Assembly (NCBI GenBank): GCA_965644315.1
Contig: CBFFRQ010000034.1
Coordinates: 1-64,000, forward strand
DNA: 64,000 bases
Reading direction: 5' to 3'
Origin: Caecitellus pseudoparvulus
Lineage: Eukaryota > Protista > Bigyra: Bicosoecida
Positions 1 to 64,000 of the stretch are shown piece by piece; position 1 is the stretch's first letter; every line of letters begins with the position of its first letter. The notes beneath the pieces were generated by a model, which was given only the letters and a program-made list of their open reading frames with translations, had not been told where the DNA came from and did no database searches. The translations under genes and the position numbers were made by a program.

Positions 1-811
1 ACGCCTCCCCGCACTCGCCACGCAAGGACTGCCACCACACACTCCACAGCAACACACGACCCAACGGCACACCCGCCACCAACCACAGCACGCTCACCAC
101 ACAAGGCACCACCAGCGCCGGCCAATGGTGCCACGACACCAGCACAGGCACGCCGCCACCCACCCACGCCAGCACCAGTGCCGCAGACCCCAGCCCCAGC
201 AGCTGCCAGTCCAGGGTGGGGGACCACACTGCACAGGGCGGCAGGCCCGCTTCGGGGTGGGCTGGGTGTATGGCTACGCCGTCCAGGCGGCCGCGTGTGG
301 CTGTGGTGTACGCAGTGGCGATCTGGCTGGTTGTGCGGCTCCACCCGACGCTGTACTGCTCGCCCTTGAAGTCGTACCTGGGTGTGGGGGGTGAGGCTGG
401 GTGGAGGGTGTGAGTTGGGAGCGGGGTGTGGGCGGGGGTACGCACCACATGATGATGGAGTAGCAGGCAACGTGTTTGTCTCCTCTGAGGAAGGGCAAGG
501 ACATGTGGTTGTGCAGGTATCTGCCTTGAAAGTGCAGGAGTACACACTTTGATGAACTGGCGATCCAGCGTTGGGAAGAAACACAAGTAGCTGGCACGAC
601 AAGGAAGTCCCGTTGCCGTCTCAGTCTTCCCCACTGCCAGGAAGGAGTGGTGCCGTGTCTTGTGGTGCCGTTGAGCAGTGCGGAAATTCACTGCAGTGGG
701 TCAACGTACTGCGCCGCTGTCCCAGAAGAGCTGCATCCAGACCAGGCAGAGCAGAGTGCACAGTCCAAAACAGGCACCCATAATGATGCCAACGTCATCT
801 TTGCTGAGCAT
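1..811 (-). CDS. DUF3592-like membrane protein, array copy 1 (3' end outside window)
   Basis: Exons 811-710, 633-548, 484-446, 377-<1 with GT-AG introns of phase 0,2,2. Spliced: MLSKDDVGIIMGACFGLCTLLCLVWMQLFWDSGA/WGRLRRQRDFLVVPATCVSSQRWIASSSK/GDKHVACYSIIMW/YDFKGEQYSVGW... Confidence 0.75.
680..688. promoter_or_regulatory. Recurrent motif GCGGAAATT/AATTTCCGC in intron 1 of the array gene (also 1921, 3162, 4403; variant GCGGAATTT at 5665)
   Basis: Read directly; lies in intron 709-634. Function inferred only. Confidence 0.55.
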
Positions 812-1041
812 CGTGCGGCAGTGGTGTTCGTGGCGGTTGCACAGGCTAGGTGGATTGGATGGCTCGGAGCCGGGCACGTCAGGGAGTCTCGGACGCTTTC
901 TTTGGTACAGGAGGAACTGCACAGACTTAACTTTGCCATGCATTACTTGGCTTGGCAGTGATCTGTCGCGCAGGGTGCGCAGTTTTGCTTGAAGCTGGTG
1001 TGAGCGTCGAGAGGGGCTCCACACTGGGGGGCCAATCAACC

Positions 1042-2052
1042 TCAGTCAACCCAGGTTTGAGTTCTGCGGGTCGGCGTCACGGCTGCCTTGGTGGCGCGCT
1101 TCAAACTCAACTTCATGATTCTGACTGACTTCTGCTTCGCACCTTCTCCGTAGGTGCCCCACCAATTTGCAGGTGGGGGTGCAGGGCGCAGCAGTTTCCG
1201 AAAGTTCGCTCTGGACACAGGCCACCCATCTTCATCCACAAACGCCTCCCCGCACTCGCCACGCAAGGACTGCCACCACACACTCCACAGCAACACACGA
1301 CCCAACGGCACACCCGCCACCAACCACAGCACGCTCACCACACAAGGCACCACCAGCGCCGGCCAATGGTGCCACGACACCAGCACAGGCACGCCGCCAC
1401 CCACCCACGCCAGCACCAGTGCCGCAGACCCCAGCCCCAGCAGCTGCCAGTCCAGGGTGGGGGACCACACTGCACAGGGCGGCAGGCCCGCTTCGGGGTG
1501 GGCTGGGTGTATGGCTACGCCGTCCAGGCGGCCGCGTGTGGCTGTGGTGTACGCAGTGGCGATCTGGCTGGTTGTGCGGCTCCACCCGACGCTGTACTGC
1601 TCGCCCTTGAAGTCGTACCTGGGTGTGGGGGGTGAGGCTGGGTGGAGGGTGTGAGTTGGGAGCGGGGTGTGGGCGGGGGTACGCACCACATGATGATGGA
1701 GTAGCAGGCAACGTGTTTGTCTCCTCTGAGGAAGGGCAAGGACATGTGGTTGTGCAGGTATCTGCCTTGAAAGTGCAGGAGTACACACTTTGATGAACTG
1801 GCGATCCAGCGTTGGGAAGAAACACAAGTAGCTGGCACGACAAGGAAGTCCCGTTGCCGTCTCAGTCTTCCCCACTGCCAGGAAGGAGTGGTGCCGTGTC
1901 TTGTGGTGCCGTTGAGCAGTGCGGAAATTCACTGCAGTGGGTCAACGTACTGCGCCGCTGTCCCAGAAGAGCTGCATCCAGACCAGGCAGAGCAGAGTGC
2001 ACAGTCCAAAACAGGCACCCATAATGATGCCAACGTCATCTTTGCTGAGCAT
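1042..2052 (-). CDS. DUF3592-like membrane protein, array copy 2 (4 exons)
   Basis: Exons 2052-1951, 1874-1789, 1725-1687, 1618-1042. N-terminal TM helix, beta-rich loop (VVPATCV...YSIIMWYDFKGEQY...VAIHPAHPEA), then two hydrophobic helices; this pattern resembles DUF3592 proteins (family call by eye). Confidence 0.78.
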
Positions 2053-2282
2053 CGTGCGGCAGTGGTGTTCGTGGCGGTTGCACAGGCTAGGTGGATTGGA
2101 TGGCTCGGAGCCGGGCACGTCAGGGAGTCTCGGACGCTTTCTTTGGTACAGGAGGAACTGCACAGACTTAACTTTGCCATGCATTACTTGGCTTGGCAGT
2201 GATCTGTCGCGCAGGGTGCGCAGTTTTGCTTGAAGCTGGTGTGAGCGTCGAGAGGGGCTCCACACTGGGGGGCCAATCAACC

Positions 2283-3293
2283 TCAGTCAACCCAGGTTTG
2301 AGTTCTGCGGGTCGGCGTCACGGCTGCCTTGGTGGCGCGCTTCAAACTCAACTTCATGATTCTGACTGACTTCTGCTTCGCACCTTCTCCGCAGGTGCCC
2401 CACCAATTTGCAGGTGGGGGTGCAGGGCGCAGCAGTTTCCGAAAGTTCGCTCTGGACACAGGCCACCCATCTTCATCCACAAACGCCTCCCCGCACTCGC
2501 CACGCAAGGACTGCCACCACACACTCCACAGCAACACACGACCCAACGGCACACCCGCCACCAACCACAGCACGCTCACCACACAAGGCACCACCAGCGC
2601 CGGCCAATGGTGCCACGACACCAGCACAGGCACGCCGCCACCCACCCACGCCAGCACCAGTGCCGCAGACCCCAGCCCCAGCAGCTGCCAGTCCAGGGTG
2701 GGGGACCACACTGCACAGGGCGGCAGGCCCGCTTCGGGGTGGGCTGGGTGTATGGCTACGCCGTCCAGGCGGCCGCGTGTGGCTGTGGTGTACGCAGTGG
2801 CGATCTGGCTGGTTGTGCGGCTCCACCCGACGCTGTACTGCTCGCCCTTGAAGTCGTACCTGGGTGTGGGGGGTGAGGCTGGGTGGAGGGTGTGAGTTGG
2901 GAGCGGGGTGTGGGCGGGGGTACGCACCACATGATGATGGAGTAGCAGGCAACGTGTTTGTCTCCTCTGAGGAAGGGCAAGGACATGTGGTTGTGCAGGT
3001 ATCTGCCTTGAAAGTGCAGGAGTACACACTTTGATGAACTGGCGATCCAGCGTTGGGAAGAAACACAAGTAGCTGGCACGACAAGGAAGTCCCGTTGCCG
3101 TCTCAGTCTTCCCCACTGCCAGGAAGGAGTGGTGCCGTGTCTTGTGGTGCCGTTGAGCAGTGCGGAAATTCACTGCAGTGGGTCAACGTACTGCGCCGCT
3201 GTCCCAGAAGAGCTGCATCCAGACCAGGCAGAGCAGAGTGCACAGTCCAAAACAGGCACCCATAATGATGCCAACGTCATCTTTGCTGAGCAT
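2283..3293 (-). CDS. DUF3592-like membrane protein, array copy 3
   Basis: Copy 2 shifted by 1241 bp; Tyr->Cys in WWGT[Y/C]GEG. Confidence 0.78.
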
Positions 3294-3523
3294 CGTGCGG
3301 CAGTGGTGTTCGTGGCGGTTGCACAGGCTAGGTGGATTGGATGGCTCGGAGCCGGGCACGTCAGGGAGTCTCGGACGCTTTCTTTGGTACAGGAGGAACT
3401 GCACAGACTTAACTTTGCCATGCATTACTTGGCTTGGCAGTGATCTGTCGCGCAGGGTGCGCAGTTTTGCTTGAAGCTGGTGTGAGCGTCGAGAGGGGCT
3501 CCACACTGGGGGGCCAATCAACC

Positions 3524-4534
3524 TCAGTCAACCCAGGTTTGAGTTCTGCGGGTCGGCGTCACGGCTGCCTTGGTGGCGCGCTTCAAACTCAACTTCATGA
3601 TTCTGACTGACTTCTGCTTCGCACCTTCTCCGCAGGTGCCCCACCAATTTGCAGGTGGGGGTGCAGGGCGCAGCAGTTTCCGAAAGTTCGCTCTGGACAC
3701 AGGCCACCCATCTTCATCCACAAACGCCTCCCCGCACTCGCCACGCAAGGACTGCCACCACACACTCCACAGCAACACACGACCCAACGGCACACCCGCC
3801 ACCAACCACAGCACGCTCACCACACAAGGCACCACCAGCGCCGGCCAATGGTGCCACGACACCAGCACAGGCACGCCGCCACCCACCCACGCCAGCACCA
3901 GTGCCGCAGACCCCAGCCCCAGCAGCTGCCAGTCCAGGGTGGGGGACCACACTGCACAGGGCGGCAGGCCCGCTTCGGGGTGGGCTGGGTGTATGGCTAC
4001 GCCGTCCAGGCGGCCGCGTGTGGCTGTGGTGTACGCAGTGGCGATCTGGCTGGTTGTGCGGCTCCACCCGACGCTGTACTGCTCGCCCTTGAAGTCGTAC
4101 CTGGGTGTGGGGGGTGAGGCTGGGTGGAGGGTGTGAGTTGGGAGCGGGGTGTGGGCGGGGGTACGCACCACATGATGATGGAGTAGCAGGCAACGTGTTT
4201 GTCTCCTCTGAGGAAGGGCAAGGACATGTGGTTGTGCAGGTATCTGCCTTGAAAGTGCAGGAGTACACACTTTGATGAACTGGCGATCCAGCGTTGGGAA
4301 GAAACACAAGTAGCTGGCACGACAAGGAAGTCCCGTTGCCGTCTCAGTCTTCCCCACTGCCAGGAAGGAGTGGTGCCGTGTCTTGTGGTGCCGTTGAGCA
4401 GTGCGGAAATTCACTGCAGTGGGTCAACGTACTGCGCCGCTGTCCCAGAAGAGCTGCATCCAGACCAGGCAGAGCAGAGTGCACAGTCCAAAACAGGCAC
4501 CCATAATGATGCCAACGTCATCTTTGCTGAGCAT
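3524..4534 (-). CDS. DUF3592-like membrane protein, array copy 4
   Basis: Copy 3 shifted by 1241 bp. Confidence 0.78.
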
Positions 4535-4764
4535 CGTGCGGCAGTGGTGTTCGTGGCGGTTGCACAGGCTAGGTGGATTGGATGGCTCGGAGCCGGGCAC
4601 GTCAGGGAGTCTCGGACGCTTTCTTTGGTACAGGAGGAACTGCACAGACTTAACTTTGCCATGCATTACTTGGCTTGGCAGTGATCTGTCGCGCAGGGTG
4701 CGCAGTTTTGCTTGAAGCTGGTGTGAGCGTCGAGAGGGGCTCCACACTGGGGGGCCAATCAACC

Positions 4765-5802
4765 TCAGTCAACCCAGGTTTGAGTTCTGCGGGTCGGCGT
4801 CACGGCTGCCTTGGTGGCGCGCTTCAAACTCAACTTCATGATTCTGACTGACTTCTGCTTCGCACCTTCTCCGTAGGTGCCCCACCAATTTGCAGGTGGG
4901 GGTGCAGGGCGCAGCAGTTTCCGAAAGTTCGCTCTGGACACAGGCCACCCATCTTCATCCACAAACGCCTCCCCGCACTCGCCACGCAAGGACTGCCACC
5001 ACACACTCCACAGCAACACACGACCCAACGGCACACCCGCCACCAACCACAGCACGCTCACCACACAAGGCACCACCAGCGCCGGCCAATGGTGCCACGA
5101 CACCAGCACAGGCACGCCGCCACCCACCCACGCCAGCACCAGTGCCGCAGACCCCAGCCCCAGCAGCTGCCAGTCCAGGGTGGGGGACCACACTGCACAG
5201 GGCGGCAGGCCCGCTTCGGGGTGGGCTGGGTGTATGGCTACGCCGTCCAGGCGGCCGCGTGTGGCTGTGGTGTACGCAGTGGCGATCTGGCTGGTTGTGC
5301 GGCTCCACCCGACGCTGTACTGCTCGCCCTTGAAGTCGTACCTGGGTGTGGGGGGTGAGGCTGGGTGGAGGGTGTGAGTTGGGAGCGGGGTGTGGGCGGG
5401 GGTACGCACCACATGATGATGGAGTAGCAAGTCACTCGTTTTAGACCACTGCAAGAGGGGCGCAGGCGTACAGGTGGACGCAAGGCACAGCGCCACGCAA
5501 GGCACACGGCAGTTGCTGGCGCACTCGACTGAACTGGCTTCCCAGGTCTTGGCCACCGCACAAGTGGCGGGAACGACAACACCATGCAGCTGTATGCGAA
5601 TTCTTTGCAGCTGAGAGGGGCGGGGGTGTGTGTGCTGCTGCAGAACTGGAGGTCTTGTCCGACTGCGGAATTTGAGCAGGCAACGCACTGGCTTGCTGCT
5701 GATGAACAGCTGGACCCACAGAATGACAACTAGAGTCAACAAGCCGAAACACAATCCCATGAGAACACCGACGTGCTCAGGAGAAAGGATGACCTGGTTC
5801 AT
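4765..5802 (-). CDS. DUF3592-like membrane protein, terminal copy with divergent exons 1-2 and identical exon 4
   Basis: Exons 5802-5689, 5610-5525, 5448-5410, 5341-4765. MNQVILSPEHVGVLMGLCFGLLTLVVILWVQLFISSKP/LQRIRIQLHGVVVPATCAVAKTWEASSVD/GLKRVTCYSIIMW aligns residue for residue with the array copies; exon 2 (86 nt) and exon 3 (39 nt) have the same lengths. Confidence 0.8.
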   Translation of the reverse strand: MNQVILSPEHVGVLMGLCFGLLTLVVILWVQLFISSKPVRCLLKFRSRTRPPVLQQHTHPRPSQLQRIRIQLHGVVVPATCAVAKTWEASSVECASNCRVPCVALCLASTCTPAPLLQWSKTSDLLLHHHVVRTPAHTPLPTHTLHPASPPTPRYDFKGEQYSVGWSRTTSQIATAYTTATRGRLDGVAIHPAHPEAGLPPCAVWSPTLDWQLLGLGSAALVLAWVGGGVPVLVSWHHWPALVVPCVVSVLWLVAGVPLGRVLLWSVWWQSLRGECGEAFVDEDGWPVSRANFRKLLRPAPPPANWWGTYGEGAKQKSVRIMKLSLKRATKAAVTPTRRTQTWVD

Positions 5803-6024
5803 GGATCAAGCGATGATGTGAGGCTGAGGCAAGCACTTGGGAGGCTTGAGCACTCCCCTTCACGGAACCACAGAGCTGCCAAGCGACAGGATCGCATGCA
5901 TTTGAGACAGGTTTCTGGCGCACTTCAAAAGCAGAGGGCTGCTGTAAGCGCAGCTCCCGTGCCGGAGTGCTTTGTTTTGGCAAAGCAGGACAGGTGAGCA
6001 ATGCTGTCCATTGGTTGGGCGCCT

Positions 6025-6636
6025 TCACTTGCGCGCCAGGCCAGCGGCTAGGTGCACCCCCCGCTCGAGCCATTTTGCATCGCGCCCCTCTGGCATGATG
6101 AGACAAAAACATTGCTCGTCCCCCTGCACCGCCACAGCTCGTCGTGCTTCCTCCTCGTCTAGCCCTGCCACCTGCACGTCGTACTCCTCTGCAGGCGTCA
6201 CAGCCAGAACGCCCACCACAGCGACTCCAGCGAGAGGCATTCCCTTCCTTGGTGCCGCTTGAGGCGTGTTGGCGCTGTTGGAGGTGGGGCTGCGGTCATT
6301 GCCCTCTTCCGGTGGTGCCGGCCACACTTGCAGGCGCAGCATGGGCATTTCCGAGGCGCTGCCCGGCAGCGGATGCGGCCGATCATAGTAGTGGCCCATG
6401 CCCAGACACAGCCTGGCCGCATGCCGGACTGGCGCCGCTTTGCCGCCTTTGCCAGCCTTGGCACCAGTCACGAGGCTTGCGGCGGCGGCAAGCCATGATG
6501 TGGTTTGTGGAGCCCCCTCCGCGAGAATAACTGGTAGGCCTGCATCCATCACGTCCAGGAACTCGTCCAAGGCCTTACGGTCATCCTCATCTGCCTGAGA
6601 CGTGCCAGGGGGTTGAGGGCCTGGCTGCTGGGCCAT
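6025..6636 (-). CDS. Hypothetical protein, 203 aa, possibly PH-like fold
   Basis: ATG-started ORF with protein-like composition (DDRKALDEFLDVMDAGLPVIL...AVAVQGDEQCFCLIMPEGRDAKWLERGVHL); the strand-strand-helix C-terminus is only suggestive of a PH domain. Confidence 0.55.
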   Translation of the reverse strand: MAQQPGPQPPGTSQADEDDRKALDEFLDVMDAGLPVILAEGAPQTTSWLAAAASLVTGAKAGKGGKAAPVRHAARLCLGMGHYYDRPHPLPGSASEMPMLRLQVWPAPPEEGNDRSPTSNSANTPQAAPRKGMPLAGVAVVGVLAVTPAEEYDVQVAGLDEEEARRAVAVQGDEQCFCLIMPEGRDAKWLERGVHLAAGLARK

Positions 6637-7907
6637 CGTGGAGGTTGGCGTGTTGGGCGCGAGCTGAGCAGCAACGGTGCTCCGTGTGTGAGACTTGGGA
6701 CGCAGGGCAGGGAGGATTGAGGCTTGGTAACCGTGGCAGGCGTGAGGACAATTTATTGTCTTGCATTATAAGATTTGACCCCAAGAGTAAATGGAATTTT
6801 CCCTTGGAGGGCTTGCAGTGTGATTGTGTACGAGGTTGTCTGACTGGCTCGAAACGCTGGCGAAACGCGAGCTGACGTAATCCCGCAAGTGAGGGCTACG
6901 ATGGCCACAGCAAAAGGAATGGCTTCTTGAGAGGTGTAACCTGAAGCACTGTAAAGCTTCTCAAAGCAACACATCTGGCGTGCTTGCATTGTGGATGCAC
7001 CGATTGTGTCTGTTGGTGGGTCGGCCGGCCACCACCAAGCGATGCTTTGGACCTCATTTTATCGCTGCATGAGCTGCGGCCGCGCACAGAACCCTTTCTG
7101 CGGAGCCTGGGCCCCATGACAAACTATGTATGATGCCCTCTCGCAAGCCAAGGGTGCTTGAGCCGTCACTTGGCGGTGAATGAGGCTGTGAAGAGCAGCG
7201 CGCAAGCCGCTCGCTGCGAGCTCGGCAAGGGTCGATCAGAAGCGATGATCAGGGGGTTCATGAATTCGTGGGCTACCCTGTGCTGTTCTCTTCAGTGAAG
7301 AGGATTGTGCTAAGTGCGCTTTGATGGCTGTGCGGGGAGCGTGTGGTGAGGAGGGGGGGGTATTTGCGGCAGGCAAGTCCTTGAAAAAGTGTGTGGGGCG
7401 AGCTTTTTCAAGGACTTGCAGGGGGTATTCGGGCACCTGCAGACGCCCCACAGGCTACATGCAACGCTGGCCGGAGCATTTATGTAGCGCACTCACTTTC
7501 ATTCTTTCGAGCATTGTCTCACTGGGGCAGCTTACGTGCCTGAGCATTGCATTTATCCCTTCTCTCTGCAATCGAGCTTGACTCCAAGTGCGATGGGCGC
7601 GGCCTTTCCCTCTCGTTCCAGGTGAGTTCTGCAGCGAAGGCGCGCTGGAAGCGGTGGAGCGAGCCACCCCTTTCGAGTCTGCAAGAATAGCACCGCCAAA
7701 CCGGTTGCTTGCACTTTGGTTGTGTGTGTTTGGGCAAGTTGATGGGGCTTGGGCGGCACAGCGCCATCCGCGCCTTTCCCAGCGAAAGTGGCCAGCTCGC
7801 AGCCGCGCCCTTGGGCATCGCAGTTGCTAAGCATGACGCACAAGCCCTTTGTCAACTGATGTCTTAATCAGATTTCCATTGTTTGGCGCGATGCTCCCTT
7901 CCACAGG

Positions 7908-10900
7908 ATGTCCGTGGCGTCGGCAGCCGAGCCGCTTGCCTGCAAGCGGCGCACGCTCGGCGCACGTTCCAGCACCGTGCTTTGGCCAGCGGCGCGGCGC
8001 CTCATCGATCTTGTGACGCTTACAACGTTTTTTGCATTGTTCGGAAACGTGGCCGCGGGCATTCCACCCTCATGCACCATGGCGGGCTCCACGCTCAGCG
8101 CCTGCACTGGCTGCGCTGGCATGGAAGAGGTGGTCATCTCTGGTGCAGGCGTCACCGCCATCGCGCCCACCGCCTTTTCCGCCCTGAACTGCACACAATC
8201 CCTGACGCTGCGAAGTCTGAGCATCACCTCCTTGCATGCGTCGGTGCTGACGGGCATGGCGAACCTGACGTCGTTTCGAGTCGAGGCGTGCCCCATCGCA
8301 ACGCTTCCCACTTTCGAGCCTCTCAGCAGCTTGCGAGAGGTGTGGTTGGAGAACGTCGGACTGACGTACCTGGACTGGGTATGGTTTCAAGACAACCCGA
8401 CCATCGTCAACATGACCATTCGGGGCTCCAAAGTGCAAGGGCTTTCGTCTGTGGCTCCCATGTCGTCGCTGGCGTCGCTGGAGATCTCCCACAGCCTCTT
8501 GAAAGACTCCTCCGGCCTGATCATCCCCCTGACTGCGCCACTTACCAAGCTAGACCTGACAAGCAACCTGATCAACACAATCTCTGCAAGTGCCTTCTTG
8601 AATGTGGCCTCCACACTCGAGCACCTGGACCTCAGCGACAATCCCATCTCCACCATCGAGTCTGGCGGCTTCCACGGCCTGAGCAGCGTGAAGACCTTGC
8701 GCATGCACAACGCGCAACTTACGAGTATCGGCGCGTCGCTGCTGCCTCTGACAAGCCTTGAGTTGCTGGACCTCTCGGGGAACACCCTGCGCAGCAGCCC
8801 CCGCCAGGGCCAGCTGTCCACCACCCTCACGCACATAGATCTCAGCTCCAACGCCCTGCAGACCATGTTCCACGACGCCTTTGGCTTCTTGTCAGCACTT
8901 GAAGTCATCGACCTGTCTCACAACCCCCTCAGCGCGCTGCCGGAGACCCTCTTCACACACACAACTGGCCTGGTTTCCCTGGACCTGCGCGGCACACGGG
9001 GCCTCCTCCTGAGTGAGGCACTTCTGGCGCCTCTGGCCAACCTGCAGCACCTGTACATTGCAGGGGCGTCCACGCCGTTGACTGAATCTGCAGCCTCACA
9101 ACTGCCCATTCTGCAGACTCTGCATGTGGAGTCCTCCTCCGCGTTCAACGTGAGCAATGGCGTGCTGTCGCGCTTCACCAACCTGACGAGCTTCACGTGC
9201 CGTGCCTGCCGCGTGCATGAGCTTGCCAGCAATATGTTCCAGGGCCTGAACAGCCTTGAGTCCATCACCATTCAACAGAGCGGGCTGCATGCCATCGAAA
9301 ACGGTGCTTTTGCAGGCCTGCCTGCGTTGAGGCATTTGGACTTGTCTTGGAATAGGCTGACTGTCATGGGGTCGGGGGTGATGACAGACTTGGACGGGCT
9401 TACTCATCTTGACCTAAGCCACAACGGTTTGTATCTCCTTTCAACGGCATGGAACGCTCCAGATTTGGTGCACCTTGATGTGTCACACAATACCTTCACT
9501 TGGTTTCCAGTTCGTCCATGGAGATCCCTCACAGATTTTGACGTGTCTCATAACCTTCTTCCCAGCACCCCCCCGACGTGGCTTCAAGGACTGGACAGCC
9601 TCGAGAGGCTCAATCTGTCCCACAACCCGATTACAGATGTTGGCTACAGTTCGTTGAACTGTGGAACTGCGGGCCCTGGTCTCTCCATTGACCTCTCCTT
9701 CACTTCCCTTGTACTCTTCCGGTCCAATGCCGTTTTCACCGCTCCAGTTTACCGTGTGATTCTGCGCGGTACGCAAATGGTCACACTGAGCAGCGGAAAC
9801 CTGAACAAGTTCGCCACTCTGCCATTGATCGAGCTGGACCTGTCTGACCTCTCCCTGACCGGCTGGCCGCTTGAGAACTGCGCCGGATTTTCTCTGCAAG
9901 TGCTGCGCATCAGCAACTCCAACCTCTCTTCTATTCCTTCCACTGCCCAACCTTGCTTTACCAATCTCAGCCAGGTGGACCTGAGTGGCAACAACCTGAA
10001 CAGCGTGCCAGCCTTCGTGGGAGCCTCACAAGCACTGGAGCTGCTGGACCTCAGCGGCAACGGGCTGGGCACCCTACCGAGCGGCTTGCTCACGCCAAGT
10101 GGGGAGGCCTTGCAAGTTCTGGACGTCAGTGGCAGCTCATTTTCGCACTTGACACTGTTGAGTGCTCTCACTCACACCTTCCAGCTGAGGGAGCTGCGCG
10201 CATCCAACTGCTCATGGACGGACTTGAGCGTCCTTGAAGACGTCTTGGACTTGTGTCGATCGCTGCGGTCACTGACACTCTCAGGGAACCCGTTCACGTC
10301 TTGGGCTGTGCTGAATGGGGTGCACCTTCCTCCGGGACTGCGGGAGCTGGACATGCGTGACGCGCGCTTGCTGGACATGTACTCGCCATTTTGGACGCAT
10401 GCCAATCTGCTGGAAGGCCTCATGCTGGGCGGCAACCTGCTTACGCACGTGCCTGCCACTGCATTCACCGGCTCGCAGCACTTGCGCCAGTTGTCGTTCG
10501 AGTGGAGCACGGAGTTGGACTCCGTGGTCATGGACGCCCAGGCATGTCCCTGCAGCCTGGACCTCCTGTCACTCCAAGGCACGCAGGTGGCGAACATCAA
10601 TGCTGCATTCTGCGCCAGTGGGCCGCTGGAGCTTGACGCGTCGAGCCTGCCGAGCGTCAGCGAAGTGACGCTCGACGCTTCCCAGACGAGGCTGCGGGCT
10701 GCTACCATTCCAGAGCGCCTGTACTCGCACGGCTTCGACGCGCTGAAGGACGCACCTGCGCTGCAGGCAATTGAGATGGCAAACCCAGCTCAGTCTGCAG
10801 CTTCGTACCTTCCGGACTTGACAGCGGTCACAGCCGTCACCCTCGCTGACTCTCACGTCCTCACCATGCTGGGCCCCGACTTGGCTGTCTTTGCGGGGCT

Positions 10901-11660
10901 CTCTTCCCTTTCCATTTCAAACGTTTCTCTCACCCATGTCTTTGCCGGCTCCAGCACTGAGCCCCTGGACATGGTGCCATCCGTCAGCTGGGGCAATGCT
11001 CCCGGAGCTGCGTCTTGTGCCTCGGCTCCGTCCAGCCTGCTGTGCGCGATGCAAGAGGTGAGCTCTGGCGAGTTCTGTGTGTGTGTCAGTCCGTCACCTT
11101 CGCCGACTCCATCAGTGACTGGGTCACCTTCGCCGACGGGAACACCGACGACAACGAGCTCGCCGTCGCCAACAGGTACGTCGCTCGCAACGCCCACAAA
11201 CTCCGCGACCAGCACAGCCACTGCCACTGCGTCGCCCACCGCCACTGCGTCGCCCTCCAACACCCCATCCCAAACCGCAACGCCCTCTCCCTCATCCACA
11301 GCCTCTGCCCCTCCGTCGCCCTCAAGTCCGCCAACCGCGTCCAGCACCCCCGTGCCTCCCTCCCCTTCACCCTCAGTCGGCGCCGGGCTGGGCAACGCTG
11401 CCGGCGCCACTTCGACAGACGGTGCTGCGCCAAGCAGCCCTGGAGCCGTCATTGGCCTGAGCGTGGCCATCGTGGTGCTGGCTATCGCTATCGTCGTGGT
11501 TGCTGGGGTCATGTGGCAGCGCACTAGCCAGCAGCCAAACCGAGTGCTGCCTGCGACCAGCGCAAGCTCCGGCGGGGCCAGTGCGCGCGAGGCAGAGACC
11601 GACGTTGAAGTGGAAGTGGGAGGCGAGACTCACATGGACAACCCCATGACAACCGTGTAA
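7908..11660 (+). CDS. Leucine-rich-repeat type-I membrane protein (1250 aa) with S/T/P stalk and short cytoplasmic tail
   Basis: Many LxxLDLSxNxL repeats (LTKLDLTSNLI, LEHLDLSDNPI, LRHLDLSWNRL), N-terminal hydrophobic segment, SPSPSPTPS mucin-like stalk, TM AVIGLSVAIVVLAIAIVVVAGVMW, tail ending DNPMTTV; no introns needed. Confidence 0.92.
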   Translation: MSVASAAEPLACKRRTLGARSSTVLWPAARRLIDLVTLTTFFALFGNVAAGIPPSCTMAGSTLSACTGCAGMEEVVISGAGVTAIAPTAFSALNCTQSLTLRSLSITSLHASVLTGMANLTSFRVEACPIATLPTFEPLSSLREVWLENVGLTYLDWVWFQDNPTIVNMTIRGSKVQGLSSVAPMSSLASLEISHSLLKDSSGLIIPLTAPLTKLDLTSNLINTISASAFLNVASTLEHLDLSDNPISTIESGGFHGLSSVKTLRMHNAQLTSIGASLLPLTSLELLDLSGNTLRSSPRQGQLSTTLTHIDLSSNALQTMFHDAFGFLSALEVIDLSHNPLSALPETLFTHTTGLVSLDLRGTRGLLLSEALLAPLANLQHLYIAGASTPLTESAASQLPILQTLHVESSSAFNVSNGVLSRFTNLTSFTCRACRVHELASNMFQGLNSLESITIQQSGLHAIENGAFAGLPALRHLDLSWNRLTVMGSGVMTDLDGLTHLDLSHNGLYLLSTAWNAPDLVHLDVSHNTFTWFPVRPWRSLTDFDVSHNLLPSTPPTWLQGLDSLERLNLSHNPITDVGYSSLNCGTAGPGLSIDLSFTSLVLFRSNAVFTAPVYRVILRGTQMVTLSSGNLNKFATLPLIELDLSDLSLTGWPLENCAGFSLQVLRISNSNLSSIPSTAQPCFTNLSQVDLSGNNLNSVPAFVGASQALELLDLSGNGLGTLPSGLLTPSGEALQVLDVSGSSFSHLTLLSALTHTFQLRELRASNCSWTDLSVLEDVLDLCRSLRSLTLSGNPFTSWAVLNGVHLPPGLRELDMRDARLLDMYSPFWTHANLLEGLMLGGNLLTHVPATAFTGSQHLRQLSFEWSTELDSVVMDAQACPCSLDLLSLQGTQVANINAAFCASGPLELDASSLPSVSEVTLDASQTRLRAATIPERLYSHGFDALKDAPALQAIEMANPAQSAASYLPDLTAVTAVTLADSHVLTMLGPDLAVFAGLSSLSISNVSLTHVFAGSSTEPLDMVPSVSWGNAPGAASCASAPSSLLCAMQEVSSGEFCVCVSPSPSPTPSVTGSPSPTGTPTTTSSPSPTGTSLATPTNSATSTATATASPTATASPSNTPSQTATPSPSSTASAPPSPSSPPTASSTPVPPSPSPSVGAGLGNAAGATSTDGAAPSSPGAVIGLSVAIVVLAIAIVVVAGVMWQRTSQQPNRVLPATSASSGGASAREAETDVEVEVGGETHMDNPMTTV

Positions 11661-11820
11661 GTGATCATCCCACCGTGCGTGAAGGGTGCATACTGCATCG
11701 GCTGCAAGAAGCAAGCCAGGGAGGTGGAGGTTGGCTGCCCCCCTGACTTGGCTTCGCAAGCACTGCAATGCACCAAGAAGAACTATCAGCTTGGCGTGTT
11801 CCTGGCACCATACAATCCGC

Positions 11821-13652
11821 TCACTGGGGCGTCAACGTAGACACAGCAGCATGCAGCGCCTCGAGATAGCTTGCCCTTGCCTGGGGCGAGCTCGGCAGGG
11901 GCAAGGCGGAGGCAACGTGCCACAAGTCGTGTGCGGTAAACGACAGTCGAAGGCTGGGGTACTGTCGGGCCAGCTCCGCGACACCCTGCAGCAGTTGGTG
12001 GAGAGCTTCGGTCTCAAAGGGGCTGCCATGCATCTCCAGAAGGCGGCTTCGCAGCTGGACCCAGGCCCGCACTGCTGCCTGCTGTGTTCCCAGCCACAGC
12101 AGTGCTTCGGCAACGGTGCGGGACTCTGACGGTGACTGTGCGGCGACAAGGAACGTGCCCTCTTCGCACCGACCTTGATGGACCTCCAGACAGGTCGGTA
12201 GGTGGTGTGCAGACGGTATTGTGGCGGTCTGCGGAGATGGGGTGGGGCTGCAGGCGCAGCAAGTGTGGGGCGGCTGGCCGGAAGCCGCAGCGGAAGCTGG
12301 CAGGATGTCGGTCGGAGGGAGTTGGAGAACCTGCTCCTCCATGCCGCTTCCTATGGGCTGCACAATCACACTCGTGTACTCAGTTCCTGTTGCGTCTTGT
12401 GCGGGATTTTGCGATGCAGTAGGCGGGAGCGGTCCGGGATAAAGTGCCGGGATGGACGTGTTAGGCACCAACTCGCCCTCGCTCTGATGTGGTGGGGCTG
12501 AGGGGTTCACGTTTGCTTTCGCATCTCCTGCACTTGTGGTAGAGGTGCTGTCTTCATCGCTGCCGTCGGCAGGCTCGTCTCTCAGCACAGCCTCCAACAA
12601 CTCCGCATTGGCTGCCAACAGCGCCTGGTTCACAGCAGGCCAGGTGTCAAGGCCAGAAGTCATACCCGAGGCGGTGCCGGCCCGCTGAGCCAAGCAGGGG
12701 CACCGGAACAACAGCTGCACAGTCGGTAGGCCGTACAGTACGTACAGGAGAAAGACGAAGCCCGGTGCGAGGAAGGCTGGCCACCATGCTGGGTCGGTGA
12801 TGTACAGGTGAGTTGCAACGCCCAGCACTGTCGCCATGACGATGGTGCTGTAGAGGAGGAGGTGGAAGTCAATGGCAAGGAGGCTATTTGTGGAGGTCAG
12901 GAGGGGCCTGTCAGGGAAGGCGGCCAGCAGTGTGATGTGCGTGTGTGTGCCAACTTGCCCAACGTGTGCGGCATTTGCTACGTCACGCCCGTGCAAGATC
13001 CACGTGTCACAGAAAGCACGCCCATCGTACTGCCACCTGCGTAGCACAAGTAGAAGCTCGTGGGGGGTTGGGGGTTTGATCCAATTGATGCGGTGGCAGG
13101 CGCTGAGACGCACGCAAGCGTGGTTGCCATGTGGTGCGTTTCTATCGTTTGCACTGACGCAGACCCACCGCCACCACTCGCCGCTGAGGAAGTGCGCCTG
13201 TGAAGGAAGCGGAAACCCGTGCACAGATGAAATTTAGGTGTAAAAATAACACGCTTGCTGCTTCACGCTCTGTGGCTGCACGTTTGCCACGCACCTGCCA
13301 GTTCTTGTGGTCCACGAACGCTTGGCCAGCACGAGGGCGGGCACTTGCACGGCGCCTTGAAGGAGAGCAGCCCGTGTAAACTGCGGAGAAGTGAAACACG
13401 TAGTCATACACGCGGGGAAAGTTATGCCAGTGTCGGTGCTTCGTGTCTTACCGGGCTTAGGGTCGCCTTCACTATTCCTCTCCACAGCGACCCGAAGAAG
13501 GTGACGACCAAGGCGCCGACGACGATGGGCGCGATGTACGCCGAGAACAACTCCTGCTCCGGGGAAGTCTCAGATTCACTTGTCTCAGCACGTGCCATGG
13601 CTACTGCGCTGAGCGCGCACAGCGCTGCCAAGTGGCTGTGCAGAGTTGTCAT
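11821..13652 (-). CDS. Distant paralog of the DUF3592-like array gene with signal peptide and long C-terminal extension
   Basis: Exons 13652-13452, 13380-13295, 13197-13114, 13036-11821 (phases 0,2,2; exon 2 again 86 nt). FTRAALLQGAVQVPALVLAKRSW...TTLAWQYDGRAF...LAAFPDRPL...IDFHLL...WWPAFLAPGFVFLLYVLYGLP parallels VVPATCV...IIMWYDFKGEQY...HPAHPEAGL...LDWQLL...HWPALVVPCVVSVLWLVAGVP. Confidence 0.75.
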
Positions 13653-14111
13653 GTTGCGGAAACTGCTTCCGTCCAAGCCAGCGCGGATGTCGACGGGCCC
13701 AAGGAACTCAGGCGTGGAGAGTGGCGGAAATAAGGTGGTCCACGGGGATTATCCGCAAGATATACACGTGTGACAGTGCCTCCAGACACCTCGACATTTG
13801 ACAAGGTCGACCGGGCACGGCGAGTTTGTCCAGCTGCGCGACATGCAGCAGCCGGCGCTGAGAGGTGGGACGAGACTTCCCACCCTTGCACCACACAAAT
13901 TTCAATGAAACCCGCAGGAGAAAGCGAAAGGGTACACTCCATGCGAACCCTTGATTGTATGCCACTTCCCTTGCGCCAAGGCTTGCGTCTTACGGCGCCC
14001 GCACGCGGCAGTGGAAAGAGGGCGGCGTGCCGCAAGCGCCCTCAAGGGAGGCCCGTCGCAGCCTCAGCCCCCTGACGCGGCGTGGGCAGGGCATTCCAAC
14101 CCTTGACAGCC

Positions 14112-17051
14112 ATGGCTGCAACAGATGCCACTGAGCTGGATGCGATGGACAACACGCGGGAGTTCGAGCAGATTGAGGAGGATTTCCAGGAGGTGCGGAA
14201 ATTGGCCATCGCGCGATCTTGGCTCGACTGTCGTGCCTTGCTGCTGCACACCGGCTCTGCACACCTTGGGACGCCACTTCTGTGCAGGTTTTGGAGCAGT
14301 TAGTGGGGGATGCGAGTCTGGAGCGCTTTCGCAAGGAGTACGAGAAGCTGCATGAGCACCTGAAGAAGGTGAGGCGTGGCGGCCGGCACTGGCGTGCTTT
14401 GGTGCACTGGCGCTGACGCTGGCGCTCACCACCCCCGCCCCCAACTGCCTCCTCCCCAGTCCCATGACAATGAGCGGCGTCTGGTGCGCAAGGTGAAGGC
14501 CATGAACAGTGAGCTGGCACAGATGGGGTCCAAGGTGGCCCAGGCCATGAAGCTGAGCGCGGACGATGACAGCACCGCCGCCAAGCTGCGGAAGAAAGTG
14601 GACACGCTTTACGGCATGGTGGATGCGGCCAACGCGCAGGAGGAGGAGGCGCGCGCGACGGTGGCCAAGTTGCAGAAGGAGGTGACTCGCCTGACGGAGG
14701 TGGTTGACTCGTACACCAGCATGCTGGGAGAGGATTCGTCGCTGGAGGAGGTGATCGCGGCGCGGAATACGCTGGCCCAAAAGCACCAGGAAGCCCTGCA
14801 CACCATCGAGTACGAGCAGGGCCGCGCAGATGAACTGCGCCTGAAGCTGGAAAGCGCCCACACACAGCACAAGGAGAAGAAGGCTGTCATCGGCGAGCTC
14901 AAGTCACAGCTGCGCAGCAAGGCTGACGAGCACGTGCGGGAACTGCGGAAGCGGGAGAGTGTGGAGACACAGATGGCAGAGCTGCGCAAGGACCTCGCTG
15001 AGCGCACCCGGGAGCTGCAGGCGCTGAAGGCGGATTTGGAGAGCGCCAAGACTGAGGCGGCGCGGAATTTGCTCGCGGTGACGGAGGCACAGAGCGAGGT
15101 GAAGGAGCAGGTGATGCACGTGGACGAGGTGGAGAGCCGCAACGCAGCACTGCATAAGCAGATTCGAGACCTGCAGGCGCGCTGTGACACCATGACTGAG
15201 GCCAAAATGGGCGCTGACAAGGAGTTGAGTGCGGCGCGGCTGGAACGCAGTCGCGTGGAGGGCGAGAAACGCCGCCTGGCAGGGAAGCTGAAAAACGCCG
15301 AGGGGCGCATCGACCGCCTGAAGAGCGGGCTGGACGAGCAGAAGCTGACGGAGTCCAGCCTGCGATCCGAGGTCGTCTCCCTGCAAAAGCAACTGGACGC
15401 TCTGGCCAAAGACTCCACCTCCAAGGCACGGCAACTTGGCCGCCTGCAAATGGACTATGAGCGGGGGCAGGAGAAGTTGGCAGGGGAGGCGGCCCGAGTG
15501 CGTGAAGCGGCGACCAGTCTGGAGGAGGAGAAGGCGGCGGCGCGCAAGCAGGATGAGCAGCTGGCGCTGTTCACTCGGAATGCGGAAAAAGCGCGCAACG
15601 TCATTGACAAGCTCACCATGCAGGTGCAGCGGCACAAGGCGGAGGTGCAGGCAGCACAGGCGGCCACGGCGGCAGCCAAGGCGCAGGTGAGTGCCGCCCA
15701 GGCCACGATTAAGGAGGGGGAGAGCAAGGAGGCAGAGCTGATGGCGCGGCTGAAACAACAGCAGACGCTGTACGAGAGTGTGCGGGCAGACCGGAACATG
15801 TACTCCAAGCAGCTCATTGAGAGCCAGGACGAGATCGCGGAGATGCGGCGCACGTTCAAGGTGAAGCAGCACCAGATCACGCAGCTGAAGGAAGACATTG
15901 GGGGGAAAGACCGTGCGCTGATGGCGGAGCACTATGAGAAGAAGGGGCTGTCCAAGATGCTGCAGCAGCGTGAGTTCGAGAACGAGGAGCTGAAGAAGCT
16001 GCTGAAGGAGTCAGAGGCCAGCAACGAAAAGCTGGCGACGGAACTGGACGAGCTGAACGCCGCCATCCGGCGCCAGGACGAGGAAGGCGAGAAGCAGCGG
16101 CAGAAACTGAAGGAGGTCGTGACGCAGCGCGACATCCTGGGCACACAGCTCATCCGGCGGAATGACGAGCTGGCCCTGCTGTTCGAAAAGGTGCACATCC
16201 TGCAGTCCCAGCTGCAGCGTGGGGAGGCCACGTTTGGCGAGAAGCTGGACTACATCCGCATGTTGAAGTTGAAGGTGGCGGACTTGACGCGAGAACTTGC
16301 GCTGGCCAAGAAATCCTCTGGGCGGGTGGAGGACCTGCAGCGCGACACACACCGCCTGCACAGCGAGCTGCTGCAGGAAAAGACCAAGGTGAAGGCGCTG
16401 AGCGAGGAGCTGGAGAACCCCATGAACGTGCACCGCTGGCGGAAGCTGGAAGGCAGCGACCCCGCAACGTACGAGCTGATCCAGAAGATCCAGACGCTGC
16501 AGAAACGCCTCATTTCCAAGACGGAGGAGTGCGTCGAGAAGGACCTGCAGCTGCGCGAACGAGACAAGCTGTACGTAGAGCTGAAAGGCATTCTCGCGCG
16601 GCAGCCGGGGCCCGAGGTGGCGGAGCAGCTGTCCATGTACCAGCAGAAGCTGAGCGAGAAGACGCGCCAGTTGACCTCCATGGCGGCCGAGCTGAACATG
16701 AGCACGGTGCACATGAACGAAGTCAAGTTCGACAAGGAGCGCCTGCACCGCGAGCTGCAGGACACGAAACAGCGCTTCTACCAGTACAAACGGCGCACGC
16801 AGCTGCTGGGAAGCTCAGCGGGTGGAGCGACACACACCTCAGAGCCAGGCCACGCCACCACGGCACCCCTGGCCTCCACCACAGGCAGTGCTGCCGTGCA
16901 CCCCTCTGGAGCCAGTGTGGGCGCAGTTTCGACGCAACATTTTGCAGCAGAGGGCGGCCTGACTGCCGGCTTGGCGGCGACGCAACGCAGCAAGGCGCTG
17001 GCGGGCTCCACACGGCGGTTCACGGGTGGCGGCTTCAGCACGCATGCATGA
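14112..17051 (+). CDS. CFAP58: Cilia- and flagella-associated protein 58 (CCDC147 family coiled-coil)
   Basis: Exons 14112-14192, 14288-14368, 14460-17051. FEQIEEDFQEVLEQLVGDASLERFRKEYEKLH...SHDNERRL, QQTLYESVRADRNMYSKQL, RDILGTQLIRRNDELALL and ELENPMNVHRWRKLEGSDP are recognisable CFAP58 motifs. Confidence 0.95.
14195..14203. promoter_or_regulatory. Recurrent motif GCGGAAATT in CFAP58 intron 1
   Basis: GT-GCGGAAATT at the donor of intron 14193-14287. Confidence 0.55.
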
Positions 17052-17287
17052 GGGGGTTGTGAAGTGGGGCTGGGTGTGCTGTGGCGTCTGATCTTCGAAT
17101 GCACTTTGTTCGCGCAATGGGGGGGTGTAAACATGAAGCAACCCGCCTTTCCCACACTTGCTGCCTTGCGCAAGTTCCCATAATTGCATGCCCCGCCAAC
17201 TCTGAGCATTTGGCGCGGTATTTGTCACCATTTGACTTGCTCCCACCTCCCCCCCAAGTGTGCGGGCCGCGCATCTGCCCGGCGAGG

Positions 17288-20200
17288 ATGGGGCACGGCG
17301 GAGCGCCAGGCAGCGGGAAGCGGCGCAAACACGGCAAGAAGCACAAGCACAAGCACAAGCGGCATGAGGGGAGCCAGCCAGCCCACAGAGAGGGCGGTAA
17401 ACCGAATTTGTACCAGACAGCGCAGTCCCTCATTGGATCCCTGCCAGGGTTGCTCCCCAAGACGTGAGTCTGCCGGGCGGGGTGCGGCCCAATTTCCGCA
17501 CGCCACCACTGCTTTGCCCCCATCCACCCCTTCCTGCTCACTTCCTTGCCCAGAATGGAGTTCAAGCGCGGTCGTGAATCAGGATCAGCTCGCCCGACTC
17601 CAACTGGCGCCAAGGTTGAGGTGCGTTGCGACTGCTGGCGTGCCTGGCATCTCCGCGCCTGTTCTGGTGCTGGCTCTGACACACTCACACACCCCCCTCT
17701 CCACTCAGGAGCTGGACCTGCCTTCCAAGGGCCTCTTTGTCTTCCAGAACTGGGAGGCGCTGCGTCGGCTCCACGCGTGGCGCAAGGTGCTGCCACCCGC
17801 CGCCGGGCTGGTGAACCATGGCAATACGTGCTTCTTGAACGCAACGTTGCAGTGTCTGGCAGCTACGCCGGTGCTGACACAGCAGCTCGCGACAGAGCTG
17901 CGCAACCCCATCAAGACCAGCGATGGACAGCTGCGAGGCCATGCGCTGGTCCGGGCCAACCTCGCGTATGTGCTGGCCGCCATGCGAGCCAAGTCGCGGC
18001 AGGTGTTCAGTCCGAAACGCATCGTGCGCAACCTGCGCATCATCGGGCGGCAGTTTCACTTTGGGCATCAGGAGGACTCGCACGAGTTCCTGCGGTGCCT
18101 GCTAGAGTCCCTGCACCAGGCTGAGCTGCACGCGGCGGGTGTGCCTGACAACGCACCTGGACGTCGGGCTGAGACATCCTTCGTGCACGCCGCTTTCGGA
18201 GGCTACACACGATCTCAAGTCAAGTGCCCTCAGTGTCCCTATGCGTCCAACACGTACAGCCCATTTTTGGATCTGTCCCTCACCATCTCGAAACGCACGC
18301 CAGACGTCAAAGCGGCGCTGAAGCGTTTCACGGCGTCAGAGCGCCTGGACGCAGACAACGCATGGAAGTGCAGTGGGTGTGGGCAGCGGGTGCAGGCGTC
18401 CAAGGGCACAAAACTGCACCGCACACCCAATGTGCTGACTCTGCAGCTGAAGCGTTTCGCGTTTGGCGGGGGAGGGGGCATGTTCGGCGGGTTCGGCGGA
18501 TTTGGCGGCGGATTTGGTGGCGGGCGCAAGTTGGGGTACCCCGTCGCCTTCGCGCCTTCCCTGGACCTGGCCCCGTACTGCTCAAAGGATGTGGAGGCGA
18601 GGGAGGGGTCACCCCCCCTGTACGACCTGCAGGGGGTGCTGGTGCATTCGGGGTCCAGTTTGCACAGTGGGCACTACTACTCCTTCGTCAAGTGCCCCAA
18701 CGGCATGTGGGTGTGCGCAAACGACGAGGATGTGTCCGCTGTGAAACTGTCCACCGTCCTGGCACAGCAAGCGTACATGCTCTTCTACACCCGCCGCACG
18801 CCAGTGACCCCCCTGCCCGAAGAAGGGGCAGTGACGCGCCCCCCTCCTGCGCTGGCTGCGAGTCAAGCCTCAGCTGCCCACCGTGCGGCAGACGCAGCAG
18901 CGGAACCCCCCGCACCGAAACGGCCCAAACCAGACGCCCCTCCAAGTGTGGCACCATCAGCCTCCACTGGCTTGACTGCTGGCGGGGATGCGGTGAGTGA
19001 CTTTGCCATTGCCACGACGGGCGTAACGCATCGTGGGGCGCTGGACGAAGCCACCGCCCACAGCACCGACACTCTGGACACAGCGGCCACAGCCTGGGCA
19101 CCACCTGCCGCCGCATCCACCGGACTGCTGCTGCCTGGCACGGCGGGGCAGGCAGCTATGGCGCTGTTGGGTGGTCAGCCAGAAACGCCCGGCACGCCAG
19201 CCATGTCGCTGCCGCCGACACCGCCCCCGCCCCACGGCAGTCTGCGCCCCGCCGCTCCGTCTGTGCCCAAAGTTTCGTCCACCACAGTGCGGGCTGGTGT
19301 GCGTGCTGCGTTGGCAGAGGAGGCGGCGCGTGGGCCCACACCGGGCACCGGGGTGGGCTGCCTCAACCGTGGCCTCATCCTCGCAGCCAAGCAGGATTCC
19401 CTCACATCGGACTCGGATACCTCGGATGACTCTGACTCGTCTGATGACGCGGAGCTGGGGCCACCTTCTTCGTCTAGTGGCGTCAGTATGCGAACCAGTC
19501 ATGTAGGAGCCACTCATGCCGATATCGCCCACCCTGGCACCAAAGCCGCCGAAAAACCGGCGCCCACTGCAGCCTCAGAGTCCAGCAGCAACTCAAGTAG
19601 CAGTGATGACTCGGATGATGACAGTGACTCATCCTCCGACTCAGACGCCAGCGCTGCTGCGGCGGCAGAGCTTCGCGCAGCACGCCGCGCAATTTCAGAT
19701 CGCGTCGTTTCCTCGACTAATGTGACTCGTGGCCGGGAGCGGGTGACTCTGACGGGGAAACGCCGGCGCAGTGTCCCAGAGGGCACCCTCGTCGCCCAGC
19801 CCCTCTCTGTGGGGGGCGGTCGCGGGGTGGTGCATGCGACCACCGATCTCGGTGCTGCCGACTGGTCAACTGACGTCACTGTCGGACAAGGCAGTGCGCG
19901 CAGCGCAGCCAGCACAGCGGAGCAAGGCACGCGTAGCGCCCAGCCCGCATCAGCTGACGTCGTGCTGGAGCGCACACGGCGCAAGGCCGAGCGCGGGCAC
20001 CGTGGCGGTTGGGACGACTGGGTGGACAAGGGGAAGGTGAAGAAGGTGCGTGGCGAGAAACGCGCCCGGGACGGGGCTGCGGAATTCGACGCCATGCACT
20101 CTGCCCGTCAAGCGGAGGCGGGGGTGGGTGCCCCCCGTCGCGGCGTGGAGATGTCCGCGGAGTCGCGGAAGAAACGTGCGCGGCGCCAGGAGCGGCAGCA

Positions 20201-20516
20201 ACTGGCGCCAGCTCACGCCAGCCCCGTGGCGAGCAGGACTGGTGGCCAGCCCGATGTCAGCGGCATGTCTGACATCCAGGCAGCCTTTGCGCTGTACGGC
20301 GGTGCTGGGGGCTCGCACCGCGACACGCCTGCTGCGCCGGACAGTGCGGCAGGCGTCCCGACTGGGCAGGATTTCTGGCGACCTGACACGCCCCGACGGG
20401 GGGGGCACAGCTGGAGGGGGGGGAGGGGGCGAGGCGGCCAGGGGCACTTTCGTGGACGGGGGCGTGGGAGAGGCCGAGGGCGGGGGCGTGGGAGGGGGCG
20501 TGGACGGGGGAGGTGA
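17288..20516 (+). CDS. Ubiquitin-specific protease, USP36/USP42 (plant UBP23)-like
   Basis: Exons 17288-17463, 17554-17620, 17709-20516. Cys box GLVNHGNTCFLNATLQCL, QEDSHEFL, LQLKRF, His box GVLVHSGSSLHSGHYYSFVK; C-terminal WDDWVDKGKVKKVR resembles the USP36 nucleolar motif; RG-repeat tail. Confidence 0.92.
17491..17499. promoter_or_regulatory. Recurrent motif AATTTCCGC in USP intron 1
   Basis: CCCAATTTCCGCAC inside intron 17464-17553. Confidence 0.55.
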
Positions 20517-21260
20517 CACCCTCGAGCGAAGCGATGCAGGCCAGTCGGAGCGCGCAGCTTCCACCCGCGAGCGAGTGTTTCGGGTGCCGGCAATCGGGAC
20601 TGAGCTGCTTTCCCGGCGACGCCACGGAACGACATGGGAATTTTGTGCTGTTCGCGTACTTCGCTCAGCTCTGTGGCGATTCCGCGCCACACGCCGGAGG
20701 GAGAACCTCTGTGGACAAGGGGTGCATGCGGAAATAGCGCCGACTCCAATGCACCTCGAAACACCCCTCAACCGACGCACATCGTGCATAACGACAAAAT
20801 GACTTAAGCATACTACCCGAACGGTGTGGGTTTTGTTCTGCGTTGGGTTCTTTGCTCGCGAAGCTCTTGGCCGCGTGTGCTTGCGCCGTTTGTTTTGAGC
20901 CGGCGCCTGGCCGAAGGAGCACTCCGCCGCTTCGGTCCGCATAACGCAAGCCTCAAGGGACGCCTTCCCCCACACCGCACTGAACTGGCTCAGCAGACGG
21001 GAAAACTTAGACTTTAAACTTTAGTTGCTAAGGCCTAGGTTGCCTTTAGCCCACCAACAGCGCCGCGCAACGAGTGCTTCGTGCCACGTTTGTGCGGACT
21101 TGCTCACCGCGACACAGTCTGCGACGGCTGCGATGTGTTTGCGCCGGCCCGGCCAGCGTGACGTGCAGTCTGACCATCGTGTCATGCCGCGAAGTGCTTT
21201 TTTCGCGTGTTCGCGACAGGTTCACCCCGCGGGGCAAGGCATGTTCGCTGGTGCAGTTCC

Positions 21261-21269
21261 GCGGAAATT
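21261..21269. promoter_or_regulatory. Recurrent motif GCGGAAATT about 35 bp upstream of the giant receptor ATG
   Basis: CCGCGGAAATTGAC upstream of ATG 21304. Confidence 0.5.
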
Positions 21270-21303
21270 GACGGCGCACGCGCCCACCTTTGGCCAGTCC
21301 TGG

Positions 21304-24300
21304 ATGCTTTACTTCTTGCTGCTGGCAGCGTCAGCGCTTGCCTCGGACAACAATGAGATGTTTCAATTCCGGAACTTCAAGCGAGCTGCGCCTCACTTGT
21401 GCCCGGACGGCTGGATCGCGTCAGAGTGGTCTCCACGCTGTTTTCGGTAAGTTTCTTGTCCGCCTGCGGAGGGCGTGGAGCCAAGGCCAGACGAGCAGTC
21501 GCTCCGCAGATTCCAAAGCGACTTCCACACCCCTCTCTGTCCTTCGCAGGCTCTTCACGCAGTCCAAGGACTTCCAGCACGCCGAGGCCCTGTGCCGGGA
21601 GCACCAGAGCCACCTTGCATCCTTCTCGTCAGGCGATGGCACGGACGAGTTTGACTCCCTACTGCCCTACCTGCCCGTGCTCAGCGGGGCAACATCCGCC
21701 TGGATCGGGGCCAGGGATACTTCGGACAACAATGCGTTTGAGTTCACGGACAAGTCTGGCGTGTTGGCGCTCGGGTCCTTCACTTCACCCCCGAGCTCTA
21801 GCAACTCTGTGCGTCCTGCCTTCAACTCTCCGCCTTCACGTCGACTCGCCCCTCTCACTGAACATGCCACCTTCGTTACAGGAGCTTTGTGTGGTCTTGC
21901 AAACGGATCCCATCAGTATCTCGGAGTACGACTGTGCGGATGAGGCGTTTCCCCTGTGCAGTCGGCCAGTGGAGTACCCGATCGCACGCGACACGGGGCA
22001 GTGCCCCACTAGGGACTGGGTGCAGCTGCCGTGGGAACCTGACACGTGCTACTGGTGCGTCTGTCTCACCCTCCGCGAGCTTGGGGCTCCAGTACTCAGT
22101 TCCCTTCTTTCCTTGGCCTTCGCAGGTTCAATCCGGTGGTTCGGGCGGTGCTTGAACACGAACAGATGTGCACTGCTGCGGTCAGCTTCATGTCCCCTCT
22201 GACTGGGTATGCCCAGGCTCGCAGCTTGCGGGGGCAAGTGACAGGGCTGCACCAGCCCGGGAATGTGTACCTGGGTGGGAATGATGAGGCTGCCGAGAAT
22301 GACTTTGCCTTCCTTCCGCGGAGGGTATCTGCCCAAGTGGCCGAGGACTTGATGCAGCCCTCAGGCCAAGACCCTGTACGTGACCTGTGTGCCGCCTTCG
22401 AGCGTTGTACAAAGCTCTTCTGTTTTGCATTCATTGTGCTTGGCGATTAAGCACACTTGCCGAGCTTCCCCTCGCAGGCCCTAAACAACCACCTCGCCTT
22501 CGTGCCCAGCGACACCCCTTCTCTGGAACCCTTCCCCATCGTGAACACACTTCACAAGGATAAGGACCTCGCCCCTGGGATCTGCGCAAGGGGAGCGCAT
22601 CGGCCTCCTGGCTCGGGTATGCCCCCAGCGCTGTTTCAGGGCGTTGTCTGCCCGAGCGGCTGGGCGGCATCGCCCTTCAGCCCGTCATGCTTCAGGTAGG
22701 TGCTGCACGGCAGTGGCACCAGCAAGTCTAAGCAGGCTACTGCGCAGCGCAAACCACCATACATGGCCCTCTGCTTGTCACAGGCGAAGCGACAGCCCAG
22801 TATCTTCAGGCAGCATTGCGAGTGCGTGCATATTAGGGGGAACCAAGGGCATCCCAGCCACGCCCTCATCGCCACAAGAGGCCGACCTTCTTGCTGGCTT
22901 GTGCGGTATTGGAAGTGGAAGCGATTTCAAATCGGAGTGCTATGTCGGTATTTTGCCCACTGCCACCAATGCTGGGGAGGCCTTGCGCTGGGCAGACGAC
23001 TCTGACTCGAACGTGCTGAAGCAGTTGCTTGGCCGTGGAGCTGTTCCTAATGCCAGTTCTGTCTTGACATTCCTGGAAGACACAGTGGCTGGCCTTCCTG
23101 TGCTGCGTACAACAACGCCCTCCTTAAACCTCCACGTCATTTGCGAGGTGCCGCAGCAATGTTACACTTCCCTCGCTCGGCAAACATCAGCTGACTGGGC
23201 AGTGCAAGTGCCCGTAAAGGCTGTACTTCGCATGGACACAAACCAAGTCAACTGGCCCAGCCCACCCCCGGCCACGCAGCTGTATGGCATGCCGCTGACA
23301 GCCATTGATGACTGGGATGGCGATGGCCGCGTAGACTTCCTGGCGACATTCTCCCATGAGTCAGCCGGCATGTACGGGTGGAATCGCGAGACGCAGTCGC
23401 TGTACACTATTGCGTACCTCGAAAACGCACCTGGGGGCTTTCCCAATTTTCCAGATGGGGCAGACGTCACTTTGAGTGACCGTGGCATGCGCAGCACGGC
23501 ACTGGACGCGCCATCAGCCTCTGACATGCGGATAGTTGCTCTTGGTGCAGCTCAGAGCAACACGGCATCCACCACAGCAGCAGGCAGGGTGCTGGAGCTT
23601 GAGTTTACGTCCAACGACCCGACACCATCTATGCTGTCAAACATCACCCACGTTGGACCTACTGTCACTCTGCCCGATAATGCTCGCTTTGGAACCGATG
23701 TCGCAGTTGTTGGCGACCTTGACAAGGATGGCGGGAATTGGGCCGCAGTCGGTGCTCCAGGCCACATATCAACCGGGGCCTTGTTCCTGCATGCCCTGAC
23801 GTTTGGGGGAACGATTGATACGAACCAGCAACAAATTCTGACTGGCTCCATCGGAGGAACCTTGCTTCCCTCCTCAGGCGAATTCGGCCGCAGTGTCGCG
23901 CCACTTGGACTGCTGGATGATGACTTGGTGCCCGACATTGCTGTCGGCGCACTCACGGCCAACGCCCCGCCGTCTGGCGTGCGGCCCAGTGGAGGGGTCG
24001 TGTACATCTTATTCATGCAGAGCTCCGACGCAGTCAAGGCTGTGCGCGTAATTTCTCGCATGAATCTCCCACGTGCCGTGCGCATTTGCGACGGTTCTGA
24101 GGCATTCGGCGCAGCCCTTGCCTTGGCAGGCGATGTCACTGGGGACGGCATTCCCGATCTGCTGGTGGGTGCACCTTCAACCAGCACGGGCGAAAAGGGC
24201 ACTGTCTGGGTGCTGCATCTGACCCGAGACGGTGCTGTCGCGGACGGTGCTGAGCTGGGGCAGCACGCCCACCCAGAGTTGGCGGAGATTTCCGGCACAA

Positions 24301-27300
24301 ACGCCTTCGGTGCACACCTCAGCGTGTTGGGCGACATAGATGGCGATCGGGGACTGGACATTCACGTGGGGGCCCCGTTCTTCCCCAACCCGAACGATGG
24401 CGTGTCGTGGATCATTCGCACGTCCCTGCCGGCACACGGGCACTGCCCACCCTCCATGCTGCTGCTGAGACATCCACCCCCAGCTTGCCGTCCACGGTCA
24501 GCGAAGCTGCCTGCTCGTGTACTGGCTAATGGGAGCCCCCCAGCTCTCACCCCACTGACGAGCGGGAGCTTCGGGCGTGCCCTGGCCATTATCGGTGCTC
24601 TGGACAACACCGGAGACTTGACCCTGGCCGTGGGGGAGCCTTCCAACGGCGCTGGCGAAGGCAAAGTTGTTTTGATAACAAACCCAGGCGCAGTAGGTCC
24701 GACGCTTTCGAATATTGAGTGGCCTGCCGCCCCGCAGCCAGAGGGGTTTCGTGTTGGTGCGTCAGTGGCTGCCGTGGGGGATGCTGACGGGGACGGCGTG
24801 CCTGACATAGCCGTAGGGGCACCAGAAGAATCTGTGCCACCCGGCGGCTCCCACATCACAGGAAGCATCCGTGTCATTGCACTCACCCCTACAGGGAGCG
24901 TTCTGCGCTACCTCATGCACGTCACGCATCAATCCCCAAGTTCTCTCGTTTTGGAGGATGGCGGCAAGTTCGGGAGCAGCATTGCTGCTGTCGGGGACAT
25001 CACACAAGATGGCTGCCCGGATTTAGCTGTCGGGGCTCGGGATGAAGACAAGTTCGGCGGGGGAGATGATGTCGGCGGTGTCTGGATCCTCCACGCGGCT
25101 TGCGGGATGGATGAAGTCGTCGATTGGCAACACCTGCGACCAGGCGATCCAGCGGTTCGCCTGGCAGAGCTAGCGATCCCCTCTCTAGCAAGCACAGGAT
25201 TTGGTGCATCTCTCGCGCCCCTCGGAGATCTCGATGTAGATGGAGTGCCCGACTTGGTCGTGGGCTGGCCTGCACACCCAGACTCGTCAGACAACCAAAA
25301 CCAAGGCGCAATTGTGATCATGTTCATGAGGCCAGATGCCACGGTAAAGGTGTTCAAGCTATTGGATCCGGAGGTTGGGACGCCCTACAATGTGCCACCA
25401 GGTGCGCTTTTCTTCGGTTACTCCCTGGCGCTAGTTCCAGGAAAGCACGCCACAGACCTGCCGTCGCTTCTTGTGGGCGCGCCACTGTACGACTCAGAGG
25501 ATGCGGGCGTTGTCCCAGAAGGCGCTGTGTTTTTACTCGCACTGAGCCGAGAAGGATCTTGCACTGACGCAAGGCTACTGGCTGGGTTACAAAAGCCCTT
25601 TTCCACCTTGCTCTTTGGGGTTAACAGTTTTCCCATGGGCATCAGTGTCGCTGTTTCTGCTTGGTCTGACGCTGGAGAGCGCGCCCTAAGCATTGCCGCC
25701 CAAACTGGCCCAGGCGATGGCAAGGTGATTTTTGCCACCAGTGAACTGGGTAATGGCCCAGTACAGTGCCAGCAGGTCAATCGAGGACTGGGCCCAGCGG
25801 CCCCGCTGCCTTGTGTGCCTGGTGCGCCTGGCTGGAGCTCAGTCCCTGTGGAAACAGCTGGCTCTGTGTTGGCAGTCACAGCAGCTATCGAGATCACCAG
25901 CACTCACATGGGCATTACACCCGCAAGCCTCGGGCAAGTTGGCACTGCAGTGACAGTTCTCTCAGCTGGGGCCATCGGCACGTTGCGCATCGCCGTTGGG
26001 GCTCCGTCGGATGGATCAGCAGGCAAAGTGCACATCTTTGACCTCGATCCAGAGGGGGGTGTCGTGCTACCCGCTGTCGCCTCAATCGGTCCTCCGATAT
26101 CTGCCCTGGAGACGAAAGCGTTTGGTGCCGCCCTCGCTTCGCTGGGGAACTGGCGCCAGACGGGCAAGGTCTCTCTGGCTATTGGGGCACCGCAAACCGA
26201 CACATCCCCAACCATTCTCAGCACGGGTCTTGTCGTGATAGTGCATTTTGACGCCAGTGGCTCTCAAGAGGCTTCGTGGGAAATCGGCCCAGGCACTCGA
26301 GGAGTCGCGGAAGCTCTGGCCGAAAACAGCCTCTTCGGTTCAGCCGTGGCAAGTCTCGGTCCGCTTGATGCTGGGGATGCCTATGGCGACTTGGCTGTGT
26401 CGCAGTTGGACACGACTGCAGGGGTGAACGACGGGCGCGTGTGGCTGCTCATGTTGGAGCCCCCAGCGAATGTGAAACGCATGGTGGCCATCGACTTCCA
26501 AACGCCTGGCATGCCCCGCATCTCGGACAACGACAAGTTCGGCGTGTCCCTTGCGACAGTTGGAGACCTTGATGGCTCAGGTATTCCCGCTCTCGCAGTC
26601 GGGTGCGAGGCGCTCTCATCACATGCACTGCCGCTGGGCGCCATTGTGGTGTTAAAACTCACCCGGGGCGGGCGCCTGCGCAGCGCTGTCGTTCTGGGTG
26701 GGCCTCGCCGAGGCTTGGAGCAGCGGGCTGAGTTTGGCGTGCTGGGCGTGGGCCTCTCCGCCGTTGGAGACGTGAATGACGACGGCGTGCCCGACCTGGT
26801 CGCAGCATCCCCCGGCGCGTCAATTGACGGCGTTGTGTCTCTACGGGTGCTGCTGCTCCGCGGCGATGGATCCTCCAACCACAGTGTGGCCATCCCTGTG
26901 CACAGTGAGCCTGTGTCAGCCGCTGCTGGCTCCGCCCTGTCTGGCGACCGAATGGGCACCTCTGTAGCGTTCCTTGGGGAACAGCACCCAGGCGGAGGCG
27001 CGGCGTTCCTGCTAGGTGCGCCTGCTGGGGATACAAGCAATGGCCAAATGGTGTGGGTCGGCACTACACTGCGTGTGGGTGCCTCGTGGGACAACGCGGC
27101 GGTCTGCCCGCACTCATGGAGCCTCATGGCAACAGCCGGGCTTTCCAGCGAGATGAAGCGGCTGTGCCCGCAGCTGAGTAGCAGTCCAATTCCTGTGCGA
27201 GGTCAGTTCTTCGCCTCTACACACGATTCGTTCAGGCACCTCCCTTTCGCTGCCTTGGTGGAGTTTGGACGCACGTGGAGCCCAGTGGGCGATTTCGATG

Positions 27301-30300
27301 GCGATGGCCTGAGCGAGTGGCGGGGGGCAGCGCAGAACTTCGACACGGGGTCGGGACGAGGGGGCATGGTGCAGACCACCCTGCTTCCGAGTGGGAAGCT
27401 AGCTGATGTAGAGGCTATTCAAGGGACAGGCTTGCATTGGGGCGGTGCAAGGGGCAGTGCAGATGACCGCCTTGGCTCTGCAACCGTTGCACTCGGTGAC
27501 TGGTTCCTGGATGGCGGCATGCTGCTGGCGTCAGGCTCCTCTGCCACCGTGGACGGCAGCACTGACGCAGGAGCGGTATACTTCCAGCGCCTCAATGAGG
27601 TGGGCAAGTTGACGGATGTGTGGAACATGACGCTTAACCACCTGCCCGGTCAAAGTCCGTCAGCGGGGGACATGTTTGGCTTCAGCCTTGCGGCTCTTGG
27701 TGACTTGAATGGCGATGGGCACTCTGAGCTGCTCGTCAGCGCCAGCGGTGCCCAAGAGGTGTTCACGGTATTCCTCGATGTGCTCGGGGCGGTCACTGGC
27801 GCGGTGCGCATCGCACAGGGCGTTGGGGGCTTCAACCCCTCACCCCCACTGCCAGATCCTTCGGATTTCGGAGCCAGCATGGCAGGCGTCGGCGACCTGA
27901 ATGCCGATGGCGTTCCGGACGCGATTGTGGGCTCGCAGAAGTACGATCTAATGGCCGTGCTCGGCAGAGGCGAGGCGTGGGTGCTGCATCTGAACACAGC
28001 TGGTGAAGCCCAGGAGGTGGTGCCACTGTCAGGCAAACATGCCACGTTTTCAGGCCAGTTGGCCTCCGGTGTGTATTTCGGCTCAGGCGTCGGACTCGTG
28101 CGTATGCCCCAAGCTGGCACACATGGCGCCATTGTCGCAGTCGCCTGTGCTCGCTGCGACGAAGACGTCGCCCGACGAGGACTGAACACTGCGTTCGGCA
28201 TTCTGTTCCTCCTCACTTTGTCACAGCCCACAGCCACATGGGCGATTGATACGGTGACGAGCGTCACCCACACCGAGCCTGCCGTTCGGACGCTGCCGTG
28301 GAAGCCTATATCTGCATTTGGCGCCCATGTCTCGGGGGCGGGGGACTTGGCCCATGATGGCCGTTTGGCCCTCGTCATTGCAGCACCCGCCTTCTCCAAC
28401 CATGAACCGAAGTCCGGCGCACTGTACGTGTTGGACACCCAGTTCGCCTCTCCGGCCGCTCACAGCGGCGCCACCTGCCCTGCTCCACTCAGCATCCTCC
28501 CCAATGCTGGAGCATCTCTCAAGCTGCAGCGACTCTGCCCCAACCTGCTCCTGGAAGGCCAGGGCAATGTGGAAGGGGTAACGACGCTGAAGCCAGGCGA
28601 CGCCGAGTGGCCCCCCCAGCCCGTGGCGGCTGGAATGCGCTTCGGCATGTCGGCTGCTCCGCTGGGAGACATGGATGGCGACGGGACCATGGAGGTCGCT
28701 GTGGGGTGTCCAGGCTGCATTTCGGGGGAAGGGTATGTGTTTGTGTACAGCGTGCAGCAAGGGGGGCACTTCCGCTTGCGGTCCACTCTGGGCAGCTCCA
28801 AAGGTGGCCTCCCTTTTGGCTTGACCTCATCAGCACCAACACTTGGGTCAGGTGTAGCGGGCATCGGGGATTTGGACAGTGATGGTGCGCCAGACCTTAT
28901 CATTGGGCACCGCGGGTTCACAAGCGGCTCCAACGTCGGGCAGCTTATTCTCTGCTTCATGACTCCTGCTAGCACTGTGTCGTCCCATGTTGAGCTGGGC
29001 GCAGATCATCCGTCGCTTGCCTCGTTTTGGAGTGCCGGGAGGGGACTGGGTACCGGACTGGCCCTCGTCGGGCATGGCATTCCGACATCTGAGCCTGTCA
29101 TCGCCGTGCACTTCTCGCACATGGACCCCACGCAGCATGCGATTGCACTTCTGCAGCTAAAGAAGCGAGGCGGGATTGAACAAGCTCGCCTCATTACGCC
29201 AGGCATGCCTGCCTTTGACGCTGTCAATGCTAGCGCAGTCGCAGACTTCGGGGTTGGCCTCGGCGGTGCGGGGGACCTTGGCGGCCCCGGCAACCTGGCA
29301 TTCTTTGTCGGCGCACCGCAGTCCCCAGCAGGCCCATTTACCTGCGGCAGGGCGTGGCTCGTCGCGGTAGCAAGGTCTGACTTGAGTGTGCAGGGAGTGG
29401 GGGACCTGGCTCCCCACCTGGACCCCCTCCTCGCCCACATGCACGACGGCGCAGACTTTGGTTCTTCCTTCGCGATGCTAGGCACCACGGACATCACCAA
29501 CAACCCCCTTGTGGCAGTGGGCGTGGCCGGCATGCAGTCTAGCTCCGGTGTGCCCCCCTCGCCTGGGGGCGTCCTCCTCCTGGAACTGAACGGGGCGGTG
29601 CAGAGTGTCCAGGTTCTCACTGTCCGCAGCATCAGCCCCTCGTCCACATCCACCTTGGGTGCCCTCGCAGGCACAGCTGGCTTGGGCACGGCACTCGTGG
29701 CACTGGGGCAAGATGGTGGCCAAGGGCACGGAACGCTCCTAATCTCAGCACCGGAGGACTCGCAGACGGGCCCCACTGCTGGCTCCCTGGCCGCGCTGCG
29801 GCTGCCGTACACGACGTCTGCCCACGACACGTGCCCGGAGCCGCTGGCTTCCCTTGGCGATGCGGGCAGTAGCAAGTCCTTGCAGAGCATGTGCCCGCAC
29901 CTGCCCATGCGGTCGAGCCTGTTCAGCCGGTACACGTACTTTGGCAACGAAGCGGGTGCCTTTCCCATCCGCACCCTGGATGCGAATCCCCTGTCCATTG
30001 GCTCTGCACTGCAGGTGATCGGGGACCTCGATGCCGACGGAAACAGCGAGTGGGCCATCGGCGTGCCCAACGCGCAAGACTGGGGGCCTGACTCTGGCGA
30101 GGTGTTCATCATGTTCATGGGCCCGGACGGCGAGCCTCAGAGGTATCGCTCCCTGGGCAGCTGGCTGTCGCAGCTGGTGCTGCCGGATGAGACCAGGTTC
30201 GGAAGCGCCATCGCCCCTCTTGGCCTTGTGAATGATGACAACGTTGCTGACATCGCTGTCTCCGCAACTGGGCTTGAAGGATCTCTTTCTAACGCGCGTG

Positions 30301-33300
30301 CTGGTGGGTTCTTTGTGCTGTTCCTTGACGAACTGGGCAACGTGGTTGGCAACTCGACAGTCACTGATGCCTCACCTAACATGGGCGGCAAGCTCAAGGC
30401 AAACGAGTTCTGGGGTATGTCCTTGTGCTCACTTGGAGACCTAAATGTCGACGGCGTGACGGACGTCATGCTGGGGAGCATCGTTGCGCCATTTACAGAT
30501 GCCACTTTCCCAGGTGCAGTCACGGTCATCCACCTGGATGACGCTGGCCTGCCCGCCCAACCAGTGCAGCAGATGGGCATGTCTGGCTACGACTACAGTG
30601 TCCCCGATGTGCACGATGGGTCTCACTTCGGCATTTCGTGTGCAGGCATTGGGGACTTGAACCGCGACGGCATTCCAGACGCCGCTGTTGGAGCCTGGCA
30701 AGAAGGCCAAGGGCTGTCAGCCGAGGCAGGTGCAGTGTTCCTGCTCATGCTCGGCAGCGATGGGCAGTTGCTCACCAGCTCCATTCTGAACAGCGCAACT
30801 CTTGGGCTGGTATCGCTCGTGGGGTTCGCAGGGGGCCATTTCGGGCACTCTCTAGCCACTTTACGAGGAGGGGACGGGTCAGGGGACTCCGTGCTGCTGG
30901 CAGTGGGGCAGAGTGGCCGCAGTTTCTCCAATCGAGAGAGGGCTGGCACCGTGCTTGTCCTGTCTCTGGACAGATCCGGCGCTGTCGAGTCTGCGACGCC
31001 CGTCATTGAGCCCGAGAAGTGGGGCAGCATTTTCGGCGAGTTGGACGCAAAGGGAGACTTTGGCAGCGCTCTGGCGGCAGGGGGGGACGTCGACGGCGAC
31101 GGCTTCACCGACCTGCTGGTGGGTTCTCGCGGCGTGTTCGATGCAGGGCGGGGCAAGGGCGCGTTCTACCTCATGCATGGCACTGCGCAAGAGGTGTCAG
31201 CGGAGCGGCTGGTGCCTTTGCAGCATCGGTGTCCCGCCCACTTGGCCTTGCTGCCACAGCCGCCTCTGCCGTGCCCTCCACACGTTCCCATTGAGTACGG
31301 CCAGAACGCGTCGGTGCAAGCCGGCATTCCAGTCGCCACAGGCCTGCAAGCTGGCTGGGATGTCGCAACGCTGGGTGACGTGGACGACGACGGCGTGCTG
31401 GACCTGGCAGTGGGCACCCGGCGCAAGTGCATATCTTCGGGAAATTGCGGCTCTATCCTCATCATGTCCATGCAGCCTGGGCCGTCCATGGGCTTCATCT
31501 CGGAGCTCAAAGAAGGGACTCTGGGGTTGCCCCCTCTTACATCGGGTGGCTCTTTTGGACTTTCAGTGACCGCTGTGGGCGACATCAACAGTGACGGCTG
31601 CCCCGACTTCGTGGCAGGTATGGAGGACTCGATGCTGCTGGTGTGGCTGCGTTGCCCAAGTGGCGCGATCTACGACTCTGATGTGTGGCAATCGGCCTCG
31701 CACCCTGCTCTGGCGCCTTTCCACACTCCCTCCAACCTGTTCGGAAATGCTATTGCCACCTCTGCTGCCTCGGAACCTGATACCCATCTGGAGCTGCTGG
31801 TGGGAGCGCAGTATGCTGATGGAGTGGGCGGTACCAGAGTGGGGTCCGTGTACTTGCTGCGCTTGGCCATGCCAGGCGTCTTGCAGAGCGCGATTGTGTT
31901 TAACGACACACTTGGTGAACTTTCCTTCCTGGCAGCGAACGCGAAGTTTGGCATTGAGGTGGCAGTGGTGGGCGACATTGACAACAATGGGCGAGCGGAC
32001 TTTGCAGTCACTGTTGGCGAGTACCCCGACGTAACATCTGTTGGCTCATCCACAGGCGCAATCGTGATCATGATGATGTCACCTGCGGCAACGTTATCAC
32101 ACGCCCGCATTTTGTCTCGCCGAGTGTCCTCGGCGCCAGGTGCGAGGCTCCTAGGGGGGGTAGGCCTGGGGCATTCCCTGGCCCCGCTTGGTGATCTGGA
32201 CGCTGACGGAGTGCCAGACCTGCTGGTTGTGTCTGTTCGCAGCCGCCAAAGTTATGTGGCCTACCTGGACTCTTCGGGGACAGCGAGGGAGGTGAAGGAA
32301 CTGCACGGCCCAGGAGGACAGCCCATTGGTCTTCCGGCGTCCAACATTGGCCGAGGCAGCACACTGCTCGGCAGCCTGGTGCCAGGCGAAGCCCCCTGGC
32401 TGGCCATGGGTGCGTACACACTGGATGGGGCTGCATCAGCACAAGGAAGCGTGTTCTTCGCCCAGCTGCCCGTCGGCAGCTCGTCCCGTTTGCGCAGTCA
32501 ATGCCCACCAACGCTTCGCTCCACCGTAAACGCTCCGCGCCCTTGCCGTCAGTTCCTGTCCACGAGTTTCCGTGTTCTGGACGGCTCTGCTCCAGACTTT
32601 GTACCGGGGACGCTGGATGTCTCCTTTGGCCACACGGCTGTGAGCTTGTCGCACAACGCGAGCTCGGGCTTGGGGCTGTGGGCCATCTCAGAGCCAGGGC
32701 AGGGCAGTGGTGTCGTACACTTGCTGCAGGTGTCGGGGACAGGGGTGGCAGCCAGCGTGCTGGCCCACGTACAGATCGCGTACGGCCCTGGGCATCCCCA
32801 ATGGACTGTCCCGTCTGGCGCCGCCTTTGGCAGGTCTCTCAGCACTGCTGTGGACTGGAGAGGGTCAGGATCTGTGGACTTGCTGGTGGGTATGGCGGGC
32901 GATGGGGCCGCGACGCCAGGCGCAGTTGCCTTCATTCCCATGTACCACGCCGCAATGGCGCCCACTGCGGCACCTTCCGTTTTCTGGGGCGACTCCCCAC
33001 TGTGGGGGTCTCACTCCGCTGCATCCTCTGCTTTCGGAGAGGCGGTGTCAGACACTGAGCAAGCTGCCGGCGGACCGGGCATGTCATTCTTGGTGGGCTT
33101 GCCCCAGCACCGCACGCTGACTCGGAACGGAGAGGGGGCGGTGTGTCTTGGTACGCTTAGTTTTTCCTTCTCCTTGCATTCAACAGTGTGCTGGGACGCC
33201 CTTCACGAATTTCTCAAACCTGCCTTGTTTCCTGGGTCTGGCTTCGGCTCCAGCATTGCTCTCCTGCACGGGTGGGGCCAGCTGAGCGGCAACATGGCCA

Positions 33301-36300
33301 TTGCTGTGGGGGCGCCGGGAGCTGCCACTGAGGAGCATGGCCTTGCAACGGGGGCTGTCATCATCATGGCTGTGAACACGCTGAAGACGCTCGTCGGTGT
33401 GCGCGTGATTGACGGCCAGCACCCGTCCCTTGCAGGGCGCATCAGCGGCATAGCGGGGCGTTTCGGCACCTCCCTCGCCCGCATCCCACCTGACGGGGCA
33501 GCCATCGGGTCGCTCTTGGTGGGGCAGCCTGGTGCGCAGGCCTCGGCGGGTTCACCCCCTGGTGCCGTGTGGTCTCTCAGCGTTTCTGATTATCTGCACG
33601 TGACGGAAGCGGCGGTCATTGACGCAGTGCGAGGGCGGGGGATTGACACGGGCTCAGCCAGTGACACGATCGGCAGCTCGCTCGGGGCGAGTGTATTGCC
33701 GGGTGGCACGCTGCACGTGTGGACGGGGCTGGCGTTCAAGCGCGGAATGTTCGTGAGCGTGACGGCGCTGCCTCTGCCCTCGGCAACGCCCTCCGCATCT
33801 GGCACGACCAGCCCCACCCCCAGTGGGTCGCCGACGCCATCGGGGTCCCCCTCCAACTCACCTTCGTCGTCAGCCACTGCAAGTACGTCACCCACCTCCA
33901 CAGTGACTTCGACACCCACGCCCACGCCGAGCCACTCGCCCTCAGGAACCACATCTACCACCGCCTCGCCCTCCCCCACCGGCACTGGAACGCCCACAGC
34001 CTCGACTACCGGCACGTCCACACCAGCTTCCACTCCCAGCTCAACAGGGACGCCCGCTCCCACACCCAGTGTCAGCCCCACGCCCAGTGCAACACAGACG
34101 CCGTTGCCGCGCGGCCTGGTCGTGGAAGGGCAGACGTGCGACGCCCTGTGGTGGAGCACGTGCGAGCAAGTGCCAGTGGCGCCCAGCAAGTCGTTGCTGC
34201 GGCCGCTGCCCGGCGTTTGGTGCCCTGACTGCGCTTCGGCAGTGGACATGCTGAACAGCAGCAGTGCAGGGGATGTCGTCATGCCCTGCCCGCGGTATGG
34301 CTCGTGTGAGGCGGGCGGACAGCGGGGCCTGCAGCTGCGGTGCGCACCCGGACATTCAGGCCCCCTCTGTGCTTCATGTGCCGCAGGGTTCGCGCCGACA
34401 ACAGGCTCGCCCTGCACTGCATGCGAGGCATGTGACGCCAACGCGGACTCGCTCCGCACTTTGCTGCTGATTGGCGGGCTCTGCACCGTGCTCATGGTGG
34501 CAGCGCTGTCCCTCAAGGCAGTCAGTGCGCGCGGCAGCATGGAGCAGGATTTACTGGTGGGCGCAGCGCGTATCTTGGTCGGCTATGTCGGCATGATGGG
34601 GTATGTGGTCGTTGCGCTGCAGCCGTTCACAGAGGGGGGCCTCTCCCTCACTGGTCGCGCGGTGGATGTGCCTGCTTGGCACGAGGCCTGCCAGCGAGAC
34701 CTCGAGACGCACCGCGCGGAAGTGGAGCCCCACGTGACTCGAGCCATGGGCAACGCCTCGGCGCTTGGCGAGGGCGTCTGGTTCAGCGACAGGCCCGCCT
34801 ATCACGGTGCACGTGAGTCAGGCTCCACTGACTCGTTCCTGACGACGGTGTTCCAGACCGGCGGCGCCGTCACTGGCGCCCTGCCCATCTCCGTCTTTTC
34901 CTCCGCTGCCTGCTCGCTGGGGCATGCAACCATCGCGCAGCAGTTCCTCGCCACCCTCGTCGTCAGCATCGTGCTGTTCGTGCTGACACTTGCCATGGCA
35001 GTGACAGTGGGCACGCTGACGGCAGCTGCCCAGCGCCTGGCGCAACGGAGTGCCGCAGCGCCTTCCACGGCGCCACCCTCCCCCCGAGACAAGGACACGC
35101 TTCCCCTCGTGCAGTCCGCGAACCCTATGTTGACTCGGTCGCCACGGTCGACGCCAGGCCAGGCAAAGGAAGTCACGTCGAACCCCGCCAAAGGCTCAAA
35201 GGGCAAGCAGAAAGACGAGGAGGGTGCGACGCCATGCGCAGTGGTCGCGCTGTGGGTGGCATGTCGCACGCTGTGGTCGTTGTACCTCCTCCTCTGGGGC
35301 TCCGCTGTCGGCGCTTCCCTGCAACTTCTCTCTCCAGCCTGGTCTGTGCGCGGGGGACACTACCTCCCCTCCACCTCCCTGACAGTGGACCCGCACACCT
35401 CCGGCCTCTGGGGCCTCGCCCTCGCCTGCCTCATCTTGCACGCGGCAGCCTTCCCCATCATCGTCACGCTGACGCTGCGTCTGGAGGCGGCACACCTGCT
35501 GGACAAAAGGCACCACGCCAGCGTCACGTACGCAGTCATGACAGGCGGCTACCGCCTGCAGCTGACGCCAGCTCAGGCTGGTCGCGCTGCGCGCACACTG
35601 GCAGCAGGCAAGGCAGGCGCAAGCGCTGAAGAAAACCACGCCGCGACAGCGCTGGCCGTGTCGCTGTCAGTGCGCATGAGTCGTGAGATGGAGCAGCGGT
35701 GCTGTGGTCTGGCGCGTTTCGTGCCCAGCCACGCCTTTGCGCTGGTGCGCATGGTGCAGAACGCCGTCCTGCTGTGTGCGTTGTGGTTGACGACCGATTT
35801 TCTGACTCGGGTCGGGGTCATGGTGGGCGCACTGGCGCTGGTGGTGCTGCTCACGTACTCCCTGCAGCCGTACACGCTGCCTGAGCTGAACAACAAGGAC
35901 ATGCAGGTGACGGGGACAGTCATGGTGCACCTGATCTTGCGGGCGGTGTGGCCTGCAGAGCCGGGCGTGGGCATTTTCCTCATCATTCTGCACGCATGCA
36001 CGGTGCTGGTGCTGGCATGGGCGGTGCTGCGGGGCGCCTTCAAGACTGCCCGCACCATCGGCAGTGCGGTCCGTAATACGCTGGCTGGCCTCCTGCCCGA
36101 CCTGCGCCGCTCCTCCGAGGACGCAGGTGCGGGGGGCATGCCGTCCGTTGCGGAAATTGGCGCAGCCCTCCTCTCACGCATGGGCGTGCAGGCCTGCAAG
36201 CGCGCACAGACGGCGCCCACCAACACCCTCAGCGGCGCCCAGCGATGGGCATCCCTGGTTTCCACGTCAGTTGCCAAGGCCAGGCGAGGTGCCAGTGCCA

Positions 36301-36878
36301 CTGACGTGGTGGACGCGGCACGGCGCCTTGCGCACGGGCCAGAGCGTGGCGTCCTGCAGCAGTGCCTGAACAGATGCAAGGGGCCCTCCAAGCCCGCCTC
36401 CCCCATGCCCAGTGTCATCGTGTCCTCCATCCAGCGCCTGCGGACCAGCGCGAGCGGCGGGGACACCGTGTCTGCAGGCCGCTCACGCAGCAGCCTTGCA
36501 GTGTACAACAAGCGTGGCAGCATGGCCCCCGGCGCCACTGGCAGTGAACACGCCGAGGCACTGTTGCGGGATGAAAGCGCAAGGGGTGCTGCAGAGGATT
36601 CGGCGTACGTAGAGGACGCATTTGCGCCCATTCGCCTGCGGGGGGCGTCAGTAGGGAGGTTGGCGGGTGCGCGCAGCGTGCCCCGCGGCAGCCTGGGTGT
36701 GACGAGCGGGGACAGTTCACGCCTGCTGCGGCCGGCGCAGGAACGAGTGCTGTCGTCGCCCAACCAAGTGCAGTCCATGCGTGCGCGAGCTGCGCGCCCT
36801 AGCGCCCGCTCAGGCAGCCGCAGTGCCAGGCGAGGTAGGCGGGCACGGCAAGGGTCCATCCGGGGGCTAGGCATGTGA
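21304..36878 (+). CDS. Giant (~5045 aa) surface receptor-like protein: signal peptide, 3 C-type lectin domains, 8 FG-GAP (integrin-alpha-type) beta-propeller modules, S/T/P stalk, Cys-rich region, multi-pass TM domain
   Basis: Exons 21304-21446, 21550-21808, 21882-22054, 22126-22375, 22478-22695, 22784-36878 splice in frame. CTL motifs CPDGW...CFR...HLAS...AWIGARD; dozens of FG..A..GDxDxDG.PDxxVGAP repeats; CAPGHSGPLCASCAAGF; several TM helices with QPY near the end. Confidence 0.88.
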
Positions 36879-37052
36879 TGCAGGATGAGTGCTTGTGAAC
36901 ATTGTTGTGTGGTGTGGCCTGCTTGTGTTTTCTCAATGCATGGCACCGAGTGGCCAGCGCCTTGCCAGAGGGGGATGTACGCCTCGTCATTTGCCGTCAT
37001 CGTTCACATTCCTCACGCCAGCATCCACCGCTCGAAGCCTGCCCGTCGAACA

Positions 37053-38021
37053 ATGCGCCGCTCCGCACCTCCCCTGCTGCTCGCCGCCCTTGCAACCTGC
37101 ACATTGCTCAACATGGCCGCTGCTACCAACACTGTGCCCAAGCTGAACCAGCCAGCCCCCGAGTTCTCCGGTGCGTGGCGGGAGTGGCGAGTCGAAGCGT
37201 GCAGCTGCACTGCACCTGCTGCTCCATACACCCCACAGGGACTGCCCTGGTGAACGGCGCCTTCAAGGACATCTCCAAGGCCGACTATGCCGGCAAGTGG
37301 GTTGTGCTGTTCTTCTACCCCATGGACTTCACCTTTGTGGTGCGTGTGTGCCCGCCGCGTTCGTCTCCGTCAGCGCAGCTGACAGCTGGTTGACACGCTG
37401 ACGCACGCGGCGCCGCCACGCCTCCCTGCCACAGTGCCCCACGGAGATCTGCGCCTTCAACGACCGCCTGGATGAGTTCCACGCCATTGGCGCCGAGGTC
37501 ATCGGCGTGAGGTGCGTGGCGCCGTCTGCACGGGCGCAGCGAACCCCTCTCCAATTCCGCGCGAACCCACCACATTCCATGGATCCTCCCTGCACAGTGT
37601 CGACTCCCACTTCACGCACCTGGCCTGGACCCAGAAGAGCCGCAAGGAGGGCGGCCTGGGCCCCATGGACCTCACGCTTCTGGCCGACAAGAGCCACGCC
37701 GTGACCAAGGCCTATGGCGTGCAGGTGGAGGATGGCCCTGACGCTGGCGTCTCCTACCGTGGCCTGTTCATCATCGACCCCTCTGGCAACCTGCGCCAGA
37801 TCACCGTGAACGACCTGCCCGTGGGCCGCTCCGTGGACGAGACCCTGCGCCTGGTGCAGGCCTTCCAGTTCGTGGAGGAGCACGGCGAGGTGTGCCCCGC
37901 AAACTGGAAGCCAGGCAAGGCCACCATCAAGCCGGACGCCAGCGCCAGCCTGGAGTTCTTCGGTGCTGGGCACACTGAGGCCGCTGCCGGCGCAGAGGCC
38001 AAGAAGGCACGCACCGGCTGA
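37053..38021 (+). CDS. Typical 2-Cys peroxiredoxin with N-terminal signal peptide (PRDX4-like)
   Basis: Exons 37053-37170, 37239-37339, 37435-37511, 37598-38021 give [57 protein letters not shown]. Confidence 0.96.
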
Positions 38022-38250
38022 ATGCCGGCAGGGGCTGGGACGGCCAAGGCGAGCGAAGAGCCAGGGTCGACGACAGCCAGCCCCGCCAACGGTGTGAGGG
38101 GGGGGCAGCGGTATGAAGTGCCGCCTGAGCCCACACCCGCCGATTCAACGCCAAAAACGGGGCAACCCGCGGCAGAATCGTGTGTGTGTGAGGTGCAGTG
38201 AGGCATGCAATGCAGGTGTCACCCTCCACCCTCGCTTTCTCACACACGCC

Positions 38251-39577
38251 ATGCAGGGTTGGCAAGATCTGGAGGCTGGCTTGACAGCCTCTGCCCCCGG
38301 CCACAGCGCAGAGGAAGCTGAGCATGCCAGCTGCACGGCCACCCTGGAAGACCTGCGCATAGTGGTGAACCTGCTGCAAGGTCTCAGCACTGGCAAGAAG
38401 GACCAGTTGGTGACGGTGTCCACCCCGCCGCAAGCGCTGCGCGTTTCGGCCGAAACGCAAGCAAGGAATTTGTACGGCGTGGCCTACATCAACGTGCGTC
38501 AGGCGCGACCCCGTGGCGTGATGTCGGAATGAGTTTAGTGTGTCAAATTTCCCTTATGCCTGCAGGAGAACTTGATGTCTGCCTACAACCCGCCTGTCAT
38601 GGACGGAGAAGTCTCAGAGGTGAGACTGCACCGGCGCACAGACTCGTTTGAGGCGCCTCCCGCGTTGGCCACAGGCCACACAGGAGTGCACTGGGGAAAT
38701 TATGGGTGATTCATACATACGCACACCATTCCGTGCCGCAGGTTAAGTTCAAAGTCAACCTTCGCCTGCTGTTGGAGTGCCTGCAGGTGTTTGGAAGCTC
38801 TGCGCTGGCCACGGCCCACTGCCAGCTCGCCTACAACACGTCAGACTGGTGCGTGAAGCGTGGGCAGGCGTCTGAAGTCTGTCAACAGCATGGATGCACA
38901 GCCTCCACCCTTGCCCTCCCCGCCTCGCGCTTCACAGCATCCTGCAACTGCTGCTGGAAGAGAGTGGCATCGTCACAGAAGTGCAGCTCAGCACCAGCAA
39001 CGCAGCAGACGAGGTGGACTACCTGGCCGTGTTCCGGGACACGCCAGTCATCGTGCGGTGTTCCATTTCCTCCAACATTCTCGCGGAGGCCGTGGCTGAA
39101 GTGCTGACGTTGCCTGGCGTCGCATCCATCTCCATCGCAGTGCAACCCACTGCACCTCAGCTGCGCATCACAGCCGTGTCAGACACAAACACCGCCGCAG
39201 TGGACTTTGTTGCGGGGGGCACTGTGTTCCTCGCCTTTGAGTGTTCCGAGAGCCATGTGTTTTCATACCCCGCTCTCAGCATTATTGCATGCACGCGTGT
39301 GCTGGGGGCAGCAACAGAGTCATACCTCCGCATCAACGCAGCAGGCCACTTGAGCATCCTGCACAAGTGCCTCTCATCGTCTGGCGTCGAGTGCTTCCTC
39401 TCCTTCAACGCTGTGCCGGAAGCGACGCTGGAAGACAGCCCCTCAGACTCGGGCACAGCGGCAACGCCAGCTGCTGCAGCAGCAGCAGCCACGCGCAGCC
39501 CACACCCCTCCTCCAGTCCAACAGACACAACACCAGCAGCACAACCCACTGCCTCTCCAACTGCGGACTTGTTTTGA
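38251..39577 (+). CDS. RAD1: 9-1-1 checkpoint clamp subunit RAD1 (start codon uncertain)
   Basis: Exons 38251-38493, 38566-38619, 38742-38848, 38938-39577: ATLEDLRIVVNLL, FKVNLRLLLECLQVFG, LQLLLEESGIVTEVQLST, YLRINAAGHLSILH match the Rad1/Rec1 PCNA-like pattern. Confidence 0.85.
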
Positions 39578-39682
39578 CGGCGAGATGGAGTGCCCGCGCC
39601 AAGCTTCAGTGTGGATTGCTTGTGCCGGCAAGAGCACACCCGGGCACCAGGCGTGAGATTGGCAGGCGAGCGAGATTACATT

Positions 39683-41056
39683 TTAGGCTTGTTTTGTGTG
39701 GGTTTCTGCCTCGTGGTGCAGGTCCACCGCCCCCAAGTGCTCCGAGGCGTCTAGCGTTTCCTCTGCATGCGGCGTTTCTGTGCCGGCGTCAGCGGCGGTG
39801 TGGTGCTTGTTCACCTGCTTCAGGCCCAGCCACCCAGGCCCGAACTTGTCGGCAATGATGGCCCCGAACACCACGAACACGGCACTCCACTGGGTGGTGG
39901 ACATGGGGTGCCCATGTGCCAGCACTGACACGAGCAGAGTGAAGAACTTGCGGGTCGTGGTCACGGTGGTCAGCACGAGGGAGTCGAAATTCATCACCGT
40001 GTAGAAGATGAAGAGCTGTCCCACCGCAGAGGAGACGGCGAACAGCGCCGTCGCCACCCACAGGTCTGGGTGATCCACCAGGTACTGCAGGCCTGGCACT
40101 GCCTGCCCAAGAGTCACAGCTGCCAGGCCGGCGATAAGCACGGCCCACACGTTTTGCATGGCCATGAACAGAACGGAGGAAGTCTGCACCTTCGCTTGCA
40201 GCTCCTCCTGACGGGGCCCTGTCAGGGCGTCAAAGGACAGCGACGCGAAGAGCAGCCCGTACCCAATGAGGGTGTTGAAGAGGTCGGCGCCGTCGTCATC
40301 CACTGCTCGGGGCTTAATGCGGCTCAGCTGGAAGATGGCGATGCCAGCAGCCATGGCGACGACGCAGACATACTTCAGCCAGTGGTAGTGCTTGCCCAAG
40401 TACAGCACGCGCGCCAGCATGACTGCGATAAGGTGGGGAGAGGAGTGCTCGGGCAGTCTGCGGAAATCGAAAGGTCTGTGCAGACTATGCAGAAAATCTC
40501 ACCAGGAATCATCTTGCAGGACTTCACGAGGGCCATGGTGGGATAGCTGCAATGTGCAGGTGTGTGAGATGACTGTCCACGTGCTGTATCGCGCTTGGGC
40601 AGGCGCAAACGGAAGGTTTGAGCCGACAGACACGTGGCTCGCTAAATCCGCACCTGACGAATGAGATGGCTTCGGTACTGGCAGTCATCGCAGCCAGGTA
40701 CGTGAAGGAAATGGTAAACAGCGCTGCGCATGGCAACCATGTACTGTGGACACTTCAGCGAGGCCTAGCGAGCGCACTCGGCACGCACTGCTCTGTGACG
40801 TCCACGACATGAATGGAGCAGCAGTCTTCGGCGGTGGAGCCACGGCGCCTGTTGCAGACAGAATCACATGTGCAGCGTAGCCCACGAGGGCATTGGCGGC
40901 ACACTGGATGGCCAGCAGCAACCACGTGCCGCTGAACTTCGTCCCATCCGCCTGGGTCCGGAACATGGCCTCCTGCACATAGCCGTACGTGAGGTAGCTT
41001 GCGTAAATGCCACCCACGCACACCAAAAAGGCCAGTGTACCGTTGTGCTGTGCCAT
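39683..41056 (-). CDS. UAA-family nucleotide-sugar/ATP transporter, SLC35B1/HUT1-like (4 exons)
   Basis: CVGGIYASYLTYGYVQE, SYPTMALVKSCKMIPVML, FDALTGPRQE, GQLFIF, LTTVTTTRKFFTLLVSV; three short introns, first boundary not firmly fixed. Confidence 0.92.
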
Positions 41057-41628
41057 GGCGGCACTTGGAGGAAGGGGTGCTGCGGGAATGCTCTCTGAGG
41101 GCGAGCAGCACAAACTTTCGTGCCCAGGGTCTGGTAACTGCTCCGCGACTTTTGAGGTTTGCTTGCTTCTTCGCATTGCTTCACCGAAGGAAGAGAATCC
41201 TGCGGCGCCTTCCATGGCCGCCTGCGATGACAGGCGGAGCAAGCTTGGGAAATCAGCAGTATGGTGCTCTGGCACTGACTACTTTTATCGCTCTGACATG
41301 GCAGGCAGGGCACTGGTGTTGCCGTGTGGCGAGAAAGAGCCTTCAAACACGAGGCAACGCACAGGCGTTTCGCAGAGAAACGACGACAACCCAACGACGC
41401 CAAGCATGCACACTCGACAGCAATCTGCATTCGGATACATTAAATACTGTGCTTTGATGCTGAAATGCTGCTGCAGGTGCCACGCGGTCGGTGCCACACA
41501 AGCTTCAGTGAACACGGCCGGCAGGCGTGGGAGTTGCCCAAAATCCGCAGTGCCACACTTCCCGCCCTGCATTCGCGACAAAAGGCACTTGAGAGGGAGC
41601 CAAGGAAAAAATCACTTTCAAATCCATC

Positions 41629-44166
41629 ATGTCCAGCGCCATCTACCCCCGCTCAGCTTGGGCAACTCCACCTCGCCTCGCTGCAGCTGCCGTCATCGCG
41701 ACAGTCTGCCTGGCCTGCGCACCTCTGCTCCTTGATCCATCCACACAACAGGGCATGGGCAAGGCAGCGCGCTTGGACGAGCATGCAGCCATACTGCAGA
41801 ATCCGTCGGTGACACAGCCCTCCTTCGACTTGCCAAGGCTGCTGGCCAGCGATTTCTGGGGCACTGACATGCACTCGGCTGGCTCCCACCGCTCGTGGCG
41901 CCCGACAGCCAGCGCCTGGTTCTGGCTGCTGTGGCGAGTGGGGGGTGGACAGGCCTGGCCCTTTCGCGTTGCATCATTTCTGCTGCGGTGTTTGCTCTGC
42001 CTCTTGCTCCTGCACACTGCCCACGGCGCTGTAACGTGGCGGGCAGCACTGGGGGAGACACAGGCTTGGGCTGTAGCTGGCACGGTGGCCTGTCTTTTCG
42101 CTGCCCATGCACTGCATTCAGACACTGTGGCCTTCGCAGTTGGACAGGCGGACATGTTTGCTGCGTGCGTGACCCTGTACGGCGTCAACTTGCACCTGGC
42201 CTGGCTGAAGGCACCTGACCAGCCCAGTCTGCTGTCTGGAGCAGTGCAAGGGCTGAAAATTGCAGCACTCACCGTCCTGGCCTGCAGCTTCAAGGAGACT
42301 GGCGTGGCCCTGGCTGGCATTGTGCTGGTCCTTGACGTGGGCCTGCTGCTGCTGCCTGCGCTGGTGCAGGCAAAGGAGGGGCGGCATCCGCCGCCGTCTG
42401 GGCCCGACGCGCGAGCTGGCGCGTTGGCGCTAAGCACGGCGCTGTGGCTGTACGTCCGACTCAAGGTCGTGCAGCCGGGGCCGCCCACCTTCCCTCCCCA
42501 CATGAACCCCATCGCCACGCACCCAAACACTGCCGTGCGCCTGGCCACGTATGCCTGGACTGCATCCCAGCACTTTGCGTGGCTGGTGCTGCCGTGGCCG
42601 CTGTGTGTAGACTGGGCCAACAACGCCATCGCCCCCATCACGACCGTGTTCGATACCAGGAACGTCATGACGGTTCTCGTGCTGAGCTCTGTCGCTGGCG
42701 CCACCGCACTGGCCATCATGCTCTGGGCTCGATGGGTGGCGGCAGGCGCCCAACACCGCACCATGCCCCTCGCGACCACGCTCGCTGCCGCGCTCACTTT
42801 GCTGCCGTTCCTGCCAGGCAGCAACTTGCTGTTCCCAGTGGGGTTCGTGCTGGCTGAACGCATCATGCTGCTTCCCAGCGCAGGCGCTGCGGTGGCCCTG
42901 GCGGTGGCGCTGAGCACGGCGGGTGGCGGCGGCCTTGCCCACTCCTTCCGCACACGAGTCATGCCCCTGTGCATCCTAGCCATGCTGCTGTACACTGCAC
43001 AGCGCATGTACATCCTCAGTGACACTGATCGCATGGCTGCAGACTGGCTGGCCACGACTCCACACTCGCAGAAGGCGTGGCAGAACATGCTGCGGCCGCT
43101 GGAAGGGCAGGGGCTGTTCTTGCCGAGCGACATGCCAAGCGAACGCCAGCACTGCTACGCCATGCACGGCACACAGGACGCCCAGCACAACTGTAGCGGT
43201 GTGCGCTTGAATGCCCTGCGCGGCATGATGGAGATCATGGCTCGCCCCCCCTCCCGTCCCTGTGACGATGAGCCTGGAACCGACTGTGATGTGTGGGCGT
43301 ACGACGTCGCCCGTCCTCGCCCCAGCACCGGCACGCTGGCCCTCCAAGCCTGGTGTGCTGCCAACGCAGCACGCGGATGGCATGCACACCCCCCGTCGCC
43401 TGAAGCTGCACACTGGCCGCTCATCCCCGTGCACAGCATGAGTGCGGTGGAGGTGGCCGTGTGCAGTCACGCCTGGGCGCCGGGTCGAACCTCATCCGCT
43501 TACATCGTGGCACAAGAGGTGCAAAACGGTGCTGGGGTTGGGGATAGCGACTCGGCCCTCGTGCTCGGTGTCATGCGGGCAGTGGTGCAGCTGTACCTGG
43601 CTGCGTCGCGTGCCCACCCCACGGCAGGGGGGGATGTCGACCACGCTCTCACAGCAGTTATGGCCATGCGGCACTGCGCTCTGCACGATATGACAGCAAC
43701 GAGGACCAGTGGAGCAGCGCTGGAAGGGCCAAATGACTACGTTCGCAACGCCACGCACCTCCTTCACGACACTCCGGCGCTCGCCGCTGCCCTGGCCGCT
43801 GCTTTTGTCGACCGCAAGTTCGGGGCGTTCGTGGCCGTTCGCGCCTCACCCGACATTCTGACGCCACAGGGGCCGAACCATGGCCCCACTGTGGACATGC
43901 TAGTGGCGCTTGTGGCCGCGAATATGTACAGTGCTGCAGGACACGTCAAGGAGGCTGCCAACGTCCTGGGCACACTGCTGCTGCGTCATGATTGCTTCGC
44001 ACCTCAGCCCGTAGAGCCAGCCGTGTGCTGTGAAGCTGTCTTGGTGCAGCGAGCAGCTGACGCCTACATGGCCCTGGCGAAGGCCGTGCCTGCCATGGCC
44101 GCCTTTGGGCAGGAAAACGCAGCGCACATCGTGGCACACTTCAACAGCGCCTGTGCTAGCGCATGA
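41629..44166 (+). CDS. TMTC-like (DUF1736) protein O-mannosyltransferase-type membrane protein
   Basis: LDEHAAILQNP, DFWG...SHRSWRP, HALHSDTVAFAVGQADM, KETG, NP, LPWPLCVDW, PGSNLLFPVGFVLAERIMLLPSAG; C-terminal region lacks clear canonical TPRs. Confidence 0.88.
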   Translation: MSSAIYPRSAWATPPRLAAAAVIATVCLACAPLLLDPSTQQGMGKAARLDEHAAILQNPSVTQPSFDLPRLLASDFWGTDMHSAGSHRSWRPTASAWFWLLWRVGGGQAWPFRVASFLLRCLLCLLLLHTAHGAVTWRAALGETQAWAVAGTVACLFAAHALHSDTVAFAVGQADMFAACVTLYGVNLHLAWLKAPDQPSLLSGAVQGLKIAALTVLACSFKETGVALAGIVLVLDVGLLLLPALVQAKEGRHPPPSGPDARAGALALSTALWLYVRLKVVQPGPPTFPPHMNPIATHPNTAVRLATYAWTASQHFAWLVLPWPLCVDWANNAIAPITTVFDTRNVMTVLVLSSVAGATALAIMLWARWVAAGAQHRTMPLATTLAAALTLLPFLPGSNLLFPVGFVLAERIMLLPSAGAAVALAVALSTAGGGGLAHSFRTRVMPLCILAMLLYTAQRMYILSDTDRMAADWLATTPHSQKAWQNMLRPLEGQGLFLPSDMPSERQHCYAMHGTQDAQHNCSGVRLNALRGMMEIMARPPSRPCDDEPGTDCDVWAYDVARPRPSTGTLALQAWCAANAARGWHAHPPSPEAAHWPLIPVHSMSAVEVAVCSHAWAPGRTSSAYIVAQEVQNGAGVGDSDSALVLGVMRAVVQLYLAASRAHPTAGGDVDHALTAVMAMRHCALHDMTATRTSGAALEGPNDYVRNATHLLHDTPALAAALAAAFVDRKFGAFVAVRASPDILTPQGPNHGPTVDMLVALVAANMYSAAGHVKEAANVLGTLLLRHDCFAPQPVEPAVCCEAVLVQRAADAYMALAKAVPAMAAFGQENAAHIVAHFNSACASA

Positions 44167-44256
44167 GCCATCGCAAAGCACAACTCCGTGTACCAACGAA
44201 GGCAAGCCGGGCACTCCCCACACCACGAGGCATTGCATTGTCAGCACCGCTGTCGC

Positions 44257-46764
44257 CTATGGCCGGCTGTCGGGAGCGCTGTCGCTGGGCACGGCAGTGC
44301 CGGCAGTGGTCGCTGCGAGCTGCTGCAGACGTGCGCCGCGCTTGCGGTCCGCGAGCAGGCTGCTGAGACGCTTAAGAGACGTGCGGTCCACCACTGTGCT
44401 GGACGAGACGCCGCCAATGACGCCTGCCACGCCACCCGTCTCCTCATCCTCCTCGTCATCCCCCCACACGTCGTCAGCGGGTGCTGACATGCCGGCGCCA
44501 ATGCGCTGCAGCGCCGCCCGGTCGCTCGTGCGACCTGCCGTCGCGGTCATGGCGGCAGTGGTGTCGCCGTCCTGTGGCTGCACCCTGACATTCTCCGTGT
44601 CGGTGTTGGGCGGCAGCGGCACGCCACTGGCCCACACACCGCCACCGCCGCCGCCGTGAGTCGTCGTGTGTGCACTCCCTGCCGCCCGCCGCCCAGAGGT
44701 GAGGGTGGCTGCAGAGAGGCCCCCTCGCGAGGACCGGAAAAGGGAGGAGTACAGGGAAGCTGGGGTGACTCCTGACGCTGACTCGCCGTCCTTCACCTCC
44801 TCCTCGCCCCCCGCCACTGCACGCTTCGTGGCGGCTTGTTCCTCCAACTCCACGACACCGGCCAGGTGGGCCAGCAGCTTGCTCATGCGTGACTCGATCT
44901 GGTTCAGGGCCAAGTCCAGGCGGTTGGCGGGGACGAGGGAGGCGAGTGACCCGCTGACTCCCAGCCCGCCGTTCGCCGCGGCGCGTTGCAGGGACGCTGC
45001 TGACTCCTCCGGACTCACGGGCAGGGGCACCTCACCCCCTGCGCCAGCTTGACTCTGCAGCGTTTCCACGACGCCCTGCAACGCAGCAGTGACTCCGTCG
45101 GGGTCGGCGCCGCTCTCCAGCACTTCTGCCTTGTGGTCGGCTGCGACCAGCTTGTGCAGCAGCTTGGCAGTGGCGGCTCGGCACTCCTCCAGCGTAATAC
45201 TGGCCTTGTGAAAACGAGCCTTGGCGTCAGAGCACTTGCGCTTGGAGTCTGCGACCTGCCGATTCAAGTCTTCCACCCGCGTGAACAGTGTGCGGTCTTC
45301 GGTGTCCAGCCCACCCTCCGTTTCCACTTCGTCCAGACGCCACACCAGCGCCTTCTGCTCACGCCGCAGCGCTTCAATGCGTTCTCGTGCAGCGGTTGCA
45401 GAGGCGTTCAAGCTGGCCTGCGTGTCGGCGCGGTGCAAGAACTTGTCCACGATGGCCCGCACGTCAGACAGCCCCGTTGCTGCGCGAATGCGCTGAAACG
45501 CCGACTCCAACTTGTCAGAGCGCCGCTGGTCCTCACGCAGCTTGCGCAGGAGCATGTTGCCGTACACTTTGCGCACCAAAAACAACTCCTTCATGCGTTC
45601 CTCCTGGGCCTCGTCCAGATCCCGCCGCCGCAAGCCGCCAGTCGCTGCCTGCAGTGCAGCGCCGTCAAACGCCGCGCGCTGCGCTGCCTGCGCAGACATG
45701 GTGGCGTCCACTTCGTCCAACTTGCGCTGGCGGGCACCACGAGCGTGCTCAAGGCGGGCACGCAGTTGTTCGACGAGTGCCTCGGCACGGGCTGCCTCGT
45801 TGCGACTGCCCTGCTTGTGCAGGCCGCCCTCTTTCAGGCTGCGTTTCAGCTGAGCCGTCTGGCGTTTCATGGCGCGCAGCTCCAAGTCCACGTCCGTCTT
45901 CTCGTTCTTGAGCCGTTCGATCATGAACAAATACATGTCCTGGCCGCGCAGGGACTCCTCATACGCCGCGTGGGCGTCTTGCCGAGCCACCTCTTGCTGC
46001 TCAATTTCCTGCAGCTCCTTGTGAGCTGCGCTGCGCCGTGCAGCATCTGCCGCCATCACGCGCTCAATGCGCGACAGCTCGTCAGCCACGCTGGTCATCT
46101 CCTTCTGTCGCTGCTTGTTCGCCATGCGCAGCTCGTCGTACTCTTTGCGCAGGCGCTGGCTCTGCTTGTCCAGCTCGGCGTGATTGTGCGCCTGCCACGC
46201 GTGCAGGTGTGCGTTCATGCGAGCTTCGCTCTGGTGCGTCGCCTCTGCCAGCGTCGTGCCCAGCTCGATAGGCTTGCCGTCCAGCCCCACTGGGCGCTCC
46301 ACGTCCCAGATGTTCAGCGCGGCTGCGCTGGACAGGCCGCTGCGCTTGGGTGAGCCAGTGCCGCGGCGACTGCCGCCTGTGAAGGGGAAGCCAGTGAAAC
46401 ACGTGAAAAGGGCGAACCGCGGACGCACGAAGTGATACAATAAGAACATTGTCACAAAACATGCTGTGCTGTGTCATGCTCTCTGCTGCACCGTGGTGGC
46501 AACGCCCTTTCGTGGGTTCGAGGCAACGGGCGCAAGAAACGCTGTCACTCTGCGCACCAACGGAACCACACCAGAGCACGCCCACGCACCTCGTGGCGCA
46601 TCACGCCCATCATGCAGACGAGCTGTAGCACTGCCTCGCACGGCAGGCCCTGGTCCTTGGGTGGAGGTGACGACATCTCCCCTCACGCCCCCGCGTGCCT
46701 GCACTGGCGGCACGCCTTGCTCACGCCACGCCTCACGGGGAGGCAGCCGAGGCACCCCTGCCAT
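44257..46764 (-). CDS. Outer dynein arm docking complex-like coiled-coil protein (CCDC151/ODAD family)
   Basis: Exon 1 46764-46590 and exon 2 46376-44257 (phase 1 GT-AG) join in frame; long coiled coil with KLESAFQRIRAATGLSDVRAIVDKFLHRADT typical of ODA-DC subunits. Confidence 0.7.
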
Positions 46765-47028
46765 GGTTCGTGGGTGGTGTCGATGGATACGTGTGCGACC
46801 TGCGGTCTGGACACAGGCCTCGTCGCGACGTGCCGCGCACAGGGCCGTGCCGCTCAGCTGCACTGGCACTTGGTCGCGTGCGACGACTGCGTCCCGCAGA
46901 GCGCTCAGCAGCGCTGGGCAGCGGGCAGAGCAAGGTGCGAGTGTGCGCGGTAGAAACACACAGCCAGAATTTGATCTGTATCTTGCTTTGATTGAATTGG
47001 CGCGTCGAGTGCACTGAGCCAGGCGGCT

Positions 47029-50000
47029 TCACCCCAGGCCCGACCCACCGCTGCCTGGCAGGACATACGGTCCTGAGTACGTGGGAGACGAGTGAGCGTA
47101 CACGGGCGGCTGGACACTGGTCTCCCCTACTGCGTTGGCTTCCGCGTCGGCACCGCCCCCCCTCCGGCCCCCATGCCCCGGCCGAGTCACGGGGGGCGTG
47201 TACGGCCGCCACTGCGACCCCTGACTCGCCTTGTGAGCCAGCAGCTGCAGCTCCAGCTGTGCGTCGCTAAGTTTGTCCTGCAGCTGTGCGTTTCGCCGCC
47301 GCAGGGCTGCCACGGCGTCTTCCAGTTCCGCCACAACAGCCGCCGCCGGTGGGTCTCGGCTTGTCTTCTGCACGCCTGTGGCAGACCTGGTCGCAGCCAC
47401 CGCGCGCTGGGCAGCGGGCAACGTCGCCACATGGACAGTCTGCACACCAACGTGTGCGACTTTGGTGGCCTGGGGGGCAGCCCGTGCCTCGAAACGCTTC
47501 ACGCGCGCCCGAGCCCGCGCTAGGGCCTTGCGCAGCTCAGCCACCTGCTCATCCACACGCCCCTGCCCAGCCACTTCCGCTCTGGCCGCAGCCTCTGACG
47601 CGCGCGCAGCTGCCGCATGCTGGGCAGTCTGCCGACTGCGCGCCAGGGCAGCGCCAGCACGCTTGTGCGCCGCAGCTGCCTTTGCCTCGGCATCTGCCGC
47701 ACGCTCCATCGCTGCAGCCTCGGCGTCAGCGGCAGCGGCGGCGGCGGCCTCACTCTCTGCCAGTTTGGCACGCAGAGAGGCCAATTCGTCGTCGCGCTGC
47801 TCTAAAGTTGCCCGTGCCGCCTGCAGCTGCTCCTGCAACTCACCGCGCTGCGAGTCCCACTGGGCGTACGTTTGTTCTGCGCGCTGCAGGAGGGATTGCT
47901 CCACCTCCTGCACGCGGTCCATGAGACTGGCCTTGTGGTCAGTCATGTCTTGCAGGGCGCGCTGCATGTCGCCCAGGTCCTGTCGGGCTTTGTGGGACGC
48001 CACCACCGCACAGTCCAGGTCGCTCTGCAGCTGTGCCTGCGTGGCCTTGGCCGCTGCTGCGTCTCGCTGCCCCGCCGCGCGCAGCTGCTCCACCTCGCCC
48101 TCCAACGCGCCGATGCGAGACTGAAGTCGGAACACGTGTTCGCGCTGACAACCCAACTCCGCCTTGGCTGCACGCCCCTCCTCCACTTCCCCTTGCATCT
48201 GCTCCAGCACCTGTAGAGTCTCGTGCACTTGCGACTGCAGGTCGCGAATACTGCGCTCTCGCCGCTTGATCTTCTCAGCCTGGCTCTCAACTTCGCCCTC
48301 GCTGGACGTGACACGACCTTGCAAATACTCAATGGTAGCATGCGCATCTTTCAGTTCCCCATCCACCTCACACCACTCTTGCCGCTGCAAAGCCAGGCCG
48401 GCCTCCAGCTCAGAGTTCGCTTGCTGAACGGCCGACAAACTTTGCTGCAGAACAGAGACACGAAAGGCGAGATCCAGCACCTTCTGAGAGAAAGCAGACT
48501 GATTTCCAATCTGACTTTCGATCGATTCCTCTAGTCTGCACTTTGCTGACCGAAGGTTGATAACTTCTGTCTCCAGCTCAGACACCCTCAACGCCGTCGC
48601 CTCAGCCCCACGCTCAAACTCAGCAATGCGACCCCGCGCACTCTCCAGCTCACCAGCCACCACCACATGCCGAGCCCGCCCCACACCCGACCGCCACACG
48701 TCAAACGCACCACGCACACTCCAACCGTGCACCGCCGACCGCGCACCCACCAGCGCCTCACACGCCCGACGCAGCTTCTCACGCCGCTCACCCGCTGCCA
48801 CACTCGCCTCCAGCTCAGACACCCTCAACGCCGTCGCCTCAGCCCCACGCTCAAACTCAGCAATGCGACCCCGCGCACTCTCCAGCTCCCTACACACCGC
48901 CACATGCCGAGCCCGCCCCACACCCGACCGCCACACGTCAAACGCACCACGCACACTCCAACCGTGCACCGCCGACCGCGCACCCACCAGCGCCTCACAC
49001 GCCCGACGCAGCTTCTCACGCCGCTCACCCGCTGCCACACTCGCCTCCAGCTCAGACACCCTCAACGCCGTCGCCTCAGCCCCACGCTCAAACTCAGCAA
49101 TGCGACCCCGCGCACTCTCCAGCTCACCAGCCACCACCACATGCCGAGCCCGCCCCACACACGACCGCCACACGTCAAACGCACCACGCACACTCCAACC
49201 GTGCACCGCCGACCGCGCACCCACCAGCGCCTCACACGCCCGACGCAGCTTCTCACGCCGCTCACCTGCTGCCACACTCGCCTCCAGCTCAGACACCCTC
49301 AACGCCGTCGCCTCAGCCCCACGCTCAAACTCAGCAATGCGACCCCGCGCACTCGCCAGCTCACCAACCACCGCCACATGCCGAGCCCGCCCCACACACG
49401 ACCGCCACACGTCAAACGCACCACGCACACTCCAACCGTGCACCGCCGACCGCGCACCCACCAGCGCCTCACACGCCCGACGCAGCTTCTCACGCCGCTC
49501 ACCCGCTGCCACACTCGCCTCCAGCTCAGACACCCTCAACGCCGTCGCCTCAGCCCCACGCTCAAACTCAGCAATGCGACCCCGCGCACTCTCCAGCTCA
49601 CCAGCCACCGCCACATGCCGAGCCCGCCCCACACACGACCGCCACACGTCAAACGCACCACGCACACTCCAACCGTGCACCGCCGACCGCGCACCCACCA
49701 GCGCCTCACACGCCCGACGCAGCTTCTCACGCCGCTCACCCGCTGCCACACACGCCTCCAGCTCAGACACCCTCAACGCCGTCGCCTCAGCCCCACGCTC
49801 AAACTCAGCAATGCGACCCCGCGCACTCTCCAGCTCACCAACCACCGCCACATGCCGAGCCCGCCCCACACACGACCACCACACGTCAAACGCACCACGC
49901 ACACTCCAACCGTGCACCGCCGACCGCGCACCCACCAGCGCCTCACACGCCCGACGCAGCTTCTCACGCCGCTCACCCGCTGCCACACTCGCCTCCAGCT

Positions 50001-53000
50001 CAGACACCCTCAACGCCGTCGCCTCAGCCCCACGCTCAAACTCAGCAATGCGACCCCGCGCACTCTCCAGCTCACCAGCCACCACCACATGCCGAGCCCG
50101 CCCCACACACGACCGCCACACGTCAAACGCACCACGCACACTCCAACCGTGCACCGCCGACCGCGCACCCACCAGCGCCTCACACGCCCGACGCAGCTTC
50201 TCACGCCGCTCACCTGCTGCCACACTCGCCTCCAGCTCAGACACCCTCAACGCCGTCGCCTCAGCCCCACGCTCAAACTCAGCAATGCGACCCCGCGCAC
50301 TCTCCAGCTCACCAACCACCGCCACATGCCGAGCCCGCCCCACACCCGACCGCCACACGTCAAACGCACCACGCACACTCCAACCGTGCACCGCCGACCG
50401 CGCACCCACCAGCGCCTCACACGCCCGACGCAGCTTCTCACGCCGCTCACCCGCTGCCACACTCGCCTCCAGCTCAGACACCCTCAACGCCGTCGCCTCA
50501 GCCCCACGCTCAAACTCAGCAATGCGACCCCGCGCACTCTCCAGCTCACCAGCCACCGCCACATGCCGAGCCCGCCCCACACACGACCGCCACACGTCAA
50601 ACGCACCACGCACACTCCAACCGTGCACCGCCGACCGCGCACCCACCAGCGCCTCACACGCCCGACGCAGCTTCTCACGCCGCTCACCCGCTGCCACACT
50701 CGCCTCCAGCTCAGACACCCTCAACGCCGTCGCCTCAGCCCCACGCTCAAACTCAGCAATGCGACCCCGCGCACTCTCCAGCTCACCAGCCACCGCCACA
50801 TGCCGAGCCCGCCCCACACCCGACCGCCACACGTCAAACGCACCACGCACACTCCAACCGTGCACCGCCGACCGCGCACCCACCAGCGCCTCACACGCCC
50901 GACGCAGCTTCTCACGCCGCTCACCCGCTGCCACAGATGCCTTAAGCGCTTTGACAACGCCACGCAAGCGCTCATTTTCGGGCTCAATCTCTTGTACTTC
51001 AGATATGGCCTCCGCCATCGCACCACGCAGCTCCTCGATCTTGCTTTGCATCTCGGAAATGTTTTCCTCAGCGAGCTCTCCTTGCTTGGCACTCGTTGTC
51101 AGACCCGACCAGTGCGCGAACGCTCCACGCAGGGCAAACGCTTGCAAGCTGGTGCGCCTTGCGTGCACGGTGCGGACGAAGGCAGTCAGGGTCGACTTGT
51201 GGTGTTGCTGCCTGGCTTGGCGCACCGTGCCTGTGCCGTAGCAGTGCAGCGTCCAGTGCTGAAAGGCCCGGCGCAGCGCCTGAGAGCGAGTTGACATTTG
51301 CTGCGACGACAGCGCAAGCTTGAGTGCTGCCGACTGCTGAGTGGCATGTCGCAGTGCGAGCTCAGCCTCGGCTGCCTGCGATGCCGCCTTCCCAGCTGCT
51401 TCTCGAGCAGCCTCGGCCTGCTTGCTAGCTGCAGCCTTCGCTTTGGCCAGCTGAGCGTTCAGCTGCGTGATTTGCTGTGACATGATCTCCACCTGTCCGC
51501 TGGCTCGCTTGGCGTCGTCTTGAGACGCTTGCAGTTCCGCCTGTGTCTGGCTCAGGCGCTCCTGCAGCTCAGCGGCTGCTGGGGCCAGCGTTTCAATGTC
51601 GGCCATGGCCCCTTGCACCTCGTTCTGCAGGTCAGCCTGCCGCACAGAGGAGTCGAAGAGCTCCTCCTCCAGCTCCCGGATGCGGTCGGAAAGGCCCTGC
51701 ATGCCTCTGCGAGCCACCTGCACAGAGTGGTCCAGTGCGTTGGCGGGCGTGCCGCGACCGTGCCGAGGGGAGGTGGACGGCTCGCGTGCAGAGGACGTCT
51801 CGCCGTCCATGGCGGCGTGGTAGGTGTCCAGCAGACTGGACGCCGCCACGTGGCACCGCGTCTCCATGTCTGCCGCCCACGTCATCTGCACGTCCACCAG
51901 GGCGCGCAGTGTGCTGGTTTCCAGCAACAGGAGTCGGGCCGCGTCCAGCAACTGCTCGCCATGCATCGTGCCGAGTGAAGCCAGGCTAAGGCCCTGGCTG
52001 CTGCCACTGCCACTGTCACTGGGCTGGCGCAGGCGCTGGGGCGAGACGGGTTGGCTGCCTGACGCGTGGGGTGTGCTGGGGGCCGTCACTCCCTCGCTCG
52101 AACTGACACCCCGTGACGGCGCGTCAGTCCATGCCGAGGCAACACTAGGAGACGCAGGCAGGGGGTGGCGGGAGGGTTGCCAGCCCTGCGATGCGTCTGT
52201 GGTGCCTGACTGGTGAGATGGCGCCCTTGAGTGCACCGGTGGCGCCGCTGCTCCATCGGCTCCGTCGGTCTGTGCGTGTGAGGCACTGGCCCCCGAGCCA
52301 CAAGGGGCATCGGGTGGTGCTGGCGCTGCCGGGCTGGCCGTGGGTGGAGCAGCGCCCTCCACAGCTGCTGATAGCGCCTGGAAGAGGGCTAGTGGTGCCA
52401 CGCCCTGTGACGCGCCGCCTGGGTGCTGCCCCCCCGCCACAGAGCGCTCGCTTTGAGCAGAAGCACTGTGCACCGAGGCAGCACCCGGTGAAGAAGTGGT
52501 GGTGGGGGGGGGCAGGTGCAGGGGTGTGAGGGGCATGCCGGCCTGCCGCTGCAGCGCGTGCAGCTGTTGGAAAATGCGGTGGTGCAGGGACTGGGCGGGG
52601 ATGTGTCGCCCCTGCGCCACGGCTGCTTGCATGGAGCGAAGCTCAGCCAGCACCGGCTGGGCAGACGCCTGAAAGCCCTGCACCTCCCGAGACAGGGAGG
52701 GGTCTTGGCCGGCAGAGGGAGGGGGGCGCACGTTTGCGGCCTGGTCAGTCACGGAGAGCCGTGTGGGCGGCGTGCTGCGACTGGCCAGGCCGTGGGCAGT
52801 GCTCGTGCCAAGTTGCATGCTTGCAGCACTGCGGGCCGTGACGCCTTGTGCCCCCACACTGCCTTGCACAGGCGAGCGGTGGGATAGTGAGGCGGCGCTG
52901 GCGGTGGAAGGTGAGTAGGCGTACGTCCTGGATACGCCAGACGCGGAGAACTCTGCAGGACCTGCGGGTGAGGGAGAAAAGCGTGTGCGTTTCACGGCGA

Positions 53001-53504
53001 AACTCTCCTGCGCACATCACCGGCAGTGCCGCGGCATGGATGCAGCCCTCCCAGCCACCAGGCCGGCACAATGGTGCAGTGTGTAATGTAAACGTTGCTG
53101 TCCAAGGCTAGTGGCACCGGAGCTTCCCACGCACCGTGCTCTTCGCCCAACGCTTGCAGCAACGTCCAACCTTCACACGCATCCGGGCCAGGCGCGAATC
53201 CTGCCACCAGGCGCTGCCAGACGTCCGGGAAGCGCTCCTCCGTCACGCCCTCGGAGAAGTTAGCGGTCGTGACGCCATCTTTCTCGAAGATGGTCACGTC
53301 AACTTGGCGCTTGCCGGCGCTGGTCGGCGGCACCACTCTCAGCTTGCACGTCCGACCGTTCACCACACGGTGAACTTCGTGGCCGACGAAATCGAGCACA
53401 CTGGTCGCCCCTGACACCACCGACGCATCTGAAGGCGATGCAATCCACTGCTGCAGCCCAGGCTGGCCCGTCGAGGCCGCACTTTCGGCGCTGTCAGGCT
53501 GCAT
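47029..53504 (-). CDS. Large coiled-coil protein (~2100 aa) with ten 79-aa tandem repeats carrying Sfi1-like RxAFxxW motifs
   Basis: Exon 1 53504-53135 (MQPDSAE...EEH) splices in frame through intron 53134-52962 to the 1988-codon ORF; heptad-rich segments; LRRAFQHW, LRGAFAHW and 10x VRGAFDVW. Confidence 0.8.
48571..50933. repeat. Coding minisatellite, 237-bp unit x10, near-identical
   Basis: Shadow ORFs recur every 237 bp (48588, 48825 ... 50721); unit encodes RVSELEASVAAGERREKLRRACEALVGARSAVHGWSVRGAFDVWRS[GC]VGRARHVAVAGELESARGRIAEFERGAEATAL. Confidence 0.97.
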
Positions 53505-53831
53505 GGCTGGCTGCACTGCACCTGCGCAGTGCGGTGCCAAGTCACACCAGCTCGCTGCCCAACTGCCGCAGAGCACAGCTCAGCACGCTGAGCAGTGCGA
53601 TTGTAAAACTGCCAAGGGGGCTTGCACTCCCCTCAGCGTCGGGCTGCGGTGAGTGTGGAAGGTCTTTGGATTTGGACGGCTTCTCTCTCTGGCTTCGCAG
53701 CGCTGGCTGAGATTCCAACAGATGCATCGCGAGGCCCCCGAAGGCACAGAGTGGGGCCCGCAAAGGTTCGATGCGCCGTGTCTCCCTGCATTTCAAGCTC
53801 CCTGGGACTCGTTTCGTGCAGCATCCGGCGC

Positions 53832-55126
53832 TCACTCGCCGCCTGTGGCCTTGACCACCGCTGCGCACGCCCTGAAACGCGCCAAGCACGCCTTGGCACT
53901 CTTGCCCTCCAGGCCGGGCTGTTTGGACACCCACTTCCACTTGGCCGACACAGCTGCCTTCACCGCCGCTCGCCCCAGGCCAGAGGTGCTCTTTCCCAGC
54001 TCAGGTGGCATATTCCGCAGCGCAGTTTCAAGGGCCGCTTGCTCCTCGGCGCTCCACGCAATCGGCGCAGGGGCAGGGGGAGAGTCAGCACTGGTGGTTT
54101 GTTTCGGCTTGCCTGATGCTGCGTTTCGCAGGGACTTGACCATGGCGCTGACATCTGCCACCGTGCAGCCGTCGCCGATGAAGTCAGCGATTCTATCAAA
54201 TCTGTGCCGCGTGCCGCCGGGAAACTTCGCCAGCGCACGCGAGAGCCGGTGCAGCGCGTCGGCAGTGACTCGGAAGGCGCCGCCCTGCTCCGGCGGCGAG
54301 TCACTCTCGTCGCTGCTGTGGTCGTCCGAGTCACTGTCGGAGTCACCGCCCCCCCCGCGCTGGCCACGAGCCTTGGCCGCTGCTGCCCGCACACTCTGCG
54401 TCGCACTCTCAGCTGCAGCTGCTGCCGCGGCGTGCGCTTCGCGTTGGCGCCGCGCTTTTGCCTGGACCTTGCGCAACGCAGCAGCCGACGCCTGTGAAGC
54501 CGCCGCAGCGGCAGCTGCTTCCGCCTCCGCTGCAGCCCTGGACTTGGCCAGGGCTGCATCCAGAGACCGCCCCGCTGACTTGCCTGCCTTCTTGCTGCGC
54601 TGCTTCCAGGCCAGGTACACGGCAGGCGCTGTGGCCAGTGCGGTGACTGCAAGCACGCCGAGCCAGGCCAGCGGCGTGTCCTCCACAGCAGACATGCCAG
54701 CGGCACGCGACGCCGCTTCGAAGGATGAGTAACGGTGCGTGTCTTCCTCTGCCAGGTCTCCTTTGTCGTACGCTGCGCGCAACTCCTCGTCCTTCAGCAC
54801 CTCGTACGCTGTGCAGAGAGCGTGGCGCCGGTTGGCGTGTGCGTGCGGAAATTGAGCCAGGCACACGCTGCCACCGTGCCCTGCTCCACCGCACCATTCA
54901 CGATGTCCGTGAACGCCTCCTCTGCAGCAGCTTTCTCCTCAGCTGGGACTTTGTCCGGGTGGTACTTCAACGCCAGCTTTCGATACGCGCGTGTGATGTC
55001 GCGTTGGCTGGCCGTCGGCGGCACACCCAGCACGCCGTACAGATCCTGCCCACTGTCGCCGCTGCTCGCGAGGCACACGGTTGACGCTGCCAGCAGGGCT
55101 GTGAAGAGGAACTTCGTGATGCCCAT
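53832..55126 (-). CDS. DnaJ protein with signal peptide, TM helix and two SANT/Myb-like domains (DNAJC1/ERdj1-like)
   Basis: Exons 55126-54895 and 54808-53832: DLYGVLGV...[13 protein letters not shown]...[16 protein letters not shown]; TM; [20 protein letters not shown]; [13 protein letters not shown]...[11 protein letters not shown]. Confidence 0.88.
54845..54853. promoter_or_regulatory. Recurrent motif in DnaJ gene intron 1
   Basis: GTGCGGAAATTGAG within intron 54894-54809. Confidence 0.55.
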
Positions 55127-55335
55127 CTTGCAGTGTGCCTGTCGCTTGCGCTGCTCCCAGCCCTGGCTTCGCGCACTCGCTGAGCGGCGTGTGTGGGACA
55201 AACGCCGCTCGCAAGCCCGCGAGAGCGGAACACTGCCTCAGGACAGTGAATGGTCACAAGTGCATACATGCCTCCCTGCCCAGGGCATGTACGCTGGCAG
55301 GAGTTGCATTTTTGTGTGTCGTGGGCAGTTGCCTG

Positions 55336-56235
55336 TCAGCGCGGCTCAGGCGTGGGCGGGGCGTCTGCTGCGTTGCCACCCTCCTCCTCCTGCAGCAACG
55401 CACCAGTGGCGGGGTCAACCTCCACGGCCACCGTGGTGGGGTTCACATACGTGTGCCCTGTGCCGTCAAAGACACCCGTGGGCACTTCTCCTGCTGCGTT
55501 CACGAGCAGCACTGGTTGACCCGCCCAGGGCTTCAAGCGCTCCATGCCTGCCACAGCTGGGTCAGTGGTGTGGGAGGGGGGTGGTGCTCCAACACGAGGA
55601 GCGGGTGTAAAGCGGGGGTCCAGCTGCAGGCGCGTATTACGCGCTTCGTCCATCAGCACCACCCGCCCCATCAGCATGCGCAGCTCAGGCCGCCCCGCTC
55701 TCACGCCGAGCTCAGACACCACCACACTGCCGCCACCCGCACCACTCGCCCCCGCAGCTGCAGGAACAGAGGAAGCAGGTGCAGACAGCAGGATGCGCTC
55801 AGCCACCAGCGTCTTCACCGCCATCTGCCGGTGCTTGCGCAGCAGGCTCAGGCCAGCCGTAATGGCGACAGCGCCGCTGTGCGGGGGGAAGGACGTAAGG
55901 GAGTGACTCGGGCAGTGAAGCGGCGACACAATGCAGCAACGCACATTAGAATTGCGTTTGTGACCTCCAGAAACTGCACGCGGGCTTCCAGGTCTGCGCA
56001 GATGGCAGCGCAGAGTGTGCTGCTGAGGCGTGTGCGGAAATTGACTCGCCACACACGCACCTCCAGCCTGCACAGCCCCCGCACCTCCACTCCCCGTCCC
56101 GGGCACACCAGTGGACAGCTGTGGCAGTTCGCTCCTGTCGGAGGGCTTGATGCCCGCTTGTTTGCGCTTGTGGTGGTTGGCAAGCAGTCGCTCTTCGAAG
56201 CTCTGCTGTGGCGGGTCGGGTGGTGTCTGAGCCAT
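55336..56235 (-). CDS. Hypothetical single-pass membrane protein (3 exons)
   Basis: MAQTPPDPP...VQAG/DLEARVQFLEVTNAIL/IGAVAITAGLSLLRKHRQ... joined by two GTGCGT...CAG introns; no family recognised. Confidence 0.6.
   Translation of the reverse strand: MAQTPPDPPQQSFEERLLANHHKRKQAGIKPSDRSELPQLSTGVPGTGSGGAGAVQAGGACVASQFPHTPQQHTLRCHLRRPGSPRAVSGGHKRNSNVRCCIVSPLHCPSHSLTSFPPHSGAVAITAGLSLLRKHRQMAVKTLVAERILLSAPASSVPAAAGASGAGGGSVVVSELGVRAGRPELRMLMGRVVLMDEARNTRLQLDPRFTPAPRVGAPPPSHTTDPAVAGMERLKPWAGQPVLLVNAAGEVPTGVFDGTGHTYVNPTTVAVEVDPATGALLQEEEGGNAADAPPTPEPR
56034..56042. promoter_or_regulatory. Recurrent motif in intron 1 of the hypothetical TM gene
   Basis: GTGCGGAAATTGAC within the first intron. Confidence 0.55.
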
Positions 56236-56454
56236 GGCTCGCTGCTCACGCTCTGTGAACTTGAGGGCTGATTCAGTCACAGGGGGCGCGCTGCGGTGAA
56301 AAAGGGGGTAGTAGGCGGTAGTGGGGCGTGCCCTCCAGTTCGTTGGTGCTGTAGTTTTTGTGATAACGTAGTTGTCAAATTAGCGACAGATCGAATCAGT
56401 GTCTGCCTCCTTGTCCACACTTCGCCTGGCACTACAGCAGACCCACAGTTGAGC

Positions 56455-57722
56455 ATGGCTCGAGTGGCACTCCCCTTTCAGGAGGGCGATGAAGAGAAGT
56501 TGGGGGAGTTTCTGAGAGGCACCGGGGAAGGCGATGCCCTGGTGCACTTGGTGGTGACGGGCGACGCGCTGGCACTGCACTCAGCGGAAAGCGTGGTGAG
56601 GGGCGGGTGCGGAAATCGGTGCCCTGCACACGGCACACGCACCGCCGCCCTTGGTCACACAGACGGCGGAGAGCGAGGCCGCTCTGCTGGATGCCCTCCC
56701 GGAGCATGCCTCTGGTGTTGCATCTGCGAGTCTGTTCTTGCTGAAGGTGGGCTCGCCCAGTTGGCGCCTGGTTACCTACGCGGACGACAGCTTGCACAGC
56801 GCCAAGGCGAAGATGCTGGTGGCGCTGACGCAAGAGACGCTGCAGAAACAGCTCTCCTTCGTCAAGTTCCTGCCCAGTGCGTGCGGGTCCCCCTTTGACG
56901 GCTGGCCCCTGAAGCTTATCTCTGCCTGTACTTGTGCCAGGCTTGCACTGCCCCTGCCGTGCTGCCCACAGGCCACCACGCGACGAGCCTGGACGAACTG
57001 AATGCTGCTGCGCTGCACGACAGCAGTGACTCGGCTGCGCAGGAGGCACCCCTGTCGCAGGCAGAGCGAGCGGCTGTGACCGTGGCAGCTGCGGAATCTG
57101 AAGCCAGGCAGGCGGGAGCGCAGGGTGGTACTGAAGTACCTTTCAAGGCCAGCGAAGCACTGCTGGCTGCATTGTCAGGCTTTGCAGAGGGCGCGCTGCT
57201 CATTGTGCGTGGATGCTGGGCAGGTGCGCTGGGCATGCGGCGCACACGTGCCCTCACTGCGTTTCACAGAACCTGGACGCGAGTGAGCGGTTTCACCTGC
57301 TGAGTCAGCACAGCAGCGTGCAGGCTGCCAAGGCAGCTCTGCCTGAGGACGACGCGGCGTACCTGCTGTTCCACACGCAAGGGGCAGGTGGTGGTGTGAA
57401 GCTGCTGCTGTGGTGTCCTGATGGGACAGGTGCGAAAACTCGTATGGTGGCTAGCACGGCGAAAGGCGCCCTCCGATCTCACGCAGAGGCAGCTGGAGTG
57501 GTAGTGGTGGGCAGTGGCGATGCACATGACATGGAGGATGTGGAGGAGGTGCTGGGCGCGGGTGGTCCCGCCGCCGTCGCTGCATCCGCTGCCGCCGCGT
57601 CAGCTGATGACTCAGCTGCAGTGCAGCAGCTGCAATTCGCCAAGCCAGCTGCGCCGGGAGCTGGCCGGCGTAAGCCCCGCAAGACGCGCGGCAAGCCGCA
57701 AATGGCGTTCATGGACGTGTAA
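56455..57722 (+). CDS. Twinfilin-like actin-binding protein (two ADF-H domains, capping-protein-binding tail)
   Basis: Four exons; WRLVTYADDS...KAKMLVALT, APLSQAE linker, LLWCPDGTGAKTRMVAST, C-terminal FAKPAAPGAGRR. Confidence 0.8.
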
Positions 57723-57791
57723 TGCACCATGCATGCATTGGACACTTCCCCTGTTCGAGCAGGTGGCGTTTTTGCTGCGCGCACACACCGC

Positions 57792-58590
57792 TCACGCCTT
57801 GCTGCCTTTGAGCGCTTTCTTCACAGCACACACCAAGCCCGACTTCTGCGCTGCAAGGTACAGCGTGCCCATGAACAGCCCGAGCAGGCCAATGTCCGAG
57901 ATGATGGCACCCGCATACCTTCCTTTGGGTCCCTTGGACTTATACCCAGCCGAGTACAGCACGCGGCCAATGAGAAACGTCACGCTGCAGGCTCCCGCAA
58001 GGAAGGGCTGGTGCTGTGCGTTGGCCGCCAGCAGGCCGGAGAAGATTGCCAGGCTCTCCACAGTGTTGTAGTGCGTGCGCTGGGCGATGTTGAAGCGCGC
58101 CCAGTCCTCGAAGGGCAGCAGCGCGGCGATGGGGCCGTTCCCTGTGTCAGAGAAAGCCGTGTGAGGCGTGGTGTGCAGCGTCGCAATACGCAGCACACGC
58201 GCCACCGACAGCGACGGCAAGGCATGCCACGCACCCATGTCGGGGTAGCCGTCTTCAATATCCTGTCCAAAGGTAGCCTTGAACTTCTCAGACATCACTT
58301 GGTACTGTGCACGGGTCAGGCGTCGGCGGAGGTGGGCGTGCGGAAATTGGAACCCTTTCCGCACACGGCCCGCTCCGCACCTCAGGCTTGGCCTTGAACT
58401 CCTCCGACTCGAAGAGCTCCTTGCGCAGCTTCATAACGTCAAACATCTGGCTCGCCACATACACCGTCAGGCCGCCCATGCTCACTGCGATCATGGTCTG
58501 CCCGATTCGGGTGAGCGGGCAGCCGCTGCCGCTGGGGCAGCTGCCGCTGCCCTTCATGGGGCAGGTGCCAGAGGGAGCTGCTGCTGCCAT
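57792..58590 (-). CDS. MAPEG-family protein (microsomal glutathione S-transferase 3-like)
   Basis: Three exons; GYPDMG/NGP...WARFNIAQRTHYNTVE...FLIGRVLYSAGYKSKGPKGRYAG. Confidence 0.9.
58340..58348. promoter_or_regulatory. Recurrent motif in MAPEG intron 1
   Basis: GTGCGGAAATTGG within the first intron. Confidence 0.55.
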
Positions 58591-58830
58591 GGCGAGGGGG
58601 GTTGGAGATGGATTCCAGGTATGCGTGTGGGGCGTTTCAGCACTTGTTTCGAGGCGGGTGGAGAAGGTAAGTGTTTCAGGTTTGGCGCGCCCTGCTCAGA
58701 TGAGGATGGAGCAAGAATGCGCCCCCACGCCCAACGACTCGCAGCTGTCAAGCTCGCGCTCTGTGGGCAAAGATCTGGCCTCAACCTGCTCTGCCCGCGG
58801 GGTCTCTGGCGAGCGTGCAGTCGCACGTGC

Positions 58831-61396
58831 CTAGCCTTGGACGAGGGGTGCTTCGGGCGCCGCCTCCGTAGTACGCGCCGGGGCGGTGGTGCCAAAGGTG
58901 CCGTCGGCACGCTCCCACTTGGCACGGGCACAGGTGCGTTTGCGCCCTGCCTTGCGCAGCTCTGCAGCTGCGTAGTCTTCCCCTGATGCGCCGTAGATGT
59001 TGGCGCGCGTGGGGTCCACGCGGTAGATCCAGCGCTGGTACAGGTAGATGAGGAAGACGATGTCATCTCGGAACACGGACAGGCGGTGCATGGTGGGCAT
59101 TTCAATGACGAACGCGAACAGGTCGTCCACGATGGTGTTGAAGAAGCGGTACGTGAGGGCCTTCCACGGCAGGTGTGCGACGGACTTGAGGCGGTAATTG
59201 ATGAACAGCTGCGGCGTCAGCAGGATGAAGCCGAATGTGTACACCATGCCGGTGAGGGAGGTGATGACCCAGCTGAACCAGGACTTGTGTGTGTCGTACA
59301 GGAGGGAGTAGGCGGCGTACCCGAACACCACTGGGAACATGATGATGCCCAGGTGACTCATCGCCATGTCGTCGTACTCCTTGGTCTTGCTGCGCACGTA
59401 TGCGTCGTCCTTCGTCTCCCACTCGAACGTGGGCAGCACACCCTGGCCTGGTTGGGGCCACGTTATGCCCACTGCCATGGCTTTGGACAGCTTCCACACT
59501 TCAATGGCCAGACCCACGGCGGAGGAGCCCAGGATCATCCAGCTGGTGTCGTTGTCCCACAGGTACAGCAGGATGATGACTTGGAAGAACACATTCATGC
59601 CGACGGTACGCAGGGAGAGCCCTTCCAGGCTCTTGGTGTTCCGCCAGAAAGAAATGTCGTTGGAAAAGGCCAGGAACTCGAACAGCATGTGCAGCAGCGA
59701 CACCAGCATCGTCACGCCCAGCAGCACGGGGTTGCTGTCCAGGAACAGCTTCTTGATCATGTCTGACTCGCCTTCCGAGTGCGTGCCCCAGTCGGCCTGG
59801 GCACTCCACGTCGCGTCCATTTGGTTCTGCAGACTGAACTTCCACAGCGAGGAGGGTGTGAAGGTCAGGTGCAGTGGCACCTCCACCACTGACGCGTTCA
59901 GCTCCACCAGATCAGCCGTGAGCGTCCAGAAATCAGACACGTGCAGCAGGGGCAGATAGGCGGGTGGGCGCCCGTGGGGGTCCACTTGCAGCACATCAGC
60001 GACGTACGGCGCAAAGGCGCCTGTCTTCTGCTTCGAAAAATCAACCAGCGTCGTCACAGCACCGGCTGGTCGCCAGTACGGCAGAATGGGCCGTTCCTCA
60101 TCCTCCTCCTCATCCGTGTCGCTACGGGCGCCCCCGGGTGAGCTACCAGCGGGCGTGTCGTCCAGCCCGTCAAATTCCGCATCGATGGCGTCCAGGTCAT
60201 CGTCAGAGTCAGTCGGCGGGGCTGGGTCGGCGGAGGGCGTGTCACTGCTCCCCCAGCCGAACGGGTCAGCCAGCAGGTCCCGAGCATCGGGGTGGGGGGT
60301 GGCATCCGGTGCGGCGGGGTCCCCACTGCCACCCTCCTCCTGTGACCCCAGCAGGGACACAAGTTGCACTTCCTTGCGTTTGGGCATGTACTTGACCAAC
60401 GGGTGTACAACGTGCACTGCCCCTCGGCGGGAATAGGACGCTGCCGTGGGAGCGGGGTTCACGCCCTCCTCTGCCAGCCACACGTGCAGGAAGGCTGATG
60501 CGTTTCCGACGGTGAGCGCACTGGGCAGCGTCAGGTTCACGTGTCGCGAGCGGAAGTTGTGCAACTCGAAGTCGTGCGTGAGCCCGCCCTGGTGCCACAC
60601 TGGCACACAGCCACCGGCCGAGAAATCCACCTTCACAGCAGTCTCAAGTGACCCGCCTGGGGCGGCGGCATCTCCCACGTTGGATGGTGCGGCGGCGGCA
60701 TCCTCTGCTTCTGCGCTGCCCGCCAAGCCAGCGACACTCCACAGCCAGCGCGCGGCAGACGCGACGCCCGTGGCGGCCTTGATGAGGAAGCTGCCACTGC
60801 CCTGGAATTCAAACGTTGTCACTTCCGTCGTCTGCATGTCGGGCGGCGGCGGCCGCCGCTCGGCAGCTTCCTGCAGCTGCCCTGTCAGCCTGTCGGGGTC
60901 GGCATGGTCACACACAAAGGCGTGCAGGGTGAACGGCTGCGACCTGTCCCAGGCACTGCCCAGCACCGTGCCCATGGGCAGCTGCGCAGGGGGCGTGTGC
61001 GCAGAGGGGTGGGGGTGTGCAAAGCCGCTGCCGGGGCGCACCTGCGGAAATTGCTCCACCCAAGCCAGCTCCTGCACGGAACGCACGCACCTGGTTGATC
61101 TCCAGCCGGCGCATGGCGTGGAAGTCCTCCAGCTCTTCCGGGTACTCCAGTCCCATCTTGATGCCCATGAGCGTCATGGGGCTGCCAGGCCCAGCCACCG
61201 GCACTGGTGTGGGTGTCGGGGTGAAAGCCGCCGCTGGCTCGGGCTGCGCTGGCTTCTGGCTGCTCCCGAAGAAGCGCGTGTAGAGGAAATACATCATGCC
61301 CACGTTGATGAGCAGCCCCATGATGCCAGGGCCCTGTGCTTCCTCCCGCTGTGGCGCACCACCACCACCGGTGGCGGCGGCGGCCTGGTCAGGCAT
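58831..61396 (-). CDS. CLPTM1-family membrane protein (lipid scramblase-like)
   Basis: Exons 61396-61091 and 60981-58831; NASAFLHV, YLPLLHVSDFW, LHMLFEFLAFSNDISFW, KTKEYDDMA, PQLFINYRLKSVAHLPW, DDLFAFVIEMPTMHRLSVFRDD, YQRWIYRVD. Confidence 0.96.
61044..61052. promoter_or_regulatory. Recurrent motif in CLPTM1 intron 1
   Basis: CTGCGGAAATTGC within intron 61090-60982. Confidence 0.55.
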
Positions 61397-61823
61397 GGTG
61401 GGAGCGGAGGTTGGGCGCTGTGGCCTGCCGACCAGAGGTGTGTGTTGAACGGGTGGAGAAGGGCGATGGGGGCGTGCAAGCAGCACAGCCTGGGGTACGG
61501 TCAACTTGGTGGTTGATTGGGAGTTTGACGGGGCAGTTAAAGTGCACCTGGCCGAACATGCAGGCTTCTACGTAAAACGCAAATTTCAACCAGAACAGCA
61601 CGTCATGCTGATCTGAACCCACAACTCACGGCATCTTCAGCGACGTAGCACAAGCGACAGCGCAACGGCAGGTATGTGGTGTGCAGCGTTTCGTGCGGGA
61701 GTTGCACCAGGCTCGCACTTGACAGTCCATTTCGCTCACGTGGCTGCCGCAGCTCACAACGCAGTCTGGCGCAGTGCATTGTGATTCGAGGGAGAAGCCT
61801 CGGCTGCGCTCAATCTTCTGACC

Positions 61824-62549
61824 ATGGTGTGTAGCGTTGGTGGCGCGTTGCAAGAGTTGCCAGCGCTTGCCGCAAAGAGAGCTGGCCTGGCGCACAAGTC
61901 ACCTTGCTTCGCACCACAGGCAGCGGGCGCCGACGCTGACATGGATATAGACACGGAGACGGAGAAGAAGAGTCGTGTCGAAGTGCACCATCTTCAAGAT
62001 GAATCGATGTTGCTGTGCTTGAGGAAGGTGCACTGCGTGCCTGGGACCGAGATGCCGCAGGTTGAAGCTCTGAGAGGACTGGCAGCCATTGGGCGAGGCG
62101 AAGCGCCAAATGGACAAGCCGCACCGAAAACTGTGAATGTGGAAGAGCTGCAAGGTCTTCTGCGTGATGCGGGGAGTGCGCTGTTGGAGCAGGCTGGGCT
62201 GTTGGCGGGGCAGCATGAACGAGGTGGTGCGTGTGCTGCGCTGCAGTATCTGTCGTTCCGGTGTTTTACCGCGGTGGATGTGCTGCATCAGGCGGCGAGC
62301 GGTGTGAGTGAAGATGCAGTGCCGGAGGGTGATGCACTGTGGGACGATGTTCTGCAAGCGTGGAGCAATGTGCGGAGCGGTGCGAACGTCGACGGTGCGC
62401 TGGCGGATGTGTCGCGATGGTGGCGCCAGCGCCAGGTGGCGGATGTGGCTGAGCAGGGTTGCCCGGTTGCACATGCAGACACTACTGAGGCAGCATTGGA
62501 GGCAGCTTTGACTGACTTGCAGCAGCAGGCTGAGCAGGAGCAAGGCTGA
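61824..62549 (+). CDS. Hypothetical helical protein (start at 61824 or a downstream ATG)
   Basis: 241-codon ORF with protein-like composition lying between the CLPTM1 5' region and a convergent gene; no motif recognised. Confidence 0.5.
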   Translation: MVCSVGGALQELPALAAKRAGLAHKSPCFAPQAAGADADMDIDTETEKKSRVEVHHLQDESMLLCLRKVHCVPGTEMPQVEALRGLAAIGRGEAPNGQAAPKTVNVEELQGLLRDAGSALLEQAGLLAGQHERGGACAALQYLSFRCFTAVDVLHQAASGVSEDAVPEGDALWDDVLQAWSNVRSGANVDGALADVSRWWRQRQVADVAEQGCPVAHADTTEAALEAALTDLQQQAEQEQG

Positions 62550-62676
62550 CGCTGGGGAAAGTGGGAAGGGGGGGTTGCCGACAAAGAGTGCTGCAGAGCG
62601 GGCTTGGCGTGTACGCAATGCATTCGATGGCGCAAGCCGTTGAAACCTGGGGCCCAAGTATAAAGCGCAGCAAGTA

Positions 62677-64000
62677 CTACCTCGCACCACCTTGTTTCAC
62701 TGCAATACGCAGACGCACAATGGCGCTGCGCAGTCCGGTCAGGGGCAGTCCGCAGTCCTCCCACGCCAAGCGACGTGCTTGGCGTTTCTGCTCCTCCGTC
62801 ACAAACGCGACCACAGTGGGGTCTGCAGTCAGTGCCAGCCGCACAGACATGGCGCTGAGTCGTGCACCTGGTGTGGCTGAGTCGGGGTCAGCTGCGTGCT
62901 GCTGGTGCAGGGCTGTGGCCAGCGCTGACCCAAGTGGCTGGTGGGCCGCTGGGGGCAGGACGGCCAGGCTGGACAGACACAGGCCCGTTGACACCGCACT
63001 TCCAGCCAGTGCAGCTGCACACGCGTGCAGGTGTGCAGTGTGATCCGTGGAACGGGTCGCGTCGCTTGGCTGTGGTAGGCCAGGGGCACGGCAGGCGACG
63101 GCGAGGCACAGCGCCATGACGAGCTGCGCTGAGACGGAGGCGGCAGCCCCCATGATGGGCTGTGCCTTGAACAAAACCGTTTCTTCGCGTGTTCCGTGTT
63201 CCAGCTGTGTGGTGGCCCAGGCGGCGTTGAGGTAGGGGCAGTCTGCGACCATGTTGGGCAGGGGCGGGATGTTGACTCCTGCGGCGGCGGTGAGGGCCGA
63301 TGCGAGGTCGGGCGAGTCACCCCGCCGTGTGGCCGCGACGAGGGATGCATCGGGAGGCGGCAGCGCCCACCCCCCCCGGGCACAAATGGCGTCCAGGCAC
63401 TGCTCTGCGGCAGCCAGGGTGCGGGGGCAGCCGTTAACGGCGGCAGCACCGCGGAACGCCTTAGCTACGTCTGGCAACGTGTCCAGGGTGCAGGGGAGCA
63501 GGGCTGTCAAGGAGGGCAGTGCGTCCACTTGGCCTGCAGTGAGGCAGGGCCCAATGGTGGTGTCAATCATGCTCTCCAGCAGCTCGTCGGGGGACATGAT
63601 GGTGGTGGGAGTGGCTAGGACGGCGTTGTGCAGGAGGGTGACGGCGAGGGGGGTGTGACCCCCCCTCACGGCGGCCAGGGCCAGGATGAGGCTGGGCTCC
63701 ACATCCCCACCCTCAACTTGCACTGCCGCGGGGTCCAGCGTGCCCGCCACGGCGGCGTGGATATTGCGGAGTGCGACGGGGTGGTCAGTGCTGGCGGAGG
63801 TGCCGAGGTCGCACAGGGTGGTCGCAAAGTCAGGGGGCGGCGGTGCGTACCACAGCCAGTGCGTGTACACTCCCTGTGAATACATCATGCCTGTGCGCAT
63901 GTCCACGGCACTGGGGCGTGCGACCAGCACGGCTCGCAGACGGTCGGCGCCGTCCGGCAGCTGCGACATGCGTGCGAGCATGAGCTCGTTCAAGTACAGG
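62677..64000 (-). CDS. Hypothetical protein, 5' end outside window; possibly degenerate ankyrin-like helical repeats
   Basis: ORF of >438 codons reaching the window edge; LAAVRGGHTPLAVTLL and AAAVNGCPRTL weakly resemble ankyrin helices. Confidence 0.5.
   Translation of the reverse strand, partial: LYLNELMLARMSQLPDGADRLRAVLVARPSAVDMRTGMMYSQGVYTHWLWYAPPPPDFATTLCDLGTSASTDHPVALRNIHAAVAGTLDPAAVQVEGGDVEPSLILALAAVRGGHTPLAVTLLHNAVLATPTTIMSPDELLESMIDTTIGPCLTAGQVDALPSLTALLPCTLDTLPDVAKAFRGAAAVNGCPRTLAAAEQCLDAICARGGWALPPPDASLVAATRRGDSPDLASALTAAAGVNIPPLPNMVADCPYLNAAWATTQLEHGTREETVLFKAQPIMGAAASVSAQLVMALCLAVACRAPGLPQPSDATRSTDHTAHLHACAAALAGSAVSTGLCLSSLAVLPPAAHQPLGSALATALHQQHAADPDSATPGARLSAMSVRLALTADPTVVAFVTEEQKRQARRLAWEDCGLPLTGLRSAIVRLRIAVKQGGAR

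Follow-up and report, generated by a model that had tools for sequence, protein, structure and literature searches.

A conserved 11-base word concentrated at gene 5' ends of Caecitellus pseudoparvulus, a putative binding site of a DNA-binding factor

The window, i.e. the whole stretch of 64,000 nucleotides analysed here (contig CBFFRQ010000034.1 of Caecitellus pseudoparvulus), harbours a tandem array with a small membrane-protein gene on the minus strand, a giant ORF, and several genes whose initial naming as CFAP58, USP, DnaJ, twinfilin, MAPEG and CLPTM1 is upheld by Pfam and homologues, the second and fourth being more precisely UCH/USP and ADF-H (twinfilin-like). The closest named protein homologues of this organism are oomycete (stramenopile) proteins. 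Many of these genes carry the same short word, whose 9-mer core GCGGAAATT is found 12 times in the window, corresponding to nine independent sites. Eleven copies lie on the plus strand (680, 1921, 3162, 4403, 14195, 21261, 36150, 54845, 56034, 58340 and 61044), and the sole minus-strand copy lies at 17491; all 12 positions agree with those of the initial annotation, whose hand estimate of 0.3 expected copies was conservative because shuffles give 0.08. The full word is T-GCGGAAATT-G, with G weakly favoured at the preceding base. Allowing at most one mismatch, the 11-mer TGCGGAAATTG occurs 18 times in the window versus 0.89 expected; the near-matches noted earlier at 5664, 13655, 40459 and 56608 fall within this set, and at 13723 and 37552 the match is poorer. 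The same strong enrichment holds throughout the genome (~30 Mb), where TGCGGAAATTG has 1,099 copies compared to a single one of the reversed word, and the core has 1,804 copies compared to 26 of the reversed control word, amounting to one motif per 17-28 kb. Variants ending in ..AAATC and ..AAAATG appear to be tolerated, the latter being enriched 14-fold in this genome. A literature search with the word and its parts retrieved no account of the motif, only primers and unrelated mammalian ETS, STAT and YY1 probes.

Table 1. Motif copies of the window and the features in which they reside.
Feature	Position	Strand	Context
Variant TGCGGAAATTC	679..689	+	Repeated without change in each 1241-bp tandem unit (1920-1930, 3161-3171, 4402-4412)
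Candidate 76-nt introns with TGCGGAAATTC	634-709, 1875-1950, 3116-3191, 4357-4432	- (host gene)	GTACGT..GGCAG and upstream ORF
Variant TGCGGAATTTG	5664..5674	+	Equivalent candidate intron, diverged fifth array copy
Exact 11-mer	14194..14204	+	Over the 5' splice site (GTGCGG...) of CFAP58 first intron 14193-14287
CFAP58 gene	14112-17051	+	First-intron motif; transcript reads TGCGGAAATTG
Exact 11-mer	17490..17500	-	90-nt candidate 5'UTR intron 17464-17553 (+)
CGCGGAAATTG	21260..21270	+	34-44 nt 5' of predicted ATG 21304, gene-sense orientation
Exact 11-mer	36149..36159	+	Within giant ORF 22545-36875; scored as exonic
Variant TGCGGAAATCG	40459..40469	+	Predicted third intron 40423-40502 of gene 39683-41056 (-)
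Exact 11-mer	54844..54854	+	First intron 54809-54894 of DnaJ-domain gene 53832-55126 (-); 277 nt from ATG
Exact 11-mer	56033..56043	+	First intron 55994-56060 of gene 55336-56235 (-); 197 nt from ATG
Variant TGCGGAAATCG	56608..56618	+	RNA-confirmed first intron 56596-56662 of ADF-H (twinfilin-like) gene 56455-57722 (+)
Exact 11-mer	58339..58349	+	RNA-confirmed first intron 58305-58380 of MAPEG gene 57792-58590 (-)
Exact 11-mer	61043..61053	+	First intron 60982-61090 of CLPTM1 gene 58831-61396 (-)

The initial annotation had placed most of these sites in first introns, within ~350 bp of the start codon. This placement is confirmed by spliced RNA contigs for the MAPEG and ADF-H genes and by gene models for CFAP58, DnaJ, gene 55336-56235 and CLPTM1 (the gene finder assigns 14195, 54845, 56034, 58340 and 61044 to first introns), while the introns of the array and of USP remain candidates. 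The intronic sites of the window lie 87-348 nt from the ATG, and site 21261 precedes ATG 21304. The transcript of the array gene reads AATTTCCGC and that of the ADF-H gene TGCGG...; the MAPEG intron additionally contains an inverted half copy, TGCGGAAA, 7 nt from the 11-mer. The candidate intron upstream of the UCH/USP gene (17555-20516) stops 1 nt short of its ATG. The copy inside the giant ORF is embedded in a 65-nt GTGCGG..GTGCAG stretch (36127-36191), a possible intron, but its removal would shift the frame. Separately, one RNA contig has a loose end at 56441, the loose sequence of which is not present in the window; the idea of a spliced leader derived from it was dropped, strain divergence being an equally good explanation.

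Fine statistics were obtained from 264 kb, consisting of the 64-kb window and contig C13:1-200000, and were complemented by genome-wide pattern tallies and a further sample of 30 loci of 3 kb each. Gene models were generated with our own HMM gene finder after a single conservative training round; it recovers four of the five RNA-confirmed introns and misses the array gene as well as some small genes. Iterated self-training was abandoned on account of proliferating introns. Throughout, promoter-proximal refers to the distance from predicted ATGs.

Within the 264 kb and by these models, ten of 22 independent sites reside in first introns, which comprise 1.9% of the bases (24-fold enrichment, p = 3.5e-12), two are found in later introns at under 500 nt from the ATG, and distal introns contain none. 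Four further sites precede an ATG by at most 150 nt (4.6-fold), while exons contain only 0.2-0.4 and other intergenic DNA 0.4 of the expected count. In agreement, k-mers of the motif head the ranking of first-intron 7- and 8-mers. In place of the label "first intron" used in the initial annotation, "5'-proximal non-coding DNA" is the better description, since the motif is shared by 5' flanks and by second introns close to the ATG. Overall, sites are spread between -114 and +478 with respect to the predicted ATG, with four to six copies outside introns, 18-114 nt 5' of ATGs. Roughly 10-20% of the genes are estimated to carry the motif at their 5' end, and the genome-wide copies appear to lie mostly near gene starts, in short introns or leaders on either strand. 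The host genes are functionally unrelated, including, besides CFAP58, USP, DnaJ, MAPEG, CLPTM1 and ADF-H, those of a flavoprotein reductase, FBF1 and a PXA-domain protein.

Since the majority of copies are intronic, an RNA-level element has to be weighed, i.e. a word in the pre-mRNA that would be read by a splicing or RNA-binding factor and regulate removal of the first intron, be it as branch site, splicing enhancer or U1-related extension of the 5' splice site. Such a role would also accord with orthologous sites keeping their orientation. Moreover, because ~40% of the copies start with GTGCGG, a legitimate 5' splice-site hexamer in this genome and the predicted donor in some genes (14193; loci L029 and L032), a link to the RNA level retains a small probability. 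Nevertheless, the motif is present in merely ~19% of first and ~4% of other introns, and it occurs in both orientations: about seven intronic sites of the sample read TGCGG.. on the transcript and about 11 the reverse, each orientation is represented by one RNA-confirmed intron, and an acceptor-like CRCAG 25-55 nt downstream is counted genome-wide at 287 sites for one reading direction and at 265 for the opposite one (background 16%). The bias towards AATTTCCGC on the transcript, noted initially, therefore holds in this window only. The distances to the splice sites are likewise unconstrained, spanning 3-74 nt to the 5' splice site and 2-145 nt to the 3' splice site, the latter variability having been recognized from the outset; copies reading TGCGG.. 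are mostly 3-14 nt from the donor, too close for a branch site. In the motif introns no excess of RNA folding was detected (z -0.43 vs -0.24, p = 0.95), a search of the window against Rfam gave no match, and no similarity was left among them after masking of the motif, except in allelic duplicates. Taken together, variable distances, both strands, copies upstream of ATGs and the lack of shared sequence or folding argue against a splicing signal, so that an RNA-level function is quite improbable. Two further arrangements were considered and rejected: a preferred "donor + 1 nt + motif" order, which seemed frequent in C13, accounts for 10 of 1,099 copies genome-wide, and a separate branch-site consensus, CTNAY, is found in the expected zone of 21 of 128 introns and holds for some introns only.

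The same observations bear on the idea that the word is the relic of an intron-generating transposon (introner/MITE), a terminal sequence surviving in the introns it created. That many short introns have one short word in common, and that one of them (58305-380) contains an inverted pair of half copies, would fit this origin. On the other hand, there is no likeness of whole elements beyond the motif, the donor-proximal arrangement is rare, and copies are present outside introns as well. In addition, three relative lineages have the motif or a one-mismatch variant, equally placed and oriented, in their orthologues of CLPTM1 intron 1 and flavoprotein-reductase intron 2. The proteins of these lineages are 51-62% identical to those of this genome and 75-78% identical to each other, while the remainder of both introns cannot be aligned. 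A transposon relic is consequently the least probable of the explanations considered here, and hardly to be expected.

Because these two introns and their motif persist in relatives whose proteins are no more than 51-62% identical, they are old and the word is apparently under selection. In the orthologous CLPTM1 intron it is kept in L056, L053 and, with one mismatch, L057; the 11-mer of the MAPEG intron is unchanged in L056, a 95.6%-identical relative, and in lineage R2 both of the orthologous sites that were compared read ..AAAATG. For two other motif sites of contig C13, located in the syntenic region, the relatives show no counterpart. For USP there is no clear orthologue, neither of the two contigs examined bearing the motif, and a metagenome scan with CLPTM1 recovered only two relatives, which are distant, AT-rich and devoid of the motif. 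A substitution-rate test on near-identical copies was discarded, as the pairs had been picked for motif presence and L056 offered no power.

A core promoter element at a fixed distance from the start, comparable to the oomycete INR/FPR or the metazoan DPE, is suggested by the oomycete affinity of the named homologues, by several copies 18-60 nt upstream of ATGs and by the agreement of AATTTCC with the oomycete FPR, MWTTTNC, which is located at the start site, is forward-biased like INR, and was not detected in a stramenopile outside the oomycetes (PMC3599244). However, this 7-base overlap is low in information; compared to FPR, the motif is longer by CCGCA, extends up to ~480 nt into genes and lacks an overall orientation bias, its positions spreading over the entire range around the ATG given above. 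Furthermore, the RNA contig of gene 55336-56235 reaches at least 47 nt upstream of the ATG, which places the start 240 nt or more ahead of the motif. A core promoter element is accordingly very unlikely, marginally more so than an RNA-level function.

A site with a non-transcriptional role in DNA, such as a sequence-defined replication origin or ORC site, a hotspot of recombination, or an element that sets boundaries or phases nucleosomes and merely happens to fall at gene 5' ends, would be compatible with a conserved, orientation-independent word of high information. Its density is also similar to the spacing of replication origins in yeast. Against this stand the tie to gene starts with depletion in other intergenic DNA, the location of copies up to ~480 nt inside genes, which is unfavourable to origin licensing in known systems, and neighbouring genes each with a copy of their own, as in the five consecutive genes at 53.8-61.4 kb. 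This explanation is unlikely, albeit the least so of the alternatives.

On balance, the motif is probably a binding site for an abundant, sequence-specific DNA-binding factor that acts at gene 5' ends. The initial proposal of a start-proximal cis-element at the DNA level, as opposed to a splicing signal, is thus the best-supported one in view of enrichment, both orientations, variable distances and conservation; its description as loosely E2F-like, by contrast, has to be given up, since TTTCCGC is one base short of the E2F core TTTSSCGC and the host genes are not a cell-cycle set. We infer that the word is bound by a protein, with consequences for transcription or for chromatin at gene 5' ends. 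The site would act as double-stranded DNA, which would account for either orientation and for the wide permitted span, from ~115 nt upstream to ~480 nt downstream of the start codon, and copies would build up in short 5'-most introns and leaders because an 11-base word fits poorly into coding sequence. The factor might then serve as a general regulatory factor, or the site as a promoter-proximal, intron-resident enhancer element resembling plant intron-mediated enhancement (IME) signals, at the 5' ends of ~10-20% of genes. The non-intronic sites just upstream of ATGs, five of five of which share one orientation, hint at some directionality, unlike a simple symmetric site.

General regulatory or architectural sites, such as those of yeast Reb1/Abf1, the plant Telo-box and site II, and mammalian YY1, NRF1 and ZNF143, constitute dominant words at many unrelated genes near the start, and commonly past it, within leader or first-intron sequence. 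The motif has the same placement near starts of unrelated genes but differs in sequence and seems more strongly confined to introns than is described for them. The IME signal of Arabidopsis, TTNGATYTG (10.1101/269852, PMC6760150, PMC8157754), likewise marks introns close to the start, as the 12 intronic sites and the leading first-intron k-mers do here. The motif is unrelated to it in sequence and of far higher information (11 fixed bases). It also occurs in both orientations, as well as shortly before ATGs, where its copies may or may not be transcribed; for IME introns, no effect is reported from positions ahead of the start (10.1101/269852). With regard to a possible reader, Phytophthora possesses HSF-type sites of unusual spacing, GAATTC and TTCNGAA (PMC11267843), and GAA-A-TT(G/C) in the motif resembles an imperfect pair of half-units one base apart, although its GCGG portion is foreign to any HSF site. 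The ~5 HSF-type DNA-binding domains encoded in this genome may provide a lead to candidate readers.

More tentatively, and with less confidence than in the binding site as such, it is conceivable that over 1,000 genes are boosted or licensed in their transcription by a single factor that reads an 11-12-base word in their leader or 5'-most intron, throughout one clade of marine protists and with word and factor drifting together, in keeping with the ..AAAATG of lineage R2. Such a mechanism would resemble IME but rely on a defined signal of high information. Intron-driven expression near gene starts is poorly understood, and the plant signals are short and degenerate, whereas here one sharp word, retained over long evolutionary times, is found in 5' introns and leaders of an estimated 10-20% of the genes. 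Already now, a motif copy is a practical marker that predicts a gene start nearby. If a factor does bind, a pull-down with a single oligonucleotide could find it, and the motif would offer a clean system for studying expression control from promoter-proximal introns, along with better annotation of gene starts and improved transgene design in this poorly studied lineage.

The 9-mer GCGGAAATT occurs in 12 copies in the window, against 0.08 expected from dinucleotide-preserving shuffles, and all 12 lie exactly at the positions listed in the initial annotation. Because four of them sit in a 1241-bp tandem array, they represent nine independent sites. T precedes and G follows the 9-mer in most window copies, which indicates that the real word is longer, and the corresponding 11-mer TGCGGAAATTG is found 18 times in the window with at most one mismatch (0.89 expected). 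Throughout the 30.6-Mb assembly, the 9-mer is present in 1,804 copies versus 26 for its letters reversed, and the 11-mer in 1,099 versus 1 for the control; these genome-wide counts are slightly inflated by near-duplicate small contigs. The contig pairs concerned (C1/C6, C5/C10 and C7/C11), whose non-coding divergence is 2-7%, are probably haplotigs or recent duplications. A G preceding the word constitutes a mild preference only (436 of the 1,099 copies), and a variant ending in ..AAAATG is enriched as well (143 vs 10).

The location of the motif was analyzed in the window together with 200 kb of contig C13 of the same genome, a sample of 264 kb with 73 kept gene models and 108 introns. The models were produced by a small HMM gene finder of our own making, trained on long ORFs in one conservative round, which recovers four of five RNA-confirmed introns; they are incomplete, and the detailed statistics refer to these 264 kb. 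The small contigs C1-C12, the source of 25 extra loci, are partly mutual duplicates and poorly modelled. Spliced gene models were searched exon by exon, the exons never being joined, and the names CFAP58, UCH, DnaJ, ADF-H, MAPEG and CLPTM1 were borne out by Pfam and by the names of homologues.

Among the 22 independent exact 9-mers of the sample, 10 reside in first introns, which make up 1.9% of the bases (24-fold enrichment, binomial p = 3.5e-12), two in later introns less than 500 nt from the ATG (12-fold), four at most 150 nt upstream of an ATG (4.6-fold), and none in distal introns. Exons hold four sites, i.e. 0.2-0.4 of expectation, and two sites lie elsewhere, one in the array gene and one in a gene missed by the gene finder. 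About 19% of the first introns in the sample contain the word. Moreover, 7- and 8-mers of the motif rank top in an unbiased k-mer count of first introns, being AT-rich despite a genome of 63% GC, and the variant ..AAATC shows the same location behaviour. As expected for a motif near gene starts, gene bodies run outward from the motif on either strand in a profile of coding potential around 46 sites. Copies outside introns are found 18-114 nt upstream of ATGs, and a few within the first codons. Hence, motif location seems to depend on how near the non-coding DNA is to the gene start, rather than on intron rank as such.

Motif sites and associated features in the window and in further loci (L) of the same genome
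Feature	Position	Strand	Description
Exact copies in first introns	14195, 54845, 56034, 58340, 61044		HMM gene models; 87-348 nt from ATG
Exact copy	17491		in 90-nt candidate intron ending one base before USP start codon
Exact copy	21261		34-44 nt upstream of ATG
Exact copy	36150		within giant ORF
65-nt stretch	36127-36191		good donor, CTCAC and acceptor signals; inside 4,777-codon ORF 22545-36875
Tandem array	1-5800		four identical 1241-bp units and a diverged fifth copy
Array copies			in 76-nt candidate intron, after short membrane-peptide exon
RNA-confirmed motif intron	56596-56662	+	holds TGCGGAAATCG; transcript reads TGCGG..
RNA-confirmed motif intron	58305-58380	-	exact motif; transcript reads CAATTTCCGCA
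RNA contig boundary	56441		~38 unmatched letters immediately before, in two metatranscriptome contigs; just after AG, 14 nt upstream of ADF-H gene ATG
5' splice site directly after start codon	L026/L042 (~1490), L032 (~1510)		ATG followed by GTGCG..
Flavoprotein reductase intron with GCACGCGT	L008:6326-6390 (C13 76326-76390)		orthologous introns in L060, L062 and L063 of relatives
Near-duplicate locus pairs	L021/L030, L026/L042, L027/L043, L037/L044, L038/L045

Five introns within window positions 55101-61100 are confirmed by spliced RNA contigs, which derive from seawater metatranscriptomes as well as other runs; two of these introns hold the motif. In general, introns of this genome are short (mode 65-80 nt), start with GTGCGT or GTGAGT, and finish with a C-rich stretch followed by CRCAG. 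In introns of the window and C13, G is abundant in the 5' half and C in the 3' half, and the donor GTGCG is almost reverse-complementary to the acceptor CRCAG. A donor directly behind the start codon, as in L026/L042 and L032, implies that exon 1 would supply the ATG alone; in L032, this donor is the motif's own GTGCGG. Each unit of the array apparently codes for a small protein whose N-terminal exon is hydrophobic and lies ahead of the intron; the units gave no Pfam match and no gene call by the HMM gene finder. If the 65-nt stretch in the giant ORF were spliced out, the reading frame would change and the protein would terminate approximately 100-170 nt later, so that the real 3' end of this gene is uncertain. 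The unmatched letters before 56441, which are absent from the window, could stem from an exon that lies further upstream or is added by trans-splicing, or they could merely reflect strain divergence.

The frequent intronic location of the word raises the question of a function in RNA, i.e. as a branch site, an extension of the splice site, an RNA structure or an intronic small RNA, or of a transposon relic. TGCGG..-reading copies in the sample do tend to sit right behind the donor; genome-wide, however, no more than 10 of the 1,099 copies show the specific layout of donor, one nucleotide and motif. Only 21 of 128 predicted introns have a CTNAY branch consensus in the expected zone. Intronic sites of the sample read TGCGG.. 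(about 7) or CAATTT.. (about 11) on the transcript, and genome-wide an acceptor-like CRCAG follows 25-55 nt past the motif in 287 copies of one orientation and 265 of the other (background 16%). Distances vary from 3 to 74 nt to the donor and from 2 to 145 nt to the acceptor. Compared with shuffles, motif introns show no stronger folding than other introns, they share no sequence similarity once the motif is masked, allelic duplicates aside, and the window contains no Rfam match. Taken together, both orientations, variable distances, absence of a folding excess, of shared flanks and of Rfam matches, and the copies outside introns argue against all of these RNA-level and transposon readings.

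The motif is also retained in relatives. Three useful ones emerged when the large CLPTM1 exon served as query: a 98%-identical protein filed under the Symbiodinium sp. KB8 assembly and two metagenomic proteins of 61-62% identity. In the relatives' contigs, exon 1 stops at the same residue and is followed by a 74-nt intron, which holds GCAATTTCCGC in L053 and CCATTTTCCGCA in L057, oriented as in the window, while outside the motif the window intron shows no alignment with either. In the KB8 contig L056 (GCA_905221625.1, CAJNDU010010457.1), which shares 95.6% DNA identity with window 56-64 kb, the 11-mer is intact in both the CLPTM1 and MAPEG introns. This contig is probably a contaminant of the dinoflagellate assembly, stemming from the present protist or a close relative; several runs labelled as different organisms also contain the matching stretch.

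A flavoprotein reductase gene on C13 carries the motif in its second intron. Its three relatives, 51-53% identical to the C13 protein and 75-78% among themselves, share synteny and intron position, and their introns contain the word in the same orientation, exact in L063, as CAAGTTCCGCA in L060 and as CATTTTCCGCA in L062. The loci of relatives stand for three lineages, one with L053 and L060, one with L057 and L062, and one with L063; that of L057 and L062 displays the identical one-base variant at both genes. Altogether, five of five introns of relatives match the motif with at most one mismatch, the chance of such a match in a 70-nt intron being approximately 1e-3 as derived from window shuffles. 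Motif sites also turn over, since two further sites in the syntenic C13 region lack counterparts in the relatives. For USP, no clear orthologue was found. A second conserved block in the flavoprotein reductase intron, the MluI-box-like GCACGCGT, is common to all four taxa; it precedes the motif in the relatives and follows it in this genome. Of the 17 copies of this block in the 264-kb sample, 4 lie in 5'-proximal introns.

With respect to known elements, the likeness to E2F sites proposed in the initial annotation fails on sequence as well as on gene set. A core promoter element is disfavoured by the ill-fitting position of the motif and the absence of an orientation bias. The plant intron-mediated enhancement signal is unrelated in sequence, and the present word is far sharper and bidirectional, and it additionally occurs immediately upstream of ATGs. 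Its AATTTCC portion conforms to MWTTTNC, the FPR pattern of oomycetes (PMC3599244), and its GAA-N-TT portion is reminiscent of those HSF sites of Phytophthora that are unusually spaced (PMC11267843). About five HSF-domain genes are present in this genome, and the connection is to be regarded as a lead, not a finding.

The strong enrichment of the motif, its link to the initial few hundred bases of a gene, its near-exclusion from coding sequence, its free orientation and distance, its occurrence in genes of unrelated functions and its long retention fit a protein binding site. On balance, we therefore favour the motif being the target of a sequence-specific DNA-binding protein that acts at the 5' ends of genes. 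This putative factor might activate transcription, maintain a nucleosome-free 5' region, or act in a manner resembling intron-mediated enhancement in plants.
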